From a virus, in the IMG/VR virus record IMGVR_UViG_3300021472_000001, positions 7,923 through 71,922 of that record: DNA of 64,000 bases. One strand, given 5' to 3'. The first letter of the stretch is position 1. Each line of letters starts with the position of its first letter. The notes beneath the pieces are model-generated. The model was not told the origin of the DNA. It searched no databases and saw only the letters and a list, made by a program, of their open reading frames with translations. A program made the position numbers and the translations under genes. Shown piece by piece: positions 1 to 64,000 of the stretch.

Positions 1-2025
1 TTCTCCTCCAATATATTTATTCAAGTCAGTTTGGGATAAAATATCCTCTATTTCTTTTAGAGGAGCGTAAAACCATTTATTTAGGATGCTCTTATAATCT
101 ATTTCAGGAAGGTCATCAATTATATCCTCATGAATAGCCAAATAGCCGATAGAACTATCTTTGGTTGGGACAATAGGAAGCTTCTCGCCAGCATAATACG
201 GTATCCGATACAATCGTAGTCTATTCTTAGCAGCCTTGAGATGAGAAGTTTGCACTTTAGGCGAAACCGAAGAGAGGCGTATCCATTCTGCTATATCCAT
301 TATGTTTTGCTTCTTTATTTCTTCCTGCACTCGAGACTTTAACTCTCGTAATTCTTTCCATTCATTCTTGAGTATATACTCGTAAGCTGACATGAGAGCA
401 TTCCTGATATACATGGGACACGATGTTCTATTTACCACTGTTCCTGTTATTTTCAACTTGCCATCTTTTGTAATCCCGAAATAGTTCTTCTTTTTATCGT
501 AAAGAAATAGAACGTCAAATTCCTTATCTATATCGAGATTAAACTCTTCTCCCCATGTTTTGTGTAATTCCTCATTTAGTTCATTCATAATCTTTATGGG
601 CTCTGGATGAATTATCATTAGGGCATCAGTATCCCCAGCTAATATAGGAATGCCTCTGTCTTCTACTCGTTTCCAGATGTAAGTTAGTAGCTTCCTCTCA
701 TAAGCAGTGACCTCAGCTGCCAGCTTTCTATTATAAAATCTCGACTTTGAATACCCGAGTATCCCTATGCAAGCATTGAGCAGGAACTTATACGAGGTGT
801 TCCATATTTGACTCCGAGTGTCTCCTCGCTCTTTGTATAATTTCTTATATTCAAGCCTTCTTTCAAATAGTTCCCGAATGGTCTCAGTAAGAATGCCTGG
901 ATTCCTTATGTCCCTATCAGGTGAGATATTAAAGTGCATGACTATGGACGGATAGAGCGAGGTAAAATCTAACACAGTAATACCTCGATGCAAACCTTTT
1001 TGAGGTTCTCGAACCAATGCACCCTTATATTTTTGATGCTTTACTCGTCCTTTATTGGGCAACACATACTTATTGTGATATCGTTTTAGCAAATACGCTT
1101 CGATGATGCTACTCCTATTCATGATGTCTATGGTATTGAGAGGAACAAGATTTTGGAAAGAGAAGACCAACTGAGAAAGCTTCAGCTTCTCGTCTATTTC
1201 CTTTGTGAGGGTTACGTCCTCTATACAGTGAAGGAGTTCAGGCAAAGATGGGTCTTTCCTTCTTCCAAGCACAAGATAAGCAACGTGATCAAGGAAATAC
1301 CGTCCTCCTCGTTCGCCAAACTCCCGATATGCTCTCATTAAGTCAAGAGGTTGGCTCTCTTCTATTGTCAACTCATCATGATATTTGCGAAACACGCTTT
1401 TGTCTTTAGCACGATTATACATGTAAATTAAATCGAAGCGTGATGAATTCCATCCAATTATCACATCGAAATCTAATGTCTTACAAAACGAGAGGAAGGA
1501 CCTTAGGAGTTCTTCATCGTTGTCAAACACAAAGGCTTTAACACCTTCTATCGCATAATCACGTAATACGAAAGGATAGTGTCGCTGGGTGAAATTATCA
1601 TAAGCATCAATTACAGTGATAGGGAGAGGAGCATGCTCAGTATCGAGAGAACCATTTCCTCTCTCCACTTCGATATCAAAATAGAGTATTCTTCTATTCA
1701 ATCCGAATGTTAAGCCTGAATCTATTAGGTAACGGGTCAAATATGGTATATCAGACTCCATGCTAAAACTAACATTTCGTTTTCCCTTTTCAAGGTCTTC
1801 TATTGAATTAAAAGAAATTTTATCTAATGGCTTATCGTCATAGGAAACAAAACCACTCTCCCGTGAGACGTGAGGAAACTTCACTTCTTCATCTGGCTTT
1901 ACATAAAAATAGGGATACTCTCCCTTTCGCACTGAATAAGCTACATTACGACCTTCCCTAAATTTTAACTTGACGGAGGGTCTTCTTTTCCGAGAACCAA
2001 TTAAAGAAGCATTCACGAGTTCCAT
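1..2025 (-). CDS. polB: Family B DNA polymerase (C-terminus runs off the window)
   Basis: Missing from the ORF track because it has no stop in the window. Manual translation from ATG 2025 gives ExoI RILYFDIEVE, ExoII GWNSSRFD, motif A VLDFTSLYPSI, motif B KFLLNACIG and motif C LAGDTDA. Confidence 0.95.
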   Translation of the reverse strand, partial: MELVNASLIGSRKRRPSVKLKFREGRNVAYSVRKGEYPYFYVKPDEEVKFPHVSRESGFVSYDDKPLDKISFNSIEDLEKGKRNVSFSMESDIPYLTRYLIDSGLTFGLNRRILYFDIEVERGNGSLDTEHAPLPITVIDAYDNFTQRHYPFVLRDYAIEGVKAFVFDNDEELLRSFLSFCKTLDFDVIIGWNSSRFDLIYMYNRAKDKSVFRKYHDELTIEESQPLDLMRAYREFGERGGRYFLDHVAYLVLGRRKDPSLPELLHCIEDVTLTKEIDEKLKLSQLVFSFQNLVPLNTIDIMNRSSIIEAYLLKRYHNKYVLPNKGRVKHQKYKGALVREPQKGLHRGITVLDFTSLYPSIVMHFNISPDRDIRNPGILTETIRELFERRLEYKKLYKERGDTRSQIWNTSYKFLLNACIGILGYSKSRFYNRKLAAEVTAYERKLLTYIWKRVEDRGIPILAGDTDALMIIHPEPIKIMNELNEELHKTWGEEFNLDIDKEFDVLFLYDKKKNYFGITKDGKLKITGTVVNRTSCPMYIRNALMSAYEYILKNEWKELRELKSRVQEEIKKQNIMDIAEWIRLSSVSPKVQTSHLKAAKNRLRLYRIPYYAGEKLPIVPTKDSSIGYLAIHEDIIDDLPEIDYKSILNKWFYAPLKEIEDILSQTDLNKYIGGE

Positions 2026-2026
2026 T

Positions 2027-2737
2027 TCAAAACTCCTCTAAGCTCTTTTGATATTTATCTCGACCCAATACTCTCTCCTGAATCATCTCACAATAATGTT
2101 CGGAAATCTCAATACATATCCATCTGCGATTATGCTTCTCACATGCTACTGCGGTTACACCCGAACCTGCAAACGGGTCAAGTATTAATTCACCTTCTTT
2201 AGGACTGCCTCGCAATAATAACCTCTCCCAAAATTTGAGAGGCTTAGGACATGGATGGTTATACGATTGGTTTTCCAAACCTGTTGCCTCTATAATATCG
2301 CTCCTCGCTCCAAGTCCTTGAGTTAAGTATGGGTCCTTGCCATACGCAAGTATCGGTTGCCATTGAGCAAATCCCCACTTGCCTCTTGAATTCGTCGTTT
2401 TATATATCCAAGCGAGAATCCAGTATGGCTCTGGATAAAGAGAAATGTTAGTGATACCACAGGTGAGCAGGACAACCTTTGCTACTCGTTTAGCTTGTGG
2501 CATGAATTCCCGAATGAGAGGCTTGAGGTTCTCTTTGGTATCTTCATAATTATCGTATTGCTTCCCTAACGCGTAAGGAGGATCCGTCAATATTAAATCT
2601 ACACATTTATCGGGAAGAGTCCTCATGATTTCAATACAGTCCCCGAGAAGCATCACTCCTTGATCTGTATGAAAATAATGATATTTGCTATTTATTAGCC
2701 TTCGATATAATTTATCCCAATCAGTTTCCTCAGTCAT
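2027..2737 (-). CDS. DNA amino-methyltransferase (N6A/N4C, beta class)
   Basis: TDPPY catalytic motif, HPCPKP, and LDPFAGSG SAM-binding motif. Confidence 0.93.
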   Translation of the reverse strand: MTEETDWDKLYRRLINSKYHYFHTDQGVMLLGDCIEIMRTLPDKCVDLILTDPPYALGKQYDNYEDTKENLKPLIREFMPQAKRVAKVVLLTCGITNISLYPEPYWILAWIYKTTNSRGKWGFAQWQPILAYGKDPYLTQGLGARSDIIEATGLENQSYNHPCPKPLKFWERLLLRGSPKEGELILDPFAGSGVTAVACEKHNRRWICIEISEHYCEMIQERVLGRDKYQKSLEEF

Positions 2738-2754
2738 CTTGAAGTTCTCTCATT

Positions 2755-2846
2755 TGCACATATTTAGCACAGAACAAAACTTTTCATTTCGGATATATTT
2801 ATATAGGCTTGAACAGAAAAATTTGCACTACGCTTATTTATGTGCA
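2755..2846. repeat. Dispersed symmetric 92-93 bp element, copy A
   Basis: TGCACATA (2755) ... TATGTGCA (2839-2846) with inner AAA(C/T)TT boxes; intergenic. Confidence 0.85.
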
Positions 2847-2881
2847 TCTCATGAGAAATTTTCAATGTTTCATTGAACATA

Positions 2882-3115
2882 TCAGACTTGTCTAACACGA
2901 ATCCCGTGAATAGACTTTAAAGCTTCTACTCGAGACTTCACCATTTCCTCATTATCTCCGACTACACGAACCCAAATACAGTCCAAACGATCTCGTCGGT
3001 CTGCCAGTGTGTCCTTCCCGTCAAACCAGCTATCTATACTTAGAAGATAGAAGAGTCGAATCTTGCTAATCAGATCCGCAACATTAGCATAAAACTTTAT
3101 CATGCTATCCATCAT
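2882..3115 (-). CDS. Hypothetical protein
   Basis: 77-aa ORF co-oriented with its neighbours. Confidence 0.5.
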   Translation of the reverse strand: MMDSMIKFYANVADLISKIRLFYLLSIDSWFDGKDTLADRRDRLDCIWVRVVGDNEEMVKSRVEALKSIHGIRVRQV

Positions 3116-3318
3116 AAAGAGAGAAGGTCGAGTTTTTCATGTAATTCTTCGGGAGTTAATTCGCCATGCTTTCTTTGAAACTCTTCTACCTTCTTGGGAA
3201 GTTCTGGATCTGACCAAATCTCGTCCAGAGTCTTTTCTATTTCCCTTATCTTCTTCATCCTTTGGGATGCCATATCTTCTTTCATTTCAATCTCCCTCCT
3301 TCTTAGAAAGACAATTTC

Positions 3319-4560
3319 TTAAAATCCTATCCTCTCTATCACAGAAGGTTCTCTTCCCAGTTTCGTCTGTGCAACTAAGGGCTTGAGTCTCTGATATGCT
3401 ATCTCACAATATTCTTTGTTCAAGTCTATTTGAATGCTATTGAAACCCATTTGTTCAGCAACAACTCCGACTGTCCCTGTTCCTGCGAAAATATCCATTA
3501 CAACTCCACTATCGTATCCAGCGTTACAATCATATCCCTTCCAGCCCAAAAAACGTTTAGCTGTTAGCCATCCCTTTTCTGGAACCTCTTGCATCACTAC
3601 TCCCATGTCTTCTCTTGGTTTCTTATTACGCTTATTCTCACGAGGCTCTAATTGGATAGTCTCAAACTCCTTTATTTTCGGTCTTCCACACTTCCTACAA
3701 ACGTATCGAGGACATCCAGCGAGAAGACAAGAAGACACAAGGCGAGTCGGGAACGCAGCGTAATGAGGTAAAGAAGAAGGCTCAAGATTAATGAACCACA
3801 CGTTAGGACGATTAGCACCAGTCAATTCCCCTTGATTAACTCGCTCTGCGAAGTGCTGTGCTCCCGTGTGTTTAACGGCTCCTTGAACATCTCCCTTCGT
3901 TGGATTGTAAGCGTGCTTAACTCGTTCTTTTGTTGCTGCTTTGAGAGGAGTTCTAATTGCATCTTGGTCCCAGTAATACCGAGGACTCTTTGTTAAAACA
4001 TAAACGGGTTCGTAAGAAAAGGAACATCTATCTTTCGCAGATGTTGGCATACTTGAGCCAATAGTTGAATTAGTCTTAGAAATCCACAACCTCTTCGTCC
4101 AAATTACACGATCCCTGAGAATAAATCCTAACTCGTCTATACATCTAATAATAAATCTTTCGTTTTGAAGAGCCATGCATTTAGATTTTACGCCTTCCTT
4201 TGTAATGTCAGCATAAAATTCAGCGGCACTCTTGCCTTTATATCTTAATTTATGCCCTTTGGGATAGTGTTCTGATTTGTGTCCTGTTCCCGTTCCACCA
4301 TAACAATCTCCATGGTTCCAAAATATAACTCCCGTCTTTTTCAGAATTCGCTTCAATTCTCTCATTACATCTAATAAATGCTCAATATATAAATCCAGCG
4401 TAGGTTCCAATCCTATCTCCTTAGCTTTATCTGGGTGATCATCAGGCAAATACGAGCGCAGAGACCAGTAGGGAGGTGAGGTAATAACTGTATCCACACT
4501 TTCGTCAGGCAACTTCTTTAGGACATCCAACACATGCCCACAAATTATCGTATGCTTCAT
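3319..4560 (-). CDS. DNA methyltransferase, probably N4-cytosine, with a Zn-ribbon-like insert
   Basis: TSPPY motif, HYAAFP, DIFAGTGT; CRKC insert. Confidence 0.92.
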   Translation of the reverse strand: MKHTIICGHVLDVLKKLPDESVDTVITSPPYWSLRSYLPDDHPDKAKEIGLEPTLDLYIEHLLDVMRELKRILKKTGVIFWNHGDCYGGTGTGHKSEHYPKGHKLRYKGKSAAEFYADITKEGVKSKCMALQNERFIIRCIDELGFILRDRVIWTKRLWISKTNSTIGSSMPTSAKDRCSFSYEPVYVLTKSPRYYWDQDAIRTPLKAATKERVKHAYNPTKGDVQGAVKHTGAQHFAERVNQGELTGANRPNVWFINLEPSSLPHYAAFPTRLVSSCLLAGCPRYVCRKCGRPKIKEFETIQLEPRENKRNKKPREDMGVVMQEVPEKGWLTAKRFLGWKGYDCNAGYDSGVVMDIFAGTGTVGVVAEQMGFNSIQIDLNKEYCEIAYQRLKPLVAQTKLGREPSVIERIGF

Positions 4561-4660
4561 TTCTGTTCGGGAATCTTGATAAAGTAAAGGCTATAACAAA
4601 ATGGACAATAAAAATAGCCACACTCCAATCTTACTAATTCCGAACCACAAACTGGACACT

Positions 4661-5512
4661 CTAACATTTGTGCTTTCTCCACTTACATAATTTAGGAATG
4701 CAATATCCCTGTTTCCTAATAGTGCCACATGACGGGATTTTATAATTTTTGTTCCGTATCTGGTTAATTTGATACGCTGTCATCTCCTCATCCCAGTCTT
4801 CCCAGCAATAACTCTTTGCCTCCTCAATCATCTCTGTATCACTCTTGCCCTGAGCTATTCTTAGTGCTGCCCACCCAAACCTTATGAACTGTGATGGATG
4901 TCTTTCCCTAATGAAATATTCAATGCAAGGACGATAGAGTTCTTGAGGAATATCTTGAGGAATAGAATGAAACACGTGAATCTCTTCTCCATTAAGCAAA
5001 TCAAACGGATTCACAAACTTGGTTATTTTCTGTTTTATGATTCTTACTCGGCGATTCAATTCTGGATAATAACTCCCTGGAAGACGTGCCAAGCCATTAA
5101 CTATACCATCGGTGATATCGTCATAATGCTCAATGCCAACAGAATCTATAACATAATCAGAAATGCATCGAAATGCATTAGAATCCATTGCAACAGGTGA
5201 AAGATGAATATAAAAATGATAACCTCTTTTTGGTTCTGCTATGGTAAAAGAGAGATTATGATATTTAGCAAAATCCTCAAGTTTCGTTATCTCCCGTTCT
5301 GCTGTATTCTTTTTGCAATCGAAATCATAAAAGAGATACAAGGGGAATGCTCGCCTATCTTGAAACATACTGATGCTTCCATATAGAGGCTCTTTTTTCA
5401 TTAGATATTTCGTGATTTCAGAAGACGAATAGACTGGGAATTGTTTGAGGTCTGCTTTTGCTATCCTACGATAATAGCCGTGAGGAGTGTAATAGAACAA
5501 TCCGTAATTCAT
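4661..5512 (-). CDS. Archaeo-eukaryotic primase: PriS-like catalytic domain fused to a PriL C-terminal Fe-S-like domain
   Basis: FYDFD, RGYHFY and RLPGS AEP motifs; C-terminal RPCI...PSC...C...C pattern as in the PriL C-terminal domain. Confidence 0.85.
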   Translation of the reverse strand: MNYGLFYYTPHGYYRRIAKADLKQFPVYSSSEITKYLMKKEPLYGSISMFQDRRAFPLYLFYDFDCKKNTAEREITKLEDFAKYHNLSFTIAEPKRGYHFYIHLSPVAMDSNAFRCISDYVIDSVGIEHYDDITDGIVNGLARLPGSYYPELNRRVRIIKQKITKFVNPFDLLNGEEIHVFHSIPQDIPQELYRPCIEYFIRERHPSQFIRFGWAALRIAQGKSDTEMIEEAKSYCWEDWDEEMTAYQINQIRNKNYKIPSCGTIRKQGYCIPKLCKWRKHKC

Positions 5513-5524
5513 TGGAAATGTGAT

Positions 5525-6187
5525 TCATATTCCGCCCTTTACAACGAATGTTCCTAAATTATCAGCGACATCCTCAGCTGAGTCTAAGACCTGTTCTAAT
5601 CTTTCAAGTATCTCTAAAAGAAGTAATCGCTCACCTTCGTCTCTGAAGTCTCGTCTGACTAAACGAAGAAGCCAGTCTCTGTATAGCTCATCACCTCTAT
5701 GTTCGCAATAATTGATACCTTCAATACGCTTCTCAAGTTCCTCTTGATTTTTCACGACATCAGAAAGGAGGACAACCGAAGTATAAATATCTAAGATAGT
5801 CAATTCAAAAACGGGCACAAACTCATTCTTCATCAATAAAGCGAGAGAATTCGGCTCTATATTCGCTATCCTCCATGCAGAGCCCTCTACATTATCAATG
5901 ATGTTATCGAGATTGTGTAAGAACACTTGAATGTCTCCTTTTTCTTCCGTTACTCTTGTGTGATCGCAGAGAAGTGTTACATTTAAATCATGAATTTTCT
6001 TGTCTGCTTCTTCTTCTAACACCTTAATCCTCTCCGCTGTTTTTAGTGGATGTTCATCCTCTCCTAAACGCTTCAAAGCGTCTATACTCTTCTCGATTAT
6101 TACAACTAAATCTTGAATTGATTGAAGATACATTTCTGTTCTTCTCGGCACGAAATACTTTGTGAATGAAAACACTCTCTTTAGCAT
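5525..6187 (-). CDS. DUF47 / PhoU-like phosphate transport regulator
   Basis: Two helical repeats, LEEEAD...LDNIIDNVE and EHRGD...LEQVLDSAEDVAD. Confidence 0.88.
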   Translation of the reverse strand: MLKRVFSFTKYFVPRRTEMYLQSIQDLVVIIEKSIDALKRLGEDEHPLKTAERIKVLEEEADKKIHDLNVTLLCDHTRVTEEKGDIQVFLHNLDNIIDNVEGSAWRIANIEPNSLALLMKNEFVPVFELTILDIYTSVVLLSDVVKNQEELEKRIEGINYCEHRGDELYRDWLLRLVRRDFRDEGERLLLLEILERLEQVLDSAEDVADNLGTFVVKGGI

Positions 6188-6981
6188 TTAATTTCTCTCA
6201 CCTCTCCCGGATTTATAAATAACTTTCCTTTCTTCACCTCTTCCTTTAATCTTTTCAATCCTAATTTATAATAAGCCAAATCTTTCTCTATTGCTATTGA
6301 GTTCCTTCCAAGAGACTCTGCTACTACGCTCGTGGTAAACATTCCCGCAAACGGGTCTAATACTATATCGCCGGGAAAGCTCCAATACTCCATAAGTTCT
6401 CTTATCACTTTGCGAGGCTTGAGAGTAGGGTGGTTATACCTTCTTCGTTCGTCTCCAGTAGAAGGTGTAGCAAAAATATAATCTGGATGCTCTTTAAGAG
6501 ACTTATTAAAATGATGTTTGTTTCCTTTCTGACGAGTTGCGATTATAAAGCACATCGATGCGTTACACCAAACGTTACTTCTAAACATTGGGAGATAAGA
6601 AGGAGAAATCCAGACTCCTATATTACGAATATGACTTCCTTCTTTCTCTATCACCTGCATTGTCTGCTCAGCTAACCGCTTACCCGTAAATGTTATGAGG
6701 ACACCACTTCGTTCCTTCAATATCGGTAAAGCGAGAGGAATCCAATCCTCTGGGAATATTTCATTCTTATCCCATTGACCAAAATCTAATGAATACTTCC
6801 GATTGTCCATATTGAGAGTTGTTTCTTGAGAAATGTTAAAGGGTGGATCGGTTAGAATCAAATCTACGAAGTCCTTAGGCAATAAAGAAAGTATTTTACG
6901 ACAATCTCCGTGAATGACATAATGTCTGATTTTATCTTTTGGGAATTCCAGCTCTATCATCTTCCTCATAAAAGAAATCAT
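6181..6981 (-). CDS. DNA amino-methyltransferase (beta class)
   Basis: TDPPF, HPTLKP, LDPFAG. Confidence 0.92.
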   Translation of the reverse strand: MISFMRKMIELEFPKDKIRHYVIHGDCRKILSLLPKDFVDLILTDPPFNISQETTLNMDNRKYSLDFGQWDKNEIFPEDWIPLALPILKERSGVLITFTGKRLAEQTMQVIEKEGSHIRNIGVWISPSYLPMFRSNVWCNASMCFIIATRQKGNKHHFNKSLKEHPDYIFATPSTGDERRRYNHPTLKPRKVIRELMEYWSFPGDIVLDPFAGMFTTSVVAESLGRNSIAIEKDLAYYKLGLKRLKEEVKKGKLFINPGEVREIKC

Positions 6982-7585
6982 GGATGCGTTTCTTGACAGG
7001 AGTATCTGCCTCTCTTGACTCTTCTATGACTTTTATGAGGCTCTTGGATTCCTTTAGGAGGTTCTCAGCTGTAACATTACCAATACGAGGAACACACATT
7101 AGGCATGCTACTCGTAGTGAATGAAGATTGGCATTGCTTTTGGATACTTTCAAGTCCGCTGTTCTTGGCGGTGAGACTTTCTGCTTCTTTTCTATCATCA
7201 TAGCAAGATATTTGAATGCACTATTCAGCTTTGCAAACTCAACGATAGGAATGCCCATCATCATGACTGAAATCTTAGAACCCTCCACCATTGAATTTGT
7301 TATGCCTCGTCGTGAGATTGTTTCTCTCCAACTGAATTCATCACCTTCAAGCAATAAAAAGGGATGAGCATAATTAGTTTTCATTACATATAAATTTGTC
7401 CAAAATGAGGGACGTCTTGCTGAGGTGATGAAATCAGATGGAGTCTTCCTCTCAATTATGATGTCCTCGTATTGAATGTCTCCCACTTCAAGTTTGCTTC
7501 GCCTGACCTTAGTGTCCTTTAGTGTTTGAACTGCTATTTCATATACATGCTTGGGCTCTCTTGTATCAACTATAACCTCACTCAT
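6932..7585 (-). CDS. ERCC4/XPF-family structure-specific nuclease with HhH
   Basis: VDTRE, VGD, IERKT motifs; VPRIG HhH. Confidence 0.9.
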   Translation of the reverse strand: MSEVIVDTREPKHVYEIAVQTLKDTKVRRSKLEVGDIQYEDIIIERKTPSDFITSARRPSFWTNLYVMKTNYAHPFLLLEGDEFSWRETISRRGITNSMVEGSKISVMMMGIPIVEFAKLNSAFKYLAMMIEKKQKVSPPRTADLKVSKSNANLHSLRVACLMCVPRIGNVTAENLLKESKSLIKVIEESREADTPVKKRIHDFFYEEDDRAGIPKR

Positions 7586-7968
7586 CTATACATCGGGTCT
7601 GGTTTAGGAGTAGAATTAGAAGGAGGAGTCACATTAGGAATATCATCAAAAGTGAATAGCTCGTCTAATGCCTCATCCTCCTCAAACAACTCTTCTATTA
7701 GTTCCTCTAAGAAATTATCAATCGCATCATTTTTCGTTTCTATGTCAAGGTCATTTGTGAGTTCTTCTAAACAGAGAAGTAATGCTGCTCTTGCAATTGT
7801 AGGATTAGTTTTTTTCAGTCTCGAAAGAATAGAATTTGCTAATTTCTTAGCTGAACTTGTCTTTTCTTTAGAAGTAATGACTGTGCCGATGGCAGCACTC
7901 ACCTTTTCTAAATCAACTTTCATTCCAATTACCTCACATCGTTCATCACTCGAATTATACAAAGCCAT
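7582..7968 (-). CDS. Hypothetical acidic protein
   Basis: Overlaps neighbouring genes within the operon. Confidence 0.6.
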   Translation of the reverse strand: MALYNSSDERCEVIGMKVDLEKVSAAIGTVITSKEKTSSAKKLANSILSRLKKTNPTIARAALLLCLEELTNDLDIETKNDAIDNFLEELIEELFEEDEALDELFTFDDIPNVTPPSNSTPKPDPMYR

Positions 7969-8725
7969 AATCCTTCTTTAGAGGTAGTTGATGCCATTTA
8001 CTCTCCAGCTTGCCTAAATATCGTCTTCTTCTTATCTGCTTATATAGTGTCTTCTCGTCTGTTTCAACCTTAAATGAGGGAGTTCGCATTTGAAGGACAT
8101 ACTTGGCGTTGTAAGCCAGAGTGTCTCCTCCCCAGATTCTCCCCTCATCGAACTTATTCGCTTTATCCTGAGACTGATGCGAAACCACTATAATGGCAAT
8201 ATCAGTTTCATCGAGAATTAGGGAGAGTTGACCGAGTATTCGTGAGATAACATCAGCTCTGGCACCGAAGTTCTGACGTGCGCTTCCTATTGCACCTTTA
8301 ATGGGTGTAGTTATTGAATCAAGCACCAAGACTTGAGACTTGTGCTGTTTGATATATTCAAGGACAGGAAATCTCTCTGTGGCAGAAATGTTACTCTCAA
8401 CTTTACCTGCTTTGCCCTCACTTCCTTTCGTTATCAGCTGAATGTTTAAGCCCAGTGCATTTCCTAAAGAATAGAGAGATCGACAGTTTAACTGAAATGG
8501 CTGATAGAACTTCTCTCCGAATCGAGGCTGGAGGAAAGTGGTAAATGCTTTAGGGTCTCCTATTTCAGTATTGATTATCACGCTGTTCTGCTGACACGCT
8601 AATTGATACGCTAATAAGGACTTGCCTGAGTTGGGACCGCCGAAGAGGAAAAGCATTTCATTTTGCGTCAATCCTCCGTCAACTAATCCGTCAACCACTT
8701 TTGAATCAAACTTGAACATTTCCAC
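7955..8725 (-). CDS. RadA/RadB-like RecA-family ATPase
   Basis: Walker A GGPNSGKS, Walker B LVLDS, GG-x-L-x-Y loop. Confidence 0.88.
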   Translation of the reverse strand: MEMFKFDSKVVDGLVDGGLTQNEMLFLFGGPNSGKSLLAYQLACQQNSVIINTEIGDPKAFTTFLQPRFGEKFYQPFQLNCRSLYSLGNALGLNIQLITKGSEGKAGKVESNISATERFPVLEYIKQHKSQVLVLDSITTPIKGAIGSARQNFGARADVISRILGQLSLILDETDIAIIVVSHQSQDKANKFDEGRIWGGDTLAYNAKYVLQMRTPSFKVETDEKTLYKQIRRRRYLGKLESKWHQLPLKKDYGFV

Positions 8726-9600
8726 TACTCCAGCAAAGATAAAATAGAAAGAGAAGGAGGAGTTATAGTTCCTCCCTTTGCCTCTGGATGTCCTCCAACC
8801 ACCAATTCAATTTTCTTTTCTTCGGCTTTGGCTCTGAGTTTCTCCTCTAACCAAGTAGAGAGGTCTCCTCGAATAGAGAATGCTCCCGTCTCGGTATTCT
8901 GAATAAGAATAGTCTCTTGCATATTCCTTGATAATTGAGTGGCTATTCTTCCTTCCACTGCAATATCAGAGGATATCTGACCTATCAATACGTCATTCCA
9001 TTCAACGAGTTCTAACTCCTGAAGGATTGAATTGACCCTTTGTTTCAATATCTGTTTAGCCTCTAAACATCTTGGATCATTAATGACGTCAATCGGAGAC
9101 TGTGCTTCCTCAAGAACATCCCACGCATCGAACTCTTGCCCTAACCTGCAAAGAGCGTTCACACCAGAGGACAAGAGATGATACAGTCGCAAATGAAATG
9201 GGACGTTCTTATAGCCGTAAAACTTCGTGTGTCCCGTCTTCAAGAGGGGACAAGTATCCCACACTTCTGAAGGAATTGAATAGGGTTCCATATCTCCAAC
9301 CGCTCCAATGGCGGTAATCCACCACTTCTCTGTGGGAATCTTGTCCTTATAATTCTTGAAGACAATCACGGCTGTCGGAGTATTATCGAAAATCAATTCA
9401 TATTTCCGTTCGCTCGGGTGATTAGGATGGTGGTCTATAACGAGTCCCTCAAAGGAAGGACTTGGATGCATATCTAAAACAACAGTAGAACCCTCTGCTA
9501 TATTCCCAAAGTCTCTTATTTCTACTGTATCTTCTCCGTTAGCTAAAGTATAAAGATAAGCTGCGGAGAGTCCGTCCGCATCGTGATGAGTTGTTATCAT
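8725..9600 (-). CDS. DHH-family phosphoesterase (RecJ/GAN-like exonuclease)
   Basis: HHDADG, DHH and C-terminal GGH motifs. Confidence 0.9.
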   Translation of the reverse strand: MITTHHDADGLSAAYLYTLANGEDTVEIRDFGNIAEGSTVVLDMHPSPSFEGLVIDHHPNHPSERKYELIFDNTPTAVIVFKNYKDKIPTEKWWITAIGAVGDMEPYSIPSEVWDTCPLLKTGHTKFYGYKNVPFHLRLYHLLSSGVNALCRLGQEFDAWDVLEEAQSPIDVINDPRCLEAKQILKQRVNSILQELELVEWNDVLIGQISSDIAVEGRIATQLSRNMQETILIQNTETGAFSIRGDLSTWLEEKLRAKAEEKKIELVVGGHPEAKGGTITPPSLSILSLLE

Positions 9601-10196
9601 TTCTTTAGCTTCAACCCATTCTTTCCTAGTGAGTATTCTCTTCCTTTCATAGAGGTCAAGACTTCCTTTATGCTATCGAAGTCTTCGCTTCCTATCTCCA
9701 ATCCAACTTTTAGCGCCAACTCATCTATATTTGCGTAGGTTTCCCCTTCACACTGCTTAAGTGCTTCCTTAATCTTCTTCTCTAACTCTCCTGTCTCTTT
9801 GATATTAACATTCCAGCTCTGGTTTCCTTTTCTCTGCATAGTGAATATCAAATCAGCCCACTCTTCTGGCTTCTCTATATCTCGACCACTATCTTCTATT
9901 GCCTGTCTTATTGCTCCTACTGCACTCTCACTCACCGAGAGGACAGCAACGCTATCTTCTTCCATAGCATATATGAATGTCTCAAGGACACCATTCCGAA
10001 GCTTTTCATTTACTTCTCTGCCAGCTAAATCTGCCTCGCCAGGGAAGTATCGCACCCATTCGCCTTTATCCAGCTCTATGCCTTCGGGGGTCTTCCCGGC
10101 TTCAAAACGGAACGTTACAATCTTCTTATCATTCTGCCCAAAGAATATCACTGGCATAGAAGTCTTGACCTCACCCATCTTAACTACTTCTGGCAT
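9597..10196 (-). CDS. Hypothetical protein (possible ssDNA-binding protein, from context only)
   Basis: 199 aa, inside the replication/recombination operon; no diagnostic motif. Confidence 0.55.
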   Translation of the reverse strand: MPEVVKMGEVKTSMPVIFFGQNDKKIVTFRFEAGKTPEGIELDKGEWVRYFPGEADLAGREVNEKLRNGVLETFIYAMEEDSVAVLSVSESAVGAIRQAIEDSGRDIEKPEEWADLIFTMQRKGNQSWNVNIKETGELEKKIKEALKQCEGETYANIDELALKVGLEIGSEDFDSIKEVLTSMKGREYSLGKNGLKLKK

Positions 10197-10511
10197 TTAT
10201 TCATCACCTCCTTTTAATTTATCATGTTCTTTGAATAACTCTAAGAGTTTAGTCTTGTATGCTGCTTTGAGAGCTCCTTCGTGAATGTGTAAGAGTTTCC
10301 GGGGTGCTGGATTCCCTCCAGTAAGTTCTCTTGCTTCACAGAGAATTGAATAGTCGAATATATTCATAATGTCTTGAATTATGTCTGTCTGGGATAAATC
10401 TCCATTAAAGAGGTTCGCAATAACGTGTTCAAGAGTTTTCCTTTTGTCCCTATTTTCGGCTTCGATCGCATGAGAAAATATGCTTATTATTTCATCTACT
10501 ATTTCTTCCAT
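10197..10511 (-). CDS. Hypothetical protein
   Basis: ORF preceded by a GGAGG SD-like site. Confidence 0.6.
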   Translation of the reverse strand: MEEIVDEIISIFSHAIEAENRDKRKTLEHVIANLFNGDLSQTDIIQDIMNIFDYSILCEARELTGGNPAPRKLLHIHEGALKAAYKTKLLELFKEHDKLKGGDE

Positions 10512-10686
10512 CTTCTTAACCTCCTATTATTTTAAAGAAGTAGATTGGAATGACTTCCTGATTTGTCTTTGTGTTCGAGAAGAAAAGAACCATCGCAACC
10601 ACGATTTCTTTTTATGATGCACACCGTTAGGAGGTAGGCGACCATATCTGTTTTTCAGGAAACGACTGATAAATCTCCATTGGTCT

Positions 10687-10983
10687 TCAATTTCTAAAAT
10701 TTTCATCCCCAATATATCCCTCTGTTTTAGGAGTTATGGATTGAACTATCGAAGTCAATCTATTATTTCTGATTCCGACTTTGCAAAGATAAGTTCTTTG
10801 ATATTTTTCGCATTCTCCTTCGGCTTCGATAAATCCCAATTTAATATCCTCGTTAAGAAGTATAGTGTCTCCGGGCTCCAGATAATCATACTCTCCGATG
10901 TGGGACGTATAACATTCAAGTCTATCATGCTCTTCAGAACATAAAGGACATTTGTGAGGAATAAGAAGAATCAATCGTCCCAT
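10687..10983 (-). CDS. Small putative Zn-finger protein
   Basis: CPLC plus further cysteines. Confidence 0.55.
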   Translation of the reverse strand: MGRLILLIPHKCPLCSEEHDRLECYTSHIGEYDYLEPGDTILLNEDIKLGFIEAEGECEKYQRTYLCKVGIRNNRLTSIVQSITPKTEGYIGDENFRN

Positions 10984-11100
10984 GGTTCTCTCTTCTCGTA
11001 GATAACATAAAAGATGTCTCCATCTTCATGAGGAACTATCTTCAGTGATATAACTTTAACTTCTGGATCATTGAGGAGCCTTTCCACTAAACTCAAGTGG

Positions 11101-11364
11101 TTAAAAGCTCGTATTAATTTCATTCCTCCGTCCCATGTTCTTCCCGAAATTTGTGAATGGTGATGATATAATTGCTTCCATCATCTCTTCATCACCTCTA
11201 TAATATGCTTCCATAAATTCTTGCTCCGCTTTCGCATCTATTTCCTCTTGGTGAGCCTCACATGGATTTTGCCCTCTTCTCACATAGTTCTTGGAACTTC
11301 TCTGGAGACAATTTACACCTTCTCTCTTTTGGGTCCTAGAATCTACATTTAATCGGGAAATCAC
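11101..11364 (-). CDS. Hypothetical protein
   Basis: Co-oriented ORF. Confidence 0.5.
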   Translation of the reverse strand: MISRLNVDSRTQKREGVNCLQRSSKNYVRRGQNPCEAHQEEIDAKAEQEFMEAYYRGDEEMMEAIISSPFTNFGKNMGRRNEINTSF

Positions 11365-11367
11365 AGC

Positions 11368-11643
11368 TCATTTTCTCTCACCTTCATCCAGCATTGCCTT
11401 CCAGTTTCTTTCTCTAATCGCTTTCATTAAACCACTAAGCTGATTCCACTTGATAGCAATAAGAAATCCCAAGAGAATCAGAGCTAAGCCATAGTATTCA
11501 TGACCTAACAGTTCAAGATCAAAGCCTCCAAATCGTATGAAATGCTCCCAAAGTAGGAAGTTTCCCACAGCCAGTAATGCACCCGAGATAAGCCAACGAT
11601 AATATTGAAGACAATGTTCCGAAAAAGAACTCTCTCCTGTCAT
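11368..11643 (-). CDS. Small membrane protein (2 TM)
   Basis: Two hydrophobic segments. Confidence 0.65.
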   Translation of the reverse strand: MTGESSFSEHCLQYYRWLISGALLAVGNFLLWEHFIRFGGFDLELLGHEYYGLALILLGFLIAIKWNQLSGLMKAIRERNWKAMLDEGERK

Positions 11644-11675
11644 TCGATATTTACTCTCTTTATTGCTACTATTTC

Positions 11676-12380
11676 TTAGATCAGTTCCTTTTCAATCTCT
11701 TCCGCTTCTTTCGTTGAAAAAATACTTCCAAATATCTCTCTGAATAGCCAATGATTGTATTCAATGTTTTTGTCTTTTAAAATCGTAATATATGTCCCTG
11801 TTAATCTGTCATATTTCCAATCGATAGGGAACTGTTCTTCAGCAAACAAATTAGGTTTATCTTTGTATCTTAGATAAAGCTCACACAGAGATTTAATTCG
11901 TTCTCTATACATATCTACGATAAGTTTAATATCTTCAACTATGGGAGATTTCTTGTAATCCTTCCAAAACGCTGAGAAGTCTCTTTCATTGAAATTTTTG
12001 TGCTTTAGAAAGAACTCTTTCATTATGCTATCAAAATTTAAATCTGAAAATTCAGTCATCTTCCCCCACCACATATCTGCTGGAAGAGAAGTGGTAGTTA
12101 TCGAATTCTCGTCTTTGTCTTCGCTTTTTCCACTCGGTAGTATCGTCTTAGGTTTACAGTATCCCGTTGCTGTAAATCCTTCCTTCAGTGCAAGCCTCTT
12201 AGCTATAACTTCTATCAAATCCAGGAGCTGTGCTTCACTTAAACATGCATATTCATGACCAATAGTGAATTGGATACATCGCCTATTTTCTTCAGGACCT
12301 ACAAATGCAGTCAGCGTTAAATCTTTAGCGTCATCGAAACCTTCCTTCATTGTCCTATACATTCTAATATCACAACTCAT
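11676..12380 (-). CDS. Hypothetical protein
   Basis: 234-aa ORF with a GGAGG SD-like site. Confidence 0.65.
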   Translation of the reverse strand: MSCDIRMYRTMKEGFDDAKDLTLTAFVGPEENRRCIQFTIGHEYACLSEAQLLDLIEVIAKRLALKEGFTATGYCKPKTILPSGKSEDKDENSITTTSLPADMWWGKMTEFSDLNFDSIMKEFFLKHKNFNERDFSAFWKDYKKSPIVEDIKLIVDMYRERIKSLCELYLRYKDKPNLFAEEQFPIDWKYDRLTGTYITILKDKNIEYNHWLFREIFGSIFSTKEAEEIEKELI

Positions 12381-12622
12381 ACATCCTCCTCATGAAAGCA
12401 TACCTTGTTTCTTATTTCACTGAAAGTCATTTGAGAAATTTCTTCTTCACTCATTCCCTCTCGGTAATGATAGTAATATTTTTCGGGGCGTCTTTGATGA
12501 GGAGAAAGCGTAACACTTATCGCAAATGCTTTCTCACCTTTCTTAATGACAGAGCCGCAGACTTCGCAAGTATGCCTCCTTCTCGTCCTTATTAATTTTA
12601 TTTTTCTTTTCATTCTCTTCAT
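12377..12622 (-). CDS. Small basic Zn-finger protein
   Basis: CEVC...IKKGE...H pattern. Confidence 0.6.
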   Translation of the reverse strand: MKRMKRKIKLIRTRRRHTCEVCGSVIKKGEKAFAISVTLSPHQRRPEKYYYHYREGMSEEEISQMTFSEIRNKVCFHEEDV

Positions 12623-12780
12623 TTCTTTCTCCCAATTTTTAAATCCTTAACTTGGCAACCAAAATTTCTCCCTCCAATATTATCCTTGCACATTAGGAGT
12701 TGTGGAGTGTGGGAGTTGTCTTGGTTCGTTCTTATCATAACAGAAATATGCCTAAGACCCATCATAGATTTCTCACCATT

Positions 12781-12873
12781 TGCACATATCCTTTGCTCAC
12801 GCAAATTTCATCACCAACCTAATATTCCTCTATTCCTCAAGTATAAAATTTAGTTATATCGCATCTATGTTGA
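12781..12873. repeat. Dispersed symmetric 92-93 bp element, copy D
   Basis: TGCACATA ... TATGTTGA, with inner AAATTT boxes at the same offsets as the other copies. Confidence 0.8.
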
Positions 12874-12886
12874 TCTGGTGCAAAAT

Positions 12887-13383
12887 CTACATGAAGTTCT
12901 TGATAATATCTTCGGACGAATAGAAGGTTAGTATTCCAATCGCCGTTTCGTAGGTTTCATTTTTCCTTTCGTCATGAAAAATAATTGCTCCCTTTGTAGG
13001 AGCAGTTCGTAATTCGCCATCCGTAAGAGGGACAATCTCTGTTGTTACTTTCTTGAGCCTATTATACAAGCATTCATTATAGATGGAATGAATTTCAAAT
13101 TTAAAAATGTTCTTTTTCTCTCCCTCTTCGTATGCAGCGTGAATTTCCCTAATAGGAAAGATAAAGAAGGAAGTCTCTAAACTAAGAATCAATGAGGCGT
13201 TAATGCTTCTTATGGAATATGAAGGGGGAATGCAATCAGAAGGTCAAGAACTTGACGGTAATAAACTGAATATAAAAACTTCTTCGAGAAAGGAAGATAA
13301 TAGTTGTCCCACATTTCGAGATTAGAAGAGTTCTGTTGGAAAAAGAATTCAAAAGATGGAGTAGCAAAGAACACTATTCCCAT
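12887..13383 (-). pseudogene. Array paralogue 1, split by a -1 frameshift near 13210-13245
   Basis: ATG 13383 gives MGIVFFATPSFEFFF...YLPFSKKFL, which matches the N-terminus of 13385..13867. The C-terminal family motif lies in the -1 frame (track ORF 12887..13192). Confidence 0.75.
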
Positions 13384-13384
13384 T

Positions 13385-13867
13385 TTACATGAACTCCCTA
13401 ATGATTTCTTCAGGTGAATAGATGCTCAGCATTCCGACTCCCATTTCGACGGCTTCTTTCTTATTCTCCTCTTTTTCATCATAAAAGACTATCGCTCCTT
13501 TTACGGAATGACAAATTCGCATCTTTCCATTTCCTCCTTTTAATAAGAAATTACAGTTAACCATCTTTATTATATTATTATATATTTTATTATTATAAGT
13601 AGTAAAGAATTGGACTGTTTCCCTATATAAAGTAAAGACCTTGTTAAGGGGAAGGAGAAGAATTGAATTTTTTAAGTTTAATATCAGCATGGTTTTTTCG
13701 AGGCAATACCTTTCAGATACATTTTTAGAAACTGGGATCGTTTGGTGATGAATCTTTGAGAGAAATTTCTTGGAGAAAGGGAGAAAACTTGCGTCGTAAA
13801 TCACAAGATTGGAATCAATCCTAAAGAAAAAATAAAGTTCCCTTGAAAAGAAGAGTATAGGTTTCAT
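13385..13867 (-). CDS. Array paralogue 2 (uncharacterised ~160-aa family)
   Basis: C-terminal KGAIVFYDEKEENKKEAVEMGVGMLSIYSPEEII. Confidence 0.8.
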   Translation of the reverse strand: MKPILFFSRELYFFFRIDSNLVIYDASFLPFSKKFLSKIHHQTIPVSKNVSERYCLEKTMLILNLKNSILLLPLNKVFTLYRETVQFFTTYNNKIYNNIIKMVNCNFLLKGGNGKMRICHSVKGAIVFYDEKEENKKEAVEMGVGMLSIYSPEEIIREFM

Positions 13868-14356
13868 TTATAAATACCTCCCCAAAATCTCTTTTGGCGA
13901 TAGGACACTCAGCAAGCCACTTCCTATTTCAACAGCTTCCTGTCTTTCATTTTTATTATAATAAATCAAAGCTCCCGTAATGGGACAACGCATTACTATC
14001 TCCCAGATTTTCCTGTTCTTCATTCGCCTATGCCCATCTACTAAGAATTGACCGAGTTCATCAGCAGAGTCTTGATAACTCCCCATGACAACACTAATTC
14101 CCACACGACATCGAATACATTCCACAGGACGTGACAGAACTTCAGAGTCCTTGTTGAGAATGATAATTGCAAACTCTGGATAGGTCTCGAACTTAGACGG
14201 AAGAGAGACTTGACTCATAGGGACTTTTCTTTTATAAAAATAAATTTGAGAAACGAACCGTTTAGAAGGAAGATAGAAATAATCAATGATTAAAAGTCTG
14301 TTACGGCGCTCAAATCTAAATACTAAACTCCGAGAATAAAACGGGATTATCCTCAT
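13868..14356 (-). CDS. Array paralogue 3
   Basis: C-terminal TGALIYYNKNERQEAVEIGSGLLSVLSPKEIL. Confidence 0.8.
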   Translation of the reverse strand: MRIIPFYSRSLVFRFERRNRLLIIDYFYLPSKRFVSQIYFYKRKVPMSQVSLPSKFETYPEFAIIILNKDSEVLSRPVECIRCRVGISVVMGSYQDSADELGQFLVDGHRRMKNRKIWEIVMRCPITGALIYYNKNERQEAVEIGSGLLSVLSPKEILGRYL

Positions 14357-14846
14357 TTCCTTCCTAATAAAGTTAATATGCTTACTCCAAGATTTCTTAT
14401 TTCCTCTAAATCTTCGCCGTCTATTCTTTTTAAGATTACCGCTCTAAAATCCCACAGTTCGTAATAAGAACCCCAATCTGGAGAGGAAAGAGGAACGTTT
14501 TTTGGACAACTTCTCAATATAGCTCGAATCATTTCCTTGTATTCTTCTTTGGAGAGTATAACACAGTGAATATCCGCCATTCGTGGTCGTCTTTCTTTCT
14601 ATAATAAGAGTCATAATAAATCTGTATTTGTTCCAATTGGCTCAAAAAGTAATCTTCTCGAATTTGGAGTATTAGATAACAATGTTTCTGTTTCATCTTC
14701 TCTTCTCCTAAAGTTTCAAGCCTATGAATAAAAGACTGGGAACTCCACATGTATCCTAATTTAAGAGTGAATGTCTGCTGAGTAGTGAGAGGATGAGGAG
14801 GGAGAACTATAAATTCGGATGGTGTCGAGATGATTATCATTTCCAT
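14353..14846 (-). pseudogene. Array paralogue 4, split by a -1 frameshift near 14530-14600
   Basis: Track ORFs 14529..14846 and 14353..14580 together align with 14837..15322 (ELWDF.....EEIRNLGVSIL). Confidence 0.7.
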
Positions 14847-15322
14847 AATGCGAGATAGCTAATTCCTATGTTCTTAATGTCCTCTAAACTCTTTTCTTCT
14901 ACTCTCAGTAGTATTCCCTTAAAGTCCCAAAGTTCTACGCTCCATTTCTTAATCTCCCGAAATCTCGCTCCATGAGATTTGAAGAAGAGAATCCTCGCTA
15001 ACTCATTCAATTCTGCTTGATCAACTTCACCTATATCAAATCCAAATTCTTTAAGCCCTTGGTGATAATACACTCTTAATTCGCTATTTAGTATTTTCCC
15101 TACGAAATATCCTGCATTCCACTTTAGAGAAGGAGGCTCATAATAGTCTTTCAGTTCACAAACTATGAAATAATCAATTAAAGAACTAGAGAAGATTTCT
15201 TGGGAGAGCCTTGTTAAGTCCCTGTTCCATCCTAAAGAATACACCTTGATTTTTATTTCATTCTCCTTGCGATTTGCGCTTAATTCGGCTCTGTATCCAT
15301 AAATGGGAATCACTTCATTCAT
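14837..15322 (-). CDS. Array paralogue 5
   Basis: C-terminal ELWDFKGILLRVEEKSLEDIKNIGISYLAL. Confidence 0.8.
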   Translation of the reverse strand: MNEVIPIYGYRAELSANRKENEIKIKVYSLGWNRDLTRLSQEIFSSSLIDYFIVCELKDYYEPPSLKWNAGYFVGKILNSELRVYYHQGLKEFGFDIGEVDQAELNELARILFFKSHGARFREIKKWSVELWDFKGILLRVEEKSLEDIKNIGISYLALWK

Positions 15323-15752
15323 TTTCGTTTAAAGAAAGTAAAGCTACTCCAATATTAAATAATTCTTCTTTCTCTTTATCTTCCTTTACGACAGGGAAAA
15401 CAATTCCCGTCCAATCACGATGAATATGAAGGTGGTTCATTAGCCCCTCCATACGGGCAGAAAAGCATTCAGTTGTAAACGGAAGCAGGGAAAGAACGAG
15501 GTACTGATAAAGAATCGGAGCGGAAGGAAGAGTGAAATTTCTTTCGATATGTCTTTCAATACGAGAACAATAAAATGGCAAATATGCTTCCTCTCGGTGA
15601 AGTAAACATATTGCATCCTTTCCTTTCTCATAGGATATAATTGAGAAGGAATGTAGGATAAAAGTAAGAGTAAGTGAGAAATCACATTTGCCTAAATTAT
15701 GTGAGAACACCTCTGCATTCATTAGATGTCCACCAAATCTGCATGTTAGCAT
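15315..15752 (-). CDS. Array paralogue 6
   Basis: C-terminal DWTGIVFPVVKEDKEKEELFNIGVALLSL. Confidence 0.75.
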   Translation of the reverse strand: MLTCRFGGHLMNAEVFSHNLGKCDFSLTLTFILHSFSIISYEKGKDAICLLHREEAYLPFYCSRIERHIERNFTLPSAPILYQYLVLSLLPFTTECFSARMEGLMNHLHIHRDWTGIVFPVVKEDKEKEELFNIGVALLSLNENE

Positions 15753-16234
15753 TTTGTTAGATACAAATAACCCATAGCTATTTCTCTAAGTTCTTGAATG
15801 CTCTCATCCTCTTCTTGTGTAATCAAAATACTTTTGAATGGAAGGAATGGAGTTCTCATCCATCCTTGTTTTGTATATTCTCTCAGGATGTCTGTTAGTT
15901 TTATCACACACTCACAGTCAACACAATCAAGGCTCCAAACTCCATCGATGAAAGGTAATTTCTCACTCAACCATGCATAAGAACTTCTTAATCTAATATT
16001 TGCCACAGCTTGAGTTGTTTCACAAGGAATCAGTTTTATTTCTTCCACAGCAAATAAGGGTGAAAATAACAATCTTCCACAGAAGTCATAAGGCTTAAAG
16101 AGAAAATAGAGATCATGTTTACCTAACAAAGATTCGATTTTCTCTACTTCTCTGCGTACTAAGAATGAAAATATTGTAAAAGAATGATGCTTATTAATCA
16201 AGAAGACACCATTCACAGTGCGAGTATCCATCAT
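15746..16234 (-). CDS. Array paralogue 7
   Basis: C-terminal PFKSILITQEEDESIQELREIAMGYLYL. Confidence 0.75.
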   Translation of the reverse strand: MMDTRTVNGVFLINKHHSFTIFSFLVRREVEKIESLLGKHDLYFLFKPYDFCGRLLFSPLFAVEEIKLIPCETTQAVANIRLRSSYAWLSEKLPFIDGVWSLDCVDCECVIKLTDILREYTKQGWMRTPFLPFKSILITQEEDESIQELREIAMGYLYLTKC

Positions 16235-17418
16235 GCACTCCGTCCCTTTCCTCCTTCATAGAATATCATTCTTCCGAAAGGAAGCTTACGATGTGAATTG
16301 CGATATCTTTCGGGAACAAGCCACACAACGGGAATATCGGGAGATTTGTTCGGTGGAGTTCCGAATGTATCGGTGATATAGATTAAACCTCGCAATTCAG
16401 GATGGTGCTCCATTTCATTAAATACGGGTCTGAAATCAGTTCCTCCTCCGCCTTGCCATTTAATGCTATCGAGTTCTTCGGGTTCATGGATTATTCGCTT
16501 TTCATATAGTCTCGCATCGCATTGTAATAAAAGAATTTCGAGCTCACCTCTAAAATAGCTAAATAGAAACTTCATTCCAGCTTTAAACTCAGATAGCAAT
16601 TCCTTATCTATGGACCCACTCGTGTCAATAGCTACACCTATGTGCAACTTACTCCGATATCTAATGGGAGGCATCAGGACAGGTGGATATCTCCTCTTGT
16701 TTATTCTCTTAAAGTCTGGCTGACTATAACTCTGTTCGAGCACAAAAGAAGAAATGATTTCACTGATAGGAAAAGGAGGATATAGCATATCCTCAACTTC
16801 TTGATGTAAACCTTTTGGGAGGGTTCCCTGCAAATAAGCTCTTAATAGTGATTGCTTCAATATCTGATTCATTGTTTCTGCCTTCTTGTGCTTCCATGTT
16901 TTGTGAGATTCTAATCGCTTTGATTCCTCTTCGCTTAGTGATATTCCTTGCATCTCTTTAAGAAGTTCCTTGTATATCTGCTCAAATGTCATCCCGTCGA
17001 ATCGTGAATCATATAGCATACCGAGATTCAAACGATTGAATTCTTCCTTAATTATTGAATTAACGGCATAATCGGCTGCCATATTTGCTATCTGCCACTG
17101 AAATTCATTCTGAGCTATCTGCATTCTTGAATTCCCTAAATGATGTAAAAGAATATGCAAATACTCATGCGCAAAATCTATCATGAGTTCTTGGGGAGTA
17201 GCTTCATTTAAATACTTACCATTTACGTAAATTTGCTCTCCATCCGTGCACGCTGCTTGAATCTCTTCTCCTTCAACTTCATAGGGCGGAGGAAGCACAA
17301 CTACTGGAACGCCAAGTATCCCAGACCAGAACGGTTTCTCTCTTAAAAACATAAATTTAGCTCTTCGGATTTTCTTCTCGTTCATATTACCATCCATAAT
17401 GGTAAAAGCACATCCCAA
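16231..17418 (-). CDS. Metallopeptidase-like + vWA domain protein (DUF2201 type)
   Basis: HEYLH zincin motif, DTSGS MIDAS, GGGGTDF, ITD. Confidence 0.9.
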   Translation of the reverse strand: MGCAFTIMDGNMNEKKIRRAKFMFLREKPFWSGILGVPVVVLPPPYEVEGEEIQAACTDGEQIYVNGKYLNEATPQELMIDFAHEYLHILLHHLGNSRMQIAQNEFQWQIANMAADYAVNSIIKEEFNRLNLGMLYDSRFDGMTFEQIYKELLKEMQGISLSEEESKRLESHKTWKHKKAETMNQILKQSLLRAYLQGTLPKGLHQEVEDMLYPPFPISEIISSFVLEQSYSQPDFKRINKRRYPPVLMPPIRYRSKLHIGVAIDTSGSIDKELLSEFKAGMKFLFSYFRGELEILLLQCDARLYEKRIIHEPEELDSIKWQGGGGTDFRPVFNEMEHHPELRGLIYITDTFGTPPNKSPDIPVVWLVPERYRNSHRKLPFGRMIFYEGGKGRSA

Positions 17419-17621
17419 TCATCTTCCTCGTCCTCATGCCTTTCTTTTTCTTCAATCCACTGTTGTTCACATTCTTGAGAACAGAACCAAGGACCCTCGT
17501 ATTTTCCTAATCGGAAATCTTCTTCAATCTCCTTTCCATAAACCGCACATCTTTTCTTCATTCCTCCACTCCGTCTATGAGTCTTAACGTCCAAAGAAGT
17601 GCTTTCTCTACTCCTCTCCAA
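17382..17621 (-). CDS. Small protein with a TRASH-like Cys motif
   Basis: FCSQEC; true start probably internal. Confidence 0.45.
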   Translation of the reverse strand: MERSRESTSLDVKTHRRSGGMKKRCAVYGKEIEEDFRLGKYEGPWFCSQECEQQWIEEKERHEDEEDDWDVLLPLWMVI

Positions 17622-17800
17622 AATGGAGAATCGTCATGATTTCGAGCGTATTGGAGCATCTCATTAATTTCCTCTTCGCTTCTGAGTTGTTGAATTGTGA
17701 TATTCGGAAAGGAAAAGAACGAATCATCGCGCTCTTTCACCAAGAGAATATCTCCTGGTCTCCAACCAAACATTCGTTTCGATTCTCTTAAGGGAGGCAT
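17558..17800 (-). CDS. Hypothetical protein
   Basis: Co-oriented ORF. Confidence 0.5.
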   Translation of the reverse strand: MPPLRESKRMFGWRPGDILLVKERDDSFFSFPNITIQQLRSEEEINEMLQYARNHDDSPFWRGVEKALLWTLRLIDGVEE

Positions 17801-17914
17801 GATATTGCTGCACTAAAATGACTCTTGATGATAGTAGTTATAAGGTATGAAGAGAAGATTGCTATTCCTATTACGAGGGCTAAGAGGTATAGCACTATCC
17901 ACTAATCGCTTTCT

Positions 17915-18184
17915 TCATTCATCCTTTACCTTTATGACTTTCCAGCCATTCAATCTCGCCTCATCCAAGAAATCAATTAGCGTCTTTTCTATATTTCCTG
18001 TAACTACAAAACCGAGATGAAAATTATCGTAATATCCTTCTCCGTCTGAGTATTTCTTAAATTCAATTTTGCCTTCGAGCTGAACATTCCTATATTTATC
18101 CAATGCTTTAAGGACCTCTCCAACTTTATATGTTTCCGTTCCAATTCTTACTCCATTCTTTATCAATTCTATATCCTCGGTCAT
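17915..18184 (-). CDS. Member 1 of a three-member small-protein family
   Basis: Start moved to ATG 18184 (AGGAGG upstream); similar to 25610..25858 and 26093..26358. Confidence 0.75.
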   Translation of the reverse strand: MTEDIELIKNGVRIGTETYKVGEVLKALDKYRNVQLEGKIEFKKYSDGEGYYDNFHLGFVVTGNIEKTLIDFLDEARLNGWKVIKVKDE

Positions 18185-18203
18185 TATACACTTTCCTCCT
18201 ATT

Positions 18204-18295
18204 TGCACATATTTGCGATATAACAAAATTTCTATATCTCCGAATAGTTTTTACCACTTTAAGGATAAAATTTGCGTGAGCCTCATCTATGTGCA
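18204..18295. repeat. Dispersed symmetric 92-93 bp element, copy B
   Basis: TGCACATA...AAAATTT...AAAATTT...TATGTGCA; right flank TCTCATGGGAAAT is nearly identical to that of copy A. Confidence 0.85.
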
Positions 18296-18297
18296 TC

Positions 18298-18504
18298 TCA
18301 TGGGAAATCACGATGAGGTCGAGGACTGATTTTCTGAATCCCCAAGAAGTTGGGTGGAGAGGAATTCCACTCATCCATAAGTAATGCGCCAATGATTATG
18401 AACAGCATTCCTAAGAACAATTGAAATTCTGAATCATGCTCTACCACGCAAAGAACTGTTCCCCAAGCTATTAAAATTCGTCCTATACACTGAAGGAATG
18501 TCAT
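18298..18504 (-). CDS. Small membrane protein
   Basis: Two hydrophobic segments. Confidence 0.5.
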   Translation of the reverse strand: MTFLQCIGRILIAWGTVLCVVEHDSEFQLFLGMLFIIIGALLMDEWNSSPPNFLGIQKISPRPHRDFP

Positions 18505-18658
18505 GCTTCTGAGTTATCTAATTCAGTAAGAAAAGAACCGAAGACTATCAGTATGCCTCCTAAGCCAAGTCCTATATTTGGATGAATGAAGCTGAGTACT
18601 ACTCCAAGATATATCCCAAAATAGGATGCTATTCTTCCTAAGTAAGCAGGAGCTCCCA

Positions 18659-19726
18659 TTATTCACTCACCAATGGCAGGATTTCTTTACCTATATTTTT
18701 CATTAGTTCTCTAAAGTTCTCATCGCTCAACATCTTACCGAACATTTCTGATGGCATGGCATTCTTAAAGTCCACAAGAAATCCAGCTGCTCCTTCAACA
18801 TATCCACTATGCGATGGATCACTCATTCCTCTTTCCCAAATTGCCCGAAGATATTTGAAGTATGCTTTGCAATAACTTTCTTGCTTCTTCTTGTTCTTTT
18901 CATTTGCTATCGTCGATAAGAGGGTTTGAACTGTATATGTGAGAACATCGTATTCATCTGGTATCTCGCTGGTATCGCCCTGAAGAATCTTCTGAATATC
19001 GGGTATCTTGTCTCTTAGTTGTGTGAACGCCAGGAACTTCGCTGCAATCGAGGCGCCTATTGAACCACTCAAGTCCTCAACCGATGTCATCCCTTGCCTC
19101 ATCAACTTAGAGACTCGTTCCCATCCACGTCCACAAGTTACTTTTTCCTCTCGATTGTCAGGCATGTGATAGAGGTCTTCTGGATGCGCTGAGAGATATG
19201 CTATGACATCAGGAGATATCCGATTTCTTAATGCCCACGCTCGCCATACATCTATGTCAGGTTCGATGTTCATTTCGTGTAATCTTGCCTCGAGAGGAAT
19301 CTCAAGGTCTACTACTCTTGCACCATGTATTCGTTTGTTCCCAGTCCCACATACTAACATACCTTTAGGAAGATCTAAGTCTCCTATCCTAAAGTCATAA
19401 AACACCCTGTATAACGATTTTTGGAGCCATTCGGAGGCATGATTCAGCTCGTCAAACACAAGAATCCCCTTAAAGTCATCAGGATACTTCGCCCACTCTG
19501 GAGGAAGCTGTCTTACTACCCCATTCTCTGGGTCAGGAACACACCAACCCTCTAAATCTGGCGGTTCAAGCGTAAGTAGCGATTTAGAGATATAAGCTAT
19601 TCCCATCTCTTCTGCAACCTCTCTTATAATCGAGGACTTGCCAACTCCCGTCGGACCCCAGAGAATAAAAGGAATCCGCTCTTTATATAACTTCCTAATC
19701 TTCTCCTTCGCCTCTAACAAATTCAT
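18659..19726 (-). CDS. MoxR-like AAA+ ATPase
   Basis: GPTGVGKS, LVFDELN, GTGN; paired with the downstream vWA gene. Confidence 0.9.
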   Translation of the reverse strand: MNLLEAKEKIRKLYKERIPFILWGPTGVGKSSIIREVAEEMGIAYISKSLLTLEPPDLEGWCVPDPENGVVRQLPPEWAKYPDDFKGILVFDELNHASEWLQKSLYRVFYDFRIGDLDLPKGMLVCGTGNKRIHGARVVDLEIPLEARLHEMNIEPDIDVWRAWALRNRISPDVIAYLSAHPEDLYHMPDNREEKVTCGRGWERVSKLMRQGMTSVEDLSGSIGASIAAKFLAFTQLRDKIPDIQKILQGDTSEIPDEYDVLTYTVQTLLSTIANEKNKKKQESYCKAYFKYLRAIWERGMSDPSHSGYVEGAAGFLVDFKNAMPSEMFGKMLSDENFRELMKNIGKEILPLVSE

Positions 19727-19758
19727 TTCTCCTCACCTTATCTTTCTCATTTAGGAGT

Positions 19759-20784
19759 TCATGAGTTCAATTTTTCATAATAACTCTTTAAATACTCCTT
19801 AATTGTGATTGTGTTTAGATATTTTGAACCTTCAATACCGTGCGCTATAACGTTTCCCCTTTCTTTCATGAGAGATTGTATAATCATGTCCTCAGCCAGA
19901 TTAGTGAAATAAAGAACAGAATGAGTCTTCTGTCCTATCTCCCACGATGAGAGATAGGCATCTTCTAATGTCATTTCGAGTATGTTCTCAAATCCAACAA
20001 AAAGAAATTTATCAATGAAACGTAGTATTTGAGAAGCTATGCCTCTAAATATACTTGATATTGAAGCACTTTGTAGAAAAAGAGAGTGAACGGGCATTCT
20101 ATGAAATATCCGATATCTAACATCTGCATCAATTATAGTCTCTTCTTTACTTTTATCAAAATAAATTGGAATAGTATCAAATTTCAGTGAGTAATACGGA
20201 AGAATTCCATGTGCGAATATCGTTGGGAATTCTGAAATCTGAGGATCTTCACAAAGAACTCTAGTCTCTCCATCCGACGTCTTAAATTGAATTGTCTTTC
20301 TGTTTAAAGGAAAATTCTCTCGTATCCCTTCAAGTACCCACATTATCAAAACAGGATTTGCATTAAGACATGAAATGATTTGGGGAATAAGTCCTCGAAC
20401 AGCCTGAAGTGGATAAGATTCCATGTATTGAAGAAGATATTTTCGTTTCCGTCCTCTTTCAAAATATTGAGACTGGATATCTCGCATTACATTCTTATAT
20501 TGCACAACTCGGTCTAAGATTCTATGTGTGAAAATCAGAAGATTTCTCGGATTTCCAAAATATTCCCGTATATTTTCTGTAAAATGAGGAATGGGAGTAT
20601 AAGCTATCTCGGTCTCTTCACCTTTTTCTAAATGAATCATGTGAAATTCGATTTTTCCTCCCAACGTAATTTCTCGGATCTCCCAGAGCTCGTCCATTGA
20701 ATCCACTCTTCTATCTCCCAGCACTCCTAATATGTATCGTGCTGGTATCCCTTCCCATAGTCGAGAAACATCAATGCTTTTCAT
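19759..20784 (-). CDS. Hypothetical protein
   Basis: 341-aa ORF directly upstream of the AAA gene. Confidence 0.75.
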   Translation of the reverse strand: MKSIDVSRLWEGIPARYILGVLGDRRVDSMDELWEIREITLGGKIEFHMIHLEKGEETEIAYTPIPHFTENIREYFGNPRNLLIFTHRILDRVVQYKNVMRDIQSQYFERGRKRKYLLQYMESYPLQAVRGLIPQIISCLNANPVLIMWVLEGIRENFPLNRKTIQFKTSDGETRVLCEDPQISEFPTIFAHGILPYYSLKFDTIPIYFDKSKEETIIDADVRYRIFHRMPVHSLFLQSASISSIFRGIASQILRFIDKFLFVGFENILEMTLEDAYLSSWEIGQKTHSVLYFTNLAEDMIIQSLMKERGNVIAHGIEGSKYLNTITIKEYLKSYYEKLNS

Positions 20785-20903
20785 TTCTATTCTTTCCTTC
20801 CTTTTCCCTGAGTTCTTGATTATATCGAAGCCATTGATAGAATATAAACTCTTGTGTCTCTTCCCAGTCCTTTCTTCTTAGTCTCATTTCTTCTTTTTTC
20901 TTC

Positions 20904-21023
20904 TTTATTATAATAATATTATTAATATAATTTAATTAATAAAGGATCCTACGTATTTTATACGTATAATATACGTTATGATCCCGATAGGAGAACTTTA
21001 TACTTTAAAGTAAAGCTTCTCCT
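20904..21023. promoter_or_regulatory. 40-bp A/T-only tract followed by two imperfect palindromes (origin or operator candidate)
   Basis: 20904-20943 contains only A/T; palindromes at 20944-20984 and 20989-21023. Confidence 0.5.
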
Positions 21024-21048
21024 TAAACACGATAGGAATAATCTTGTG

Positions 21049-21402
21049 CTATTCTTTAGGAAATTTCGATAACCAAGTTAGATACACTGAATACGCGTGT
21101 CTTCCGAGATTATTCCAGAAGCACTCGTTAGCTTTGAATCGCAATATCTCATTTCCCAAGTCTTTTCGCGTTCCAGCCCCAAACACTTGAGGCTTGCCAT
21201 TCCATTCCACTTTCAGAACATAATACTTTGGTGCGCCAAATACTTCTCGTGGATAGTCGCTTTCTAATTGTATGGTAATTTTGTATCTTCTTGGAGGAAT
21301 AACTGTAATCCACTCCTTTCGTTTACAATCAAAGAACTCATTAGTTTCTAATTCTCTTTCAAATAACTTCTGAGGTTTAAAACTATGAAATGTTTTTCTC
21401 AT
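21049..21402 (-). CDS. Hypothetical protein
   Basis: 117-aa ORF. Confidence 0.65.
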   Translation of the reverse strand: MRKTFHSFKPQKLFERELETNEFFDCKRKEWITVIPPRRYKITIQLESDYPREVFGAPKYYVLKVEWNGKPQVFGAGTRKDLGNEILRFKANECFWNNLGRHAYSVYLTWLSKFPKE

Positions 21403-21443
21403 TTACGTCAATCATGAACTCCTAAAATATGAACATATTATTA

Positions 21444-21474
21444 GAGGAGGAAATTAAGGACGTTAATCCTCCTC
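21444..21474. other. Intergenic inverted repeat (hairpin)
   Basis: GAGGAGG-aa-ATTAA / TTAAT-CCTCCTC. Confidence 0.5.
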
Positions 21475-21481
21475 AAGTCCT

Positions 21482-21688
21482 TCAGATATTTCTATCTCTC
21501 CTCACCTCTTCTCTCCTCACCTTCTCTCTAAGTATAGCAAAAGTGCGAAAAGGGAGGTAAGAACGAATAATTTGATAAAGCTTTTCTGCATCGGAAGTAA
21601 TCTCTTCGTCACTTGGACATAAGGTAGGAACTATCTCAATGATTACTTCTTCGCCAAGAGTCCTCGCTCCATGAATCTGCATCCTCAT
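21482..21688 (-). CDS. Hypothetical protein
   Basis: Coupled to the upstream gene (ATGA overlap). Confidence 0.55.
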   Translation of the reverse strand: MRMQIHGARTLGEEVIIEIVPTLCPSDEEITSDAEKLYQIIRSYLPFRTFAILREKVRREEVRRDRNI

Positions 21689-22509
21689 ATCAATCCGTAG
21701 AAGTGCCCAAGAACTATGCTTTTGTTACCGCCCGCTCCTCTAACGATTTTGGTCTGTCCATCACTGTCCTCATACACAAACGCCCCGCCATTTTCCTTAA
21801 CATAGTTCGTAGCTTCCTGCACATTCTTGAACTCCATCTGCTTCGCTATCTCTAAATACTCTTCTCCTCTCAAATACGTCCCTTGTATTCGCTTTTCTTT
21901 CATTACGTATTTACCCTTTCCTACTTTTTCTACGTCATATCCACCTCTATACCAGGACTGATACCAATTGTATTTCCAGTTTAAATCTGTGAATTTGCGA
22001 TTCTTGTCTATGCGGAAATCACCGATGAGAATTGGCTTACGCCCATTAATAAGCAGCACGAACTTTGAATATCCTAACATGCTTTGGAATTCCTTTGATA
22101 GCATTAGCAACATTAACTGTCTTTCACTAAGCTTGAGAGATGATAAGAATTCTGCAAAATTAGCTGTATCGCTTAAATTTCGATTCATATATTCAAAGTG
22201 ATGCAGGTGTCCTCTGTGAAATAGCACTGCTCGTTTACCCTTTTTTAGCTTTATTATGAATGGATGAGTGAGCTTTGGCTTTACGAATCCGCACGATGCC
22301 ATTCGCCAGTGGCATACTGTTGTGTAGTCGCCCTGTATCTGATTAAGCGTCTCCCACGCTGTCTCTTCTTCCATCATACCCTTCAATACCTTCCACTCGC
22401 CGTCTTCACTGTATGCCAATCCAAACCCATCTGGGTTGTTATTCCAGATTTTCTCAAACTCGTCCCTTTCTACTTTTACACCCTCTTGCAAACAAGCAAT
22501 TACACACAT
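21685..22509 (-). CDS. Class II (Ntn) glutamine amidotransferase-like protein
   Basis: N-terminal MC nucleophile, NPDGFG, HWRMAS-G, THPF, SDT. Confidence 0.88.
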   Translation of the reverse strand: MCVIACLQEGVKVERDEFEKIWNNNPDGFGLAYSEDGEWKVLKGMMEEETAWETLNQIQGDYTTVCHWRMASCGFVKPKLTHPFIIKLKKGKRAVLFHRGHLHHFEYMNRNLSDTANFAEFLSSLKLSERQLMLLMLSKEFQSMLGYSKFVLLINGRKPILIGDFRIDKNRKFTDLNWKYNWYQSWYRGGYDVEKVGKGKYVMKEKRIQGTYLRGEEYLEIAKQMEFKNVQEATNYVKENGGAFVYEDSDGQTKIVRGAGGNKSIVLGHFYGLI

Positions 22510-22515
22510 TTCTCT

Positions 22516-22860
22516 TTATTCCTCAAATAGATACTTTAAAATCCTCTTTAATGCTTCTTTTCTTCCTGCGATATATTCCTTTCGGAATCCCCAAGGAAGA
22601 CCTAAGACTATTCGTTTATCTTTTTCCCATTTATGGAATCCATAAGCATCCAGCGGAATTAGTATCGCATCCAGAGTATTCTTGTAGATAACATCTCTCA
22701 GGAGTAAATTGTTTATGTATATTACATCATCTCCCCTAATGGAAGCAAGACCGATTACAAAGAGTTCTCTGTATCCCCGTTCTTCCAAAGCTGGCAGTGA
22801 AATTTTGAATGATTCGGTTGGTAAGTAATCGTCTCCGGGATTACATTTAACCTCAATCAT
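22516..22860 (-). CDS. Hypothetical protein, paralogue of 22857..23159
   Basis: LGLPWGFRKEYIAG...LKYLF. Confidence 0.7.
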   Translation of the reverse strand: MIEVKCNPGDDYLPTESFKISLPALEERGYRELFVIGLASIRGDDVIYINNLLLRDVIYKNTLDAILIPLDAYGFHKWEKDKRIVLGLPWGFRKEYIAGRKEALKRILKYLFEE

Positions 22861-23159
22861 TTTCTAAATAGACATTTAAGCGCTTGTGCTAACTTCTGTT
22901 TATCTCCTCCGATGCATTTATCTCTAAACTCAAAGGGAAGTCCGAGATATATTACATCTGTTTCATCCGTTTCTATCTCGAACACTCGACCATTAATAAC
23001 GTTCTTTACTATCTTTCTCTTCCATCCTTTGGTTATTACTATATCGTCGCTGAAACTACCAAACATTTGTATTTCTTTGATTCCCTTTAGTCCGTGTATT
23101 CTGATATCAAACTCCTCTTTGGGTAGTCCTAAATATTCTCCACAATACGAGACCTTCAT
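22857..23159 (-). CDS. Hypothetical protein, paralogue of 22516..22860
   Basis: LGLPFEFRDKCIGG...LKCLF. Confidence 0.7.
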   Translation of the reverse strand: MKVSYCGEYLGLPKEEFDIRIHGLKGIKEIQMFGSFSDDIVITKGWKRKIVKNVINGRVFEIETDETDVIYLGLPFEFRDKCIGGDKQKLAQALKCLFRK

Positions 23160-23869
23160 AATCGCTTCACCATTTTATCTTGAATCTCTTCAAACTTATC
23201 TGGATGTTTGATGAATCTCTTGATGAATAGAGTCAAAAGGAGTAGTTGTCTATACGTGGTTATTCTTGGTAAACGAAATTCTACGTCTCCCCGCTCTCCG
23301 GTCTTGAGATTAACGAAAAAATATCGATCGTCCGACTCATTCATGTGGCAGTAATCGTTTGGCAATCTGCCCCAAAGTCTTTCGTCTATACAAACATCAC
23401 CTAAATGAGGTTGCACTTCTTCGAGCTTCCAATAATAAGTGCTTGGAATCGATCCAACATGAACGTGTGTCGAAACGATATAGCGTTTGAAATACTCTGA
23501 ATAGATTTGCATGGGCGACCTTAGTGAAGTAATCAATGCTTGTCTTGACTGAAATATTGGAGACTTCCATTCAATATCACTGATAGTCCCATCTTCTGTG
23601 GGGATATATCCACGTGTCGCCAGTCTTGCAAACAGTGAACGTCTTATATCCTCATGTATCTCGAACGGCTTGCAGAACTCTAACTCTATTCCCCATGTAA
23701 AGTCTTCGTTTATTCTTTTCCCTTTACATATTTCGTTTCGCCAATCGTAAGGTCGTTTGATAAGATGCTGTTCACATATATAGCCATATCCTTTGATATA
23801 AGCTCTGGGCACTCCCTCTTTTCCACAAAGTCTACATTTCTTCGTATTAAAACCTCGTATTCCTAACAT
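23156..23869 (-). CDS. Amidoligase (COOH-NH2 ligase type 2) with N-terminal Zn finger
   Basis: WGIELEF, EDGT, EWKSP, HVHVG, RY..VNL, VEFR. Confidence 0.85.
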   Translation of the reverse strand: MLGIRGFNTKKCRLCGKEGVPRAYIKGYGYICEQHLIKRPYDWRNEICKGKRINEDFTWGIELEFCKPFEIHEDIRRSLFARLATRGYIPTEDGTISDIEWKSPIFQSRQALITSLRSPMQIYSEYFKRYIVSTHVHVGSIPSTYYWKLEEVQPHLGDVCIDERLWGRLPNDYCHMNESDDRYFFVNLKTGERGDVEFRLPRITTYRQLLLLTLFIKRFIKHPDKFEEIQDKMVKRL

Positions 23870-24096
23870 AGCACCACTCTCCCTTCCATAAACAATCTGT
23901 CCATTGGACTAAAGCTCTCTCTGATTTCGTATCCTGCCTCTTTATATAGCCTATACAACTCTTCAAACGACAGTCGAGGTTTTTCCAACTCTCCTTGCGG
24001 ATTCCTGAATAGTGTCAAGTCGAGCCTTCGCAAATACAGGAATTCACCGATTTCCCTTCCTTTTTTCCACACTTTAAACTTTGCTATGTTTTTCAT
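23863..24096 (-). CDS. Hypothetical protein
   Basis: Co-oriented ORF with an SD-like site. Confidence 0.6.
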   Translation of the reverse strand: MKNIAKFKVWKKGREIGEFLYLRRLDLTLFRNPQGELEKPRLSFEELYRLYKEAGYEIRESFSPMDRLFMEGRVVLC

Positions 24097-24183
24097 ATCC
24101 TCTCTATCACCTCTAATAACCTAAAGCGTAATACAAATGAAAATGAGAAGAAGTCTACTCCCTCGTCTCCATTATAGGTATCC

Positions 24184-24477
24184 TCACTCCAATACCCTTC
24201 GCAGCTTCTCCCAACGCACATATCCCATTTCCTTCATTGCGTTATCAAGTGCGTCTATTACCTCTTCATTGCCCTCTAATTCGAGATTGACGTAGTCATC
24301 TATGAATTCTCCGTAGCGCTGAATTAAACGATTATATATCTCTTCTGCTCCTTCCCTAAATACCGTAAGCGTCCCGTCAGTTGCTGAGATAATTATTTCC
24401 TTTTCAATATCCTTTAGTTGCCCTTTCTCCTCTACGATACTCTTATTCGGTTTAATATACCTCAAAAACGTTTGCAT
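24184..24477 (-). CDS. Hypothetical protein
   Basis: Co-oriented ORF with a GGTGA SD-like site. Confidence 0.6.
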   Translation of the reverse strand: MQTFLRYIKPNKSIVEEKGQLKDIEKEIIISATDGTLTVFREGAEEIYNRLIQRYGEFIDDYVNLELEGNEEVIDALDNAMKEMGYVRWEKLRRVLE

Positions 24478-24507
24478 TTTTCACCATCTCCATCCAAAAC
24501 CTTGTCA

Positions 24508-24729
24508 TCATTGAGTTGTAGATTGAAATAAACTCCCAATGGGAGCATCCAATCCAATCTCTTTTATCCTCTCTTTAATGGAAAGAATAAGGTCTTCACT
24601 GATTTCAATATGTTCCAAATAGAACGAACGATTATAAGCTTCTCTAAAAGAATAATCTCTGATTTCTGGATATTGATGATAGCGAGTTATGAACTTTGCT
24701 ATACCTATTGCAACTTCATCAAGATTCAT
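24508..24729 (-). CDS. Hypothetical protein
   Basis: Coupled to the RadC gene. Confidence 0.55.
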   Translation of the reverse strand: MNLDEVAIGIAKFITRYHQYPEIRDYSFREAYNRSFYLEHIEISEDLILSIKERIKEIGLDAPIGSLFQSTTQ

Positions 24730-25154
24730 AATATCCCCTCCTCTGCAAAACTCGTGTAACCTTTACTGCTTATCACGATGAAATCCTCAAGTGGAATGCC
24801 TAATATCTCTCCTGATTGTTTTAGTTTCTTTGCAATTCTCTCATCCTCTTCGGTGGGAGTTGGATTGCCACTCGGATGGTTATGAATAACAATTATTGAA
24901 GAACTACCATTCAAGATAGCTTTCTTAAAGACTTCACGGGGATGAACAAGCGCTGTATCAATAGTGCCCATACTTACTAATTCCTTCTCTATCAGCTTGA
25001 GTCTGGTATTCAAGTGGAGCACCCAGACACACTCTCGGTCTATTTTAGCCTCACTTTGCATGAACCGATAGATTTTCTCTGGACTGTTTAGCTTCTCTTC
25101 GGTTGCTTCCTTTATCATCATAAATCTTAATCCCTTCTTTATTATGTAGTTCAT
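24726..25154 (-). CDS. radC: RadC-like JAB domain protein
   Basis: VHPREVFKKA and HNHPSGNPTPTEED. Confidence 0.92.
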   Translation of the reverse strand: MNYIIKKGLRFMMIKEATEEKLNSPEKIYRFMQSEAKIDRECVWVLHLNTRLKLIEKELVSMGTIDTALVHPREVFKKAILNGSSSIIVIHNHPSGNPTPTEEDERIAKKLKQSGEILGIPLEDFIVISSKGYTSFAEEGIL

Positions 25155-25156
25155 CT

Positions 25157-25552
25157 CTACACCTCTATTTTACAGTGCTCTATGCTAAATTCTGGGATGC
25201 TTATTAGTTGCTTCTTCTTCATCAATCTTATAAGGTCTTCTCCAGTCCAATCTTCCGTTTTCTCATCAAGTTCTTCTATTGCTTCATCTACTGCTTCTTG
25301 CAGTTCGTCCTCGCTGAGATTACTAAAGAATTCGGTTTGCCAGACTACTTCTTCTCTCCAAACAAACTTCACTATCTTTAAATTTCTGTTTCGTTTCTTT
25401 TCAATCTCATCGAGTGTTTCTTCGTCCGGCTCTATAACAAGTTCTGCGTTGTTCTCCTCCACGTTTTTATAGGCTTGAGCAAAGTTCTCCGCTTCCACTA
25501 TTCCGCTTACTCCTCCATCTCTATCTGCTAATAGATATAACATTTCCTCCAC
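25157..25552 (-). CDS. Hypothetical acidic protein
   Basis: 131-aa ORF. Confidence 0.65.
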   Translation of the reverse strand: MEEMLYLLADRDGGVSGIVEAENFAQAYKNVEENNAELVIEPDEETLDEIEKKRNRNLKIVKFVWREEVVWQTEFFSNLSEDELQEAVDEAIEELDEKTEDWTGEDLIRLMKKKQLISIPEFSIEHCKIEV

Positions 25553-25595
25553 GCTTCCGTCCCGTTAAGAGGCGAAAGCTATATGGGAAAAAATA
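25543..25595 (-). promoter_or_regulatory. Repeated 5' leader hairpin, copy 1
   Basis: Imperfect direct repeat of 25873-25927 with compensatory stem changes. Confidence 0.55.
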
Positions 25596-25609
25596 TTAAT
25601 GTTCAGTGT

Positions 25610-25858
25610 TTATTCTTTGACAATCTTCCATCCGGTCTCTAATAGTTCCATCAGCGAATATGAGGTATAAGGATCTTCATTGTTATCAACTGTAAATCCA
25701 ACGTGATATCCCCAGTGTAAATATGCTCCGAACTTCAGTGTGCCTTTGTATTTGATTTGCCCACTGCCATCTTGAGCCACTAAGACATCTCCTATGTGAT
25801 ATTCTTGGGAATCTATCCTTACTCCATCCTTAACAAGTTCCACTTCCAAGTTCATCAC
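25610..25858 (-). CDS. Member 2 of the three-member small-protein family
   Basis: ELVKDGVRID...IGDVL...HVGFTV...GWKIVK. Confidence 0.75.
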   Translation of the reverse strand: MMNLEVELVKDGVRIDSQEYHIGDVLVAQDGSGQIKYKGTLKFGAYLHWGYHVGFTVDNNEDPYTSYSLMELLETGWKIVKE

Positions 25859-25872
25859 CTCCTAACTTATCT

Positions 25873-25927
25873 TTTCCTCCACGCCTACGTCCTTAATATG
25901 GGCGATAGGCTATATGGGGAAGAAATA
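25873..25927 (-). promoter_or_regulatory. Repeated 5' leader hairpin, copy 2
   Basis: CCCATATAGCCTATCGCC...GGACGTAGGCGTGGAGGAAA on the minus strand. Confidence 0.55.
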
Positions 25928-26092
25928 CAAAAACAAAGGGAGTTTTAAAAAAACTCTTCGCAATTTTCTATCCTCATTCGTTTCCTCTGATAAGTTATGT
26001 AGATATCGGTGAAATGCGGTAAAAATATCATGCCGTTTTCGTGAGGCATTATCGAATTTCCCTGTTGTTTCTTCATCTCCATCACTTCCTAA

Positions 26093-26358
26093 CTACTCTA
26101 TGACTTTTATGATTTTCCATTTCTTCTCGTCTGCCATATTTACGAAATCTATTAGCGTAAAAATTCCGTTCCATTGTCCACTGAGAAACCAAGATGTTCG
26201 ATATCGTAACATCCCTCTCCGTCTAAATATATTTTGAATTGCACTCGACCCATGAATCGGAGTTTTTCGTTCTCATCTCTCGCTTCAATGATTTCTCCAA
26301 TTTTAAACGTTTGTCCATCAATCTCAACACCATTCTCTATCAATCTAATTTTCCTCAT
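26093..26358 (-). pseudogene. Member 3 of the three-member family, -1 frameshift at GAA TTT TTA (~26160)
   Basis: The -1 frame continues TLIDFVNMADEKKWKIIKVIE, matching TLIDFLDEARLNGWKVIKVKD of member 1. Confidence 0.75.
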
Positions 26359-26443
26359 TTTCTCTCATCACCTTTTGATGTGTTTCAACCAATGCCAACC
26401 CCAAACAGGAGTTGTAGCGTGCCTATTCTGTATTCACAAAGGT

Positions 26444-26647
26444 TTATTCCTTATGACCTATTTTGTTAAGTTCTCCCCGAATCTTCTCTATCAGCCTTGA
26501 TTCATCAAAGATTTCAACTCGTAATACTGGTTGACAATTATACTTTCTTTGGTGCGTCTTACACACATGCAATCTACACGGGAATTCGTCGTAATACTCC
26601 CACCAGCATCCACACTTCCACTCTAACCACTTTTCTATATCTTTCAT
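26444..26647 (-). CDS. Small Cys/His-rich hypothetical protein
   Basis: CGC...C..H. Confidence 0.5.
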   Translation of the reverse strand: MKDIEKWLEWKCGCWWEYYDEFPCRLHVCKTHQRKYNCQPVLRVEIFDESRLIEKIRGELNKIGHKE

Positions 26648-26779
26648 CCTTCTGAAGATTTATGGTGTCTTATCCTTATTATATATTCTTATTAATTCAA
26701 ATATTTTTGAACTTCTCTTTCTCGTCATATCCTGTGTATTCCCCCCTTCGCCTCCTTCCCTTTATAATATAATAAGATT

Positions 26780-26992
26780 TAATCTATCTCGATTTATTTA
26801 TCGCTTGTGGTGGGAGGATGCTAAAAGCCGTCCGTTGTTCAATCTATCAATCTAAGCCTTCTCTTTGGGTTTTTCGCTTGTTCCGTCAATCTAAGAGAGT
26901 TTTTGAGAAGCTTCAATCTAAACATCAATCTAATAGGAATATAAGAGCACCAATCTAAAGTTATTTCAGAATCTCTTATCTTTCCTAATCTA
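26780..26992 (+). repeat. Polar cluster of (C/T)AATCTA heptamers
   Basis: CAATCTA at 26840, 26848, 26887, 26914, 26926, 26951; TAATCTA at 26780 and 26986. Confidence 0.7.
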
Positions 26993-27012
26993 CGATATAG
27001 CATATAAGACCT

Positions 27013-27052
27013 GTGTTGTTGTTGTGGTGGTGGTTGTGGTGGTGGTAGTGGT
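27013..27052 (+). repeat. Imperfect (GTT/GTG)n trinucleotide tract
   Basis: gtgttgttgttgtggtggtggttgtggtggtggtagtggt. Confidence 0.85.
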
Positions 27053-27078
27053 CTGGAGGTATTGAGTATTTCCCATGA

Positions 27079-27171
27079 TTTGCATATTTGGTTCACATTG
27101 AAATTTAAAGTTAAGCATGAAGGTTAATATAGGTTTAATGGTAAAATTTGCATATAACCCAAATACGGTGT
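27079..27171. repeat. Dispersed symmetric 92-93 bp element, degenerate copy E
   Basis: AAATTT boxes at conserved offsets and TATTTGG/CCAAATA arms. The left flank ATTTCCCATGA is the reverse complement of the copy B right flank. Confidence 0.6.
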
Positions 27172-27241
27172 GTTTAAGGCAAAATTTTAAAACCATCCTC
27201 CACCCAATAGGCGGAGGCTAAGGAGTTGTTGATTGCAAAAA

Positions 27242-27424
27242 TTAAGAAAGGAGGGTTAATTTGCATTCCCTCCTATCCCTTGTAATTAAACCGTCTTGTT
27301 TTATGAGGGACATCTCACACTTTGGGATAAATCGGAGATATCCCAATTCTCCGTCTTTGTAGCGGATATATAGGCTCCCGGTTTCGGGAGATTTCGCGTT
27401 TGGTTTAACAACCAGTTTGCTCAT
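27242..27424 (-). CDS. Hypothetical protein
   Basis: 60-aa ORF with a GGAG SD-like site. Confidence 0.5.
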   Translation of the reverse strand: MSKLVVKPNAKSPETGSLYIRYKDGELGYLRFIPKCEMSLIKQDGLITRDRRECKLTLLS

Positions 27425-27570
27425 CTTTGCATCTCCTTTGCTATTCTCTCTTCCAATATGTATATTCTCTTGATATCTCCGTGTTTTATAGCGTCCCTGC
27501 GTGCGTGTCTTAGAATTCTTAGATTCCTCTTAAATGTTATCTCTTCCATTGTTATCACCGAAAAAATAAA

Positions 27571-28548
27571 TTAAGGGAGGTAATACCTCCCCTGCTCGTC
27601 TTGTGATATGATTCCCTCGCTTAACATGCTTCTTATTCTCGGATTTACCGATTGCTGGCTCCAGCTATAATCTTCACCCATTTCTGCTTCCTTGATTCCC
27701 TTGATTATCTCTACTTCTCTAAACTTCTCCCCTCTGTGCATCTGAAGGAATTTCAAGATAATTCCCTTCTTTCCTTCGGGGACTCTCCGTCTTCCCTGTC
27801 CTCTGTTCGGAGAGGGTAATCTTCCCTCTCCGGTAATCGACACTCTTAACCATCTTTCCAGCTCAGGATATTCTTTAAGATTCTCCTCTATGAACTCGTG
27901 AACGCTCTCTTTTATCCTCTCGAAAGCTTCCTTCGCTTTTTGTAACGCTTCTTTCCTCTTATGGTATTTCTTTTGTAACTCTTCCATCCTCTTAACCCTC
28001 TTCGTATCCTTCTTAAAAGCACTCCTTTGCACTGCTATCCTCCCGAACTTTGCGACTTCCTCCTTTTTCCTTATGAGGTCTGCGATAAGGGACCTGATTC
28101 CTTGTATCTCCTCCTCGTTCATAAAGGAGAGCATATCTTCGCTTATGTATCCTTGCATCTCCTTTGGGAGTATCTCCTTGTTATGCTCTACTACCTGCTT
28201 ACCCGATATCTCTATCTCAGGTATCAATGTGTTACTATCTCCTCTCTTCTCTATCCGCATTACTCGCCCTCTTATCATCTCCGGGTGTTTACTCATCACC
28301 CGGTTGAGGGATTCCTCCGCGTTTCTCTTGCTGGAGAAGATAAATATCTTACCCTCCTTTTTAAGGGAGAGCCAGTTATCTTCTCCCTCTACTCCCTGCG
28401 ATACCTGCACTACATATCTTTCTCTCTTCTCTTCCGTTACCTCTTCCTTCTTTGCTTGGCTTTCCTCCTTTTGTGGTAAGGAATCGCCACTCTCCTTACC
28501 CGCTTCCTTTTGTGGTGTGGTGTTTTTTGCCATCTCACACATCACCAA
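27571..28548 (-). CDS. Coiled-coil protein with a C-terminal winged helix-turn-helix
   Basis: Charged helical middle; C-terminal ILKFL...SQQSVNPRIRSMLSEGIISQDEQGRYYL wHTH pattern; first gene of the left arm. Confidence 0.7.
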   Translation of the reverse strand: MVMCEMAKNTTPQKEAGKESGDSLPQKEESQAKKEEVTEEKRERYVVQVSQGVEGEDNWLSLKKEGKIFIFSSKRNAEESLNRVMSKHPEMIRGRVMRIEKRGDSNTLIPEIEISGKQVVEHNKEILPKEMQGYISEDMLSFMNEEEIQGIRSLIADLIRKKEEVAKFGRIAVQRSAFKKDTKRVKRMEELQKKYHKRKEALQKAKEAFERIKESVHEFIEENLKEYPELERWLRVSITGEGRLPSPNRGQGRRRVPEGKKGIILKFLQMHRGEKFREVEIIKGIKEAEMGEDYSWSQQSVNPRIRSMLSEGIISQDEQGRYYLP

Positions 28549-28799
28549 TTAACCCTATATTTTAACCTATTTAAATACCTTTGCTTCATAACTAAATAGA
28601 TTTCAATTGCATAAAGAATTCCACCCAATAAATCCCCACATTTGTGCATTTTCTTATTTGGTGATAAGGCGATCGAGGGATAAACACACCTATTCTTATC
28701 GCTCACGAGGGAAGGTCATAAGCATTAACACCAAACCCGTGTGAATTCATACCAAATTCGTATCACCAATTCATATCGCCCTCATCCCTTATGTCGCCT

Positions 28800-29641
28800 G
28801 TGTTATCTCTTTGCGAAAATTTATGTTTTGGCATAATCTCTCATAAGAACTACCATTAATTGTGTTATACGATAAGAATATCCCTGTCATCCCTCATATC
28901 ATAAGGATGGTCCTCTCTTTCTTATCTCTTGCATATATTTATCCGATATGTTGTTACTCTTTATGCGTATCACGCTCACCTCTTGGAGTATTACACCATG
29001 TTACCTTCTGCCTCTTATGTGTTATCATATAAACCTGCCTCTTTGTGTTATCTTGTGTTATCTTCTTGCCCATTTGTGTTATCATAAAATTCCCTAAATT
29101 CGTGTTACATCATGTTATGCATCTTTACCTGAGTATTACACATTATGCTATTGCCATTCCCTTTGTGTTACACCTTATGCTTCCTTCATAAAAGAATGCT
29201 ACATGTTATGCTCATTACCCTCTTAAGGTATCATCTATTACGCTTCAATACCACATGGAATATCACATCATGCTACATTTGCCTCCTTTAGTGTTACATA
29301 TTGCATCATGCTTCACAAGGAATTCTTACCTGTTATGCCTTCTCCTCTTTTTAAGATATCACACATTATGTTCATCATCTCCTATCATGTTACCCTTTAT
29401 ATCATTTTCTTCCTATTGTGTTACTTGCTATACCATCCTCATTCTCATCGTGTTACACATTATGCCATAACCACCTCCTCCCGTGTTACCTCTTATGCGC
29501 CACACCCCTCTAAAATATCACAATGTGTTATGTTCTATCTCCATAAGTGTTACCCTGTGTTACATCCCTCCACAAAAGTGTTATCATAAATTTTATAAGA
29601 AAAGTGTTATCCCGTGTTACAAACCGGGAAAAATTTGTTAT
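28800..29641 (+). repeat. Strand-polar GTGTTAY heptamer array in the divergent intergenic region
   Basis: 18 exact GTGTTAY plus about 7 NTGTTAY variants, all on the + strand. Confidence 0.9.
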
Positions 29642-29673
29642 TCATGAAAACTTGGCATTAGCACACACCCACA

Positions 29674-29694
29674 GGGGGAGGGGAGGGTATCCCC
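29674..29694 (+). other. G-tract at the end of the heptamer array (possible terminus, packaging or origin signal)
   Basis: GGGGGAGGGGAGGGTATCCCC in an otherwise G-poor strand. Confidence 0.35.
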
Positions 29695-30011
29695 GCTATA
29701 TGTGTATCAAGTCGGGCGAAACATCGGACGACAACGCGGAACTCCCACGAGAAGGCTCGAATAAAATGCTCCGGGCAAGTTTCTCAGATCGGGACTGAAC
29801 GCTCACTCCGTTCGGGCATCCTCTGCAGAGATTGAGCAGAACTCCTCTTAAAATCCTCCGTTTTCGAGACACTCTTTCACATTTACTGTAATCGCCTTAT
29901 CGGAACAGAGCCTTCTCCTACCTTCATTTTGCCCTTCCTCCATTTTAAAAGTATATCGCTTTTGTTCCTCCATATGTATAGATAGAGGAAGTAAAATTAC
30001 TAATTAATATT

Positions 30012-30035
30012 AGGACTAAAGTCCTTTAGTTATAA
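30012..30035 (+). promoter_or_regulatory. Putative late-operon promoter: inverted repeat plus TATA box
   Basis: AGGACT-AA-AGTCCT followed by TTATAA about 25 bp before the first + strand gene. Confidence 0.45.
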
Positions 30036-30060
30036 GCTAAGATCGATAGGAAGAATAAAA

Positions 30061-30720
30061 GTGCAAGCAATAGAATACGAGACCCAAAAGAATACTTCTT
30101 TATTTGTAGGTGTGATATTCTCACCCTCATTCCCCTATTGGCATATTGAAGCATGTCAGGCATTCCTAAATGCGAGGAAGCCTCAATTATGGATGCTTGA
30201 TATCCAACGTTCTCATGGTATAGCAAGTGCACGAAATAATATAGTCCTTTCGTTTCTTAAAACGAACTATTCCCATCTCATGCTCCTCGACTCTGACGTC
30301 ATTGTAGAGGAGGACACCATAGCTCGAATGCTTCAATTAGATGAGGACGTGGTGATTGCACATGTGCCACAAAAGCCTAACGGAGGTGTTCCGTGTGTTG
30401 AGCATTCCGAGCTTCCGTATGAAAGGGGCGCCCCAATTACTAAAGAAGATGATACCCGACCAGTAAAGCGTTTCATGCTTTGCTCGTTGGGATGTGTCCT
30501 CATAAAGAGGCATGTCTTTGAGAAGATGGAATTCCCATACTTCAGATACGCCTCTCAAGAATTCGATACTCTTCCTGATTGGTATAGAGTTTCTGAGGAC
30601 TACTACTTCTTTGTGCAACTCGAGGAATTAGGCATCAAGCCTGTATTCCTTCCAACTGCAAAAGCTAAGCATATCATTAGTGCTGCATTAGAACCGAGCA
30701 AAGGACTGGTGAGCGTATGA
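30061..30720 (+). CDS. GT-A fold glycosyltransferase (GT2-like)
   Basis: ARN...LLDSD (DxD), GCVLIKR..F, SEDYYF. Confidence 0.85.
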   Translation: MQAIEYETQKNTSLFVGVIFSPSFPYWHIEACQAFLNARKPQLWMLDIQRSHGIASARNNIVLSFLKTNYSHLMLLDSDVIVEEDTIARMLQLDEDVVIAHVPQKPNGGVPCVEHSELPYERGAPITKEDDTRPVKRFMLCSLGCVLIKRHVFEKMEFPYFRYASQEFDTLPDWYRVSEDYYFFVQLEELGIKPVFLPTAKAKHIISAALEPSKGLVSV

Positions 30721-31850
30721 AAATAGGAGTCATCACTTCGGTATTCCTTCCGCTCATAGACAATGCCTATAAATACTATGGCGGGATGGAAATCAGAACC
30801 CTCTCCCTAATAGAATACCTGAGTGCGAAGGGACATGAGGTGCACGTCTTTGCAACTAACGATTCCTCATTGAACATGAAGAATGTAATGCTTCATACAG
30901 GACACTTTCCGATTTGGGATGGTAAACGCTCGTCCTACGAAATGGAGAAAGATATAATTCAGAGTAACTTGGATGTCCTGAAGAGTTGTGATGCAGTCCT
31001 TGAGGATAATCACTTCCATTATTACAATTACCTCGCATCGAAAGAGGACTTTAAGCAAAATGTAGTGATGTCTTGGGACTTCTATCCTAACAACCTTAAT
31101 GCACTCCCTCCGAAACCGAGAAACGTTGTGTGTGTCTCTAAGTATCTCCGCAATGCAATACGAGATAAGTTTGCTTCGGAAGGTCATAAAATTTACTATG
31201 CCTACTCGGGATTGAACCTGGATTACTACAAACCGTTCAATTATCACTCCTCCTTTGACGGACCAATTTTATTCCTAAGTAGATTTTCTAATATCAAAGG
31301 AGGACATATCTTCCTTCAGTTGGCTAAAGACTTCCCTCACGAAGACTTCCTTCTTCTTGGCGATGTTCTTTTCACAAACGAGCCTGCTTATGTATGGAAA
31401 CTCAAACAAAAAGCTGATGAAATGAGGAATGTGCAAGTGATATTCAATGCCTCTTGGGATGAAAAGATTAAAGCTCTTCAGACCTGTAAGCTCTTAGTTC
31501 ATCCATGTATAACTCCTGAGCCATTGGGACTGAATTGTCTTGAGGCTCAGTTCTTTGGGAAATACGTTGTTGGCTATGGTATGGGTGGTCTTTTAGAAAC
31601 TGTTAAAGACAATAAAACAGGAGGACTTGTCTTTCCGAGCAATGACGCAGTAGCAAATTATGTTCAGTTGCGAGAAAAACTAAAAGCATTCCTATCGAGA
31701 GAACCAAATCCAGAAGCTTGCATGAGGAATGTTGTAATGAATTTCAACTTTAAGCAACTATCAGCTCCCGTATATGAAGCAATATTAGAAGGAGCTGACG
31801 AAGGAACGATTCATAAATTAGAGCGGAAACAAAATTCCAAAACGATATGA
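30717..31850 (+). CDS. GT4 family glycosyltransferase
   Basis: YGGME, GHEVHVF, SRFSNIKG, EPLGLNCLEA. Confidence 0.9.
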   Translation: MKIGVITSVFLPLIDNAYKYYGGMEIRTLSLIEYLSAKGHEVHVFATNDSSLNMKNVMLHTGHFPIWDGKRSSYEMEKDIIQSNLDVLKSCDAVLEDNHFHYYNYLASKEDFKQNVVMSWDFYPNNLNALPPKPRNVVCVSKYLRNAIRDKFASEGHKIYYAYSGLNLDYYKPFNYHSSFDGPILFLSRFSNIKGGHIFLQLAKDFPHEDFLLLGDVLFTNEPAYVWKLKQKADEMRNVQVIFNASWDEKIKALQTCKLLVHPCITPEPLGLNCLEAQFFGKYVVGYGMGGLLETVKDNKTGGLVFPSNDAVANYVQLREKLKAFLSREPNPEACMRNVVMNFNFKQLSAPVYEAILEGADEGTIHKLERKQNSKTI

Positions 31851-32344
31851 AAGAGAAACACAAAGTTCAGATATTGATTGACAGAGCTACTAAAAGCAGA
31901 TTAATAGAAGCAAAGAATGCGCTTCGTAAGACTTGGGACGATTTCTTTCTCTACTTGTTAGAATTCTATATTGCTCATTCTGATGAGGACGATAGAGAAT
32001 TAGAAAAGGCTGAGGCTATTCGGTATTGTTTGACTGATGCAGATACATCCACTCTCGCATATCACAGAGAGCAACTCACTAAGATTCTCACTGATTTAGA
32101 AAGAACTGTTGCACAAACTGAAGACCCAAAAGATAAAGCTGTGATAGCAGAGAAGATTGCCAGAATAAATACGTCTCTTAAAGACATTGCTGAAACTGAT
32201 GCAGGAAGCAGGCTTCTTGAGGAAATAGGACGATTAAAGAAGAACCGTTTAAAAATATTAAAGAATATAGCACCAACTAAAACTGTGAAAGTTCATGAAG
32301 ATAAAGAAAAGGTATCGAAAGCTGAGGACGAGAGGGGACATTAA
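31847..32344 (+). CDS. Putative terminase small subunit / DNA-binding protein
   Basis: RHH-like N-terminus, helical; directly upstream of the large terminase. Confidence 0.55.
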   Translation: MKEKHKVQILIDRATKSRLIEAKNALRKTWDDFFLYLLEFYIAHSDEDDRELEKAEAIRYCLTDADTSTLAYHREQLTKILTDLERTVAQTEDPKDKAVIAEKIARINTSLKDIAETDAGSRLLEEIGRLKKNRLKILKNIAPTKTVKVHEDKEKVSKAEDERGH

Positions 32345-33920
32345 GATTGAGGTCATTTGCGATTATTGTGGCAAGAAATTTGAGATACCAGAAAAGAATT
32401 ACTTTGAGAAACTAAGAAAAGGCTCAAGATATTTCTTTTGTTGCTCAAAGTGCCTATCCCGAGCTCGTGCAGAAAACCTCTTCTCGAAGAACCCTCCTAC
32501 GAATATTCCTGACGAACTCAAGAAGCCAAAAGAAATAGAGGTTTCACTCTTACCAGAGGATATGCGCGGGCGTTGTTACTACTGTGCAAGGAAAATACCT
32601 AAATCGAAAATATTCTGTGAAAAACACGCAACTGAAGAGCATCTTGCAATATTTGAAGCGACTCAAGAGCTTCCTCTTCACCCACGAGGTTGGTGGTCAT
32701 ACGAGATTATTAAGGACTGGCTCGGAGGCGAGAAGAAAATACTTCTTCGTGGACCAGCTGGAATGGGAAAGTCAATTCTCGAAGATATTATTGCCTACAT
32801 GAACCTTACATTGTTTGACAATTCCTTCACTCTTATAGGTTCTATTTCAATGCCCATTGCGGTGCAACACATAGATAGAATACGACAGTGGGTTAATAAC
32901 TCTCCCTTTCGCTCTCTTATAGTTTATGACAGTAAAGAGCAAATTAAGCTCAAGACAGGTTCACGAGTATTAGCAATAGCACAAAACGAAAAGACACGTG
33001 GTGGTTATCATCCAGATCTTGTTTTGTTAGATGAGCTCGCTCGTATACGACCTTCTGCTTATTACGGATTATTTTATCAGATGGGGAAATCGAAAGGTGC
33101 AACTGAAATAGGTGTCTCAACCCCATTTGGAGCCTCGGGCGTCTTTATGTCACTATGGTATTCAGGAACAGCAAGAACTCACTCAGTAAAGCTCGAAGAC
33201 TGTTGGTTTATCACTTCTCAAATGATAGAAGACGCAAAGAAAGCTATGTCTCCCTCATATTTTGACCAAGTGTTCAAAGCTGAATTCGTTGCAAACTCCA
33301 ATAGGGTCATACCAGATGAGCAACTCCTAAATGCAATTACCGATAGCAGGTCGAGCTCGAAAAAAGACCTCATTATGGGATTAGACTTCGGACGAAAAAG
33401 AGACCATACTGCACTGGTTATACTTGACCAGCGAGGTAATGTGATATACACAGAAATACTTCCACTTAATATTAGTTGGAGAGAACAATACAGCATAATT
33501 CGTGATAGGGTGAGAAAGTTTGACCCGATTACGATATATGCAGACCAAACAGCAATAGGAGACCCGATATTAGAGGAGTTGTCAGACCTTCCTATCGAGC
33601 CTGTATTAATGTCTAATGACAGACTAAAGAAAAAGGTTATTGATAATTTAGTTTTAAGTTTTGCTTATAACTCTATACGTATTCCTAAAGACGAGCAAGA
33701 GTTGATAGACCAACTCAGTGCTTTTGTTTATTTGGATGATAAGATGATGAAGTGTGGTCCCGAAGGTGGAGCACATGATGACCTCGTAGATGCACTCGCT
33801 CTTGCTTCTTTAGGACTTGAACGACATGTGGAATATGAAGAACATACGGATATTTGGGGAGCGGTTGGTGGAGAAAAGCCGCTCGATACAGAAGAAAGTC
33901 CGTGGCGTATTGTGTGGTAG
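32295..33920 (+). CDS. terL: Terminase large subunit with N-terminal Zn fingers
   Basis: GPAGMGKS, LLDE, VSTP, GLDFGRKRDHTA, HDDLVDALALA. Confidence 0.93.
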   Translation: MKIKKRYRKLRTRGDIKIEVICDYCGKKFEIPEKNYFEKLRKGSRYFFCCSKCLSRARAENLFSKNPPTNIPDELKKPKEIEVSLLPEDMRGRCYYCARKIPKSKIFCEKHATEEHLAIFEATQELPLHPRGWWSYEIIKDWLGGEKKILLRGPAGMGKSILEDIIAYMNLTLFDNSFTLIGSISMPIAVQHIDRIRQWVNNSPFRSLIVYDSKEQIKLKTGSRVLAIAQNEKTRGGYHPDLVLLDELARIRPSAYYGLFYQMGKSKGATEIGVSTPFGASGVFMSLWYSGTARTHSVKLEDCWFITSQMIEDAKKAMSPSYFDQVFKAEFVANSNRVIPDEQLLNAITDSRSSSKKDLIMGLDFGRKRDHTALVILDQRGNVIYTEILPLNISWREQYSIIRDRVRKFDPITIYADQTAIGDPILEELSDLPIEPVLMSNDRLKKKVIDNLVLSFAYNSIRIPKDEQELIDQLSAFVYLDDKMMKCGPEGGAHDDLVDALALASLGLERHVEYEEHTDIWGAVGGEKPLDTEESPWRIVW

Positions 33921-34902
33921 TCTTCCTACCGACCCATGGCAGATAAATAAAAGAGACGAGGATACGGATTCCGAGAAGAAGATTACGACTCACTCATTGA
34001 TGGAAGGTGGACCATCACGAGATGATTGGGATTTATATTTATCAAGCCCTCCTGCATTTGCAGCAGTAGAAGCTATAACGTTTGCTGTTCTCTCGCCTGG
34101 ATTTGAAATCCAAAGTGATGACACGAAAATAGTTGAAAGATACACAAGACGTTTTGATAAGGTTTATCCTAAGTTATATTCAGTGTTGAGAAACGCTTTG
34201 GTGTTTGGAGATAGCTTCTCAAAGATAATATTCGGAAGAGATAATCACTTCACGGATTTAGAGGTGTTATTCCCACCTAACATACAGATTCAAAACGGTG
34301 ATTACTTCTTATACGAACTTGGTAAGCTTACACGCTTAAAGAATGTTTGGCAGTTCCAAACTATGTCCCGTTCGGACTCGCCCTATGGCATCTCACTTAT
34401 AGGAGTAGCAAAGCAACCACTAAAATGGAAAAAGGAAATAGATGAGAGCGTCCATGAGGGCATTATAAGACACGGCTTTGCTAAATATCATATTCAGTGT
34501 CTTCCTGATAACAGAGGACTTTATCCTGATGACACAAAGCTTCGAGAATTAGAACGAGAATTTAGAAAGATTCATGTGGGACACGAATTTGTGAGCACAG
34601 ATAAAGTCAAGATAACTCCAATAGATACCTCAGGCTTCCCTGCTCTCTTAGAATATCTGCAATATTATACAAGCCTTGCTGCAACCGGCTTAATGGTTCC
34701 AGCCGAGACTCTTGGACAAGGTATAGCGACTTCCCAATATGCAACCGCTAAGGTAAGAATGGAGTTCTTCTTAAAGAATACTGTGCCATACTTTCAGAGA
34801 GTCCTCGAGTGTTCAATTAATGATAACCTCATGGGTGAAAAAGCCGAAGGTGCTATATTTAAACTGAAAGAGCCAAAAGAAATCTCCTATAAAACAGGAT
34901 GA
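33817..34902 (+). CDS. Portal protein (true start probably downstream of 33817)
   Basis: Follows terL; LVFGD, SPYGIS, GLMVP..LG, QYATA portal-like motifs. Confidence 0.85.
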   Translation: MNDMWNMKNIRIFGERLVEKSRSIQKKVRGVLCGSLPTDPWQINKRDEDTDSEKKITTHSLMEGGPSRDDWDLYLSSPPAFAAVEAITFAVLSPGFEIQSDDTKIVERYTRRFDKVYPKLYSVLRNALVFGDSFSKIIFGRDNHFTDLEVLFPPNIQIQNGDYFLYELGKLTRLKNVWQFQTMSRSDSPYGISLIGVAKQPLKWKKEIDESVHEGIIRHGFAKYHIQCLPDNRGLYPDDTKLRELEREFRKIHVGHEFVSTDKVKITPIDTSGFPALLEYLQYYTSLAATGLMVPAETLGQGIATSQYATAKVRMEFFLKNTVPYFQRVLECSINDNLMGEKAEGAIFKLKEPKEISYKTG

Positions 34903-35330
34903 TACACGACTCGTTCATTCCGCTTGGGAGAGAGAAAAAGGATATTTTTCACGATAGGATTTTGGTGGAGAGTGGAGACCTTCTTTACGATTCAACTTCT
35001 CAAGGTGTTCCCATTTATATTCCTCCAAGCGTCCTCAAGAATGCTCACATACCTAAACGGCTCCCATTCCAAATTTATCACAATGGTAAAGAGGTGGGTG
35101 AAGTTAAAAATGTTCATTGGGACGGCAAGGCGCTTCGTGGCGACATTATTGTTTATCCTCAGCATAATAAAGAAGTCCTCCGAGAACTCATGAGGGGTAA
35201 TCACGGATTGTCTGTACGTTTCTCTTCTTTGGATGAGGACTTTAATACCTATACTCTTATTCGGAATATGTCGCTGGAGCATGTGGCGTTAGTCCCCACT
35301 CCAGCATCACCATCTGCACAACTAGCATGA
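34899..35330 (+). CDS. Prohead protease 1 (DUF2213-like)
   Basis: YHNG-EVG, GLSV, EHVALV..PA. Confidence 0.8.
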   Translation: MIHDSFIPLGREKKDIFHDRILVESGDLLYDSTSQGVPIYIPPSVLKNAHIPKRLPFQIYHNGKEVGEVKNVHWDGKALRGDIIVYPQHNKEVLRELMRGNHGLSVRFSSLDEDFNTYTLIRNMSLEHVALVPTPASPSAQLA

Positions 35331-35361
35331 GATTTCTATGGAAAGAATTAGGAGATGAAAG

Positions 35362-36201
35362 ATGGGTGAATTAGCAGATTGTCTGCGTAAATGTGTCGAA
35401 GCACGCACTCATGAACTCGCTGTGTCTGAAGACTTACAGCGATTGACTCAAAAAGCCTATTATAACGCTGTTGTGAAGGGTGCTAAACGAAAGGAATTGT
35501 TCCGACGGATATTGCCCGTAGCGAAGGTCAATTCCTATCGAATGAAGATTGTTACTTCTGATGCAGATGGTTATGCTTCTAAGAAAGCACTTAAAGCAGA
35601 AGTTCTCTATATGCATCCAAAATACACAAGCTCTGATGTGGTGATAGAGCGCGTGTGGACAGTTCCCCTTGCACCTAAGGAGTTGATTGAAGACGGTGAA
35701 TTTGATATTATTGAGAATGAAGTGCAAATAGCTGGTGAACAATTAGAGAACACTCTTAACCAAGACGCCCTCTCTACTCTTATAGATAATGCTGGAAATG
35801 AAGAAACGGCTGCCGCAGATTTCTCAGATGTTCTATCTAAAACAGCAAGTGCATTAGCTGATATTGGAGATTCAGATTTCGTTCCTACGCATATAATAGC
35901 GTGTCCGACATTTTATTTCTCTTTCATGCAAAAGACACGACAGCCTTTCATAAAGGGATTAGATTTAAGGCTGCTTTCCATCACTTCTAATGACACAAAA
36001 ACTTGGGGATGGACATCTTCAGGTGATGTCGGAGCCGTGGTAATAGACGCTTCAACAGCAGCATTGATATTAATGCGGGAAGATATCACAGTAAAACACT
36101 TCTCAGAACCATTGGCAGATTTAAGAGGTGCAATAGTCTCTATGAAATACAAGGTAGCGATTCGGAAGCCTAAAGCTATTTGTATAATTAAGCGTGCTTA
36201 A
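35362..36201 (+). CDS. HK97-fold capsid protein 1
   Basis: Paralogue of 50935..51921 (ELIED-EFDII; MREDITV...PLADLR). Confidence 0.82.
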   Translation: MGELADCLRKCVEARTHELAVSEDLQRLTQKAYYNAVVKGAKRKELFRRILPVAKVNSYRMKIVTSDADGYASKKALKAEVLYMHPKYTSSDVVIERVWTVPLAPKELIEDGEFDIIENEVQIAGEQLENTLNQDALSTLIDNAGNEETAAADFSDVLSKTASALADIGDSDFVPTHIIACPTFYFSFMQKTRQPFIKGLDLRLLSITSNDTKTWGWTSSGDVGAVVIDASTAALILMREDITVKHFSEPLADLRGAIVSMKYKVAIRKPKAICIIKRA

Positions 36202-38628
36202 ATGTCCTTAAAGATAACATTTCTTGGAGTTAATGCAGAAGAAAAAGGACATTCGTGTATATTAGTTGAGTCTCGGAACACGAGAGTCCTACTTGAACCC
36301 ACTCAGCGAGTCCCTAATATAGATGCGGTTATTATAACGGATATAGACAAGGATGAATATAGCGAGTGGAAATATTATGCCGAGCAAGATATTCCAATTT
36401 ATTCAGTAGCTGCTATTAAGCGATGGGCTGAAGACATTGAATTGCGAGACCACATTAATGTCATAGGTCATAAGTTCTCAGTAAAAGACTTGCGCTTTTT
36501 ATGGCTCAAGGCGAATGTAGCTCCTCATGAACCAGCGGGTGGGGTGCGAATTCCAGCTTATGATGTTGATATCGTTCCTGAGCTTCCAAGTTACATTCCA
36601 CAAGCATTGATAAAGGCGTTTGGACTGCCACCATCGCATATCATAGTCGGAATAGGCTCCTATAAGAAGGCAGACCATAAAATTTCATTTGAAGATTTTC
36701 TTGCTCAACTCGAAAGAGCTCGAAGTGGCAAAGAGAAGGGGCTCTTATCCATCACATTAACGAACTTCAGAAAAGACTTAAAAGAACATAAGAATGAAGT
36801 CCTTAGACGATTGAAAGAACGGTGGGATGTTCCTATCTTTTGGGCAGAGAAGGGCATGACTCTCGAATTCTCAAAGAATGGACAGGTTGAAAGGATAGAT
36901 GGCTCTTCTTCCAGTGAATTAGAGAAGCTTCATCTCAAGGAATTCCTCTCAAAAGGAATAGACTATGATATTAAGCACGTTAAGACGAGATGGAAGGAAT
37001 GCATTGCAGATTTAAGATACTTAGCTAATAGTGCTGTTCCCCGCTTAAAAGCAGGAAAGAAGTGGGGTGAATGGACTCTTGACGCTTGTTATAAATATTT
37101 TGCAGCTTTAGTAGACGCTCTACGCAGTGTATACTTCGCACTTGTTCCCCCAACTCAACCGAAGTTATATAAGTTAGAGCATCCATATAAAGATCCTAAA
37201 GAAGCACTCAAGACTTCCTTTTGGCAAACATATCTTCAAGCTAAGAAGTATATGAAGTCCAACCCTCCTAAAGATGAAAAGGAACTAAAAGAGTGGAACA
37301 AGAAGCGAGCAAAAATAATAAGCGCATCTGAAGAAAAGAAGAATATGAAAGTCGGATACCTCAGTAAGGCAAAACCGTATTTACGATTCTTCCTCCCAAC
37401 TGTTCATGAAGATATTGAGAGTGTTGGATGGGACGAAAAAGAGCTTCTTCTTGACGTAAAAGCTGATGGCTTGCGCATTACGCTATGGAAATCCAATGGG
37501 AAAGGATACGTATTCGTAGATCCAGAAGAGCTTAAGCATAAATCACCGTTAATTAATAAATACATTCCCCAGATAGTGAGAGAAATTGAGCAAATCCTTC
37601 CAAATAATACCGCTTTGGATGGTGAATTGTATGCAGCCAAAGGCAAAGAGGCTCTGCATAGAACTGTCATTAATGGAATCATAAATACAAAACTTCCTCC
37701 CGAAAAGTTTACTCCTTATGCCTATGCATTTGCGTTTGATGTCCTCATTTTTAAAGGAAGTGATGTAAGAGACAAACCTCTCGAAGAAAGGCTAAAATTA
37801 CTTCAAACGCTGAAATCCTCTTCTCATGTTAAAATAGAAAAGCCCTCTAAAGTCGTAGTACCGGGTCATTCGGGATATGTGGTTAAAGGAAATAATAAGA
37901 GCGCAATAGACAAAGCCATTCACCTAATAGAAACTTCAAAACATAATTTGCATAAGGGTGTTCAAGAAGGCATCATGATTAAGACACTAGACCATCCGTA
38001 TGAGCATCCAACGAATCATGGTTGGGCAAAATGCAAATTATGGCATGAGGTTGATACTGTTGTGCTGGACAAAAAATTAGTAAAAGGTCAAACGGATGTG
38101 TGGAATTATCATTTAGGAATCGAGATACCAGCCGAGTATGCCAAGATGATGCTCGATGATACGAATGCTTATAAACGAGTGCGATGTTTATACGAAGGTC
38201 ATTTATATAAAAAGAAGGAATGTCAAGATTATTTAGACAGAAAAGGTGTTCGATTCTTCATGGAATACGGAAAATCTGATAACACGAAGATTAAATGTGA
38301 TACTGGAGATGTTCTCCGAGTATCGTCAGAGGAAGTCCTGTATAACGAGAATGAAACTCATCCAGAATTCCCCTTCTATACTGGGTATATAAACAGAGCG
38401 ATGGAAGCAGTACCTGAACGGAAAACCTCAGATAGCTTAGTAGTGTTACATCGTCTTGCCATGCTTGAGCCTAAACGGATTCCATTAGAAGTATTAGCGA
38501 AATGGAAGGAAGGAATTCCTTCTGAAGCTGCTAAATATGCAGAATATATTAAGTCTCTTTCTACTTCAAGACTTATCCAATTTTATAATGCATTAAGAAA
38601 AGTTCAAAGCGAAAATGGGACCAATTAA
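36202..38628 (+). CDS. Degenerate metallo-beta-lactamase-fold domain fused to an ATP-dependent polynucleotide ligase
   Basis: Ligase motifs I KADG, III LDGEL, IIIa FDVL, IV EGIMIK, V WAKCK; N-terminal ITFLG...SCILVE...DAVIIT. Confidence 0.88.
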   Translation: MSLKITFLGVNAEEKGHSCILVESRNTRVLLEPTQRVPNIDAVIITDIDKDEYSEWKYYAEQDIPIYSVAAIKRWAEDIELRDHINVIGHKFSVKDLRFLWLKANVAPHEPAGGVRIPAYDVDIVPELPSYIPQALIKAFGLPPSHIIVGIGSYKKADHKISFEDFLAQLERARSGKEKGLLSITLTNFRKDLKEHKNEVLRRLKERWDVPIFWAEKGMTLEFSKNGQVERIDGSSSSELEKLHLKEFLSKGIDYDIKHVKTRWKECIADLRYLANSAVPRLKAGKKWGEWTLDACYKYFAALVDALRSVYFALVPPTQPKLYKLEHPYKDPKEALKTSFWQTYLQAKKYMKSNPPKDEKELKEWNKKRAKIISASEEKKNMKVGYLSKAKPYLRFFLPTVHEDIESVGWDEKELLLDVKADGLRITLWKSNGKGYVFVDPEELKHKSPLINKYIPQIVREIEQILPNNTALDGELYAAKGKEALHRTVINGIINTKLPPEKFTPYAYAFAFDVLIFKGSDVRDKPLEERLKLLQTLKSSSHVKIEKPSKVVVPGHSGYVVKGNNKSAIDKAIHLIETSKHNLHKGVQEGIMIKTLDHPYEHPTNHGWAKCKLWHEVDTVVLDKKLVKGQTDVWNYHLGIEIPAEYAKMMLDDTNAYKRVRCLYEGHLYKKKECQDYLDRKGVRFFMEYGKSDNTKIKCDTGDVLRVSSEEVLYNENETHPEFPFYTGYINRAMEAVPERKTSDSLVVLHRLAMLEPKRIPLEVLAKWKEGIPSEAAKYAEYIKSLSTSRLIQFYNALRKVQSENGTN

Positions 38629-41600
38629 TGTTCACAACTTAGAAATATTGAAGGAGTTAGCAGAGTCTGAACTCAATTATCGTCATGCTAAGACTCTTCA
38701 TATCCCTAATAGGGGAATGTATTTACCCGTTCCTCACGCCAAATTGATATTCAATAAACACAAGACGGTTATTCTTAAGGATAGAAAATTTAACATCACT
38801 GGCATTCCTTTCCTATATTGTGATTCAACCTATGCGTATGGTGTATTAGAGCTTGGTAAGCCAAAAGAGATTAAAAACGAAGGACAGTTCAAAGCAACAC
38901 AAAAATATCATAGAGTGACTGAAGCGGAATTTAAGAAGTGGCACTGGGATTTCCCACTCTACGCGTATCCTGTAAAGGAGGTGCGTAACTTTAAAGAGCC
39001 TATAAGAATTAACCTCCCCACGGGTGTGCAGAATTTCTTTAGGAATCCAATAGGGTATTTAGAGACTGGTGAATATCCATTTACAGCAAAGCACAGTCTC
39101 AACTTGCCGTATCCCATAGAAGTGGCTTGTTCAAATTGTGGAAATTGGATTTACGTTCCTCACACACCTTTGCCTTCTCAGTGTCCTCATTGTGGTGCTA
39201 CTCTTGTAGAAACAGAAGAAACAAAATCCCGTATGATTCCTCTTCCTAAAGAAGAATACGAACGAATATATAAAGACTATCCCAATAGACCTCTTCCGAA
39301 GAAATACTATAAAGACCAAAGAGGAGGAGTTGCTTGGTGCTTGTCCTCTCCAAAGACCAAAATACTGACTAAAGAAGGCTGGAAACCTTGGTACGCAGTT
39401 CAAGTTGGTGATGAAGTCATCACGCATCGTGGAAGATACAAAAAGGTAACACGAAAAGATGTATTCGAGAATGTGCTTAAGTGGGTAAAAGTTGAGTTCC
39501 AATTTGATGGCGTCGAGAAACTCAAATATAGCACGAGAGTTACTGAAAATCATCCCTTCCTAACGAAAGAGGGTTGGAAGGAAGCTAAAGACCTTAAAGT
39601 TGGTGATAAAGTCCTCTCGAAGACTCCAAAACGATGCCTCAATTGTGGAGCACCTATTCCTCATTCTTGGATGGAGAAAGTGGATTTCCTCTTTTGTAGC
39701 GATAAGTGTTTCCGAGAATATGAATGGACGGAAGAAAGCTTAGACACCTCTTATATTGATAAGAAAGTATATGATAATCCATTCGTTGATATCTATGTAA
39801 CGGTTACTAAAGTAGAGCCGATTGTATTCCCAAAGGATAAATTTTATTTGTCCACGCGTGCTTACTCAATAGAAGTTGAAGATGATCATTCCTACATGAT
39901 ACCTTTAGCGTTCTCTCACAATTCTCAATGGCACATAAGAGGCATTAAGCCAGAAGACAAGGAGGCTTATGACAAGGGAAAGATATCCTTTGAAGAAATG
40001 ATTCTTCATCACAGCCTTCATCAAGATTTGAGATGGACGTTGAATGGAGTTTCTGTCCTTCCTCAATGCACTATTACAGAAAGCGATATGGAATCGTATG
40101 TAAGAGGTATGCTTGGACAACTTAATCCAGAGCAAAAGGGTCCCGCTAATGTTCAAAAAGTCAAGGTTATTCCTAAAGTTGAGATTGCTAAGCCTACAAT
40201 GCCGAAGTCAAAAATGAAGGAGTTCCTTATAGACGAAAAGGGAGCTAAGCTTATTAATAAGATAATAATTCACGAGACCTCTTACTGGATTTCCCCTGGG
40301 GAAGTGGGATGCGTTTCAGCAAATACTCTCGTCTTAACAGATCACGGATACGAATACATAAAACATCTTCAGCCGGGAGATTTGGTTTATACTCACAAAG
40401 GACGATTTAAGCGAGTGCTTCGTGTTATTAGGAAAGAAAAACAGAACTGGTGTTATAAACTCTCGCCTTATAAAGGTTTCCCAGTAAACTTTACGAATCA
40501 CAAAATATTCATCAACGAAAACGAACTTAAGGATATTGCTTCATTTACTCGAGATGATAGATTATACCTCGCAAAGCCAGAAATTGAAGAAATTGCGCCT
40601 AATGATTTGGAGCTGGAGATCCCTCCTGGATATGAAAAGAGGGTTAAATGGGATGAAGATTTAGCAAAATGGATAGGCTATTTTGTAGGAGATGGTTCAA
40701 TTGAGAATGTTGATAAAGGAGCTATAAGCTTCTCTTGTGCATCGAGAAGCGAAGCAGAGAAATATGCAAAATTGTCAAGAAAACTATTTGGAGCTGATGT
40801 TCATATTTATCCAAGACGAAATCATCACAAACCAAAAACAGATAGTTATATCTCCTACTGGGATGTTGAGTTCAAAGATAGAGGATTGGCGAGATGGCTA
40901 AGTGCAAATTGTTATTATCATCCAGAGTGGAAGAAAGAGCGACACAAATTTAAGATATTTCCCCGTGAAGCTATATATCATCCGTTGCGATTGCTTAGAA
41001 AATATATTGATGGTTTTAAAGAAGCTGATGGCTGGGATACAGAACATTCAGCTTACATAGGGAACTCTTCTCGATACGCTATCGGTCAAGCATTCTTTAT
41101 GTTGCTACGATTAGGTAAAGAACCAAACATTCGCATTAGCAGTCGTCCAAAAACTACTCAATACTATACTCTTTCATGGATTGAAAACAGACAAACGCAC
41201 AAGAAAGGAACTCCTTCAGAACATGGTTATTCTCTACCTATTAGAGCATTTGAAAGGAAAAACAATGCAACTATTACTCAGTATGATCTTACAGTAGAGG
41301 ATGACCATTCATACACAGTATCCAACTTTCATATTTCAAATTCTCTTCCCTACACTTGGGCTTATATGGGAACTATATGGACGGGAAGAGTAGAGACTGC
41401 GACGGAGAGAGGAGATTATCATGAGCTCTTCTTTTATCCTGATAAAGACTTACCAGAGCCCAATAAGAAGTTCTTTGACGGACGATTCATATTAAGAGCC
41501 TTCAAAGGTGAAGCAGCACGAGGAGGCAAGACATGGTGGATGTGGAAGTCCACAAAGAATCCGTATCCACAAAATCCCTGGTGCTATTGTGATCAAGGTG

Positions 41601-41686
41601 AACATGAGATTCTTCCTCTTGATAAAATAAAGCATTGGGGTCATGAAGATTATCCTGAATGGAAAACAAGAAAAGATGAATGCTAA
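38615..41686 (+). CDS. ASCH/PUA-like + Zn ribbon + LigD-type phosphoesterase-like domain, interrupted by two inteins (about 484 aa after splicing)
   Basis: PHAKLIF..KT...AYG ASCH pattern; CSNC/CPHC; extein motifs QWH...HQDLR, PGEVG-S...IWTG, DGRFILR. Confidence 0.72.
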   Translation: MGPINVHNLEILKELAESELNYRHAKTLHIPNRGMYLPVPHAKLIFNKHKTVILKDRKFNITGIPFLYCDSTYAYGVLELGKPKEIKNEGQFKATQKYHRVTEAEFKKWHWDFPLYAYPVKEVRNFKEPIRINLPTGVQNFFRNPIGYLETGEYPFTAKHSLNLPYPIEVACSNCGNWIYVPHTPLPSQCPHCGATLVETEETKSRMIPLPKEEYERIYKDYPNRPLPKKYYKDQRGGVAWCLSSPKTKILTKEGWKPWYAVQVGDEVITHRGRYKKVTRKDVFENVLKWVKVEFQFDGVEKLKYSTRVTENHPFLTKEGWKEAKDLKVGDKVLSKTPKRCLNCGAPIPHSWMEKVDFLFCSDKCFREYEWTEESLDTSYIDKKVYDNPFVDIYVTVTKVEPIVFPKDKFYLSTRAYSIEVEDDHSYMIPLAFSHNSQWHIRGIKPEDKEAYDKGKISFEEMILHHSLHQDLRWTLNGVSVLPQCTITESDMESYVRGMLGQLNPEQKGPANVQKVKVIPKVEIAKPTMPKSKMKEFLIDEKGAKLINKIIIHETSYWISPGEVGCVSANTLVLTDHGYEYIKHLQPGDLVYTHKGRFKRVLRVIRKEKQNWCYKLSPYKGFPVNFTNHKIFINENELKDIASFTRDDRLYLAKPEIEEIAPNDLELEIPPGYEKRVKWDEDLAKWIGYFVGDGSIENVDKGAISFSCASRSEAEKYAKLSRKLFGADVHIYPRRNHHKPKTDSYISYWDVEFKDRGLARWLSANCYYHPEWKKERHKFKIFPREAIYHPLRLLRKYIDGFKEADGWDTEHSAYIGNSSRYAIGQAFFMLLRLGKEPNIRISSRPKTTQYYTLSWIENRQTHKKGTPSEHGYSLPIRAFERKNNATITQYDLTVEDDHSYTVSNFHISNSLPYTWAYMGTIWTGRVETATERGDYHELFFYPDKDLPEPNKKFFDGRFILRAFKGEAARGGKTWWMWKSTKNPYPQNPWCYCDQGEHEILPLDKIKHWGHEDYPEWKTRKDEC
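39338..39922 (+). mobile_element. Mini-intein (195 aa) with an internal Zn finger
   Basis: CLSSPKTKILT ... VTENHPF ... YSIEVEDDHSY...SHN|S. Confidence 0.9.
40310..41341 (+). mobile_element. Intein (344 aa) with LAGLIDADG homing endonuclease
   Basis: CVSANTLVLT ... IGYFVGDG ... IDGFKEADG ... YDLTVEDDHSY...ISN|S. Confidence 0.92.
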
Positions 41687-41712
41687 TACTCATGAATATT
41701 TAAAATTAAAAG

Positions 41713-42105
41713 GTGATGGAGAAAGATATGGCAGATTATCATGTACTGACTGTATCACCTGATAAGAAGACTGTAACAGTCGTATTCCGCATCCCTGTAC
41801 CCGATGAGATTAACCAAGCTGGTAAGAACTATCGCACCGCATTAGTTGAAAAACTCACACACGAATCACCCTCAGGCACAATCAAAAGTAAATCGTCTTT
41901 CTCCACTTCAGAAGAGCTCACTCAGGTGCAGAACGGTGAGGTTTATGAACTGCTAACTTCCGTGCGATTCAGTTCGCTTTCGCTCACCAATGCACAGAGG
42001 CGTGATGAACTGGATGCAAAATTCAATGAACTTAAAACTAAAGCTCTCGCCCAACTGAAGACCGAACTGGAATGGTGGGGCTATAAGCGAGATGTCACGA
42101 CATGA
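41713..42105 (+). CDS. Hypothetical virion-associated protein
   Basis: First gene of the LamG cassette. Confidence 0.65.
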   Translation: MMEKDMADYHVLTVSPDKKTVTVVFRIPVPDEINQAGKNYRTALVEKLTHESPSGTIKSKSSFSTSEELTQVQNGEVYELLTSVRFSSLSLTNAQRRDELDAKFNELKTKALAQLKTELEWWGYKRDVTT

Positions 42106-42120
42106 AGGAGGTGATGGAAT

Positions 42121-42567
42121 ATGTCAGAATTGAGATGGACTGCGTATGGATCGCTTGTAACCTATCTGAGCTCGGAACTTGATGGCTTAGCAAATGACAG
42201 TAATAAACTCGGCTCAGCAATTGACTTTACAGCTGCTGGTGCAGACCGCAAACTGTATATGGATGTCGAGATATATCTTAACACGGTTGACCTCAGTGCG
42301 CAGACCAACCCAGCAATTCACATCTGGTTGCTTGCGAGGACAGATGGCACGAACTTTGAGGATGGTTCTGATACAGTTACGCCTGCAAGAGCACCCGACA
42401 AAATCGTGCCACTACGTGAAGTGAATGATGCACAGCGTGTGTTCGCAAGGTTTTTGCTCACAACACCTGACCAAGGTAAACTGCTTATCAAGAACAAAAC
42501 AGGTGTAGCTCTCGCATCCAGCGGAAACACTGTGAAATATAGACTATACTCTCAGGAAATAGTATGA
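42121..42567 (+). CDS. Beta-rich putative virion protein
   Basis: GGAGGTGA SD; beta-strand-rich composition. Confidence 0.7.
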   Translation: MSELRWTAYGSLVTYLSSELDGLANDSNKLGSAIDFTAAGADRKLYMDVEIYLNTVDLSAQTNPAIHIWLLARTDGTNFEDGSDTVTPARAPDKIVPLREVNDAQRVFARFLLTTPDQGKLLIKNKTGVALASSGNTVKYRLYSQEIV

Positions 42568-44168
42568 TTCATTCTCACTATCGTGCAGGATTGTGGCATC
42601 CGTATGAGAAGCCGATGTATGGTGTGCTTCTCAATCCATATCATCCACTCGCCCAAGGGCTTGTCGGCTGCTGGCTGTTCAATGAAGGTGGTGGCAATAC
42701 CACCTTCGATTTGAGCGGTTATGGTAATCATGGCACGCTTGGAGCCGGCACAGCGGCTTACTGTCCCACTTGGACAACAGGAAAATTCGGTTCTGCTTTG
42801 GACTTTGATGGAAGCGATGATTATGTGGATTGTGGAGATGATGCAAGCATATCCAATATCACCGAATCAGTCACTGTCGCAGCATGGATACGAAAAGATA
42901 CCAGTGGAACGGTAAAATATTTCGTTCATAAAGGAGGGCAATCAGGTACATACTTAGACTATGGAATCGCCATTTCAAGTGATGAATATCCATTTTTTGG
43001 CGCTGCTGCAACGACAGGTTCTATCATTACAGCTCGCTATGACTCTTCTTTCATATTTCCTTTGAATGAATGGACTCATTTTGTAGGCACTTTTGATGGC
43101 TCTACTTACAGATTGTTTATCAACGGTTCGGAATTATCATTAACATCTGGAGCAATAGGTAATTCTACAAGCTCAAATTTATATATTGGGTGGAGGTATG
43201 ATACCGCACAGTATCATGAAGGTGCTATTGCTCAAGTTCTCATTTACTCCAGAGCTTTAAGTGCTGAGGAAATCTGGCAATTATACACTGATCCATTTTG
43301 CATGTTCTATCACCCGCTGGAAGTGGAACTGTTGCCTTCTACTGTTCCCGGTGTTGTGAGTTGTCTCGATAATTTGGGAGGGGTAGCGTCTTCCCTCTCT
43401 TCGCTTTCTTTAACATGTCAAAGTAGTGATAGCATTGGGAGTATTGATAGTGAATTATCTCGCCTCTCACTCTATCCAGCTTTGGTTGATGAGCTTCATT
43501 CTAAAGACGCATCAATTTCCAATATTACGTTTGGAAGAACTATTCTTGATATCCTCTCATGCCAGGACACTTCCTCTCTATTAAAGGGTATCATAGCCTC
43601 TGCGACTGCCTTGTTGAGCACGCAAGATTTAAACGAGGTTCGCTTAACTCTCTCATCTTCAAGTATAGATATTGTTAAAGGGAAGGACAATTCCACTGTT
43701 AATGTAACTTTTCATCTGAGTGGAGACGATATTCTTGGAGGTTCAGACTTCACTTCCATAAATTTGCAAGCCATTCTCAATGCATTAGACTCACTCAAGA
43801 TTAGTGATAGTAGCCTATCCGCTGTCGTTGCAGAGGTTTTAGCATCTGCTTCTGATATTCTCGCTACTTCTGATTATAATGAAGTTCGTTTGGAATTCCT
43901 GCACTCGGTAATAGACATTGTTAAATCAGAGGACAGTTCCTCTCCCACTATTTCGTTTCAATTGAATAGCGCTGATGTACTTCAAGGCTTTGATATTCTT
44001 ACGGCTAACCTCCAAGCTTTTCTCAGTGCTATCTCAAAATTCAAAAGTAGTGATGAACCTCCTCCCTGTGTGACCATACTCGGGATACCAATTAAGATAT
44101 TTAAAGCTCAAGGAAAAGTCTTGGTGTTCAAAGCGAGTAAGAAAGAATTAACGTTTGTAGCAAAATAA
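42564..44168 (+). CDS. LamG/concanavalin-like domain protein with an S/D/L-rich repetitive stalk
   Basis: GLVGCWLFNEG.G...DLSGYGNHGTL, ALDFDG.DDYV, WTHFVGTFDG, IYSRALSAEEI. Confidence 0.88.
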   Translation: MIHSHYRAGLWHPYEKPMYGVLLNPYHPLAQGLVGCWLFNEGGGNTTFDLSGYGNHGTLGAGTAAYCPTWTTGKFGSALDFDGSDDYVDCGDDASISNITESVTVAAWIRKDTSGTVKYFVHKGGQSGTYLDYGIAISSDEYPFFGAAATTGSIITARYDSSFIFPLNEWTHFVGTFDGSTYRLFINGSELSLTSGAIGNSTSSNLYIGWRYDTAQYHEGAIAQVLIYSRALSAEEIWQLYTDPFCMFYHPLEVELLPSTVPGVVSCLDNLGGVASSLSSLSLTCQSSDSIGSIDSELSRLSLYPALVDELHSKDASISNITFGRTILDILSCQDTSSLLKGIIASATALLSTQDLNEVRLTLSSSSIDIVKGKDNSTVNVTFHLSGDDILGGSDFTSINLQAILNALDSLKISDSSLSAVVAEVLASASDILATSDYNEVRLEFLHSVIDIVKSEDSSSPTISFQLNSADVLQGFDILTANLQAFLSAISKFKSSDEPPPCVTILGIPIKIFKAQGKVLVFKASKKELTFVAK

Positions 44169-44195
44169 CTCTAAATTAAACTAAGGTGTAGGAAT

Positions 44196-44705
44196 ATGAG
44201 TGGGAGGATAGGAATAGGTGGTGTGTTTGAAGTTGAATGTTATGATGCGAAGGGAAAGCTTAAGTGGAGAGATGACGCACACAACATGTGGGTTCAAGAA
44301 GGCAGGGATTACATACTGAATGTGATATTTAAGAACGGGACCCGAGATGACCCATTGTATGTAGGACTCTTTGAACAGGATACTCCAGCGGATGATTGGA
44401 CAGCTGCAAATAATGGAACAACGTGGCACGAGAACACGAGTTATTCAGAGTCCTATCGTCAAGAATTCGTAGATGGTGCCATAAACGGTAGCACAACTCG
44501 ACAGCTCGATAACGATGCGAGTAAAGCTACATTTAGTATAACTGCGAGTGCAACGTTAAAGGGTGCATTCCTCTCGAACGAGAGTTCAAAAGGAGCAACA
44601 ACGGGTACATTGCTGTGTGCGGCAGCATTCCAGGAAGGAGATAGAAACGTAGCTAATGGTGATACTGTAAATGTTAAATATACAGTTGGTTGTCAGAATG
44701 CTTAA
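44196..44705 (+). CDS. Putative virion structural (fibre-anchoring) protein
   Basis: G.FEVECYD..G...W....N...EG and GD-T-V-N-V-x-Y pattern typical of phage fibre-associated proteins. Confidence 0.65.
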   Translation: MSGRIGIGGVFEVECYDAKGKLKWRDDAHNMWVQEGRDYILNVIFKNGTRDDPLYVGLFEQDTPADDWTAANNGTTWHENTSYSESYRQEFVDGAINGSTTRQLDNDASKATFSITASATLKGAFLSNESSKGATTGTLLCAAAFQEGDRNVANGDTVNVKYTVGCQNA

Positions 44706-45025
44706 ACGAAATGGTGTTAGTTCCCGATAGATGTTATAAACAACCGAATGAGAGGGAGTATCTTCAGATAGATTTCTCTTCTCGATTGGGGTCAGGCGAG
44801 ACTGTCTCAGCGATTAAGAAGTGCAAGTGTTATGACTCAGACGGTAACGATGTAACAAGTGAAATAATTGAAGACCCTACTCATGATGGAACCTCTCTAA
44901 AGTTTTGGTTCAAAGATGGGACATCGGGAAATCGTTATAACTTAACTGTAAGAGTGGAGACAAGCACAGGCGCTATCTTGGAGGAAGATTTAACCTTGAT
45001 AGTGGAGGAGATAGCACATGATTGA
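44690..45025 (+). CDS. Putative virion protein (Ig-like)
   Basis: KQP.E...IDF...L..GET...GT.G..Y.LT..V.TS.G. Confidence 0.65.
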   Translation: MSECLNEMVLVPDRCYKQPNEREYLQIDFSSRLGSGETVSAIKKCKCYDSDGNDVTSEIIEDPTHDGTSLKFWFKDGTSGNRYNLTVRVETSTGAILEEDLTLIVEEIAHD

Positions 45026-45236
45026 CGTCAGAGAATTCCTATCCACTTATACAGAGGTGCATTCTTTTATAATGGGAATTTATGCGGGTCTCACAGAGTG
45101 GCGAGGCATAGATTCCCAAATATTGAGCAATCCAGATGTTCAGGCAGAGCTTCACTACTGCTATGGAGGCTACATATTAGGTACTCTACTTAGATGGGGA
45201 ATAATTCTTATGATGGGCTATAAATTCTTTGGATAA
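45018..45236 (+). CDS. Small membrane-associated protein
   Basis: Hydrophobic C-terminal segment. Confidence 0.55.
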   Translation: MIDVREFLSTYTEVHSFIMGIYAGLTEWRGIDSQILSNPDVQAELHYCYGGYILGTLLRWGIILMMGYKFFG

Positions 45237-45263
45237 TTCTTCTAATAAGCTAAGGAGAGCAAC

Positions 45264-46046
45264 ATGCATTTTTCAATAATAGTTGCAACAAACAGAGGAC
45301 CCGAAGTTCTTCAATATTTATTTCTCAATACTCATAAAGAAAGTGAGCTTATCATTGTAGATTCACATTATAACGAAGAGACAAAGCGATGGTTAAGTGA
45401 GCAACGAGGCTATTCTTCAATAGTTTATGCGCCATGCAAACGCTCACCATATAATTGGCAAAGAGACTTTTCACAGTCTCTCAATACAGCATTATGCCTT
45501 GCTGAGCATGAATACATTATCCGTGCAGATGATTACATAGAATTCAAGGAGGACTTCTTTGACGTTGCAGAGCGAGATGTTAAGACCTTCCCTAAGAAGA
45601 CTCTTATAATAGGACAAAAAGCACAGGAGTATAATGGCGAAGAGAAGTTCATCGACTATATGTCTCAACGTGGAATAGGAGGTCGGTATAGATATGTCAA
45701 TGTTGAGAATCCAGCTTTCACTTTCTCCTTTGGAGTTGCTCCACTCCAGTTGTTCCTTGATCTCAACGGTTACGACGAGCGATACGACATGGGGTATGGA
45801 TTTGAGGACAGAGACTTTCTACACAGAGCATTAAAAGCTGGATACGTCGCCATACTTGATAAGCTTCTCATGGGATATGGACATGCTCATAAGCCTCATA
45901 AATCCATCATTTCACTGCCACAGATAATTTACGATATAACATTCACGGAAATAGAGTGTGGAAAAGTATGGGCATATAATCCATATAAACTTATAGACAA
46001 AAGAGCGGAAATGCTGGAGGAAAGGGACAAATGGATAGTCAAATAA
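45264..46046 (+). CDS. GT2 family glycosyltransferase
   Basis: FSIIVAT, IIVD, ADD, NGYDERY..GYGFED.DF. Confidence 0.88.
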   Translation: MHFSIIVATNRGPEVLQYLFLNTHKESELIIVDSHYNEETKRWLSEQRGYSSIVYAPCKRSPYNWQRDFSQSLNTALCLAEHEYIIRADDYIEFKEDFFDVAERDVKTFPKKTLIIGQKAQEYNGEEKFIDYMSQRGIGGRYRYVNVENPAFTFSFGVAPLQLFLDLNGYDERYDMGYGFEDRDFLHRALKAGYVAILDKLLMGYGHAHKPHKSIISLPQIIYDITFTEIECGKVWAYNPYKLIDKRAEMLEERDKWIVK

Positions 46047-46969
46047 AGATGATTCAAATACAAACTACAAGCAGATGTTCGGGACGGTGCATTATGTGCC
46101 CATATAGACATAGCTGGCTAAAAGATGCTCATGGTTATATGAGCGATGATGATTTCATCCACGTCTTAGAGGAGATCAAGTCCTATCTCGGTGATTATCG
46201 AGAGAAGCTTCCTCTCTATCTCATGAATGACCCTCTCACCGATAAGAAGCTAATCGAACGCATTCATTTAGTTTATCGATACTTCCCCGGTTGCAAGCTT
46301 GAACTCTCTACTAATGGATTGCTTCTTACTGACAAAATCTCCAAAGCGATGATTGATGCTGTTATTCAACACACGAGCGAGGATACTTTTGAACTTTGGA
46401 TTTCTCTGCATGGCGTAAATAAGCAAACTTGGGAATTTCTTAATGGTCTTTACGGGAAATACGAAAGGACGATTACTAATATTATTAACTTCTTGAGGAT
46501 AAATAACGGGCGTCTTAAAGTATTCATAAATTCCGTTGGTGGTGCTTCACGAGATGGCTCAATGTTCTTCTATTCCAAAGAAAGATGGGAACGATTTGTG
46601 CGAGGTCTTCTTAGCATCAATAAAGTCCCAATGCAGAATGTCTATCTACGCTATTTCACATTTCACAACCGAGCTGGAAACGTCAGATTAGGGCACTGGG
46701 ATGGCAGGGAGTTTTATCGAGAAATAGGTCCTGAGTATCCCTTTAGTTGCTGGAGATTTACGAGTGCGATTCATATTCTTTACGAGCTTTCCATCCCGCT
46801 CTGTTGCATGGATTACAATAAGGAAGTAGTTCTTGGAAACCTCAAAGAACAGTCATTAAAGGAAATATGGGAAGGTGAAACTCGTAAGAAGATAGTAGAG
46901 ATGGCAGGTGGTAAGAGACCGTCTCCCAAAGACTTTATATGCAAAAGGTGCATATCTCCGGGCGGGTGA
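46031..46969 (+). CDS. Radical SAM protein with SPASM/Twitch domain
   Basis: CSGRCIMC; C-terminal C...LCC.D...LGNL...IW...CKRC. Confidence 0.92.
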   Translation: MDSQIKMIQIQTTSRCSGRCIMCPYRHSWLKDAHGYMSDDDFIHVLEEIKSYLGDYREKLPLYLMNDPLTDKKLIERIHLVYRYFPGCKLELSTNGLLLTDKISKAMIDAVIQHTSEDTFELWISLHGVNKQTWEFLNGLYGKYERTITNIINFLRINNGRLKVFINSVGGASRDGSMFFYSKERWERFVRGLLSINKVPMQNVYLRYFTFHNRAGNVRLGHWDGREFYREIGPEYPFSCWRFTSAIHILYELSIPLCCMDYNKEVVLGNLKEQSLKEIWEGETRKKIVEMAGGKRPSPKDFICKRCISPGG

Positions 46970-47874
46970 GCATCATGGAGAACATAACCGCAATAGTTAA
47001 AGGCTTCATGCGTCCTGAAAAATTCGAGAATTGTTTGAGATGCATAATAGCTGCCGGCGTAAAGAAAATCATAGCTTCGTTTGATGGACCCGAAGAATAT
47101 CTTGAAGCACACAAAAACATAGTAGGCAGACTTCAACGGGATGTTAGCATTCGTTTCTTAGAGCTTCCTTTTAATATAGGACTTTCAGCTGCTCGCAATA
47201 GAATGATTGAAAAAGTAAACACTGATTATATTCTTATGGTTGATGACGATAATTATGTCCCTCCATTCACTCTTGCAATGATGAAAGCGTTTCACTACAT
47301 TCCTAACGAGATTGGCGGGATAGCAATGGGATGGTTACCCATAAACTCACCATTCCCTCAGATGGATGCGTTTGACATTGAAATAATAAACGGTTATTTC
47401 TTTCGACGTCTTTCTAATAAGAAATACGTCTTAGCCATAGACGGGATGACATACATGTATCCTTTTGATTTCGTGCCCAACCAAATAATATTTAAGAAGG
47501 CTCTCTTTAATGATGTTCAGTATGATGAGCACTATGTCATAAACAGAGAACATGAGGACTTCTTTCTTACCTGCAAACTAAAAACTAATTGGAGATTTGC
47601 TGTGTGCACTTCAATTTATTCCATACATGACCCCGGGAAAGACTCTGAATATTCAAAGTTCAGATTCGGTAAGGAGCACGATGAAGCCATCGAATACTTC
47701 CTAAAGAAATGGAATTTGAAAGGCATAGCGCCACAGAGATACGGTCCCGATTATATCTCACTGCTATACGATGGTCCTTGGCAGTTTGGAGGAATGCAAG
47801 AGAAGAACACTTATTTAGAATGGAAATTAAAGCATAAGATGTTAGGAGAGCAAGACGTATGGCACAACGTTTAA
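46939..47874 (+). CDS. GT2 family glycosyltransferase
   Basis: GLSAARN, MVDDD, EHEDFF. Confidence 0.88.
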   Translation: MQKVHISGRVSIMENITAIVKGFMRPEKFENCLRCIIAAGVKKIIASFDGPEEYLEAHKNIVGRLQRDVSIRFLELPFNIGLSAARNRMIEKVNTDYILMVDDDNYVPPFTLAMMKAFHYIPNEIGGIAMGWLPINSPFPQMDAFDIEIINGYFFRRLSNKKYVLAIDGMTYMYPFDFVPNQIIFKKALFNDVQYDEHYVINREHEDFFLTCKLKTNWRFAVCTSIYSIHDPGKDSEYSKFRFGKEHDEAIEYFLKKWNLKGIAPQRYGPDYISLLYDGPWQFGGMQEKNTYLEWKLKHKMLGEQDVWHNV

Positions 47875-48524
47875 AGTTAGAGAAGGGCAACTTCTATATC
47901 ATCTTAGATGCATGTCGTTATGACGTATTTGCTTCAGTCATTTACGATTATCTTGATGGCGAGTTAGAAGAGCGAGACAGTAGAGCTTGTAACACTTCTC
48001 AGTTTTATCAGAATTCTAACATTAGGGAGTTTAGAGTTGCATCCTTTAATCCAACTGGAAAGTTCCTTCATCATCCTAATTTCGTAATGCTTCCTTCACT
48101 ATACTGCGAAGATAACCTTGATGATCTTATTGCACAGAAATTCACGTGTGAAGTCCTCCACCTCATACCACCGCACATGCCTCCTCAAGACTCAAAATAT
48201 TGGAAGCTCTGGTTTGATACTGTGCAAGAGTATGCAGAGCAGAGAAACAAAGAAAAACCTGTTGTTTTAGGTCGTTGCAATGTGGAAGCTTACTTCTATT
48301 CACAATTGGGCAGAAAGAAATCACTTAAGATTTACGAAGAGAACCTTCGTTTTGCATTAAGAGCAATTGCTGAGCGATTAGACAAACTCCCACGTCCTCT
48401 GATATTAATAGCGGATCATGGTGAGCTCTTTGGGGAATACGGATGTTGGGGACACACCGATGAATGTCCTGATGGTTCATCAATTCTAAGAAAAGTTCCG
48501 TATTTTAAAGTAAATGTTAGATAA
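47859..48524 (+). CDS. Alkaline phosphatase/sulfatase superfamily protein
   Basis: ILDACRYD, H..PPH.P, ADHGE, GH. Confidence 0.82.
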   Translation: MAQRLKLEKGNFYIILDACRYDVFASVIYDYLDGELEERDSRACNTSQFYQNSNIREFRVASFNPTGKFLHHPNFVMLPSLYCEDNLDDLIAQKFTCEVLHLIPPHMPPQDSKYWKLWFDTVQEYAEQRNKEKPVVLGRCNVEAYFYSQLGRKKSLKIYEENLRFALRAIAERLDKLPRPLILIADHGELFGEYGCWGHTDECPDGSSILRKVPYFKVNVR

Positions 48525-49422
48525 AGAAGAAATAAAAAGATTAACAAAGAAAAGTGTGGAAAGTGCTTACCTTCCTGTTCCTTCACATGGAGGGTTAAAG
48601 ACGGCTCGTTTTAGATTAGAGGACGTCCGGAGGTGCTTTAGACAGCCTGCTCTTCTCCGGGATTTCATTTATTTAGTTGGAGGAGTAGCGGTGCATGGCA
48701 AAGGGAATGACGTGGATTTGGTGATACGAGGAGAGGACTTGTCAGAGCCTCAAAAAGAAGCATTATTATTCCGTTTATATCGAGCCTTTGCAGATTACTT
48801 CAAGATTCCTTATGATGAGACACCTAAGTATTTACACATAACGTTTAATAATTATGGACCTTACACGAATCACATGCTATTATACCACTTAGCGATAGTT
48901 CCTAATGAGGACAAGCAAATCCATGAAATGGAACTCCTAAAGTCGGCAACTAACGGCGAATGGATAGTTTACGGTTACGGCTCTATTGATGCAGTTGACC
49001 TTGAAGGTGATGAAATCACAATTGACGCTCTTAAAGGCATGTGGGAAGAGATGCAGAAGACACCTAAGAAATACTGGAATGTCATGAATGAGCACGGTGG
49101 TGTTCAAGTTGGTGAGATACTCCCTGAGTGGAATGGGCTGAAAACTCACGTAGATGACAGAGGCTTCTTTGTGATAGTTAAACTTCGTAAGGACATCGAG
49201 GCGGCTCGAAGAGTATGGGAAGCAATTCACTCAGATGACGAAGATGAGCGCATCAAGAGTTTCTCGATTCACATAGAGTATCCAGGCGGAGTGGAGGAAT
49301 GCACAGAGAAAGTATGCGATAAGAATAGGTGCTGGCGTAAGATAACCAAAGCAAGATTCCTCGAGTTGAGCTTCACGCGGAATCCGGCTAATCCCTTATG
49401 TATATTTAAGCCTGCGCACTAA
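48514..49422 (+). CDS. Pol-beta-like nucleotidyltransferase domain fused to an HK97-type prohead protease (protease 2)
   Basis: N-terminal LVGG...NDVDLVI; C-terminal YGYGS...D..GD, EHG..VG, KSFSI, ELS....PANP. Confidence 0.82.
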   Translation: MLDKEEIKRLTKKSVESAYLPVPSHGGLKTARFRLEDVRRCFRQPALLRDFIYLVGGVAVHGKGNDVDLVIRGEDLSEPQKEALLFRLYRAFADYFKIPYDETPKYLHITFNNYGPYTNHMLLYHLAIVPNEDKQIHEMELLKSATNGEWIVYGYGSIDAVDLEGDEITIDALKGMWEEMQKTPKKYWNVMNEHGGVQVGEILPEWNGLKTHVDDRGFFVIVKLRKDIEAARRVWEAIHSDDEDERIKSFSIHIEYPGGVEECTEKVCDKNRCWRKITKARFLELSFTRNPANPLCIFKPAH

Positions 49423-49449
49423 TTATACGATAAGCCTTTAGGAAGAAGG

Positions 49450-49704
49450 ATGGACGAGATGCGAGAGTTATACATTGGTGATAAACCTTATGATAATTAT
49501 TTAAGAGCTTTGGGAGATTCTCAGAGCGTAAGTATTCTTGCAAGAGGTAAAAACGTCAAGAAGGCAGTGGATGTAGCATTAATGGCACAGCGACTGAGCC
49601 AATTTACCATAAATGCTGTCTCGATATACGATGAGAAGATGACAAGCGAAGATGGTGAACGTGAATATTATGTCAGTGCGATACGTATAGACTTGACGCG
49701 TTAA
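49450..49704 (+). CDS. alba: Alba chromatin/RNA-binding protein
   Basis: YIGDKP..NY, ILARGKNV.KAVDVA, VSAIRI.L. Confidence 0.9.
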   Translation: MDEMRELYIGDKPYDNYLRALGDSQSVSILARGKNVKKAVDVALMAQRLSQFTINAVSIYDEKMTSEDGEREYYVSAIRIDLTR

Positions 49705-49734
49705 TTATATAAATAAATAAGAGGAAAGAGAGAT

Positions 49735-50316
49735 ATGGCAACACAAGAGGAAGAGTTTGAGGAATTCTTTAAAGAGTTAGAGGAAGAGACGACGGAGAAC
49801 ACTGAAGAGCAGAAGTCGGGGGAGCAGAAGGATGAAGAGGAAAAGGCTCTTACAAAAGAGGACGTCATTAAGATTGTAAGAGATGAACTGAAGACCTTCT
49901 GGCAGGGTGTTCTTTCGGGTAAGTATCCCTTACCAAAGGTAGCGAAGTATCCGTATGCTAAGTATCCTTACGCTGTGTATCCTTACGCAAAGTATCCTGC
50001 TCCGGGTGCACAAAAGAGTATAGAAGCAGATGAAGTCCCCGTAATGCCATTCTTTGTTGTGCCACAAATGGTGGATACAACCTCTGCACCTGCTCAGACT
50101 GATAACACAAAGTCCAATGAAAAAGACAAGGTAATAGAAGAGCAGAAGTCCCAGATAGAGGAACTGAAGAAGACTGTTGATGAACTCCAGAAGAAGTTGG
50201 AGGAGTTAAGCGCACAGCCTGCTCCAGAGGAAACCAAGACTGATTCAAATGATACGAAGACGGTCAATTACGTTTCTGACGTTGTGATAGAAGGCGATAC
50301 AATATCTCGACCTTAG
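49735..50316 (+). CDS. Capsid scaffolding protein
   Basis: Acidic coiled coil located between the protease and capsid genes. Confidence 0.7.
   Translation: MATQEEEFEEFFKELEEETTENTEEQKSGEQKDEEEKALTKEDVIKIVRDELKTFWQGVLSGKYPLPKVAKYPYAKYPYAVYPYAKYPAPGAQKSIEADEVPVMPFFVVPQMVDTTSAPAQTDNTKSNEKDKVIEEQKSQIEELKKTVDELQKKLEELSAQPAPEETKTDSNDTKTVNYVSDVVIEGDTISRP
49921..50000 (+). repeat. Coding 15-bp tandem repeat (AKYPY)n
   Basis: KYPLPKVAKYPYAKYPYAVYPYAKYPA. Confidence 0.8.
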
Positions 50317-50355
50317 ATAATACCTCTATGACCTAACCTAAATTTTTTTACTATT

Positions 50356-50448
50356 TGCACATATTTGAGGCTGAGCAAAATTTTATCGTTAGGCATGATA
50401 AATTATACCTACCCGATACAAAATTCTCTTAAAACTCAAATATGTGCA
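50356..50448. repeat. Dispersed symmetric 92-93 bp element, copy C
   Basis: Perfect 14-bp inverted repeat TGCACATATTTGAG / CTCAAATATGTGCA, extendable to 20 of 22 bp. Confidence 0.85.
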
Positions 50449-50495
50449 TGTAGTAAGATTTCTACGTTAAAACCTTGATAATGAGGTAGGATAAA

Positions 50496-50900
50496 ATGAC
50501 GGAAGTTGAAGATGTAGTTGCTGGTGCACCGGTTATTGTAACCTTTATAGCCGGTGCGGATATAGAGGCTGGGCAGGTGGTAGGCTACGATGTGAGTGCT
50601 TCTCCTGCTGACATGACTGTCTCTCCCACGTATCAGGACGGTTATGACACAGTTCCTGTCGGGGTAGCAGTAGATTCAGTAGAGCAAGATGACCCAGTGC
50701 CAGTTGCTATCCCTCCCTCGATAGTGAGGGTGAGAGCAAAGAGCGCAGTGAGTGCTGGTCAGCTGGTGCAGCTCAACGAGAGCAATGCAGGTCAGGTCGA
50801 ACCATACAACTCCAGCGATAACACATGGGCAGTAGGTCAGGCTCTTGAAGACATAAGTGCAAATTCGACAGGAAGAGTGAGGTTGCTCCTCACGAAATAA
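50496..50900 (+). CDS. Head decoration/cement protein (DUF2190-like)
   Basis: AG..I.AGQVV...VGVA...AG..V...G.V...VG.ALE; directly upstream of the capsid gene. Confidence 0.75.
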   Translation: MTEVEDVVAGAPVIVTFIAGADIEAGQVVGYDVSASPADMTVSPTYQDGYDTVPVGVAVDSVEQDDPVPVAIPPSIVRVRAKSAVSAGQLVQLNESNAGQVEPYNSSDNTWAVGQALEDISANSTGRVRLLLTK

Positions 50901-50934
50901 ATACCTCTATTTTAAATTAAATAGGTAAGGAGAA

Positions 50935-51921
50935 ATGGGAGATTTAGCGAATTTACTCCGGGTTGTAAAGGCTGGTGATAATGCGAATGAGAGGTCTTAC
51001 TGGATGAAGAGGCTCTCGAAAAACACACACGAGCTCATGCAGGCTTACAATATAAGTGCTGAACATCTCGTTCGAGAGGAACTGTATAAGGAGATACTCA
51101 GGGGTGCAGAGGAAGTCCTGTGTATGCGAGATGTTCTTCCGATTTACAGAATGAAAAAGAACGAACTGAGGTTTGTCCTCACGGACGCTCCCACAGGTAT
51201 GCTTCCTCTCGTAGCACCGGGTTCGTCTCTGCCTGAGGGTCCCGATGTTCACTTTAAGTCAGATGTTACATTCGTAGCACAGAAATATGGTGAGAAGGTG
51301 GGCATACCAGAGGAACTCATAGAGGAGGAAGAGTTCGATATCATCGAGCTGTTAGTTCACAATGAAGGTCGTCGAGCAGAGAACAGGCTGAATGATGTAG
51401 CTATGAAGGCACTGTTAGACGCTAAGAGCTCAATTGAGAGCACAGATAACGTTTGCATCATAGACAGGATAGTTGAGATGATAAAGACAATGCGAGGTAA
51501 CAAGTTTGAACCAGATACCATCATAATGACACCAGAGGCTGAGGCTGAGATACTCAAGTATATGGTAGGTGAGACCAAATCAGCTAATACAACTGGCACA
51601 ACTGGTTATCAGAAGACTGGCGTCCCTGAGATATTCAGGACTAAGGACATAGGCAGACCAATAGTTGGTCTGAAACCCTATGTGCTATCAAAGAGTGTAA
51701 CTGGCGAATCCCTAACTTGGGGTGGAGCTACTACGAACGCTCACATCTGTATCCTCGATAGCAGGATGGCTGGTGGGATAGGAATGCGAAGTGATATAGC
51801 AGTAGAGCGATATGAAGACCCGCTCAACGATCTCAGGAACCTGAAGATAACCATGAGAGTGTGCGCCAAAGTGTTCTTTGATGACGCTATTGAGTTCGGT
51901 GATATAGCGAGTCTGCTATAA
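50935..51921 (+). CDS. HK97-fold major capsid protein 2
   Basis: Protease-scaffold-decoration-capsid gene order; KYG..V.I.EELIE, PDTIIM.P. Confidence 0.87.
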   Translation: MGDLANLLRVVKAGDNANERSYWMKRLSKNTHELMQAYNISAEHLVREELYKEILRGAEEVLCMRDVLPIYRMKKNELRFVLTDAPTGMLPLVAPGSSLPEGPDVHFKSDVTFVAQKYGEKVGIPEELIEEEEFDIIELLVHNEGRRAENRLNDVAMKALLDAKSSIESTDNVCIIDRIVEMIKTMRGNKFEPDTIIMTPEAEAEILKYMVGETKSANTTGTTGYQKTGVPEIFRTKDIGRPIVGLKPYVLSKSVTGESLTWGGATTNAHICILDSRMAGGIGMRSDIAVERYEDPLNDLRNLKITMRVCAKVFFDDAIEFGDIASLL

Positions 51922-51962
51922 ACGTATCTCTATACTTCTATTCTTCTCTTTTCGGTGATAAC

Positions 51963-52118
51963 ATGATAGGACTGACATTACTTATAATCGGGGTATTAGG
52001 GGTTTGGGCTGCCGTTCTTATGGAGCTGAAGACTAATGCTGAACTGTGGGAAATCCTCATGAAGATATTCCCAACAGTGTTTGGTGTAGGCGCATTCCTT
52101 TGTGGCATGGGGTATTAG
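51963..52118 (+). CDS. Small 2-TM membrane protein (51 aa, below the track cutoff)
   Basis: MIGLTLLIIGVLGVWAAVLM...; GGTGA SD. Confidence 0.55.
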   Translation: MIGLTLLIIGVLGVWAAVLMELKTNAELWEILMKIFPTVFGVGAFLCGMGY

Positions 52119-52287
52119 CAATGTGGAGTAAGAAACACTGGCATAGGGACTATTTTGAAATCATTAATAGAGGCTCGATAGATAGGGATGCTGTTTCCGA
52201 CTGGGAGTATAAATGGGCAGGACTGTCTTTCCCTGATGGTTATCATCCAAGACGAATTTTAGTTGGTGGCAGATTGGATTATCCTCC

Positions 52288-52794
52288 ATGATAGTTCCAA
52301 GTATTCAATTCAGGACTTCGGAATTGACCATACTGAAACGGCTTGATCAGTTGCCTTCTCATTTATATATTGCTAAGGAGGACTCCCTCACTTTAATGCT
52401 CCATACCCTAAGAAGGAACTGTCCTGTTGGATGGAGACCAGCGAGAGAAGCTCATCCCGGTGAACCTCGCATGAAGAATGCCATCTTCTTTAAGAGGGAA
52501 GACCGTCCTAATGTATATGGTGGTAGAGTTTACATAGATACTAACATTTGTCCTCACGCTTATTATTACACCTACGGAAGAGCAGGTGGAAGAATGATAT
52601 TTCCCGTAAGGAAGAAAGCTCTTACAATAGTGAAGAGAGGTATGACTAAAGAAACAGCTCCTCTTCGTAAATGGGCTCGACTTGGTGGTATGAGACCTCA
52701 CACAGAATATCTCGAGAAGACAGTGCGAGAAGTGGAACCAAAAATAAGAGAATACTTCAAGGATGCGGTTAGAGTATGGATAGGTGGTGTGTGA
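52288..52794 (+). CDS. Neck/tail-completion protein (HK97 gp10-like)
   Basis: Basic; HA.Y..YG, I.P..KKAL, G.RP..YL. Confidence 0.7.
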   Translation: MIVPSIQFRTSELTILKRLDQLPSHLYIAKEDSLTLMLHTLRRNCPVGWRPAREAHPGEPRMKNAIFFKREDRPNVYGGRVYIDTNICPHAYYYTYGRAGGRMIFPVRKKALTIVKRGMTKETAPLRKWARLGGMRPHTEYLEKTVREVEPKIREYFKDAVRVWIGGV

Positions 52795-53123
52795 TGTATG
52801 GAGAATTAGCTAATGTTAAACATCTATTGGAAATACCGCAGAGCGAAACGATCTACGATACCACCTTAGAGTATCTTCTCGACATCGCTAATACTTGGCT
52901 TTCTACTCGTGAGAGCGTCCCTTTGGATGATGATATTAAGAATGCAGCCTGTGAATTCTTTGCGGCTTATCTTTATAGAGCTCGTGCGGAGATGCTCTCT
53001 CCTTCAGGTGAGATTTCGGGTGTAGCGGCAGAATACAAAAAGACTGCTTTTGCTCTTCTTGAGGATGGAATAAAACAAGAAACTAAAGATAGAGACTTCG
53101 CATTTAAGAAGGTGAATAAGTGA
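52776..53123 (+). CDS. Head-tail adaptor protein
   Basis: Y..L..VK..L...D..L..LL..A; small helical protein. Confidence 0.7.
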   Translation: MDRWCVMYGELANVKHLLEIPQSETIYDTTLEYLLDIANTWLSTRESVPLDDDIKNAACEFFAAYLYRARAEMLSPSGEISGVAAEYKKTAFALLEDGIKQETKDRDFAFKKVNK

Positions 53124-53545
53124 TGTATATAGATAGAGCTAAGGAATATCTTGATACAATTGTTAGTGTCATAGAGCAGGAGTTGTCTGATAACAATAAG
53201 AATATCCCTGTATTTGCTCAGCACTACCTTAGAGCCTCAGACGTTGGGAAGGTTCCTTACGTTTCTGTGGTGCTTGATAGGCTTGAGAGAGACCTCACAA
53301 CGATTGGTAAGTCCCTTCGTATGGTGCGTATTTATTATGCCATAACCCTAGTTGAGAAATATCAAGAGGAGAAACTCTTTAGTGATTTACCAATAATTGA
53401 GGACGCCTTAGAAAAAGTAGAAGACCAACTCCCATATACAACCGAGTGTGCAAGTGTAGTTGGAGAGGATATTGCTTATGAAGAAGTGGGAAACATAGTC
53501 CTTCAAGCTACTCAAATCACATTTCTTGTAGAAGCTTCAATATAG
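53120..53545 (+). CDS. Tail terminator-like protein
   Basis: Precedes the tail tube gene; PYVSV. Confidence 0.6.
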   Translation: MMYIDRAKEYLDTIVSVIEQELSDNNKNIPVFAQHYLRASDVGKVPYVSVVLDRLERDLTTIGKSLRMVRIYYAITLVEKYQEEKLFSDLPIIEDALEKVEDQLPYTTECASVVGEDIAYEEVGNIVLQATQITFLVEASI

Positions 53546-53577
53546 TTTTAGTTAAAAAAGAATAGAGGAGAAGAGAA

Positions 53578-54048
53578 ATGGTAACACCAATAAAAGGTTG
53601 GAAGGGTGAAGTGCGTATAATTGGTGCCGATGATAACAATTCGTGGTTTGATGCTGCTCCCGATCCAAAGGCACTCCGAAATCCGGTTTCAACCTCGGTA
53701 CCGATGGATAAGATATATGTCATAGGCAAGAAAAGCCCAGAAGCGATACTGGAGGGTGAACAAGAAATAACAGGAACAATAGAAAGACCATTGTTCGCAA
53801 ACGAGAGCGAAAATTATGTGGCAAGCGTAAGTGGCACTAGTAAGCTTCTAACAGACCTTGCAGGTGTAACTACGGCTTCAATGATAGAATGTAAAATGCG
53901 AGTGAGACCTAATGAGTCCTCAGGACAGCTCAAGGGTTATATACTTTCAGGCGTAAAGTTCCATGACTGGGGTATAGACTTTGCAGCTGGAGACATGACA
54001 AAGGAGCATGCTGACTTCTCTGCGACTGATATAGAACAGGAGTCGTAA
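53578..54048 (+). CDS. Tail tube (major tail) protein
   Basis: Size and position; G...ITGTIER...L.GVKF. Confidence 0.75.
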   Translation: MVTPIKGWKGEVRIIGADDNNSWFDAAPDPKALRNPVSTSVPMDKIYVIGKKSPEAILEGEQEITGTIERPLFANESENYVASVSGTSKLLTDLAGVTTASMIECKMRVRPNESSGQLKGYILSGVKFHDWGIDFAAGDMTKEHADFSATDIEQES

Positions 54049-54087
54049 TCCCTTAATTCTATTTATCCTTTATAAAGGAGTGGTGCT

Positions 54088-54477
54088 ATGAGCAAGATTA
54101 CATTAGATGAATATTTAAAGAAGCAACGAGAGATAGAAGAATTTACGTTGCCTTCGGGTTTAGTTGTGAAGATCAGGAAAAGACTATCTCCTATACGCTT
54201 ATTGAAGATATTGGGACGTTCAGGTGTGAGTTGGGAAGACCTTGGGACTAATCTCTCCATTGAACAATACCGAAGTTTTTGTGAAGAGGGATTCAGGGAA
54301 CTTTTGATAGAACCTAAAGTTCCTGATGACATTACACCAGACGATTTCACTACGGAAGACTTTACAGCTTTACATAAGCGATTAATGGAGGAGTTCAGGG
54401 GCAGAATAGATACCGAGGTTCAAGGTTTAGGAGAGAAAGACTTAGAGAATAAGGATTTTACTACACCGTCAGGGTGA
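54088..54477 (+). CDS. Tail assembly chaperone (gpG-like)
   Basis: Located between the tail tube and tape measure genes. Confidence 0.75.
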   Translation: MSKITLDEYLKKQREIEEFTLPSGLVVKIRKRLSPIRLLKILGRSGVSWEDLGTNLSIEQYRSFCEEGFRELLIEPKVPDDITPDDFTTEDFTALHKRLMEEFRGRIDTEVQGLGEKDLENKDFTTPSG

Positions 54478-54653
54478 TTGCAGAGACTTGCCATGTGAGA
54501 CCTTCTGATATTCTTGATCCTCTTGATGAGCTTTCCTACATTGATAAAATCAAATTGGATATTTCTGTATTAACAGCTCGAAGTAAGGAAGCAACTAAAA
54601 CACTTCCTCCTCACGAGGCTGTCGAGCTGTTAAAAAGACTCAAGAAGAAATAA
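54453..54653 (+). CDS. -1 frameshift extension of the tail chaperone (gpGT-like)
   Basis: Slippery G GAT TTT at 54453-54459; the -1 frame is open to TAA 54653 (…IAETCHVRPSDIL…). Confidence 0.7.
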   Translation, partial: GFYYTVRVIAETCHVRPSDILDPLDELSYIDKIKLDISVLTARSKEATKTLPPHEAVELLKRLKKK

Positions 54654-54654
54654 A

Positions 54655-57600
54655 TTGGAACGGATAGAGGTCGTATTGGAAGGACGGGATAGGACTCAGA
54701 AAGCATTTGCTGAGTTCCGTAAGAATGTAGAGACGTCAGTAGGTGAATTGCGGAAAGCGAAAGCGGAGATATTTGCATATAGCTCTAGTGTAAAGAATGC
54801 TATCCAGTGGCAACAGATGTCTGCTAAGGAATACGTCAGAGCTACGGCTCAGCTCAGAAAGTATGATGATTATCTTAGAAGACTGACTACTCAAATCCCA
54901 AAGAATCAGCAAGAACAAGCAAGATGGGTTAAATCGGTTCGGCAAGGTCTTTCCCCAATTCAGCAATACATTAAGAATTTCGATGAGATAGCACCTCTTT
55001 TAGATAAGACCGCACAGAAAGCATTGGACTTTAATAATACTCTCATTCAAACTACAGGATTCGTTAAGAAGGGCTCTGTTTATGTGGAATCCCTTCGAGG
55101 TCGAGTTCGTCGATTAGCTCGTTCCTTTGCTGACATGAAGGGACCTCTCTATACAGTAGGTCGAGTCTTTAATCACTATCTTCCTATCTTCTTTGTAGGA
55201 ATATATGCGTTTAGGAACCTTCAGCAACAACTGGATCGACTCGTAAAGTCTTTTGCTGATTTTGAGTCTCAACTCGTAGTGGTCGAAAGGACGACCGGCA
55301 TGACCACCCAAACAGTCTCAAGACTCGGTGACATAATGTTAGACCTCACCACGATAATGCCTTCGACTATTGCTGAACTTGAGGAAGTGGCGATAACAGC
55401 GGGGCGATTAGGAATAACTGGTGAGGCTAACATCATGAAGTTTACTGATGCGATTATTAAGATGGCTAATGCAACTGTCCTCTCCGCTGATCAAGCTGCC
55501 AATGCTATGGCTCGTATAGCTAAGGCTCTGGGAATTCCCATCGAGAACGTCAATTATTTAGGTTCAATGATAGACCGTTTAGCAAATACTGCTGCTGCAA
55601 ATGCTGAGCAAATCACGACTGCTATGAAGAGAGCTGCTGGTGCTGCTAAAGTATTAAACATTCCCGCAGAAGCTCTTGCTGCTATGGTTACGACATTGAT
55701 AGAGGCGGGTGATGAAGCAGCACGAACTGGGACTCGTTTATCGAGAGCTTTCACATACGCCTCGATTAAGACTGCCGTTATGGCACGTCAAATGGGAATG
55801 TCAGTATCCGAACTTAGAAAGCGAATGGAAGAAGACATGCTCGCAGTGTGGTTAGACTATCTTAAGATGCTCAAGGAAACTCCTTCAAAGACTGAACGAT
55901 TAGCAAAGGCTCATGAGGTCTTTGGAATGATAGGCAGCAAGGCTATAATTAAGCTTGCGAATAACTACGATATTCTCGTGAAGCACATGGAAGATGCACA
56001 TGAGGATATGCTTACTGGTATTACATTAGAGCGAGAGTTTGCAAAGGCACTTGATACCACTTCTGCTAAACTCCAGATATTAGATAATCAAATTGAAGCA
56101 GCAAAAATACGATTGGGAGAAAAGTTAGCACCAGCTACAATGGCGATGAAAGAGATAGTCCTTAAGTTCTATGAAACATTAGCGGGACCCGAACCAAAAC
56201 ATTATGGTGAAACAATAACTTATATTTCGAGCAACATTGAAAAGCTTCTTAAAGGTCAGGTAGATTTAACGGAAGGGACAAAGAGATATCAAACTGTTTT
56301 AACAGAAGCTAATTACGTGCTATATGATAGAGGAGAATTAATAGACACCATTATACCTGTTGAGTGGGAGGAGAAAACTCTCCAAGAGAAATTGTCATAT
56401 TTATTTGGAGAACGAACCAAGAAGGAGCAAAATATAATTGAGACTCGAAAAAAGCTTCTCAATATTCAGGCTGATACGTTGGGAGAGTGGTTACGTGAAG
56501 CAGATGTCATAACTAAAGGTGCAGCCTCTCAAGCTTTCTTTAATGACGCGATATACAGCGGGACTCGAGCGTTCGCTAAATACGGTGCGGTGGCTACTCG
56601 TGCGAATGCAGTCATAGGCTCTCTCACAAAGTCTCTGATTGAAAGTGGCTTAGCATCTGATGAACTTCGAGAAACTTGGGACGAATTGGGAGATGCTCTT
56701 ACAAAACGCCAAAGTCTGATTAAAACTATTGTAGAGCTTCAAAGCCGATGGGGCAATGTAACTGAGCGAATATCTGATTTAGAATACGAATTGAATGATG
56801 TAATGGAGGGTCAATTAAAGACAATTGATACTCTTCTCTCCGCCAATGAGGACTTAGCAGAGACTTATTATAACTTAAATGATGCATTAGCTTATTTAAA
56901 TGGTCAATATCCCACATTCCAATCGCTCACAAGGGGAGTTCTCGCTGTTATAAATGACACAATAGTTCCTATCGAGCTGTTAGATAAAGGATTCCTCAAG
57001 TTAGGTGATGTTATTCCAAAGAAATATTTGACGCCTCTAAAAGCTTTGTTGGAGCAACACAAGAGAGTCATAGATAGTTATCAAGAGCTACAAGCAGCTG
57101 AAATGCAATTTGGACCGGGAAGTGAAAAAGTAGTAAATGCACGAGCATTGTTCCGAGAAGAGCTCAATAAATACATCTCTCTCCTTGGGGAAGCTTCTCC
57201 TGTTATCACGGAATTAAACGCAAAAGAGTTGGAATGGGGACTAACGGAGAGTAAGAGATACACACAACTCAAGGCTTCTGCCATAATGACGCAGGAAGAA
57301 CTGGAGCTGTATAAAGAGGAGATAGATGCAACTTCTGATTTGCGTAATTCTTATGATAGACTAAACATGATTCGAGCTGAAATTACTGAATTAACAAATG
57401 CACAAAACAAAGCACAAAAAATGTGGAATGAGGCTTTAGGGATGAGCTCTAACACCACAGAGGCGTTTAATAATGTTTTGGATAGATTAGGCATAACGGA
57501 GGAGGAAGATAGGAAACGTTACCTAAAGCGAGTAGAGGAGATAATAAAGGGCAATGAGTCAGAAGAGAAGCGGAATAAACTAATAATAGATTACATTGCA

Positions 57601-58431
57601 AGTATTTCAAAGGTGACTGGAAAAGAAGAAGAGTTGGAAAGTGTCAATGCGAGAATCAATGAATTACGAAAAGAGGGGAACAGATTACTCCTTGATAATT
57701 TAGAATATCTGACCTCCCAAGGCTTTATCTCTGGCAAAGTCGCAGATGATATGAGGTTACTCATTAATGCAGCAACTGATCTCGGAAGCGTAACAGAAGA
57801 AGATAGGAAAGCAATGAATGATATGGTCGCAGCGTTCCTATGGATGGGAGCTGAGACTGGGGATCTCAAGGGAGCTATGGATTCTCTTGCCGGAGGGATA
57901 GAGAATTTTGGTCTTCAATTAGAGTATATTCCTGATGATGCTAAGACGGCAATGGATGAAACTCAAGTGGTGATTAGAGATTCTTTGGGTAATGTTCTCG
58001 TGGATACAAGCAAGTGGAGAGAAGATGTTCATGACATTATTAGCGGAGTACCTGAGGATGTCCAGGAGGAGTTTAAGCGGATAGGTTTCCGCTGGGAAGC
58101 GGTGTTTGGAAAAGGAAAGGTCTTAGAATTAGCATACACAGCTCCAATAGAGGACGTCTTTAGGCAGCAATTGGTAGAACTCTCCGAAATTAGTGATAAC
58201 ACAAAGAAAATAGCGGAAAGGAGTATTTCCAAGGGGTCTATGCAAACTGGAGGAATAGTAAGGGAGACAGGATTATACACTTTACATGCTGGTGAGTTGG
58301 TTATACCGAAAAAAGCTGGGGTTTCTCATGTAATGAACATAAACATAGAACATGTGAGTCTCAGTCCTGAATATTCTTCTGAGCGATTCCTTAAAGATTT
58401 AGAGGCATTTAGATTCTCTGCGACAATATGA
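54655..58431 (+). CDS. Tail tape measure protein
   Basis: 1258 aa, helical; TP901-like core (FES.L..V..TTG, AGRLGI). Confidence 0.93.
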   Translation: MERIEVVLEGRDRTQKAFAEFRKNVETSVGELRKAKAEIFAYSSSVKNAIQWQQMSAKEYVRATAQLRKYDDYLRRLTTQIPKNQQEQARWVKSVRQGLSPIQQYIKNFDEIAPLLDKTAQKALDFNNTLIQTTGFVKKGSVYVESLRGRVRRLARSFADMKGPLYTVGRVFNHYLPIFFVGIYAFRNLQQQLDRLVKSFADFESQLVVVERTTGMTTQTVSRLGDIMLDLTTIMPSTIAELEEVAITAGRLGITGEANIMKFTDAIIKMANATVLSADQAANAMARIAKALGIPIENVNYLGSMIDRLANTAAANAEQITTAMKRAAGAAKVLNIPAEALAAMVTTLIEAGDEAARTGTRLSRAFTYASIKTAVMARQMGMSVSELRKRMEEDMLAVWLDYLKMLKETPSKTERLAKAHEVFGMIGSKAIIKLANNYDILVKHMEDAHEDMLTGITLEREFAKALDTTSAKLQILDNQIEAAKIRLGEKLAPATMAMKEIVLKFYETLAGPEPKHYGETITYISSNIEKLLKGQVDLTEGTKRYQTVLTEANYVLYDRGELIDTIIPVEWEEKTLQEKLSYLFGERTKKEQNIIETRKKLLNIQADTLGEWLREADVITKGAASQAFFNDAIYSGTRAFAKYGAVATRANAVIGSLTKSLIESGLASDELRETWDELGDALTKRQSLIKTIVELQSRWGNVTERISDLEYELNDVMEGQLKTIDTLLSANEDLAETYYNLNDALAYLNGQYPTFQSLTRGVLAVINDTIVPIELLDKGFLKLGDVIPKKYLTPLKALLEQHKRVIDSYQELQAAEMQFGPGSEKVVNARALFREELNKYISLLGEASPVITELNAKELEWGLTESKRYTQLKASAIMTQEELELYKEEIDATSDLRNSYDRLNMIRAEITELTNAQNKAQKMWNEALGMSSNTTEAFNNVLDRLGITEEEDRKRYLKRVEEIIKGNESEEKRNKLIIDYIASISKVTGKEEELESVNARINELRKEGNRLLLDNLEYLTSQGFISGKVADDMRLLINAATDLGSVTEEDRKAMNDMVAAFLWMGAETGDLKGAMDSLAGGIENFGLQLEYIPDDAKTAMDETQVVIRDSLGNVLVDTSKWREDVHDIISGVPEDVQEEFKRIGFRWEAVFGKGKVLELAYTAPIEDVFRQQLVELSEISDNTKKIAERSISKGSMQTGGIVRETGLYTLHAGELVIPKKAGVSHVMNINIEHVSLSPEYSSERFLKDLEAFRFSATI

Positions 58432-58781
58432 CGTATAGATTAAAATTTGGGAATTTGGAACTTGATTTAATACAGGAATGGTCTCCTGGTGTTGAGCCAT
58501 TGAACAAAACCTATATTCTTTATGATGGCAATACAGCGATAGCGACTTCTGATAAGATTAAAAGAAGACCCTCAGCTTCAGGAATATGTAATGAGAGTCA
58601 CATCCCTATTCTCACTAACGAAATTGGAAATAAACAAACTCTTCATATCAATTCAGGAGATGGGACTTGGGAATTTGAGAATGCTTCAATTATAAATGTG
58701 AGCCTCAATTATTATAAACACTCGGGTGGTTCTAATTATTATAAGGTGCGATTAGAATTTGCGTGTGAGGGTGGAACATGA
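58428..58781 (+). CDS. Distal tail protein candidate
   Basis: Directly follows the tape measure gene. Confidence 0.6.
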   Translation: MTYRLKFGNLELDLIQEWSPGVEPLNKTYILYDGNTAIATSDKIKRRPSASGICNESHIPILTNEIGNKQTLHINSGDGTWEFENASIINVSLNYYKHSGGSNYYKVRLEFACEGGT

Positions 58782-58951
58782 GCAACGTGGAGATAGGTGA
58801 AGATATAGAGGCTGAAATTAAGGTATTTAGACATAATGGAGAAACAGAAATAGTTAGGACGGAACCCGAGGTGGATGAAGAAGCTCAATTATACATATTA
58901 TTAAAGAAGGCAGAGCTATTGAAACGAGGCTATTTATTCCTTATGAAGTAG
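58778..58951 (+). CDS. 57-aa ORF, in frame with the next gene across a TAG
   Basis: Manual translation MSNVEIGEDIEAEIKVFRHNGE... Confidence 0.5.
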   Translation: MSNVEIGEDIEAEIKVFRHNGETEIVRTEPEVDEEAQLYILLKKAELLKRGYLFLMK

Positions 58952-58966
58952 GAGGTTAGAGAAGAA

Positions 58967-59344
58967 ATGGGTGTAACGAGTAGTGCGATAACAAACGTCG
59001 CAAGGAAGAATATGGCGTATGCTCTTATTAACCAGAATGAATCGAGTTATGATTATGTTTGTATGGGTGTAGGCAATGGTAGTGCACCAGCTCAGGTAAC
59101 AGACACCTCTTTAGCAGGTAACGAATCGAAATACGCAAACGTCAGTGGTGTTTACGAGGATGATTACAAAGCAACTTGGGTGCACACTTGGTATTATGAT
59201 GACTTGCCTTCTCATACATTCAGAGAAGCGGGGATATTCAAGAACGAATCAGAATTGGAGATGCTTGCGAGGATGGTGTTCGACCCCATCACGCTTAATG
59301 AAAGCGATTATCTGGAAATCACTATGAGAGTGCGATTCCCATAG
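58967..59344 (+). CDS. Tail fibre-anchoring/baseplate protein
   Basis: ITN...GVG.G......DT.L..E...EAGIF pattern. Confidence 0.7.
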   Translation: MGVTSSAITNVARKNMAYALINQNESSYDYVCMGVGNGSAPAQVTDTSLAGNESKYANVSGVYEDDYKATWVHTWYYDDLPSHTFREAGIFKNESELEMLARMVFDPITLNESDYLEITMRVRFP

Positions 59345-59366
59345 GTAATCAACATTCGTAAAAGAG

Positions 59367-61652
59367 ATGCCAACTGAGACGTTCATAGCTGGAAATGGGG
59401 ATGGAGTAGTCTCTAATGTTGATTCCGATTATAATGCTTGTCACGACGCTGATGTTGGAGTTGCTGCCGTTGACTCCGACACGGAATTGTTTATCAATTA
59501 TAGATATTCTGATGGGGATTACGGTCTTGACAGAGCTTTCTTGCCCTTTGATACTTCTTCTCTTCCTGATAATGCTCTAATTGAGTCCGCTGTATTGAAA
59601 ATATGCGTAACGGATACAGGATTTTATACTTGTATAGAGGGCGATAAGTTGTGCGTAGTTCAAACATCCCAAGCCTCTGTCTCAAGCTTGTGTGAAGATG
59701 ATTTCAATGAGGTTGGTAATATTAAGGGGGGAGAAATACCCCTTAGTTCCATAGAATCTTGGACCTGTTACGAGATACAACTCAACGAATCAGCCTTAAA
59801 TTGGATAAACAAAGGGGAATGGACAAGGTTAGGTCTGCGCTTTGAAAGCGATATCAATGAAAGTGCTCCTTATGATTGGCGTTGTGCACTTTGGATAGCT
59901 GCGAGTGAATATGACACTCCTGGTGCACGTCCAAGCCTCACAGTTACTTATTCTACACCGCCCGAATACACATTAGATATTGAGCCTTCTTTAATCCCGA
60001 CTATCGGATCGAGATTCTCAAAGACTATTGATGCACCACTCGAATTAACAGGAAAAGCCGCTAAAGTTGCAAAAGCTTTGATGGAGATAATTTTAAATAC
60101 AGAAATCAAACTTGGTACGTCTTTTATTGCATCAGAAAACGTCTATCCTCTCTTAAGTTATAATTTTAGTGGTACGGCTAATACGGAGTTTGCATTAATT
60201 GACCAAAGTATTTGTTGTGAGCCATCAGTTTCTGCTACTTACCCAATTTCTATATCATATAATATTTCTCCTTTAAGTATTGAATCATTACTGACTCGTT
60301 TAGTGGAGGAAGAGAATGCTTTTTTCCCAACTCTTCTTCCTTCTCTTGGCTATCGTTGTGCTGAATTGTCTCAGTTTGACACTTCTTTGTTTATCAAGGC
60401 TAAGTACATAGATATAGCACCATGGTGGGATGAATCTTGGGAATACAGATATCCCGTCTTCATTTGGAATAACACTGGTAGAGTCTTACAAAATTATGAG
60501 GTTAGAGTTGATCTCTCGTCATCGAATTTTGATTACAGCCTATGTAAATCAGATGGAGGAGACCTCCGATTCATTACACCAGATGGCGCCAAGCTTCCAT
60601 ACTGGATAGAAGAATGGAACTATGGTGGAAATTCTAAGATTTGGGTAAAAGCGAAGGAGGTTCCAACAGGCAAACCTTTGATTTTCTATATGTATTGCAG
60701 AAACCCAAACGCTGAGTCTGAAAGTAATGGTAAAAACACCTTCCTTCTCTTTGAAGACTTTGAGGAATATAATGAAGGTGTATTAGACGGGCAGGGAAAT
60801 TGGGAAGAAGAAGGAGATACTGAAAACTTTGAAGTTGTTACTGATGAAGTGAAATCTGGTTCAAAGGCTGTTCGTGTAAATGCTCAGGTCGGAATAACGA
60901 AGATTGTATCCATACCAAGTGATACTGGATTTGCAATAAGGAGTTATATATGGGGAGATACAGATTATCAACGTCCTTGTATCACAATTCAGGAGGACTC
61001 AAATGAAATAGCTGGCATAAAATTTGGAGACAATGGATACATCTGGTATGTAAGGGGAGATGGATGGGCAGATTCAAATAAAATTGCCAGTGATTATAGG
61101 TGGTATAAAGTAGAACAGTGGATATCTGGTTCAGGTGAAATTACTAAAGTTTTCATAAATGACTTAGAGTATGTTCATGATGAAAGTGCCAAGATATATT
61201 CTAATCCTAACAAAATTCGCTTGAGTATGACTTGGGGAACCGAAAGCGATACGGGATATGCCCGATGGGATCAAATAATAATACGGAAATGGACTACAGG
61301 CGTGTCTTATCCCCAGTTAGGTCAGGTAACATTTTTCTCTTCGACTTTAAAAAATCTTTTAGATATAATTCCAGACTACGAAAGGCATCTCAAGCTTAAT
61401 AATACTTTTATTGAAGGAGGAGTCTTAGATGCTTCATCCTCATTTGAGAGTCTCTTTGCTCATGCTTTATGTTACAAAGAAGATTTTGATACGGAATTGA
61501 TAACATGTTCTCCGTTATGGAAAGTATCTCATCTTTTGGACTCATTATTGATAATTGAGAGCGTAGGTGTTTCACCTAAAATCTTATATGAGTTCCTTCC
61601 TGAAGTCCAGACTATAATTCTTCCTCGTTTGACTGTGGTGATAATAGGGTAA
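59367..61652 (+). CDS. Tail adhesin / receptor-binding protein with a DUF2341 domain
   Basis: WW...W.YR.P, DGGDLRF, LPYWIE, KIWVK, Y..NP.A...SNG...F..F.DFE; N-terminal R.FL.FD.S.LP...I.SA.L domain. Confidence 0.8.
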   Translation: MPTETFIAGNGDGVVSNVDSDYNACHDADVGVAAVDSDTELFINYRYSDGDYGLDRAFLPFDTSSLPDNALIESAVLKICVTDTGFYTCIEGDKLCVVQTSQASVSSLCEDDFNEVGNIKGGEIPLSSIESWTCYEIQLNESALNWINKGEWTRLGLRFESDINESAPYDWRCALWIAASEYDTPGARPSLTVTYSTPPEYTLDIEPSLIPTIGSRFSKTIDAPLELTGKAAKVAKALMEIILNTEIKLGTSFIASENVYPLLSYNFSGTANTEFALIDQSICCEPSVSATYPISISYNISPLSIESLLTRLVEEENAFFPTLLPSLGYRCAELSQFDTSLFIKAKYIDIAPWWDESWEYRYPVFIWNNTGRVLQNYEVRVDLSSSNFDYSLCKSDGGDLRFITPDGAKLPYWIEEWNYGGNSKIWVKAKEVPTGKPLIFYMYCRNPNAESESNGKNTFLLFEDFEEYNEGVLDGQGNWEEEGDTENFEVVTDEVKSGSKAVRVNAQVGITKIVSIPSDTGFAIRSYIWGDTDYQRPCITIQEDSNEIAGIKFGDNGYIWYVRGDGWADSNKIASDYRWYKVEQWISGSGEITKVFINDLEYVHDESAKIYSNPNKIRLSMTWGTESDTGYARWDQIIIRKWTTGVSYPQLGQVTFFSSTLKNLLDIIPDYERHLKLNNTFIEGGVLDASSSFESLFAHALCYKEDFDTELITCSPLWKVSHLLDSLLIIESVGVSPKILYEFLPEVQTIILPRLTVVIIG

Positions 61653-62995
61653 TGCCCAATAAAGTATTGAGTTATCGTGTAACACAAGAATGGGGCACTT
61701 ATGATGTCGCCGAAGTGCATTTTCAAGGCATGCCAGACTTTCGAGCTGGAGATTATATTCAAATAGGACAGCGGGATTATTACACTGGGAATGTAGTAAC
61801 CATCTTCAAGGGTGTAGTCATTTCTATGGACAGAATTCATAAGAAGAACTTCGAGGAGACAATAGCGAAAGCAGCTTCCTTTGAGTGGTATCTTACCAAG
61901 CAATACACGTTTTGGGATGAATACACAGAGCACCTCAGTCTCTCTTCCGATATCAACGCTAATCGTTATATAAAGTATTGGTTGGGTGGAGGTTCATTTG
62001 AAGCAGGAACAGAGGGAACGCACTGGGATTTGATTACAGGTGTTCGACCTTTTATGATAGAGGAAGTCCCTAATTGGGCTGAGAAGTATTGCAGGCACAG
62101 TGATTGTAGTTTCAACTTCTTCTTTGGAGGCACGACTAAATGGGATGCTATCATGCAGATTTGTGACGCTTGTGATTTTGTATTCTATTGTTGTTACTCG
62201 GGACCATTTGCTAAACGTCATGCTTATTTCCGTCCTCGTGAGAGAATTGAACAAGGCTTTTATCCCTTTGGTGAACAATTAACAATAGATGCAACTGATG
62301 AGAGTTGGGGTTTCAATAAGAGGCTCATAGAGATACGCTCAAGAGAAAGCCAATCCACTCCAGACACAAAAATTAATAGAGTTGCTATGACGTGCAGAGA
62401 TTTTCCCATAGTTTATAAAGAGCATCCTTTTGTTGGTAAAGCTGGTGGTTACAAACCCGTTGAGATACACAGGGGTATAGATTGGGCAAGCATAGACTCT
62501 GTGGATCAACTCCAAGAAGTGTGTGATAATCTTTATGAATGGCTCAGAAAACCGAATAGAGTGTTTGAAGCTAAGCTTCTCTCCTTAGTTGAGCTTCCTG
62601 ATTTTACTCCTCTTCACACAGGCTTCAAAATTAAAGTGGAAAATGTGGACGGGCATCCCGAAGAGGTTTATAGAATCACGAAGATAACGCATGAGAAGAA
62701 GGGAGGAGACCCGATTGCTACCACGACTCTCGAATATAGGGATGTTGACCTAGTTCATCCCGGAAGTCCTAAGCTGAATGAAATAGAAGTTATAGCCGAT
62801 ACCATTGAAAGTCGGGTAGAGAAGGGTCCAAGAATTCCTGCACATCCGTGTCCTAAAGATCCCCGTTCTATCACAATAGGAGAGTATCCTCGAGTTGCAG
62901 AGGGGGAAGTAGTCGCTGTAAATGAAAGCGAAAATAAAGTAGATATTAAAATAACTCGAACGGGACAGATAGTAAGAGGGGTTCCAGTGTTATAA
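61652..62995 (+). CDS. Tail hub / baseplate protein
   Basis: IFKG.V, WDAI..IC, YRITKITH patterns and gene position. Confidence 0.7.
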   Translation: MPNKVLSYRVTQEWGTYDVAEVHFQGMPDFRAGDYIQIGQRDYYTGNVVTIFKGVVISMDRIHKKNFEETIAKAASFEWYLTKQYTFWDEYTEHLSLSSDINANRYIKYWLGGGSFEAGTEGTHWDLITGVRPFMIEEVPNWAEKYCRHSDCSFNFFFGGTTKWDAIMQICDACDFVFYCCYSGPFAKRHAYFRPRERIEQGFYPFGEQLTIDATDESWGFNKRLIEIRSRESQSTPDTKINRVAMTCRDFPIVYKEHPFVGKAGGYKPVEIHRGIDWASIDSVDQLQEVCDNLYEWLRKPNRVFEAKLLSLVELPDFTPLHTGFKIKVENVDGHPEEVYRITKITHEKKGGDPIATTTLEYRDVDLVHPGSPKLNEIEVIADTIESRVEKGPRIPAHPCPKDPRSITIGEYPRVAEGEVVAVNESENKVDIKITRTGQIVRGVPVL

Positions 62996-63720
62996 TGGTG
63001 CAAGTTGGAGACAAAGTTTATTTGCTTTCACTAAGGAACTCTTATCGTTTAGAAAAGAAAGGAGTGATTGAAGTAGGTGAAAAAGGACTTTTGCTAAGAA
63101 CTCCTGAATCCCTTAGATTTCTTGGCAAGACACTTTTAAAGAAAGGTGATGCATGTAGACTATATTCTACATCCAATATGAGGTGGGCACGAGGACGTGA
63201 AAGCATCATAGAGAAATATATAGATATTAAACTTTGGTTTGCTTGTCCAACTCACAATTGGGCTCTTGCTGATCATGGAGCTTTTTTAGATAAGTATGAA
63301 AACGGAGAATGGCAGCGGGTGTGGCAGACAAGTCCCTATTGGTATGACAGTTATGCCACGAGTTGGCACGAATTTGGCTTTCGTATAAACGTAGATAGAG
63401 GGCGATATAGAATCGGGTTAAAGATGCGAAGTGCGTGGAGGTCAACCACTCACTTTTGGTGGGATGATGTCCGAGTTATACCTGATATGGGAGGAGAGAA
63501 TCTGTTAAAGAATGGAAGTTTTGAGCTCGGTAATTTAGATTATTGGACAGTTGAGAAGGAGCAAGCAACCCTACAAGTGGAAGAAGGATCAAGTGAGCCT
63601 TATCACTCCTATCCACGAGAGGGTCAATATTATTTATGGGTTAAAGCGTGGGGTAGCGGGTGGCCGGGTGAAGAGGATTGTGGTAGAGCAACACTAACTC
63701 AAGAATTCACGCTCTATTAA
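62995..63720 (+). CDS. Tail tip protein with a carbohydrate-binding-like domain
   Basis: WWDDVR, NLLKNGSFE.G...W. Confidence 0.65.
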   Translation: MVQVGDKVYLLSLRNSYRLEKKGVIEVGEKGLLLRTPESLRFLGKTLLKKGDACRLYSTSNMRWARGRESIIEKYIDIKLWFACPTHNWALADHGAFLDKYENGEWQRVWQTSPYWYDSYATSWHEFGFRINVDRGRYRIGLKMRSAWRSTTHFWWDDVRVIPDMGGENLLKNGSFELGNLDYWTVEKEQATLQVEEGSSEPYHSYPREGQYYLWVKAWGSGWPGEEDCGRATLTQEFTLY

Positions 63721-63845
63721 TGTTTTTTTTCGTGTCTACTCGGAAAATTTATAAATCTTGTTGGATTCCTCTTTATGTGTTTCTTATCCCACTTCTTCCT
63801 CACTCTTATTTTATGTTTCCTACTTCCTTTTCTATTTGCTCTCAT
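63717..63845 (-). CDS. 42-aa highly basic peptide
   Basis: MRANRKGSRKHKIRVRKKWDKKHIKRNPTRF...; ATGA-coupled to the upstream ORF. Confidence 0.45.
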   Translation of the reverse strand: MRANRKGSRKHKIRVRKKWDKKHIKRNPTRFINFPSRHEKKH

Positions 63846-64000
63846 CGAATTGATGGGTCAATTTCTTCTTTCTTTTCTTCTTTCTTTTCTTCTTTCTTTG
63901 ATTCTTTAGCTTGTTTTTGATATTCGTTCTTTATCTCATTCCAGAGGAGTTTCCCACCGATGATAGTCTTCTGGTGTTGAATGAGCTCCATAAAGAACTT
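63842..64000 (-). CDS. 3' end of a convergent hypothetical gene (partial)
   Basis: Frame is open from the window edge and ends …KKEEKKEEKKEEIDPSIR*. Confidence 0.55.
   Translation of the reverse strand, partial: KFFMELIQHQKTIIGGKLLWNEIKNEYQKQAKESKKEEKKEEKKEEIDPSIR

Follow-up and report, generated by a model that had tools for sequence, protein, structure and literature searches.

Halovirus HF2 and other haloferacalesviruses carry intergenic repeats of two classes, namely class I of 58 bp and class II of 29 bp (Russ, Pfeiffer, Dyall-Smith 2021, PMC8707807). In the portions of that report drawn on here, all nine tested repeats of HF2 were promoters, some of which fire both ways, the start sites lay within a conserved motif, and long counter-transcripts exist (PMC8707807). 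The element described in this study, a mirror-symmetric (dyad) cassette of 92-93 bp sited between gene blocks, resembles the HF2 repeats, as those portions portray them, in its archaeal-type tailed virus context, its dispersed and exclusively intergenic copies, and the conservation of its position among relatives. Both also bear conserved blocks beyond BRE/TATA (in HF2 including the start-site region), and one half of the element plus its flank spans about 58 bp, the size given there for a class I repeat. On the other hand, the HF2 repeats are described there as single and oriented, whereas the element is an obligate inverted pair with a spacing held to +/-1 bp and a common AT-rich centre, with putative promoter activity. 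The HF2 motifs TCTTTAAGTC and CGTCTNNTAGAG had 8 and 5 one-mismatch matches against 9.4 and 3.6 expected, none of them within elements, and sequence kinship with the HF2 alpha/beta/gamma motifs was rejected as the matches were only at chance level. By this comparison, we regard the HF2 repeats as the closest tested analogue of the element, not as a family to which it belongs.

Shared-TATA bidirectional promoters of Thermococcus kodakarensis have divergent starts predominantly 52 bp apart (bioRxiv 10.1101/2020.01.31.928960, Warman et al.). Like the element, they are symmetric around one AT-rich box, and in the element the bases just outside the two AAATTT boxes, where putative starts would lie, are 51-52 bp apart. 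In the part of that work drawn on here they are common promoters of the host and carry no other conserved boxes, whereas the element recurs as a single unit and is most strongly conserved outside the putative shared TATA box.

T4-type phages have promoter-early stem-loop (PeSL) repeats and lambdoid phages have boundary/linker sequences; both are promoter-containing intergenic repeats flanking variable small-gene cassettes, with bacterial sigma-70 promoters and a stem-loop. The element is likewise repeated, intergenic and flanked by variable small-gene cassettes, with putative promoter content, but it has no conserved stem-loop and an archaeal-type context. In mycobacteriophages L5 and Bxb1, the phage repressor binds stoperators, each of them a single asymmetric site about 13 bp long whose orientation follows transcription. 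Many dispersed copies in short intergenic regions of both arms, together with putative protein binding and control, liken the element to stoperators, from which it differs in being symmetric and about 120 bp long and in that no repressor was identified among the Pfam-scanned ORFs.

The whole stretch of DNA analysed (hereafter the window) is 64 kb long and corresponds to positions 7,923 to 71,922 of the 71,922-bp record IMGVR_UViG_3300021472_000001. The record holds seven copies of the element in total, five in the window (one of them degenerate) and two outside it. The copies and their flanking features are given below in window coordinates unless the record is named.

Record positions 2362-2454: extra copy outside the window
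Record positions 5934-6026: extra copy outside the window
2735-2754, minus strand: leader of copy A with the ATG (2735-2737) of the methylase-like gene 2027-2737, 17 nt past the left edge of copy A
2755-2846: copy A, 92 bp, between minus-strand genes; left AAATTT box degenerate (AAACTT), central box strongly TATA-like
12763-12780, minus strand: leader of copy B, GGTGAG (Shine-Dalgarno-like) and the ATG of a small downstream gene
12781-12873: copy B, 93 bp; right outer box TCAACATA
18182-18203, minus strand: leader of copy C, AGGAGG and the ATG (18182-18184) of the downstream gene
18204-18295: copy C, 92 bp; both halves near consensus, right edge 2 nt from the stop codon (18298-18300) of the upstream minus-strand ORF
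27077-27171: copy D, degenerate; both AAATTT boxes kept, 37 bp apart, left outer box with a 2-bp deletion, right outer box matching at 4 of 8 positions
50343-50349, plus strand: seven consecutive T, lying after the stop of gene 49735-50316 and before copy E
50356-50448: copy E, 93 bp, the only copy within the plus-strand arm, upstream of a 134-aa gene and the capsid gene; 14-bp perfect outer arms, right AAATTT box with one mismatch
50449-50498, plus strand: leader of copy E, 47 nt, with GAGGTAGG and the ATG (50496) of the downstream gene

All five copies in the window were relocated where the initial annotation had placed them, the fourth at about 27077-27171. The AAATTT-like box that it noticed in all ten half-sites is exact in eight and carries one mismatch in the remaining two, and the TGCACATA box is exact in seven, differs by two mismatches in one half of copy B, and is degenerate in both halves of the 27-kb copy. 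We also confirmed the weaker symmetry reported about 14 bp past each end of the element, and the whole dyad including these flanks amounts to about 120 bp. Besides TGCACATA and AAATTT, a CTYRAG-like block and an outer flank box are conserved. Measured from the dyad, the boxes are centred at about +/-21 and +/-42 bp, or roughly two and four helical turns, so judging from these coordinates they would fall on one face of the helix. The central cores had been taken as unrelated to each other, which does not hold: all copies have a common AT-rich central box, and orthologous cores are conserved. Paralogous copies are about 57-68% identical (52% for shuffles), and an inverted-repeat search found copy B to be similar to the reverse complement of copy C in the arms and the centre.

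The pattern TGCACATA-N14-AAATTT with up to two mismatches matched the window nine times, against 0.98 +/- 1.08 matches (maximum 5) in 100 dinucleotide shuffles. Eight of the nine are halves of four copies, and the ninth (33515-33542, inside the terminase gene) looks like a chance match. In an independent repeat search, the half-sites ranked with the longest repeat families, both direct and inverted. A half-site matrix of 46 columns was built from 12 halves, of which 11 scored 13.8-44.5 and one scored 6.3 when each element was left out in turn. Scanning for inverted pairs at any spacing of 60-130 bp, we found four pairs in G001 and three in G002, two independent relatives of about 80 kb each, and none in 100 shuffles of each genome; the half-site geometry proposed at the outset thus recurs in relatives and not in shuffled DNA. 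With the spacing left free, all the pairs of G000 (6), G001 (4) and G002 (3) were 92-93 bp long, as were 41 further pairs, for which the search pattern had fixed the AAATTT spacing. Every copy was paired, and the matrix detected no solitary half-site in the three complete genomes.

Approximately 48 distinct copies were found in viral and metagenome contigs. Among 185,579 GTDB species genomes of prokaryotes, the pattern had 29 matches, none of which was a real element, and these searches support the element being confined to this virus lineage. The element is restricted to intergenic DNA and its position is conserved among related viruses: G000, G001 and G002 are collinear, and five of the seven positions of the record are kept in both G001 and G002 with a flank identity of about 70%. 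Within an orthologue group the cores all point the same way, with no core inversion among orthologues.

The conclusion of the initial annotation that geometry rather than hairpin pairing is conserved was borne out, as RNAalifold returned no pairs on 44 copies and only one of the five copies folded far below shuffles. The arms do pair poorly in general, but the well-pairing copy is the fifth (50356, z = -6.4) and not the third (z = -0.5) as had been claimed; the DNA-fold z-scores of the three remaining window copies were -2.4, +0.07 and +0.95. A structured RNA was rejected on this lack of a conserved fold and on the absence of Rfam matches at the gathering score. A MITE or another transposon was also rejected because the flanks are symmetric and not direct repeats, no target-site duplication was seen, the copies are only 57-68% identical, and none of the GTDB matches was real. 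The remark that the window shows no recombinase or transposase agrees with the Pfam scans run, which detected neither.

The virus is a tailed virus that probably infects archaea, an assignment to archaea that derives from gene content. The best solved relatives of its PolB are archaeal family-B polymerases, the sole PDB match of a recombinase-like protein is an archaeal RadA, and one ORF is Alba-like with an E of 4.5e-5, just under the Pfam cut-off. Bacterial-type signals did not exceed the level of shuffled sequence: sigma-70-like sites numbered 47 against 47.1, and hairpin terminators 13 against 11.4. Atlas searches returned matches labelled only 'Viruses' or mixed taxa.

In the record, all seven copies lie between genes of the same direction, in seven of about 25 gaps of at least 50 bp. 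A clearly divergent gene pair flanked none of the 48 distinct copies, several short flanks being ambiguous. The usual layout is an upstream stop codon, a T-run, the element, a ribosome-binding site and an ATG, with 4-47 nt from the downstream edge to the ATG. In 44 of the 48 copies, 4-73 nt separate that edge from the first ATG of the frame beyond it; this ATG usually follows GGTG, GGAGG or GAGG, and a Shine-Dalgarno match of at least 5 nt precedes 41 of the 94 genes of the record, compared with about 10% of random sites. The antisense-facing sides contain only ORFs of 31 aa or less and head no gene, yet the antisense-facing half is conserved as well as the sense-facing half, whichever way the genes run. 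With same-direction genes on both sides and a stop codon, T-run, Shine-Dalgarno sequence and ATG at its edges, the placement fits transcription control at operon boundaries.

Altogether, we propose, with a probability of roughly 55%, that the element is a dyad-symmetric operon-boundary cassette with archaeal-type promoters facing both ways, probably also bound by a regulator. AT-rich boxes of the TBP/TFB type would keep a constant distance to pyrimidine/purine initiator positions. From one face, transcription would enter the downstream genes, which begin directly afterwards with a ribosome-binding site and an ATG; from the opposite face, it would run antisense into the upstream block at its 3' end. 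Incoming transcription is probably halted in part by the T-runs, which occur both at the edges and within the AAATTT boxes. A dedicated regulator encoded by the virus or the host may bind the whole unit and set its timing; such a regulator is suggested by the TGCACATA and outer flank boxes, the obligate pairing and the +/-1-bp spacing.

The geometry of an archaeal core promoter, an AT-rich 8-mer centred about 26-27 bp ahead of a pyrimidine/purine start position, is found in the element in more than one register, as a matter of geometry alone, and only one face of the element has a gene at a sensible leader distance. We tentatively favour the register in which the AAATTT box is the TATA box and fires outward. 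ATAAAATT would then occupy -30 to -23, and C(-1)/A(+1) the end of TATGTGCA, a step conserved at 77-90% in the 30 halves of 15 non-redundant copies. This register fails at the G001/G002 orthologue of the copy at record positions 2362-2454, whose ATG is situated 7 nt inside the outer box. It also sits awkwardly with copy E, whose orthologues in G001 and G002 have lost the gene-facing AAATTT box and kept the upstream half and the centre. Possibly, the AAATTT box instead serves as BRE/TATA and fires inward across the centre. Slightly less likely still is the central AT box as one shared TATA box with starts just outside both AAATTT boxes; the bases there are 51-52 bp apart, the spacing given for the shared-TATA promoters of T. 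kodakarensis, and the central box is about 25-27 bp from each of them.

Several features sit uneasily with the promoter cassette. Two independent back-to-back promoters need neither obligate pairing nor a fixed length of 92-93 bp, the cores having diverged, and the antisense-facing half is equally conserved despite heading no gene. The most conserved boxes (AAATTT and TGCACATA) are not typical TATA sequences, and the centre is the most TATA-like but the least position-specific part. These same features, namely the pairing at a fixed length, the equal conservation of both halves regardless of gene direction, and boxes in excess of core-promoter needs (TGCACATA, the outer flank box and the CTYRAG-like block), favour a platform on which a multimer of a sequence-specific DNA-binding protein, from the virus or the host, would contact four to six boxes on one face of about 120 bp of dsDNA and wrap or bend it, any promoter being ordinary and secondary. 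The platform protein would act as a repressor, activator, roadblock, insulator or chromatin-positioning factor at operon boundaries. The apparent phasing of the boxes by helical turns is consistent with this, and the authors of the HF2 study, in the portions drawn on here, likewise propose regulators binding their repeats (PMC8707807). On the other hand, a weak Alba-like match was the only DNA-binding domain recognised by Pfam among the 46 + 29 ORFs scanned, and the wHTH label given to the protein at 27571 in the initial annotation found no support, the protein having no Pfam match, no PDB relative and an unusable predicted fold (pLDDT 42). The tight link of the element to stop codons, T-runs, Shine-Dalgarno sequences and ATGs also favours transcription over a purely architectural role. 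We consider a platform alone unlikely, although platform and promoter are not mutually exclusive. Of the protein-multimer site originally suggested, the multi-box dsDNA site with obligate pairing and +/-1-bp spacing was retained, while its recombination/resolution, nick and packaging roles gained no support.

A more speculative and also unlikely extension is that the 120-bp dyad docks an unrecognised multimer encoded by the virus, or a host chromatin multimer, making each operon boundary a switchable two-way unit and a joint for cassette exchange. If so, the multimer would wrap the DNA, touching TGCACATA, AAATTT and the flank boxes along a single face of the helix, and the element would be an insulator/terminator when bound and a bidirectional promoter when free, or the reverse. 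Such a unit would govern the timing of middle and late genes across a lineage of uncultivated archaeal tailed viruses.

We see it as improbable that the copies are primarily linker sequences at module boundaries, maintained or exploited for swapping cassettes by homologous recombination between co-infecting relatives. G001 and G002 lack copy A together with the two small ORFs next to it, the first gene past copy C varies among relatives, and 15 of 30 distinct breakpoints (indels or replacements of at least 100 bp in comparisons of the record with contigs of 78% or more identity) fall within 300 bp of an element, against 7.0 +/- 2.2 expected (P about 0.0004) under a null uniform within the same contig spans. 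This null takes no account of the fact that gene junctions and small accessory genes are where indels are mainly tolerated. The breakpoints are also partly non-independent, and the contigs were found via the elements. The 57-68% identity of paralogous copies leaves exact common stretches that are short for homologous recombination, and cassette turnover beside promoters is expected anyway.

Still less probable are two-way terminators/insulators without promoter activity. An ATTTT/ATTTC run separates the upstream stop from the element, the AAATTT(T) boxes are palindromic and thus give T-runs on both strands, and the 13 hairpin terminators against 11.4 in shuffles of the plus-strand arm, no enrichment, fit termination of the T-run type. 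The 7-T run before copy E may well terminate the upstream unit in archaeal fashion, but the runs at the equivalent place in other copies are shorter, mostly of only 3-4 T. Terminators would also leave TGCACATA, the strict spacing and the abutting Shine-Dalgarno/ATG unexplained and the downstream blocks without promoters.

Site-specific recombination or inversion, programmed nick, packaging or replication-initiation sites are highly improbable, as only the dyad symmetry and dispersed copies speak for them, and against them stand the absence of a recombinase, transposase or Orc1/Cdc6 among the proteins scanned, collinear genomes with no flipped cores among orthologues, symmetric flanks with no target-site duplications, and the implausibility of a 72-kb genome with seven origins or pac sites. 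Archaeal replication origins have inverted origin-recognition boxes around an unwinding element and occur at one or a few loci, beside an initiator gene; the seven dispersed copies were rejected as such origins. A far better origin candidate, judging from its repeats, is the non-coding inter-arm region at 28800-29620, where 22 RTGTTAY repeats lie on the same strand within 820 bp.

The element was detected in the window at 2755-2846 (copy A), 12781-12873 (copy B), 18204-18295 (copy C), approximately 27077-27171 (copy D) and 50356-50448 (copy E), which are the five sites named in the initial annotation, and two further copies were found in the record outside the window (record positions 2362-2454 and 5934-6026). 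Copy D, though degenerate, is a genuine member. Read inward, the half-site is tttYnCAYsAka-TGCACATA-N14-AAATTT, and two half-sites inverted around a central core span 92 or 93 bp between their outer ends. When two or fewer mismatches were allowed, the half-site pattern matched the window at nine sites (0.98 ± 1.08 expected), eight of which lay in four of the copies, and the half-sites were among the top families in a repeat search of the window. A matrix was built from 12 halves; 11 of the 12 halves scored at least 13.8 when left out, and the remaining one scored 6.3. The same matrix found two matches of 12 or higher in 29 unrelated bacterial loci (~226 kb by our own sum). No true solitary half-site was found, as the candidates scoring 10-27 were degenerate pairs or unrelated chance DNA. 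A degenerate element similar to copy D was present in a terminase-related contig (L020:5031-5125), with AAATTT boxes 37 bp apart and poor outer boxes.

Related contigs were gathered by terminase and capsid searches and by pattern scans. Two complete genomes of ~80 kb, G001 and G002, are collinear with the record and share ~70-75% DNA identity with it. Scanning them with the matrix yielded four and three inverted pairs, respectively, all of 92-93 bp although 60-130 bp was allowed, while 100 shuffles of each genome yielded none. Five of the seven element positions are syntenic in these relatives, which lack copy A and the small ORFs beside it and have no region homologous to that of copy D. In the first scan of viral sequences, seven of nine stretches were true orthologues and two were chance matches. 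The loci L076-L166 contributed 41 pairs, 37 of 93 bp and four of 92 bp, but here the distance between the AAATTT boxes was already set by the pattern used for the search. Altogether, 76 pairs were collected from all loci, representing 48 distinct sequences. A 19-base pattern matched 29 stretches in 185,579 species genomes, a number close to our rough estimate of chance expectation, and none of the 29 carried the AAATTT boxes. Thus, the element is specific to this viral lineage and not a host repeat, and a host MITE or host operator was rejected on the same ground. We found no description of the element in the literature searched, and a text search with TGCACATA returned only unrelated primer or sequence entries among the matches listed. 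The element is a real, lineage-wide and highly stereotyped cis-element.

The anatomy of the element was deduced from 44 copies, aligned in the direction of their neighbouring genes, and from position statistics. The boxes form a mosaic that is symmetric about the dyad.

Boxes of the element, from the flank to the centre
Flank box: upstream side, ATTTT/ATTTC ... CAYsAGA; downstream side, read outward, AAT-GGTG/GGAGG-..AAAT
Outer box: TGCACATA, inside the flank box
Arm: recurring types, e.g., GCGATATAAC or GAGGCTCACGC
Inner box: A.GC-AAATTT(T)
CTYRAG-like block: next inward from the AAATTT box
AT-rich centre: AATATAAww.TAT-like

As this mosaic, including the AT-rich centre, is common to the copies, the central cores are not unrelated to each other, contrary to the initial annotation, and copy B is close to the reverse complement of copy C. 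The identity between paralogous copies was 57-68%, compared with 52% for shuffled sequences. The earlier view that geometry rather than hairpin pairing is conserved was borne out, except that the copy that pairs well is copy E and not copy C: hairpin potential was strong in copy E alone (z = -6.4, versus -2.4, +0.07, -0.5 and +0.95 in the others). With one of five copies folding strongly and no shared structure recovered by RNAalifold, a conserved hairpin or cruciform was rejected. Neither an Rfam family nor a tRNA was found. No clear polarity emerged, since pairwise identities in the same and flipped orientations did not differ clearly and the conservation of upstream versus downstream halves was mixed across orthologue groups, with no consistent asymmetry.

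All seven copies in the record lie between genes of the same direction and occupy seven of the ~25 gaps of at least 50 bp. Where the upstream stop codon was located, it lay 2-70 nt from the edge of the element and was followed by a short T-run (seven T at copy E). On the downstream side in the record, an SD-like motif and an ATG occur within 4-47 nt. In 44 of the 48 distinct copies, the first ATG was found beyond the edge at a distance of 4-73 nt; among the other four, L097 and L169 look like frame-choice artefacts of our script, the copy at 18755 of G002 is ambiguous, and at locus L083, a copy of the G001 type, the outer box itself contains the ATG, 7 nt inward. On the sides that face antisense there are only ORFs of 31 aa or shorter, which were not conserved in the one orthologue compared. 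The heads of the two gene arms, which flank a non-coding region of ~1.5 kb, have no element.

The window covers bases 7923-71922 of a viral record of 71,922 bp. The final 100 bases of this record reappear from approximately position 28, a sign of either terminal redundancy or circular assembly, and we therefore regard the genome as complete or nearly so. The minus strand carries the genes up to ~29 kb and the plus strand those from ~30 kb onward, with a switch in GC skew at that point.

Genes assigned in the two arms (window coordinates)
Plus arm: large terminase, portal, weak HK97-type capsid match, tape measure, glycosyltransferases and a radical-SAM protein
Plus arm: ORF with a DNA-ligase domain
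32295-33920, plus strand: the large terminase, with an N-terminal TRASH/YHS-like (TRASH/zinc-ribbon-like) metal-binding segment (weak Pfam matches)
38615-41686, plus strand: ORF of 1023 aa, containing two insertions that resemble inteins (Pfam Hint/PT-HINT, Intein_splicing and LAGLIDADG_3) and, in addition, zinc-ribbon-like matches
49450-49701, plus strand: Alba-like ORF of 84 aa (PF01918, E = 4.5e-5, 23.6 bits, below the Pfam cut-off of 25)
Minus arm: family-B DNA polymerase, ERCC4 nuclease, RadA/KaiC-like ATPase, RadC, and an AAA plus VWA/DUF2201 pair
2027-2737, 3319-4560 and 6181-6981, all minus strand, replication arm: three separate N6/N4 DNA methylase genes

Among proteins of solved structure, archaeal PolBs are the best relatives of the polymerase, and the sole PDB match of the recombinase-like protein is an archaeal RadA. 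The nearest named relatives of the terminase belong to Thermus, Meiothermus and Tunturiibacter phages (24-27% identity); no described phage is close, as there was neither a near DNA match in the phage collection nor a match to the capsid, and two Atlas searches for the host gave only viruses or a mixture of taxa. Sites of sigma-70 type were no more frequent than in shuffled sequences, and the same holds for hairpin terminators. From the gene content and these counts, an archaeal host is likely. As a pure speculation, the short palindromes within the element boxes (TGCA, AATT) are conceivable methylation targets for the N6/N4 methylases.

Outside a few haloviruses, next to nothing is known of how archaeal tailed viruses programme their transcription, and the lineage studied here is represented by metagenomes only. 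We consider that the element is most likely a promoter-bearing cassette at operon boundaries, because of its placement, its AT-rich boxes at ~21-bp steps and the precedent of the halovirus HF2. Of the intergenic repeats of HF2, the nine that were assayed were all reported to be promoters; their start sites fall within a conserved motif, and mutating this motif abolished activity. Some of the repeats fire in both directions, ~70% of the genome is transcribed from both strands, and the binding of a regulator to the repeats was proposed by the authors (PMC8707807). The present element would be a variant of the kind demonstrated by experiment in HF2.

Three layouts of the start sites, registers 1-3, all fit the element as judged from its boxes. 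In register 1, the AAATTT box would serve as a TATA box firing outward, with ATAAAATT at -30 to -23, C(-1)/A(+1) at the end of TATGTGCA and the SD at +5 to +10. The conserved half in its entirety (~58 bp) would then have the size of a pre-initiation complex, and nearly leaderless genes would follow record copy 2362 and copy D. Two observations count against this register: the ATG of the G001-type copy falls inside the box, and the orthologues of copy E in G001 and G002 have lost the gene-facing AAATTT box. In register 2, the central AT box would act as one shared TATA, and transcription would begin immediately outside each AAATTT box; the two starts would be separated by 51-52 bp, which is the rule reported for T. 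kodakarensis (bioRxiv 10.1101/2020.01.31.928960). Such a layout would account for the fixed length and suit every ATG position; its drawback is that the strongest conservation would fall at -6 to -1 and +15 to +22, and the initiator positions are weakly conserved. In register 3, the AAATTT box would be a BRE/TATA firing inward with the centre as the melting region, and the outer-side A.GC-AAA looks BRE-like against the CGAAA consensus given in the same preprint (bioRxiv 10.1101/2020.01.31.928960). Register 3 could explain why the upstream halves are kept in the orthologues of copy E, yet it would create face-to-face promoters. A bacterial promoter (TTGCAC, 17 bp, AAATTT) was weighed for its 17-bp spacing and rejected as the main reading, because the second hexamer matches at 2/6 positions, the genes are of archaeal type and sigma-70-like sites are not enriched.

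The obligate pairing of half-sites, the spacing kept to ±1 bp over diverged cores, the equal conservation of the gene-less face and the placement of the boxes on one helix face exceed the needs of two independent promoters. Thus, the two halves are likely to be joined by a bridging regulator or to share one central element. The same features would suit a platform for a multimeric, sequence-specific DNA-binding protein, an idea partly contained in the promoter reading; as the principal explanation we deem it unlikely, and no candidate binder emerged among the proteins examined by Pfam, PDB and structure modelling. The protein encoded at 27571-28548, suggested in the initial annotation as a wHTH binder, had neither a Pfam match nor a PDB relative, and its single-sequence AlphaFold model was unusable (pLDDT 42). 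Alba, another protein suggested there, is weakly supported by the ORF at 49450-49701, ~650 bp upstream of copy E, as the PF01918 match falls just under the cut-off. Should there be a dedicated binding protein, the element provides the bait with which to look for it; should the element be no more than two promoters of the host type, it would be a neat if unremarkable counterpart of the intergenic repeats of HF2. Being compact and highly stereotyped, with seven copies per genome, ~48 variants and a geometry fixed to one base pair, the element makes testable the two-way firing of archaeal promoters, the timing of gene blocks by a virus without its own polymerase, and a possible role of repeated control cassettes as joints for the exchange of gene cassettes.

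As to the last of these, 15 of the 30 distinct breakpoints of at least 100 bp between the record and its closer relatives lay within 300 bp of an element, compared with 7.0 ± 2.2 expected under a crude null model. Small-gene cassettes beside the elements vary among relatives (e.g., 2847-3318, 17915-18203 and 12874-13340), and copy A is present or absent together with its small neighbours, two ORFs absent in both G001 and G002. The pattern fits operon boundaries being places of accessory-gene turnover, and the repeats may act as linkers for cassette exchange, subject to the crudeness of that null model. Readings of the element as a recombination site, nick site, packaging site, origin, MITE or RNA were not supported.

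A much better candidate for an origin or early control region than the elements is the non-coding stretch between the gene arms (28550-30060, ~1.5 kb). The motif RTGTTAY matched the window 63 times (28 ± 4.8 expected), and 22 of these matches, all on the plus strand, fall in the 820 bp of 28800-29620, which contain no convincing ORF and show a strong C/T skew. This part resembles an iteron array, which makes it a candidate for the replication origin or for early control. Elsewhere in the window, the gaps at 25553-25609 and 25859-25944 share a different motif, a T-run followed by CCCATATAGC and then CGCC, which may represent a second class of control sequence. The 264-bp gap at 20785-21048 contains an extremely AT-rich stretch and short repeats of the ACGTAT type; possible roles for this gap are strong promoter activity, DNA bending and unwinding.
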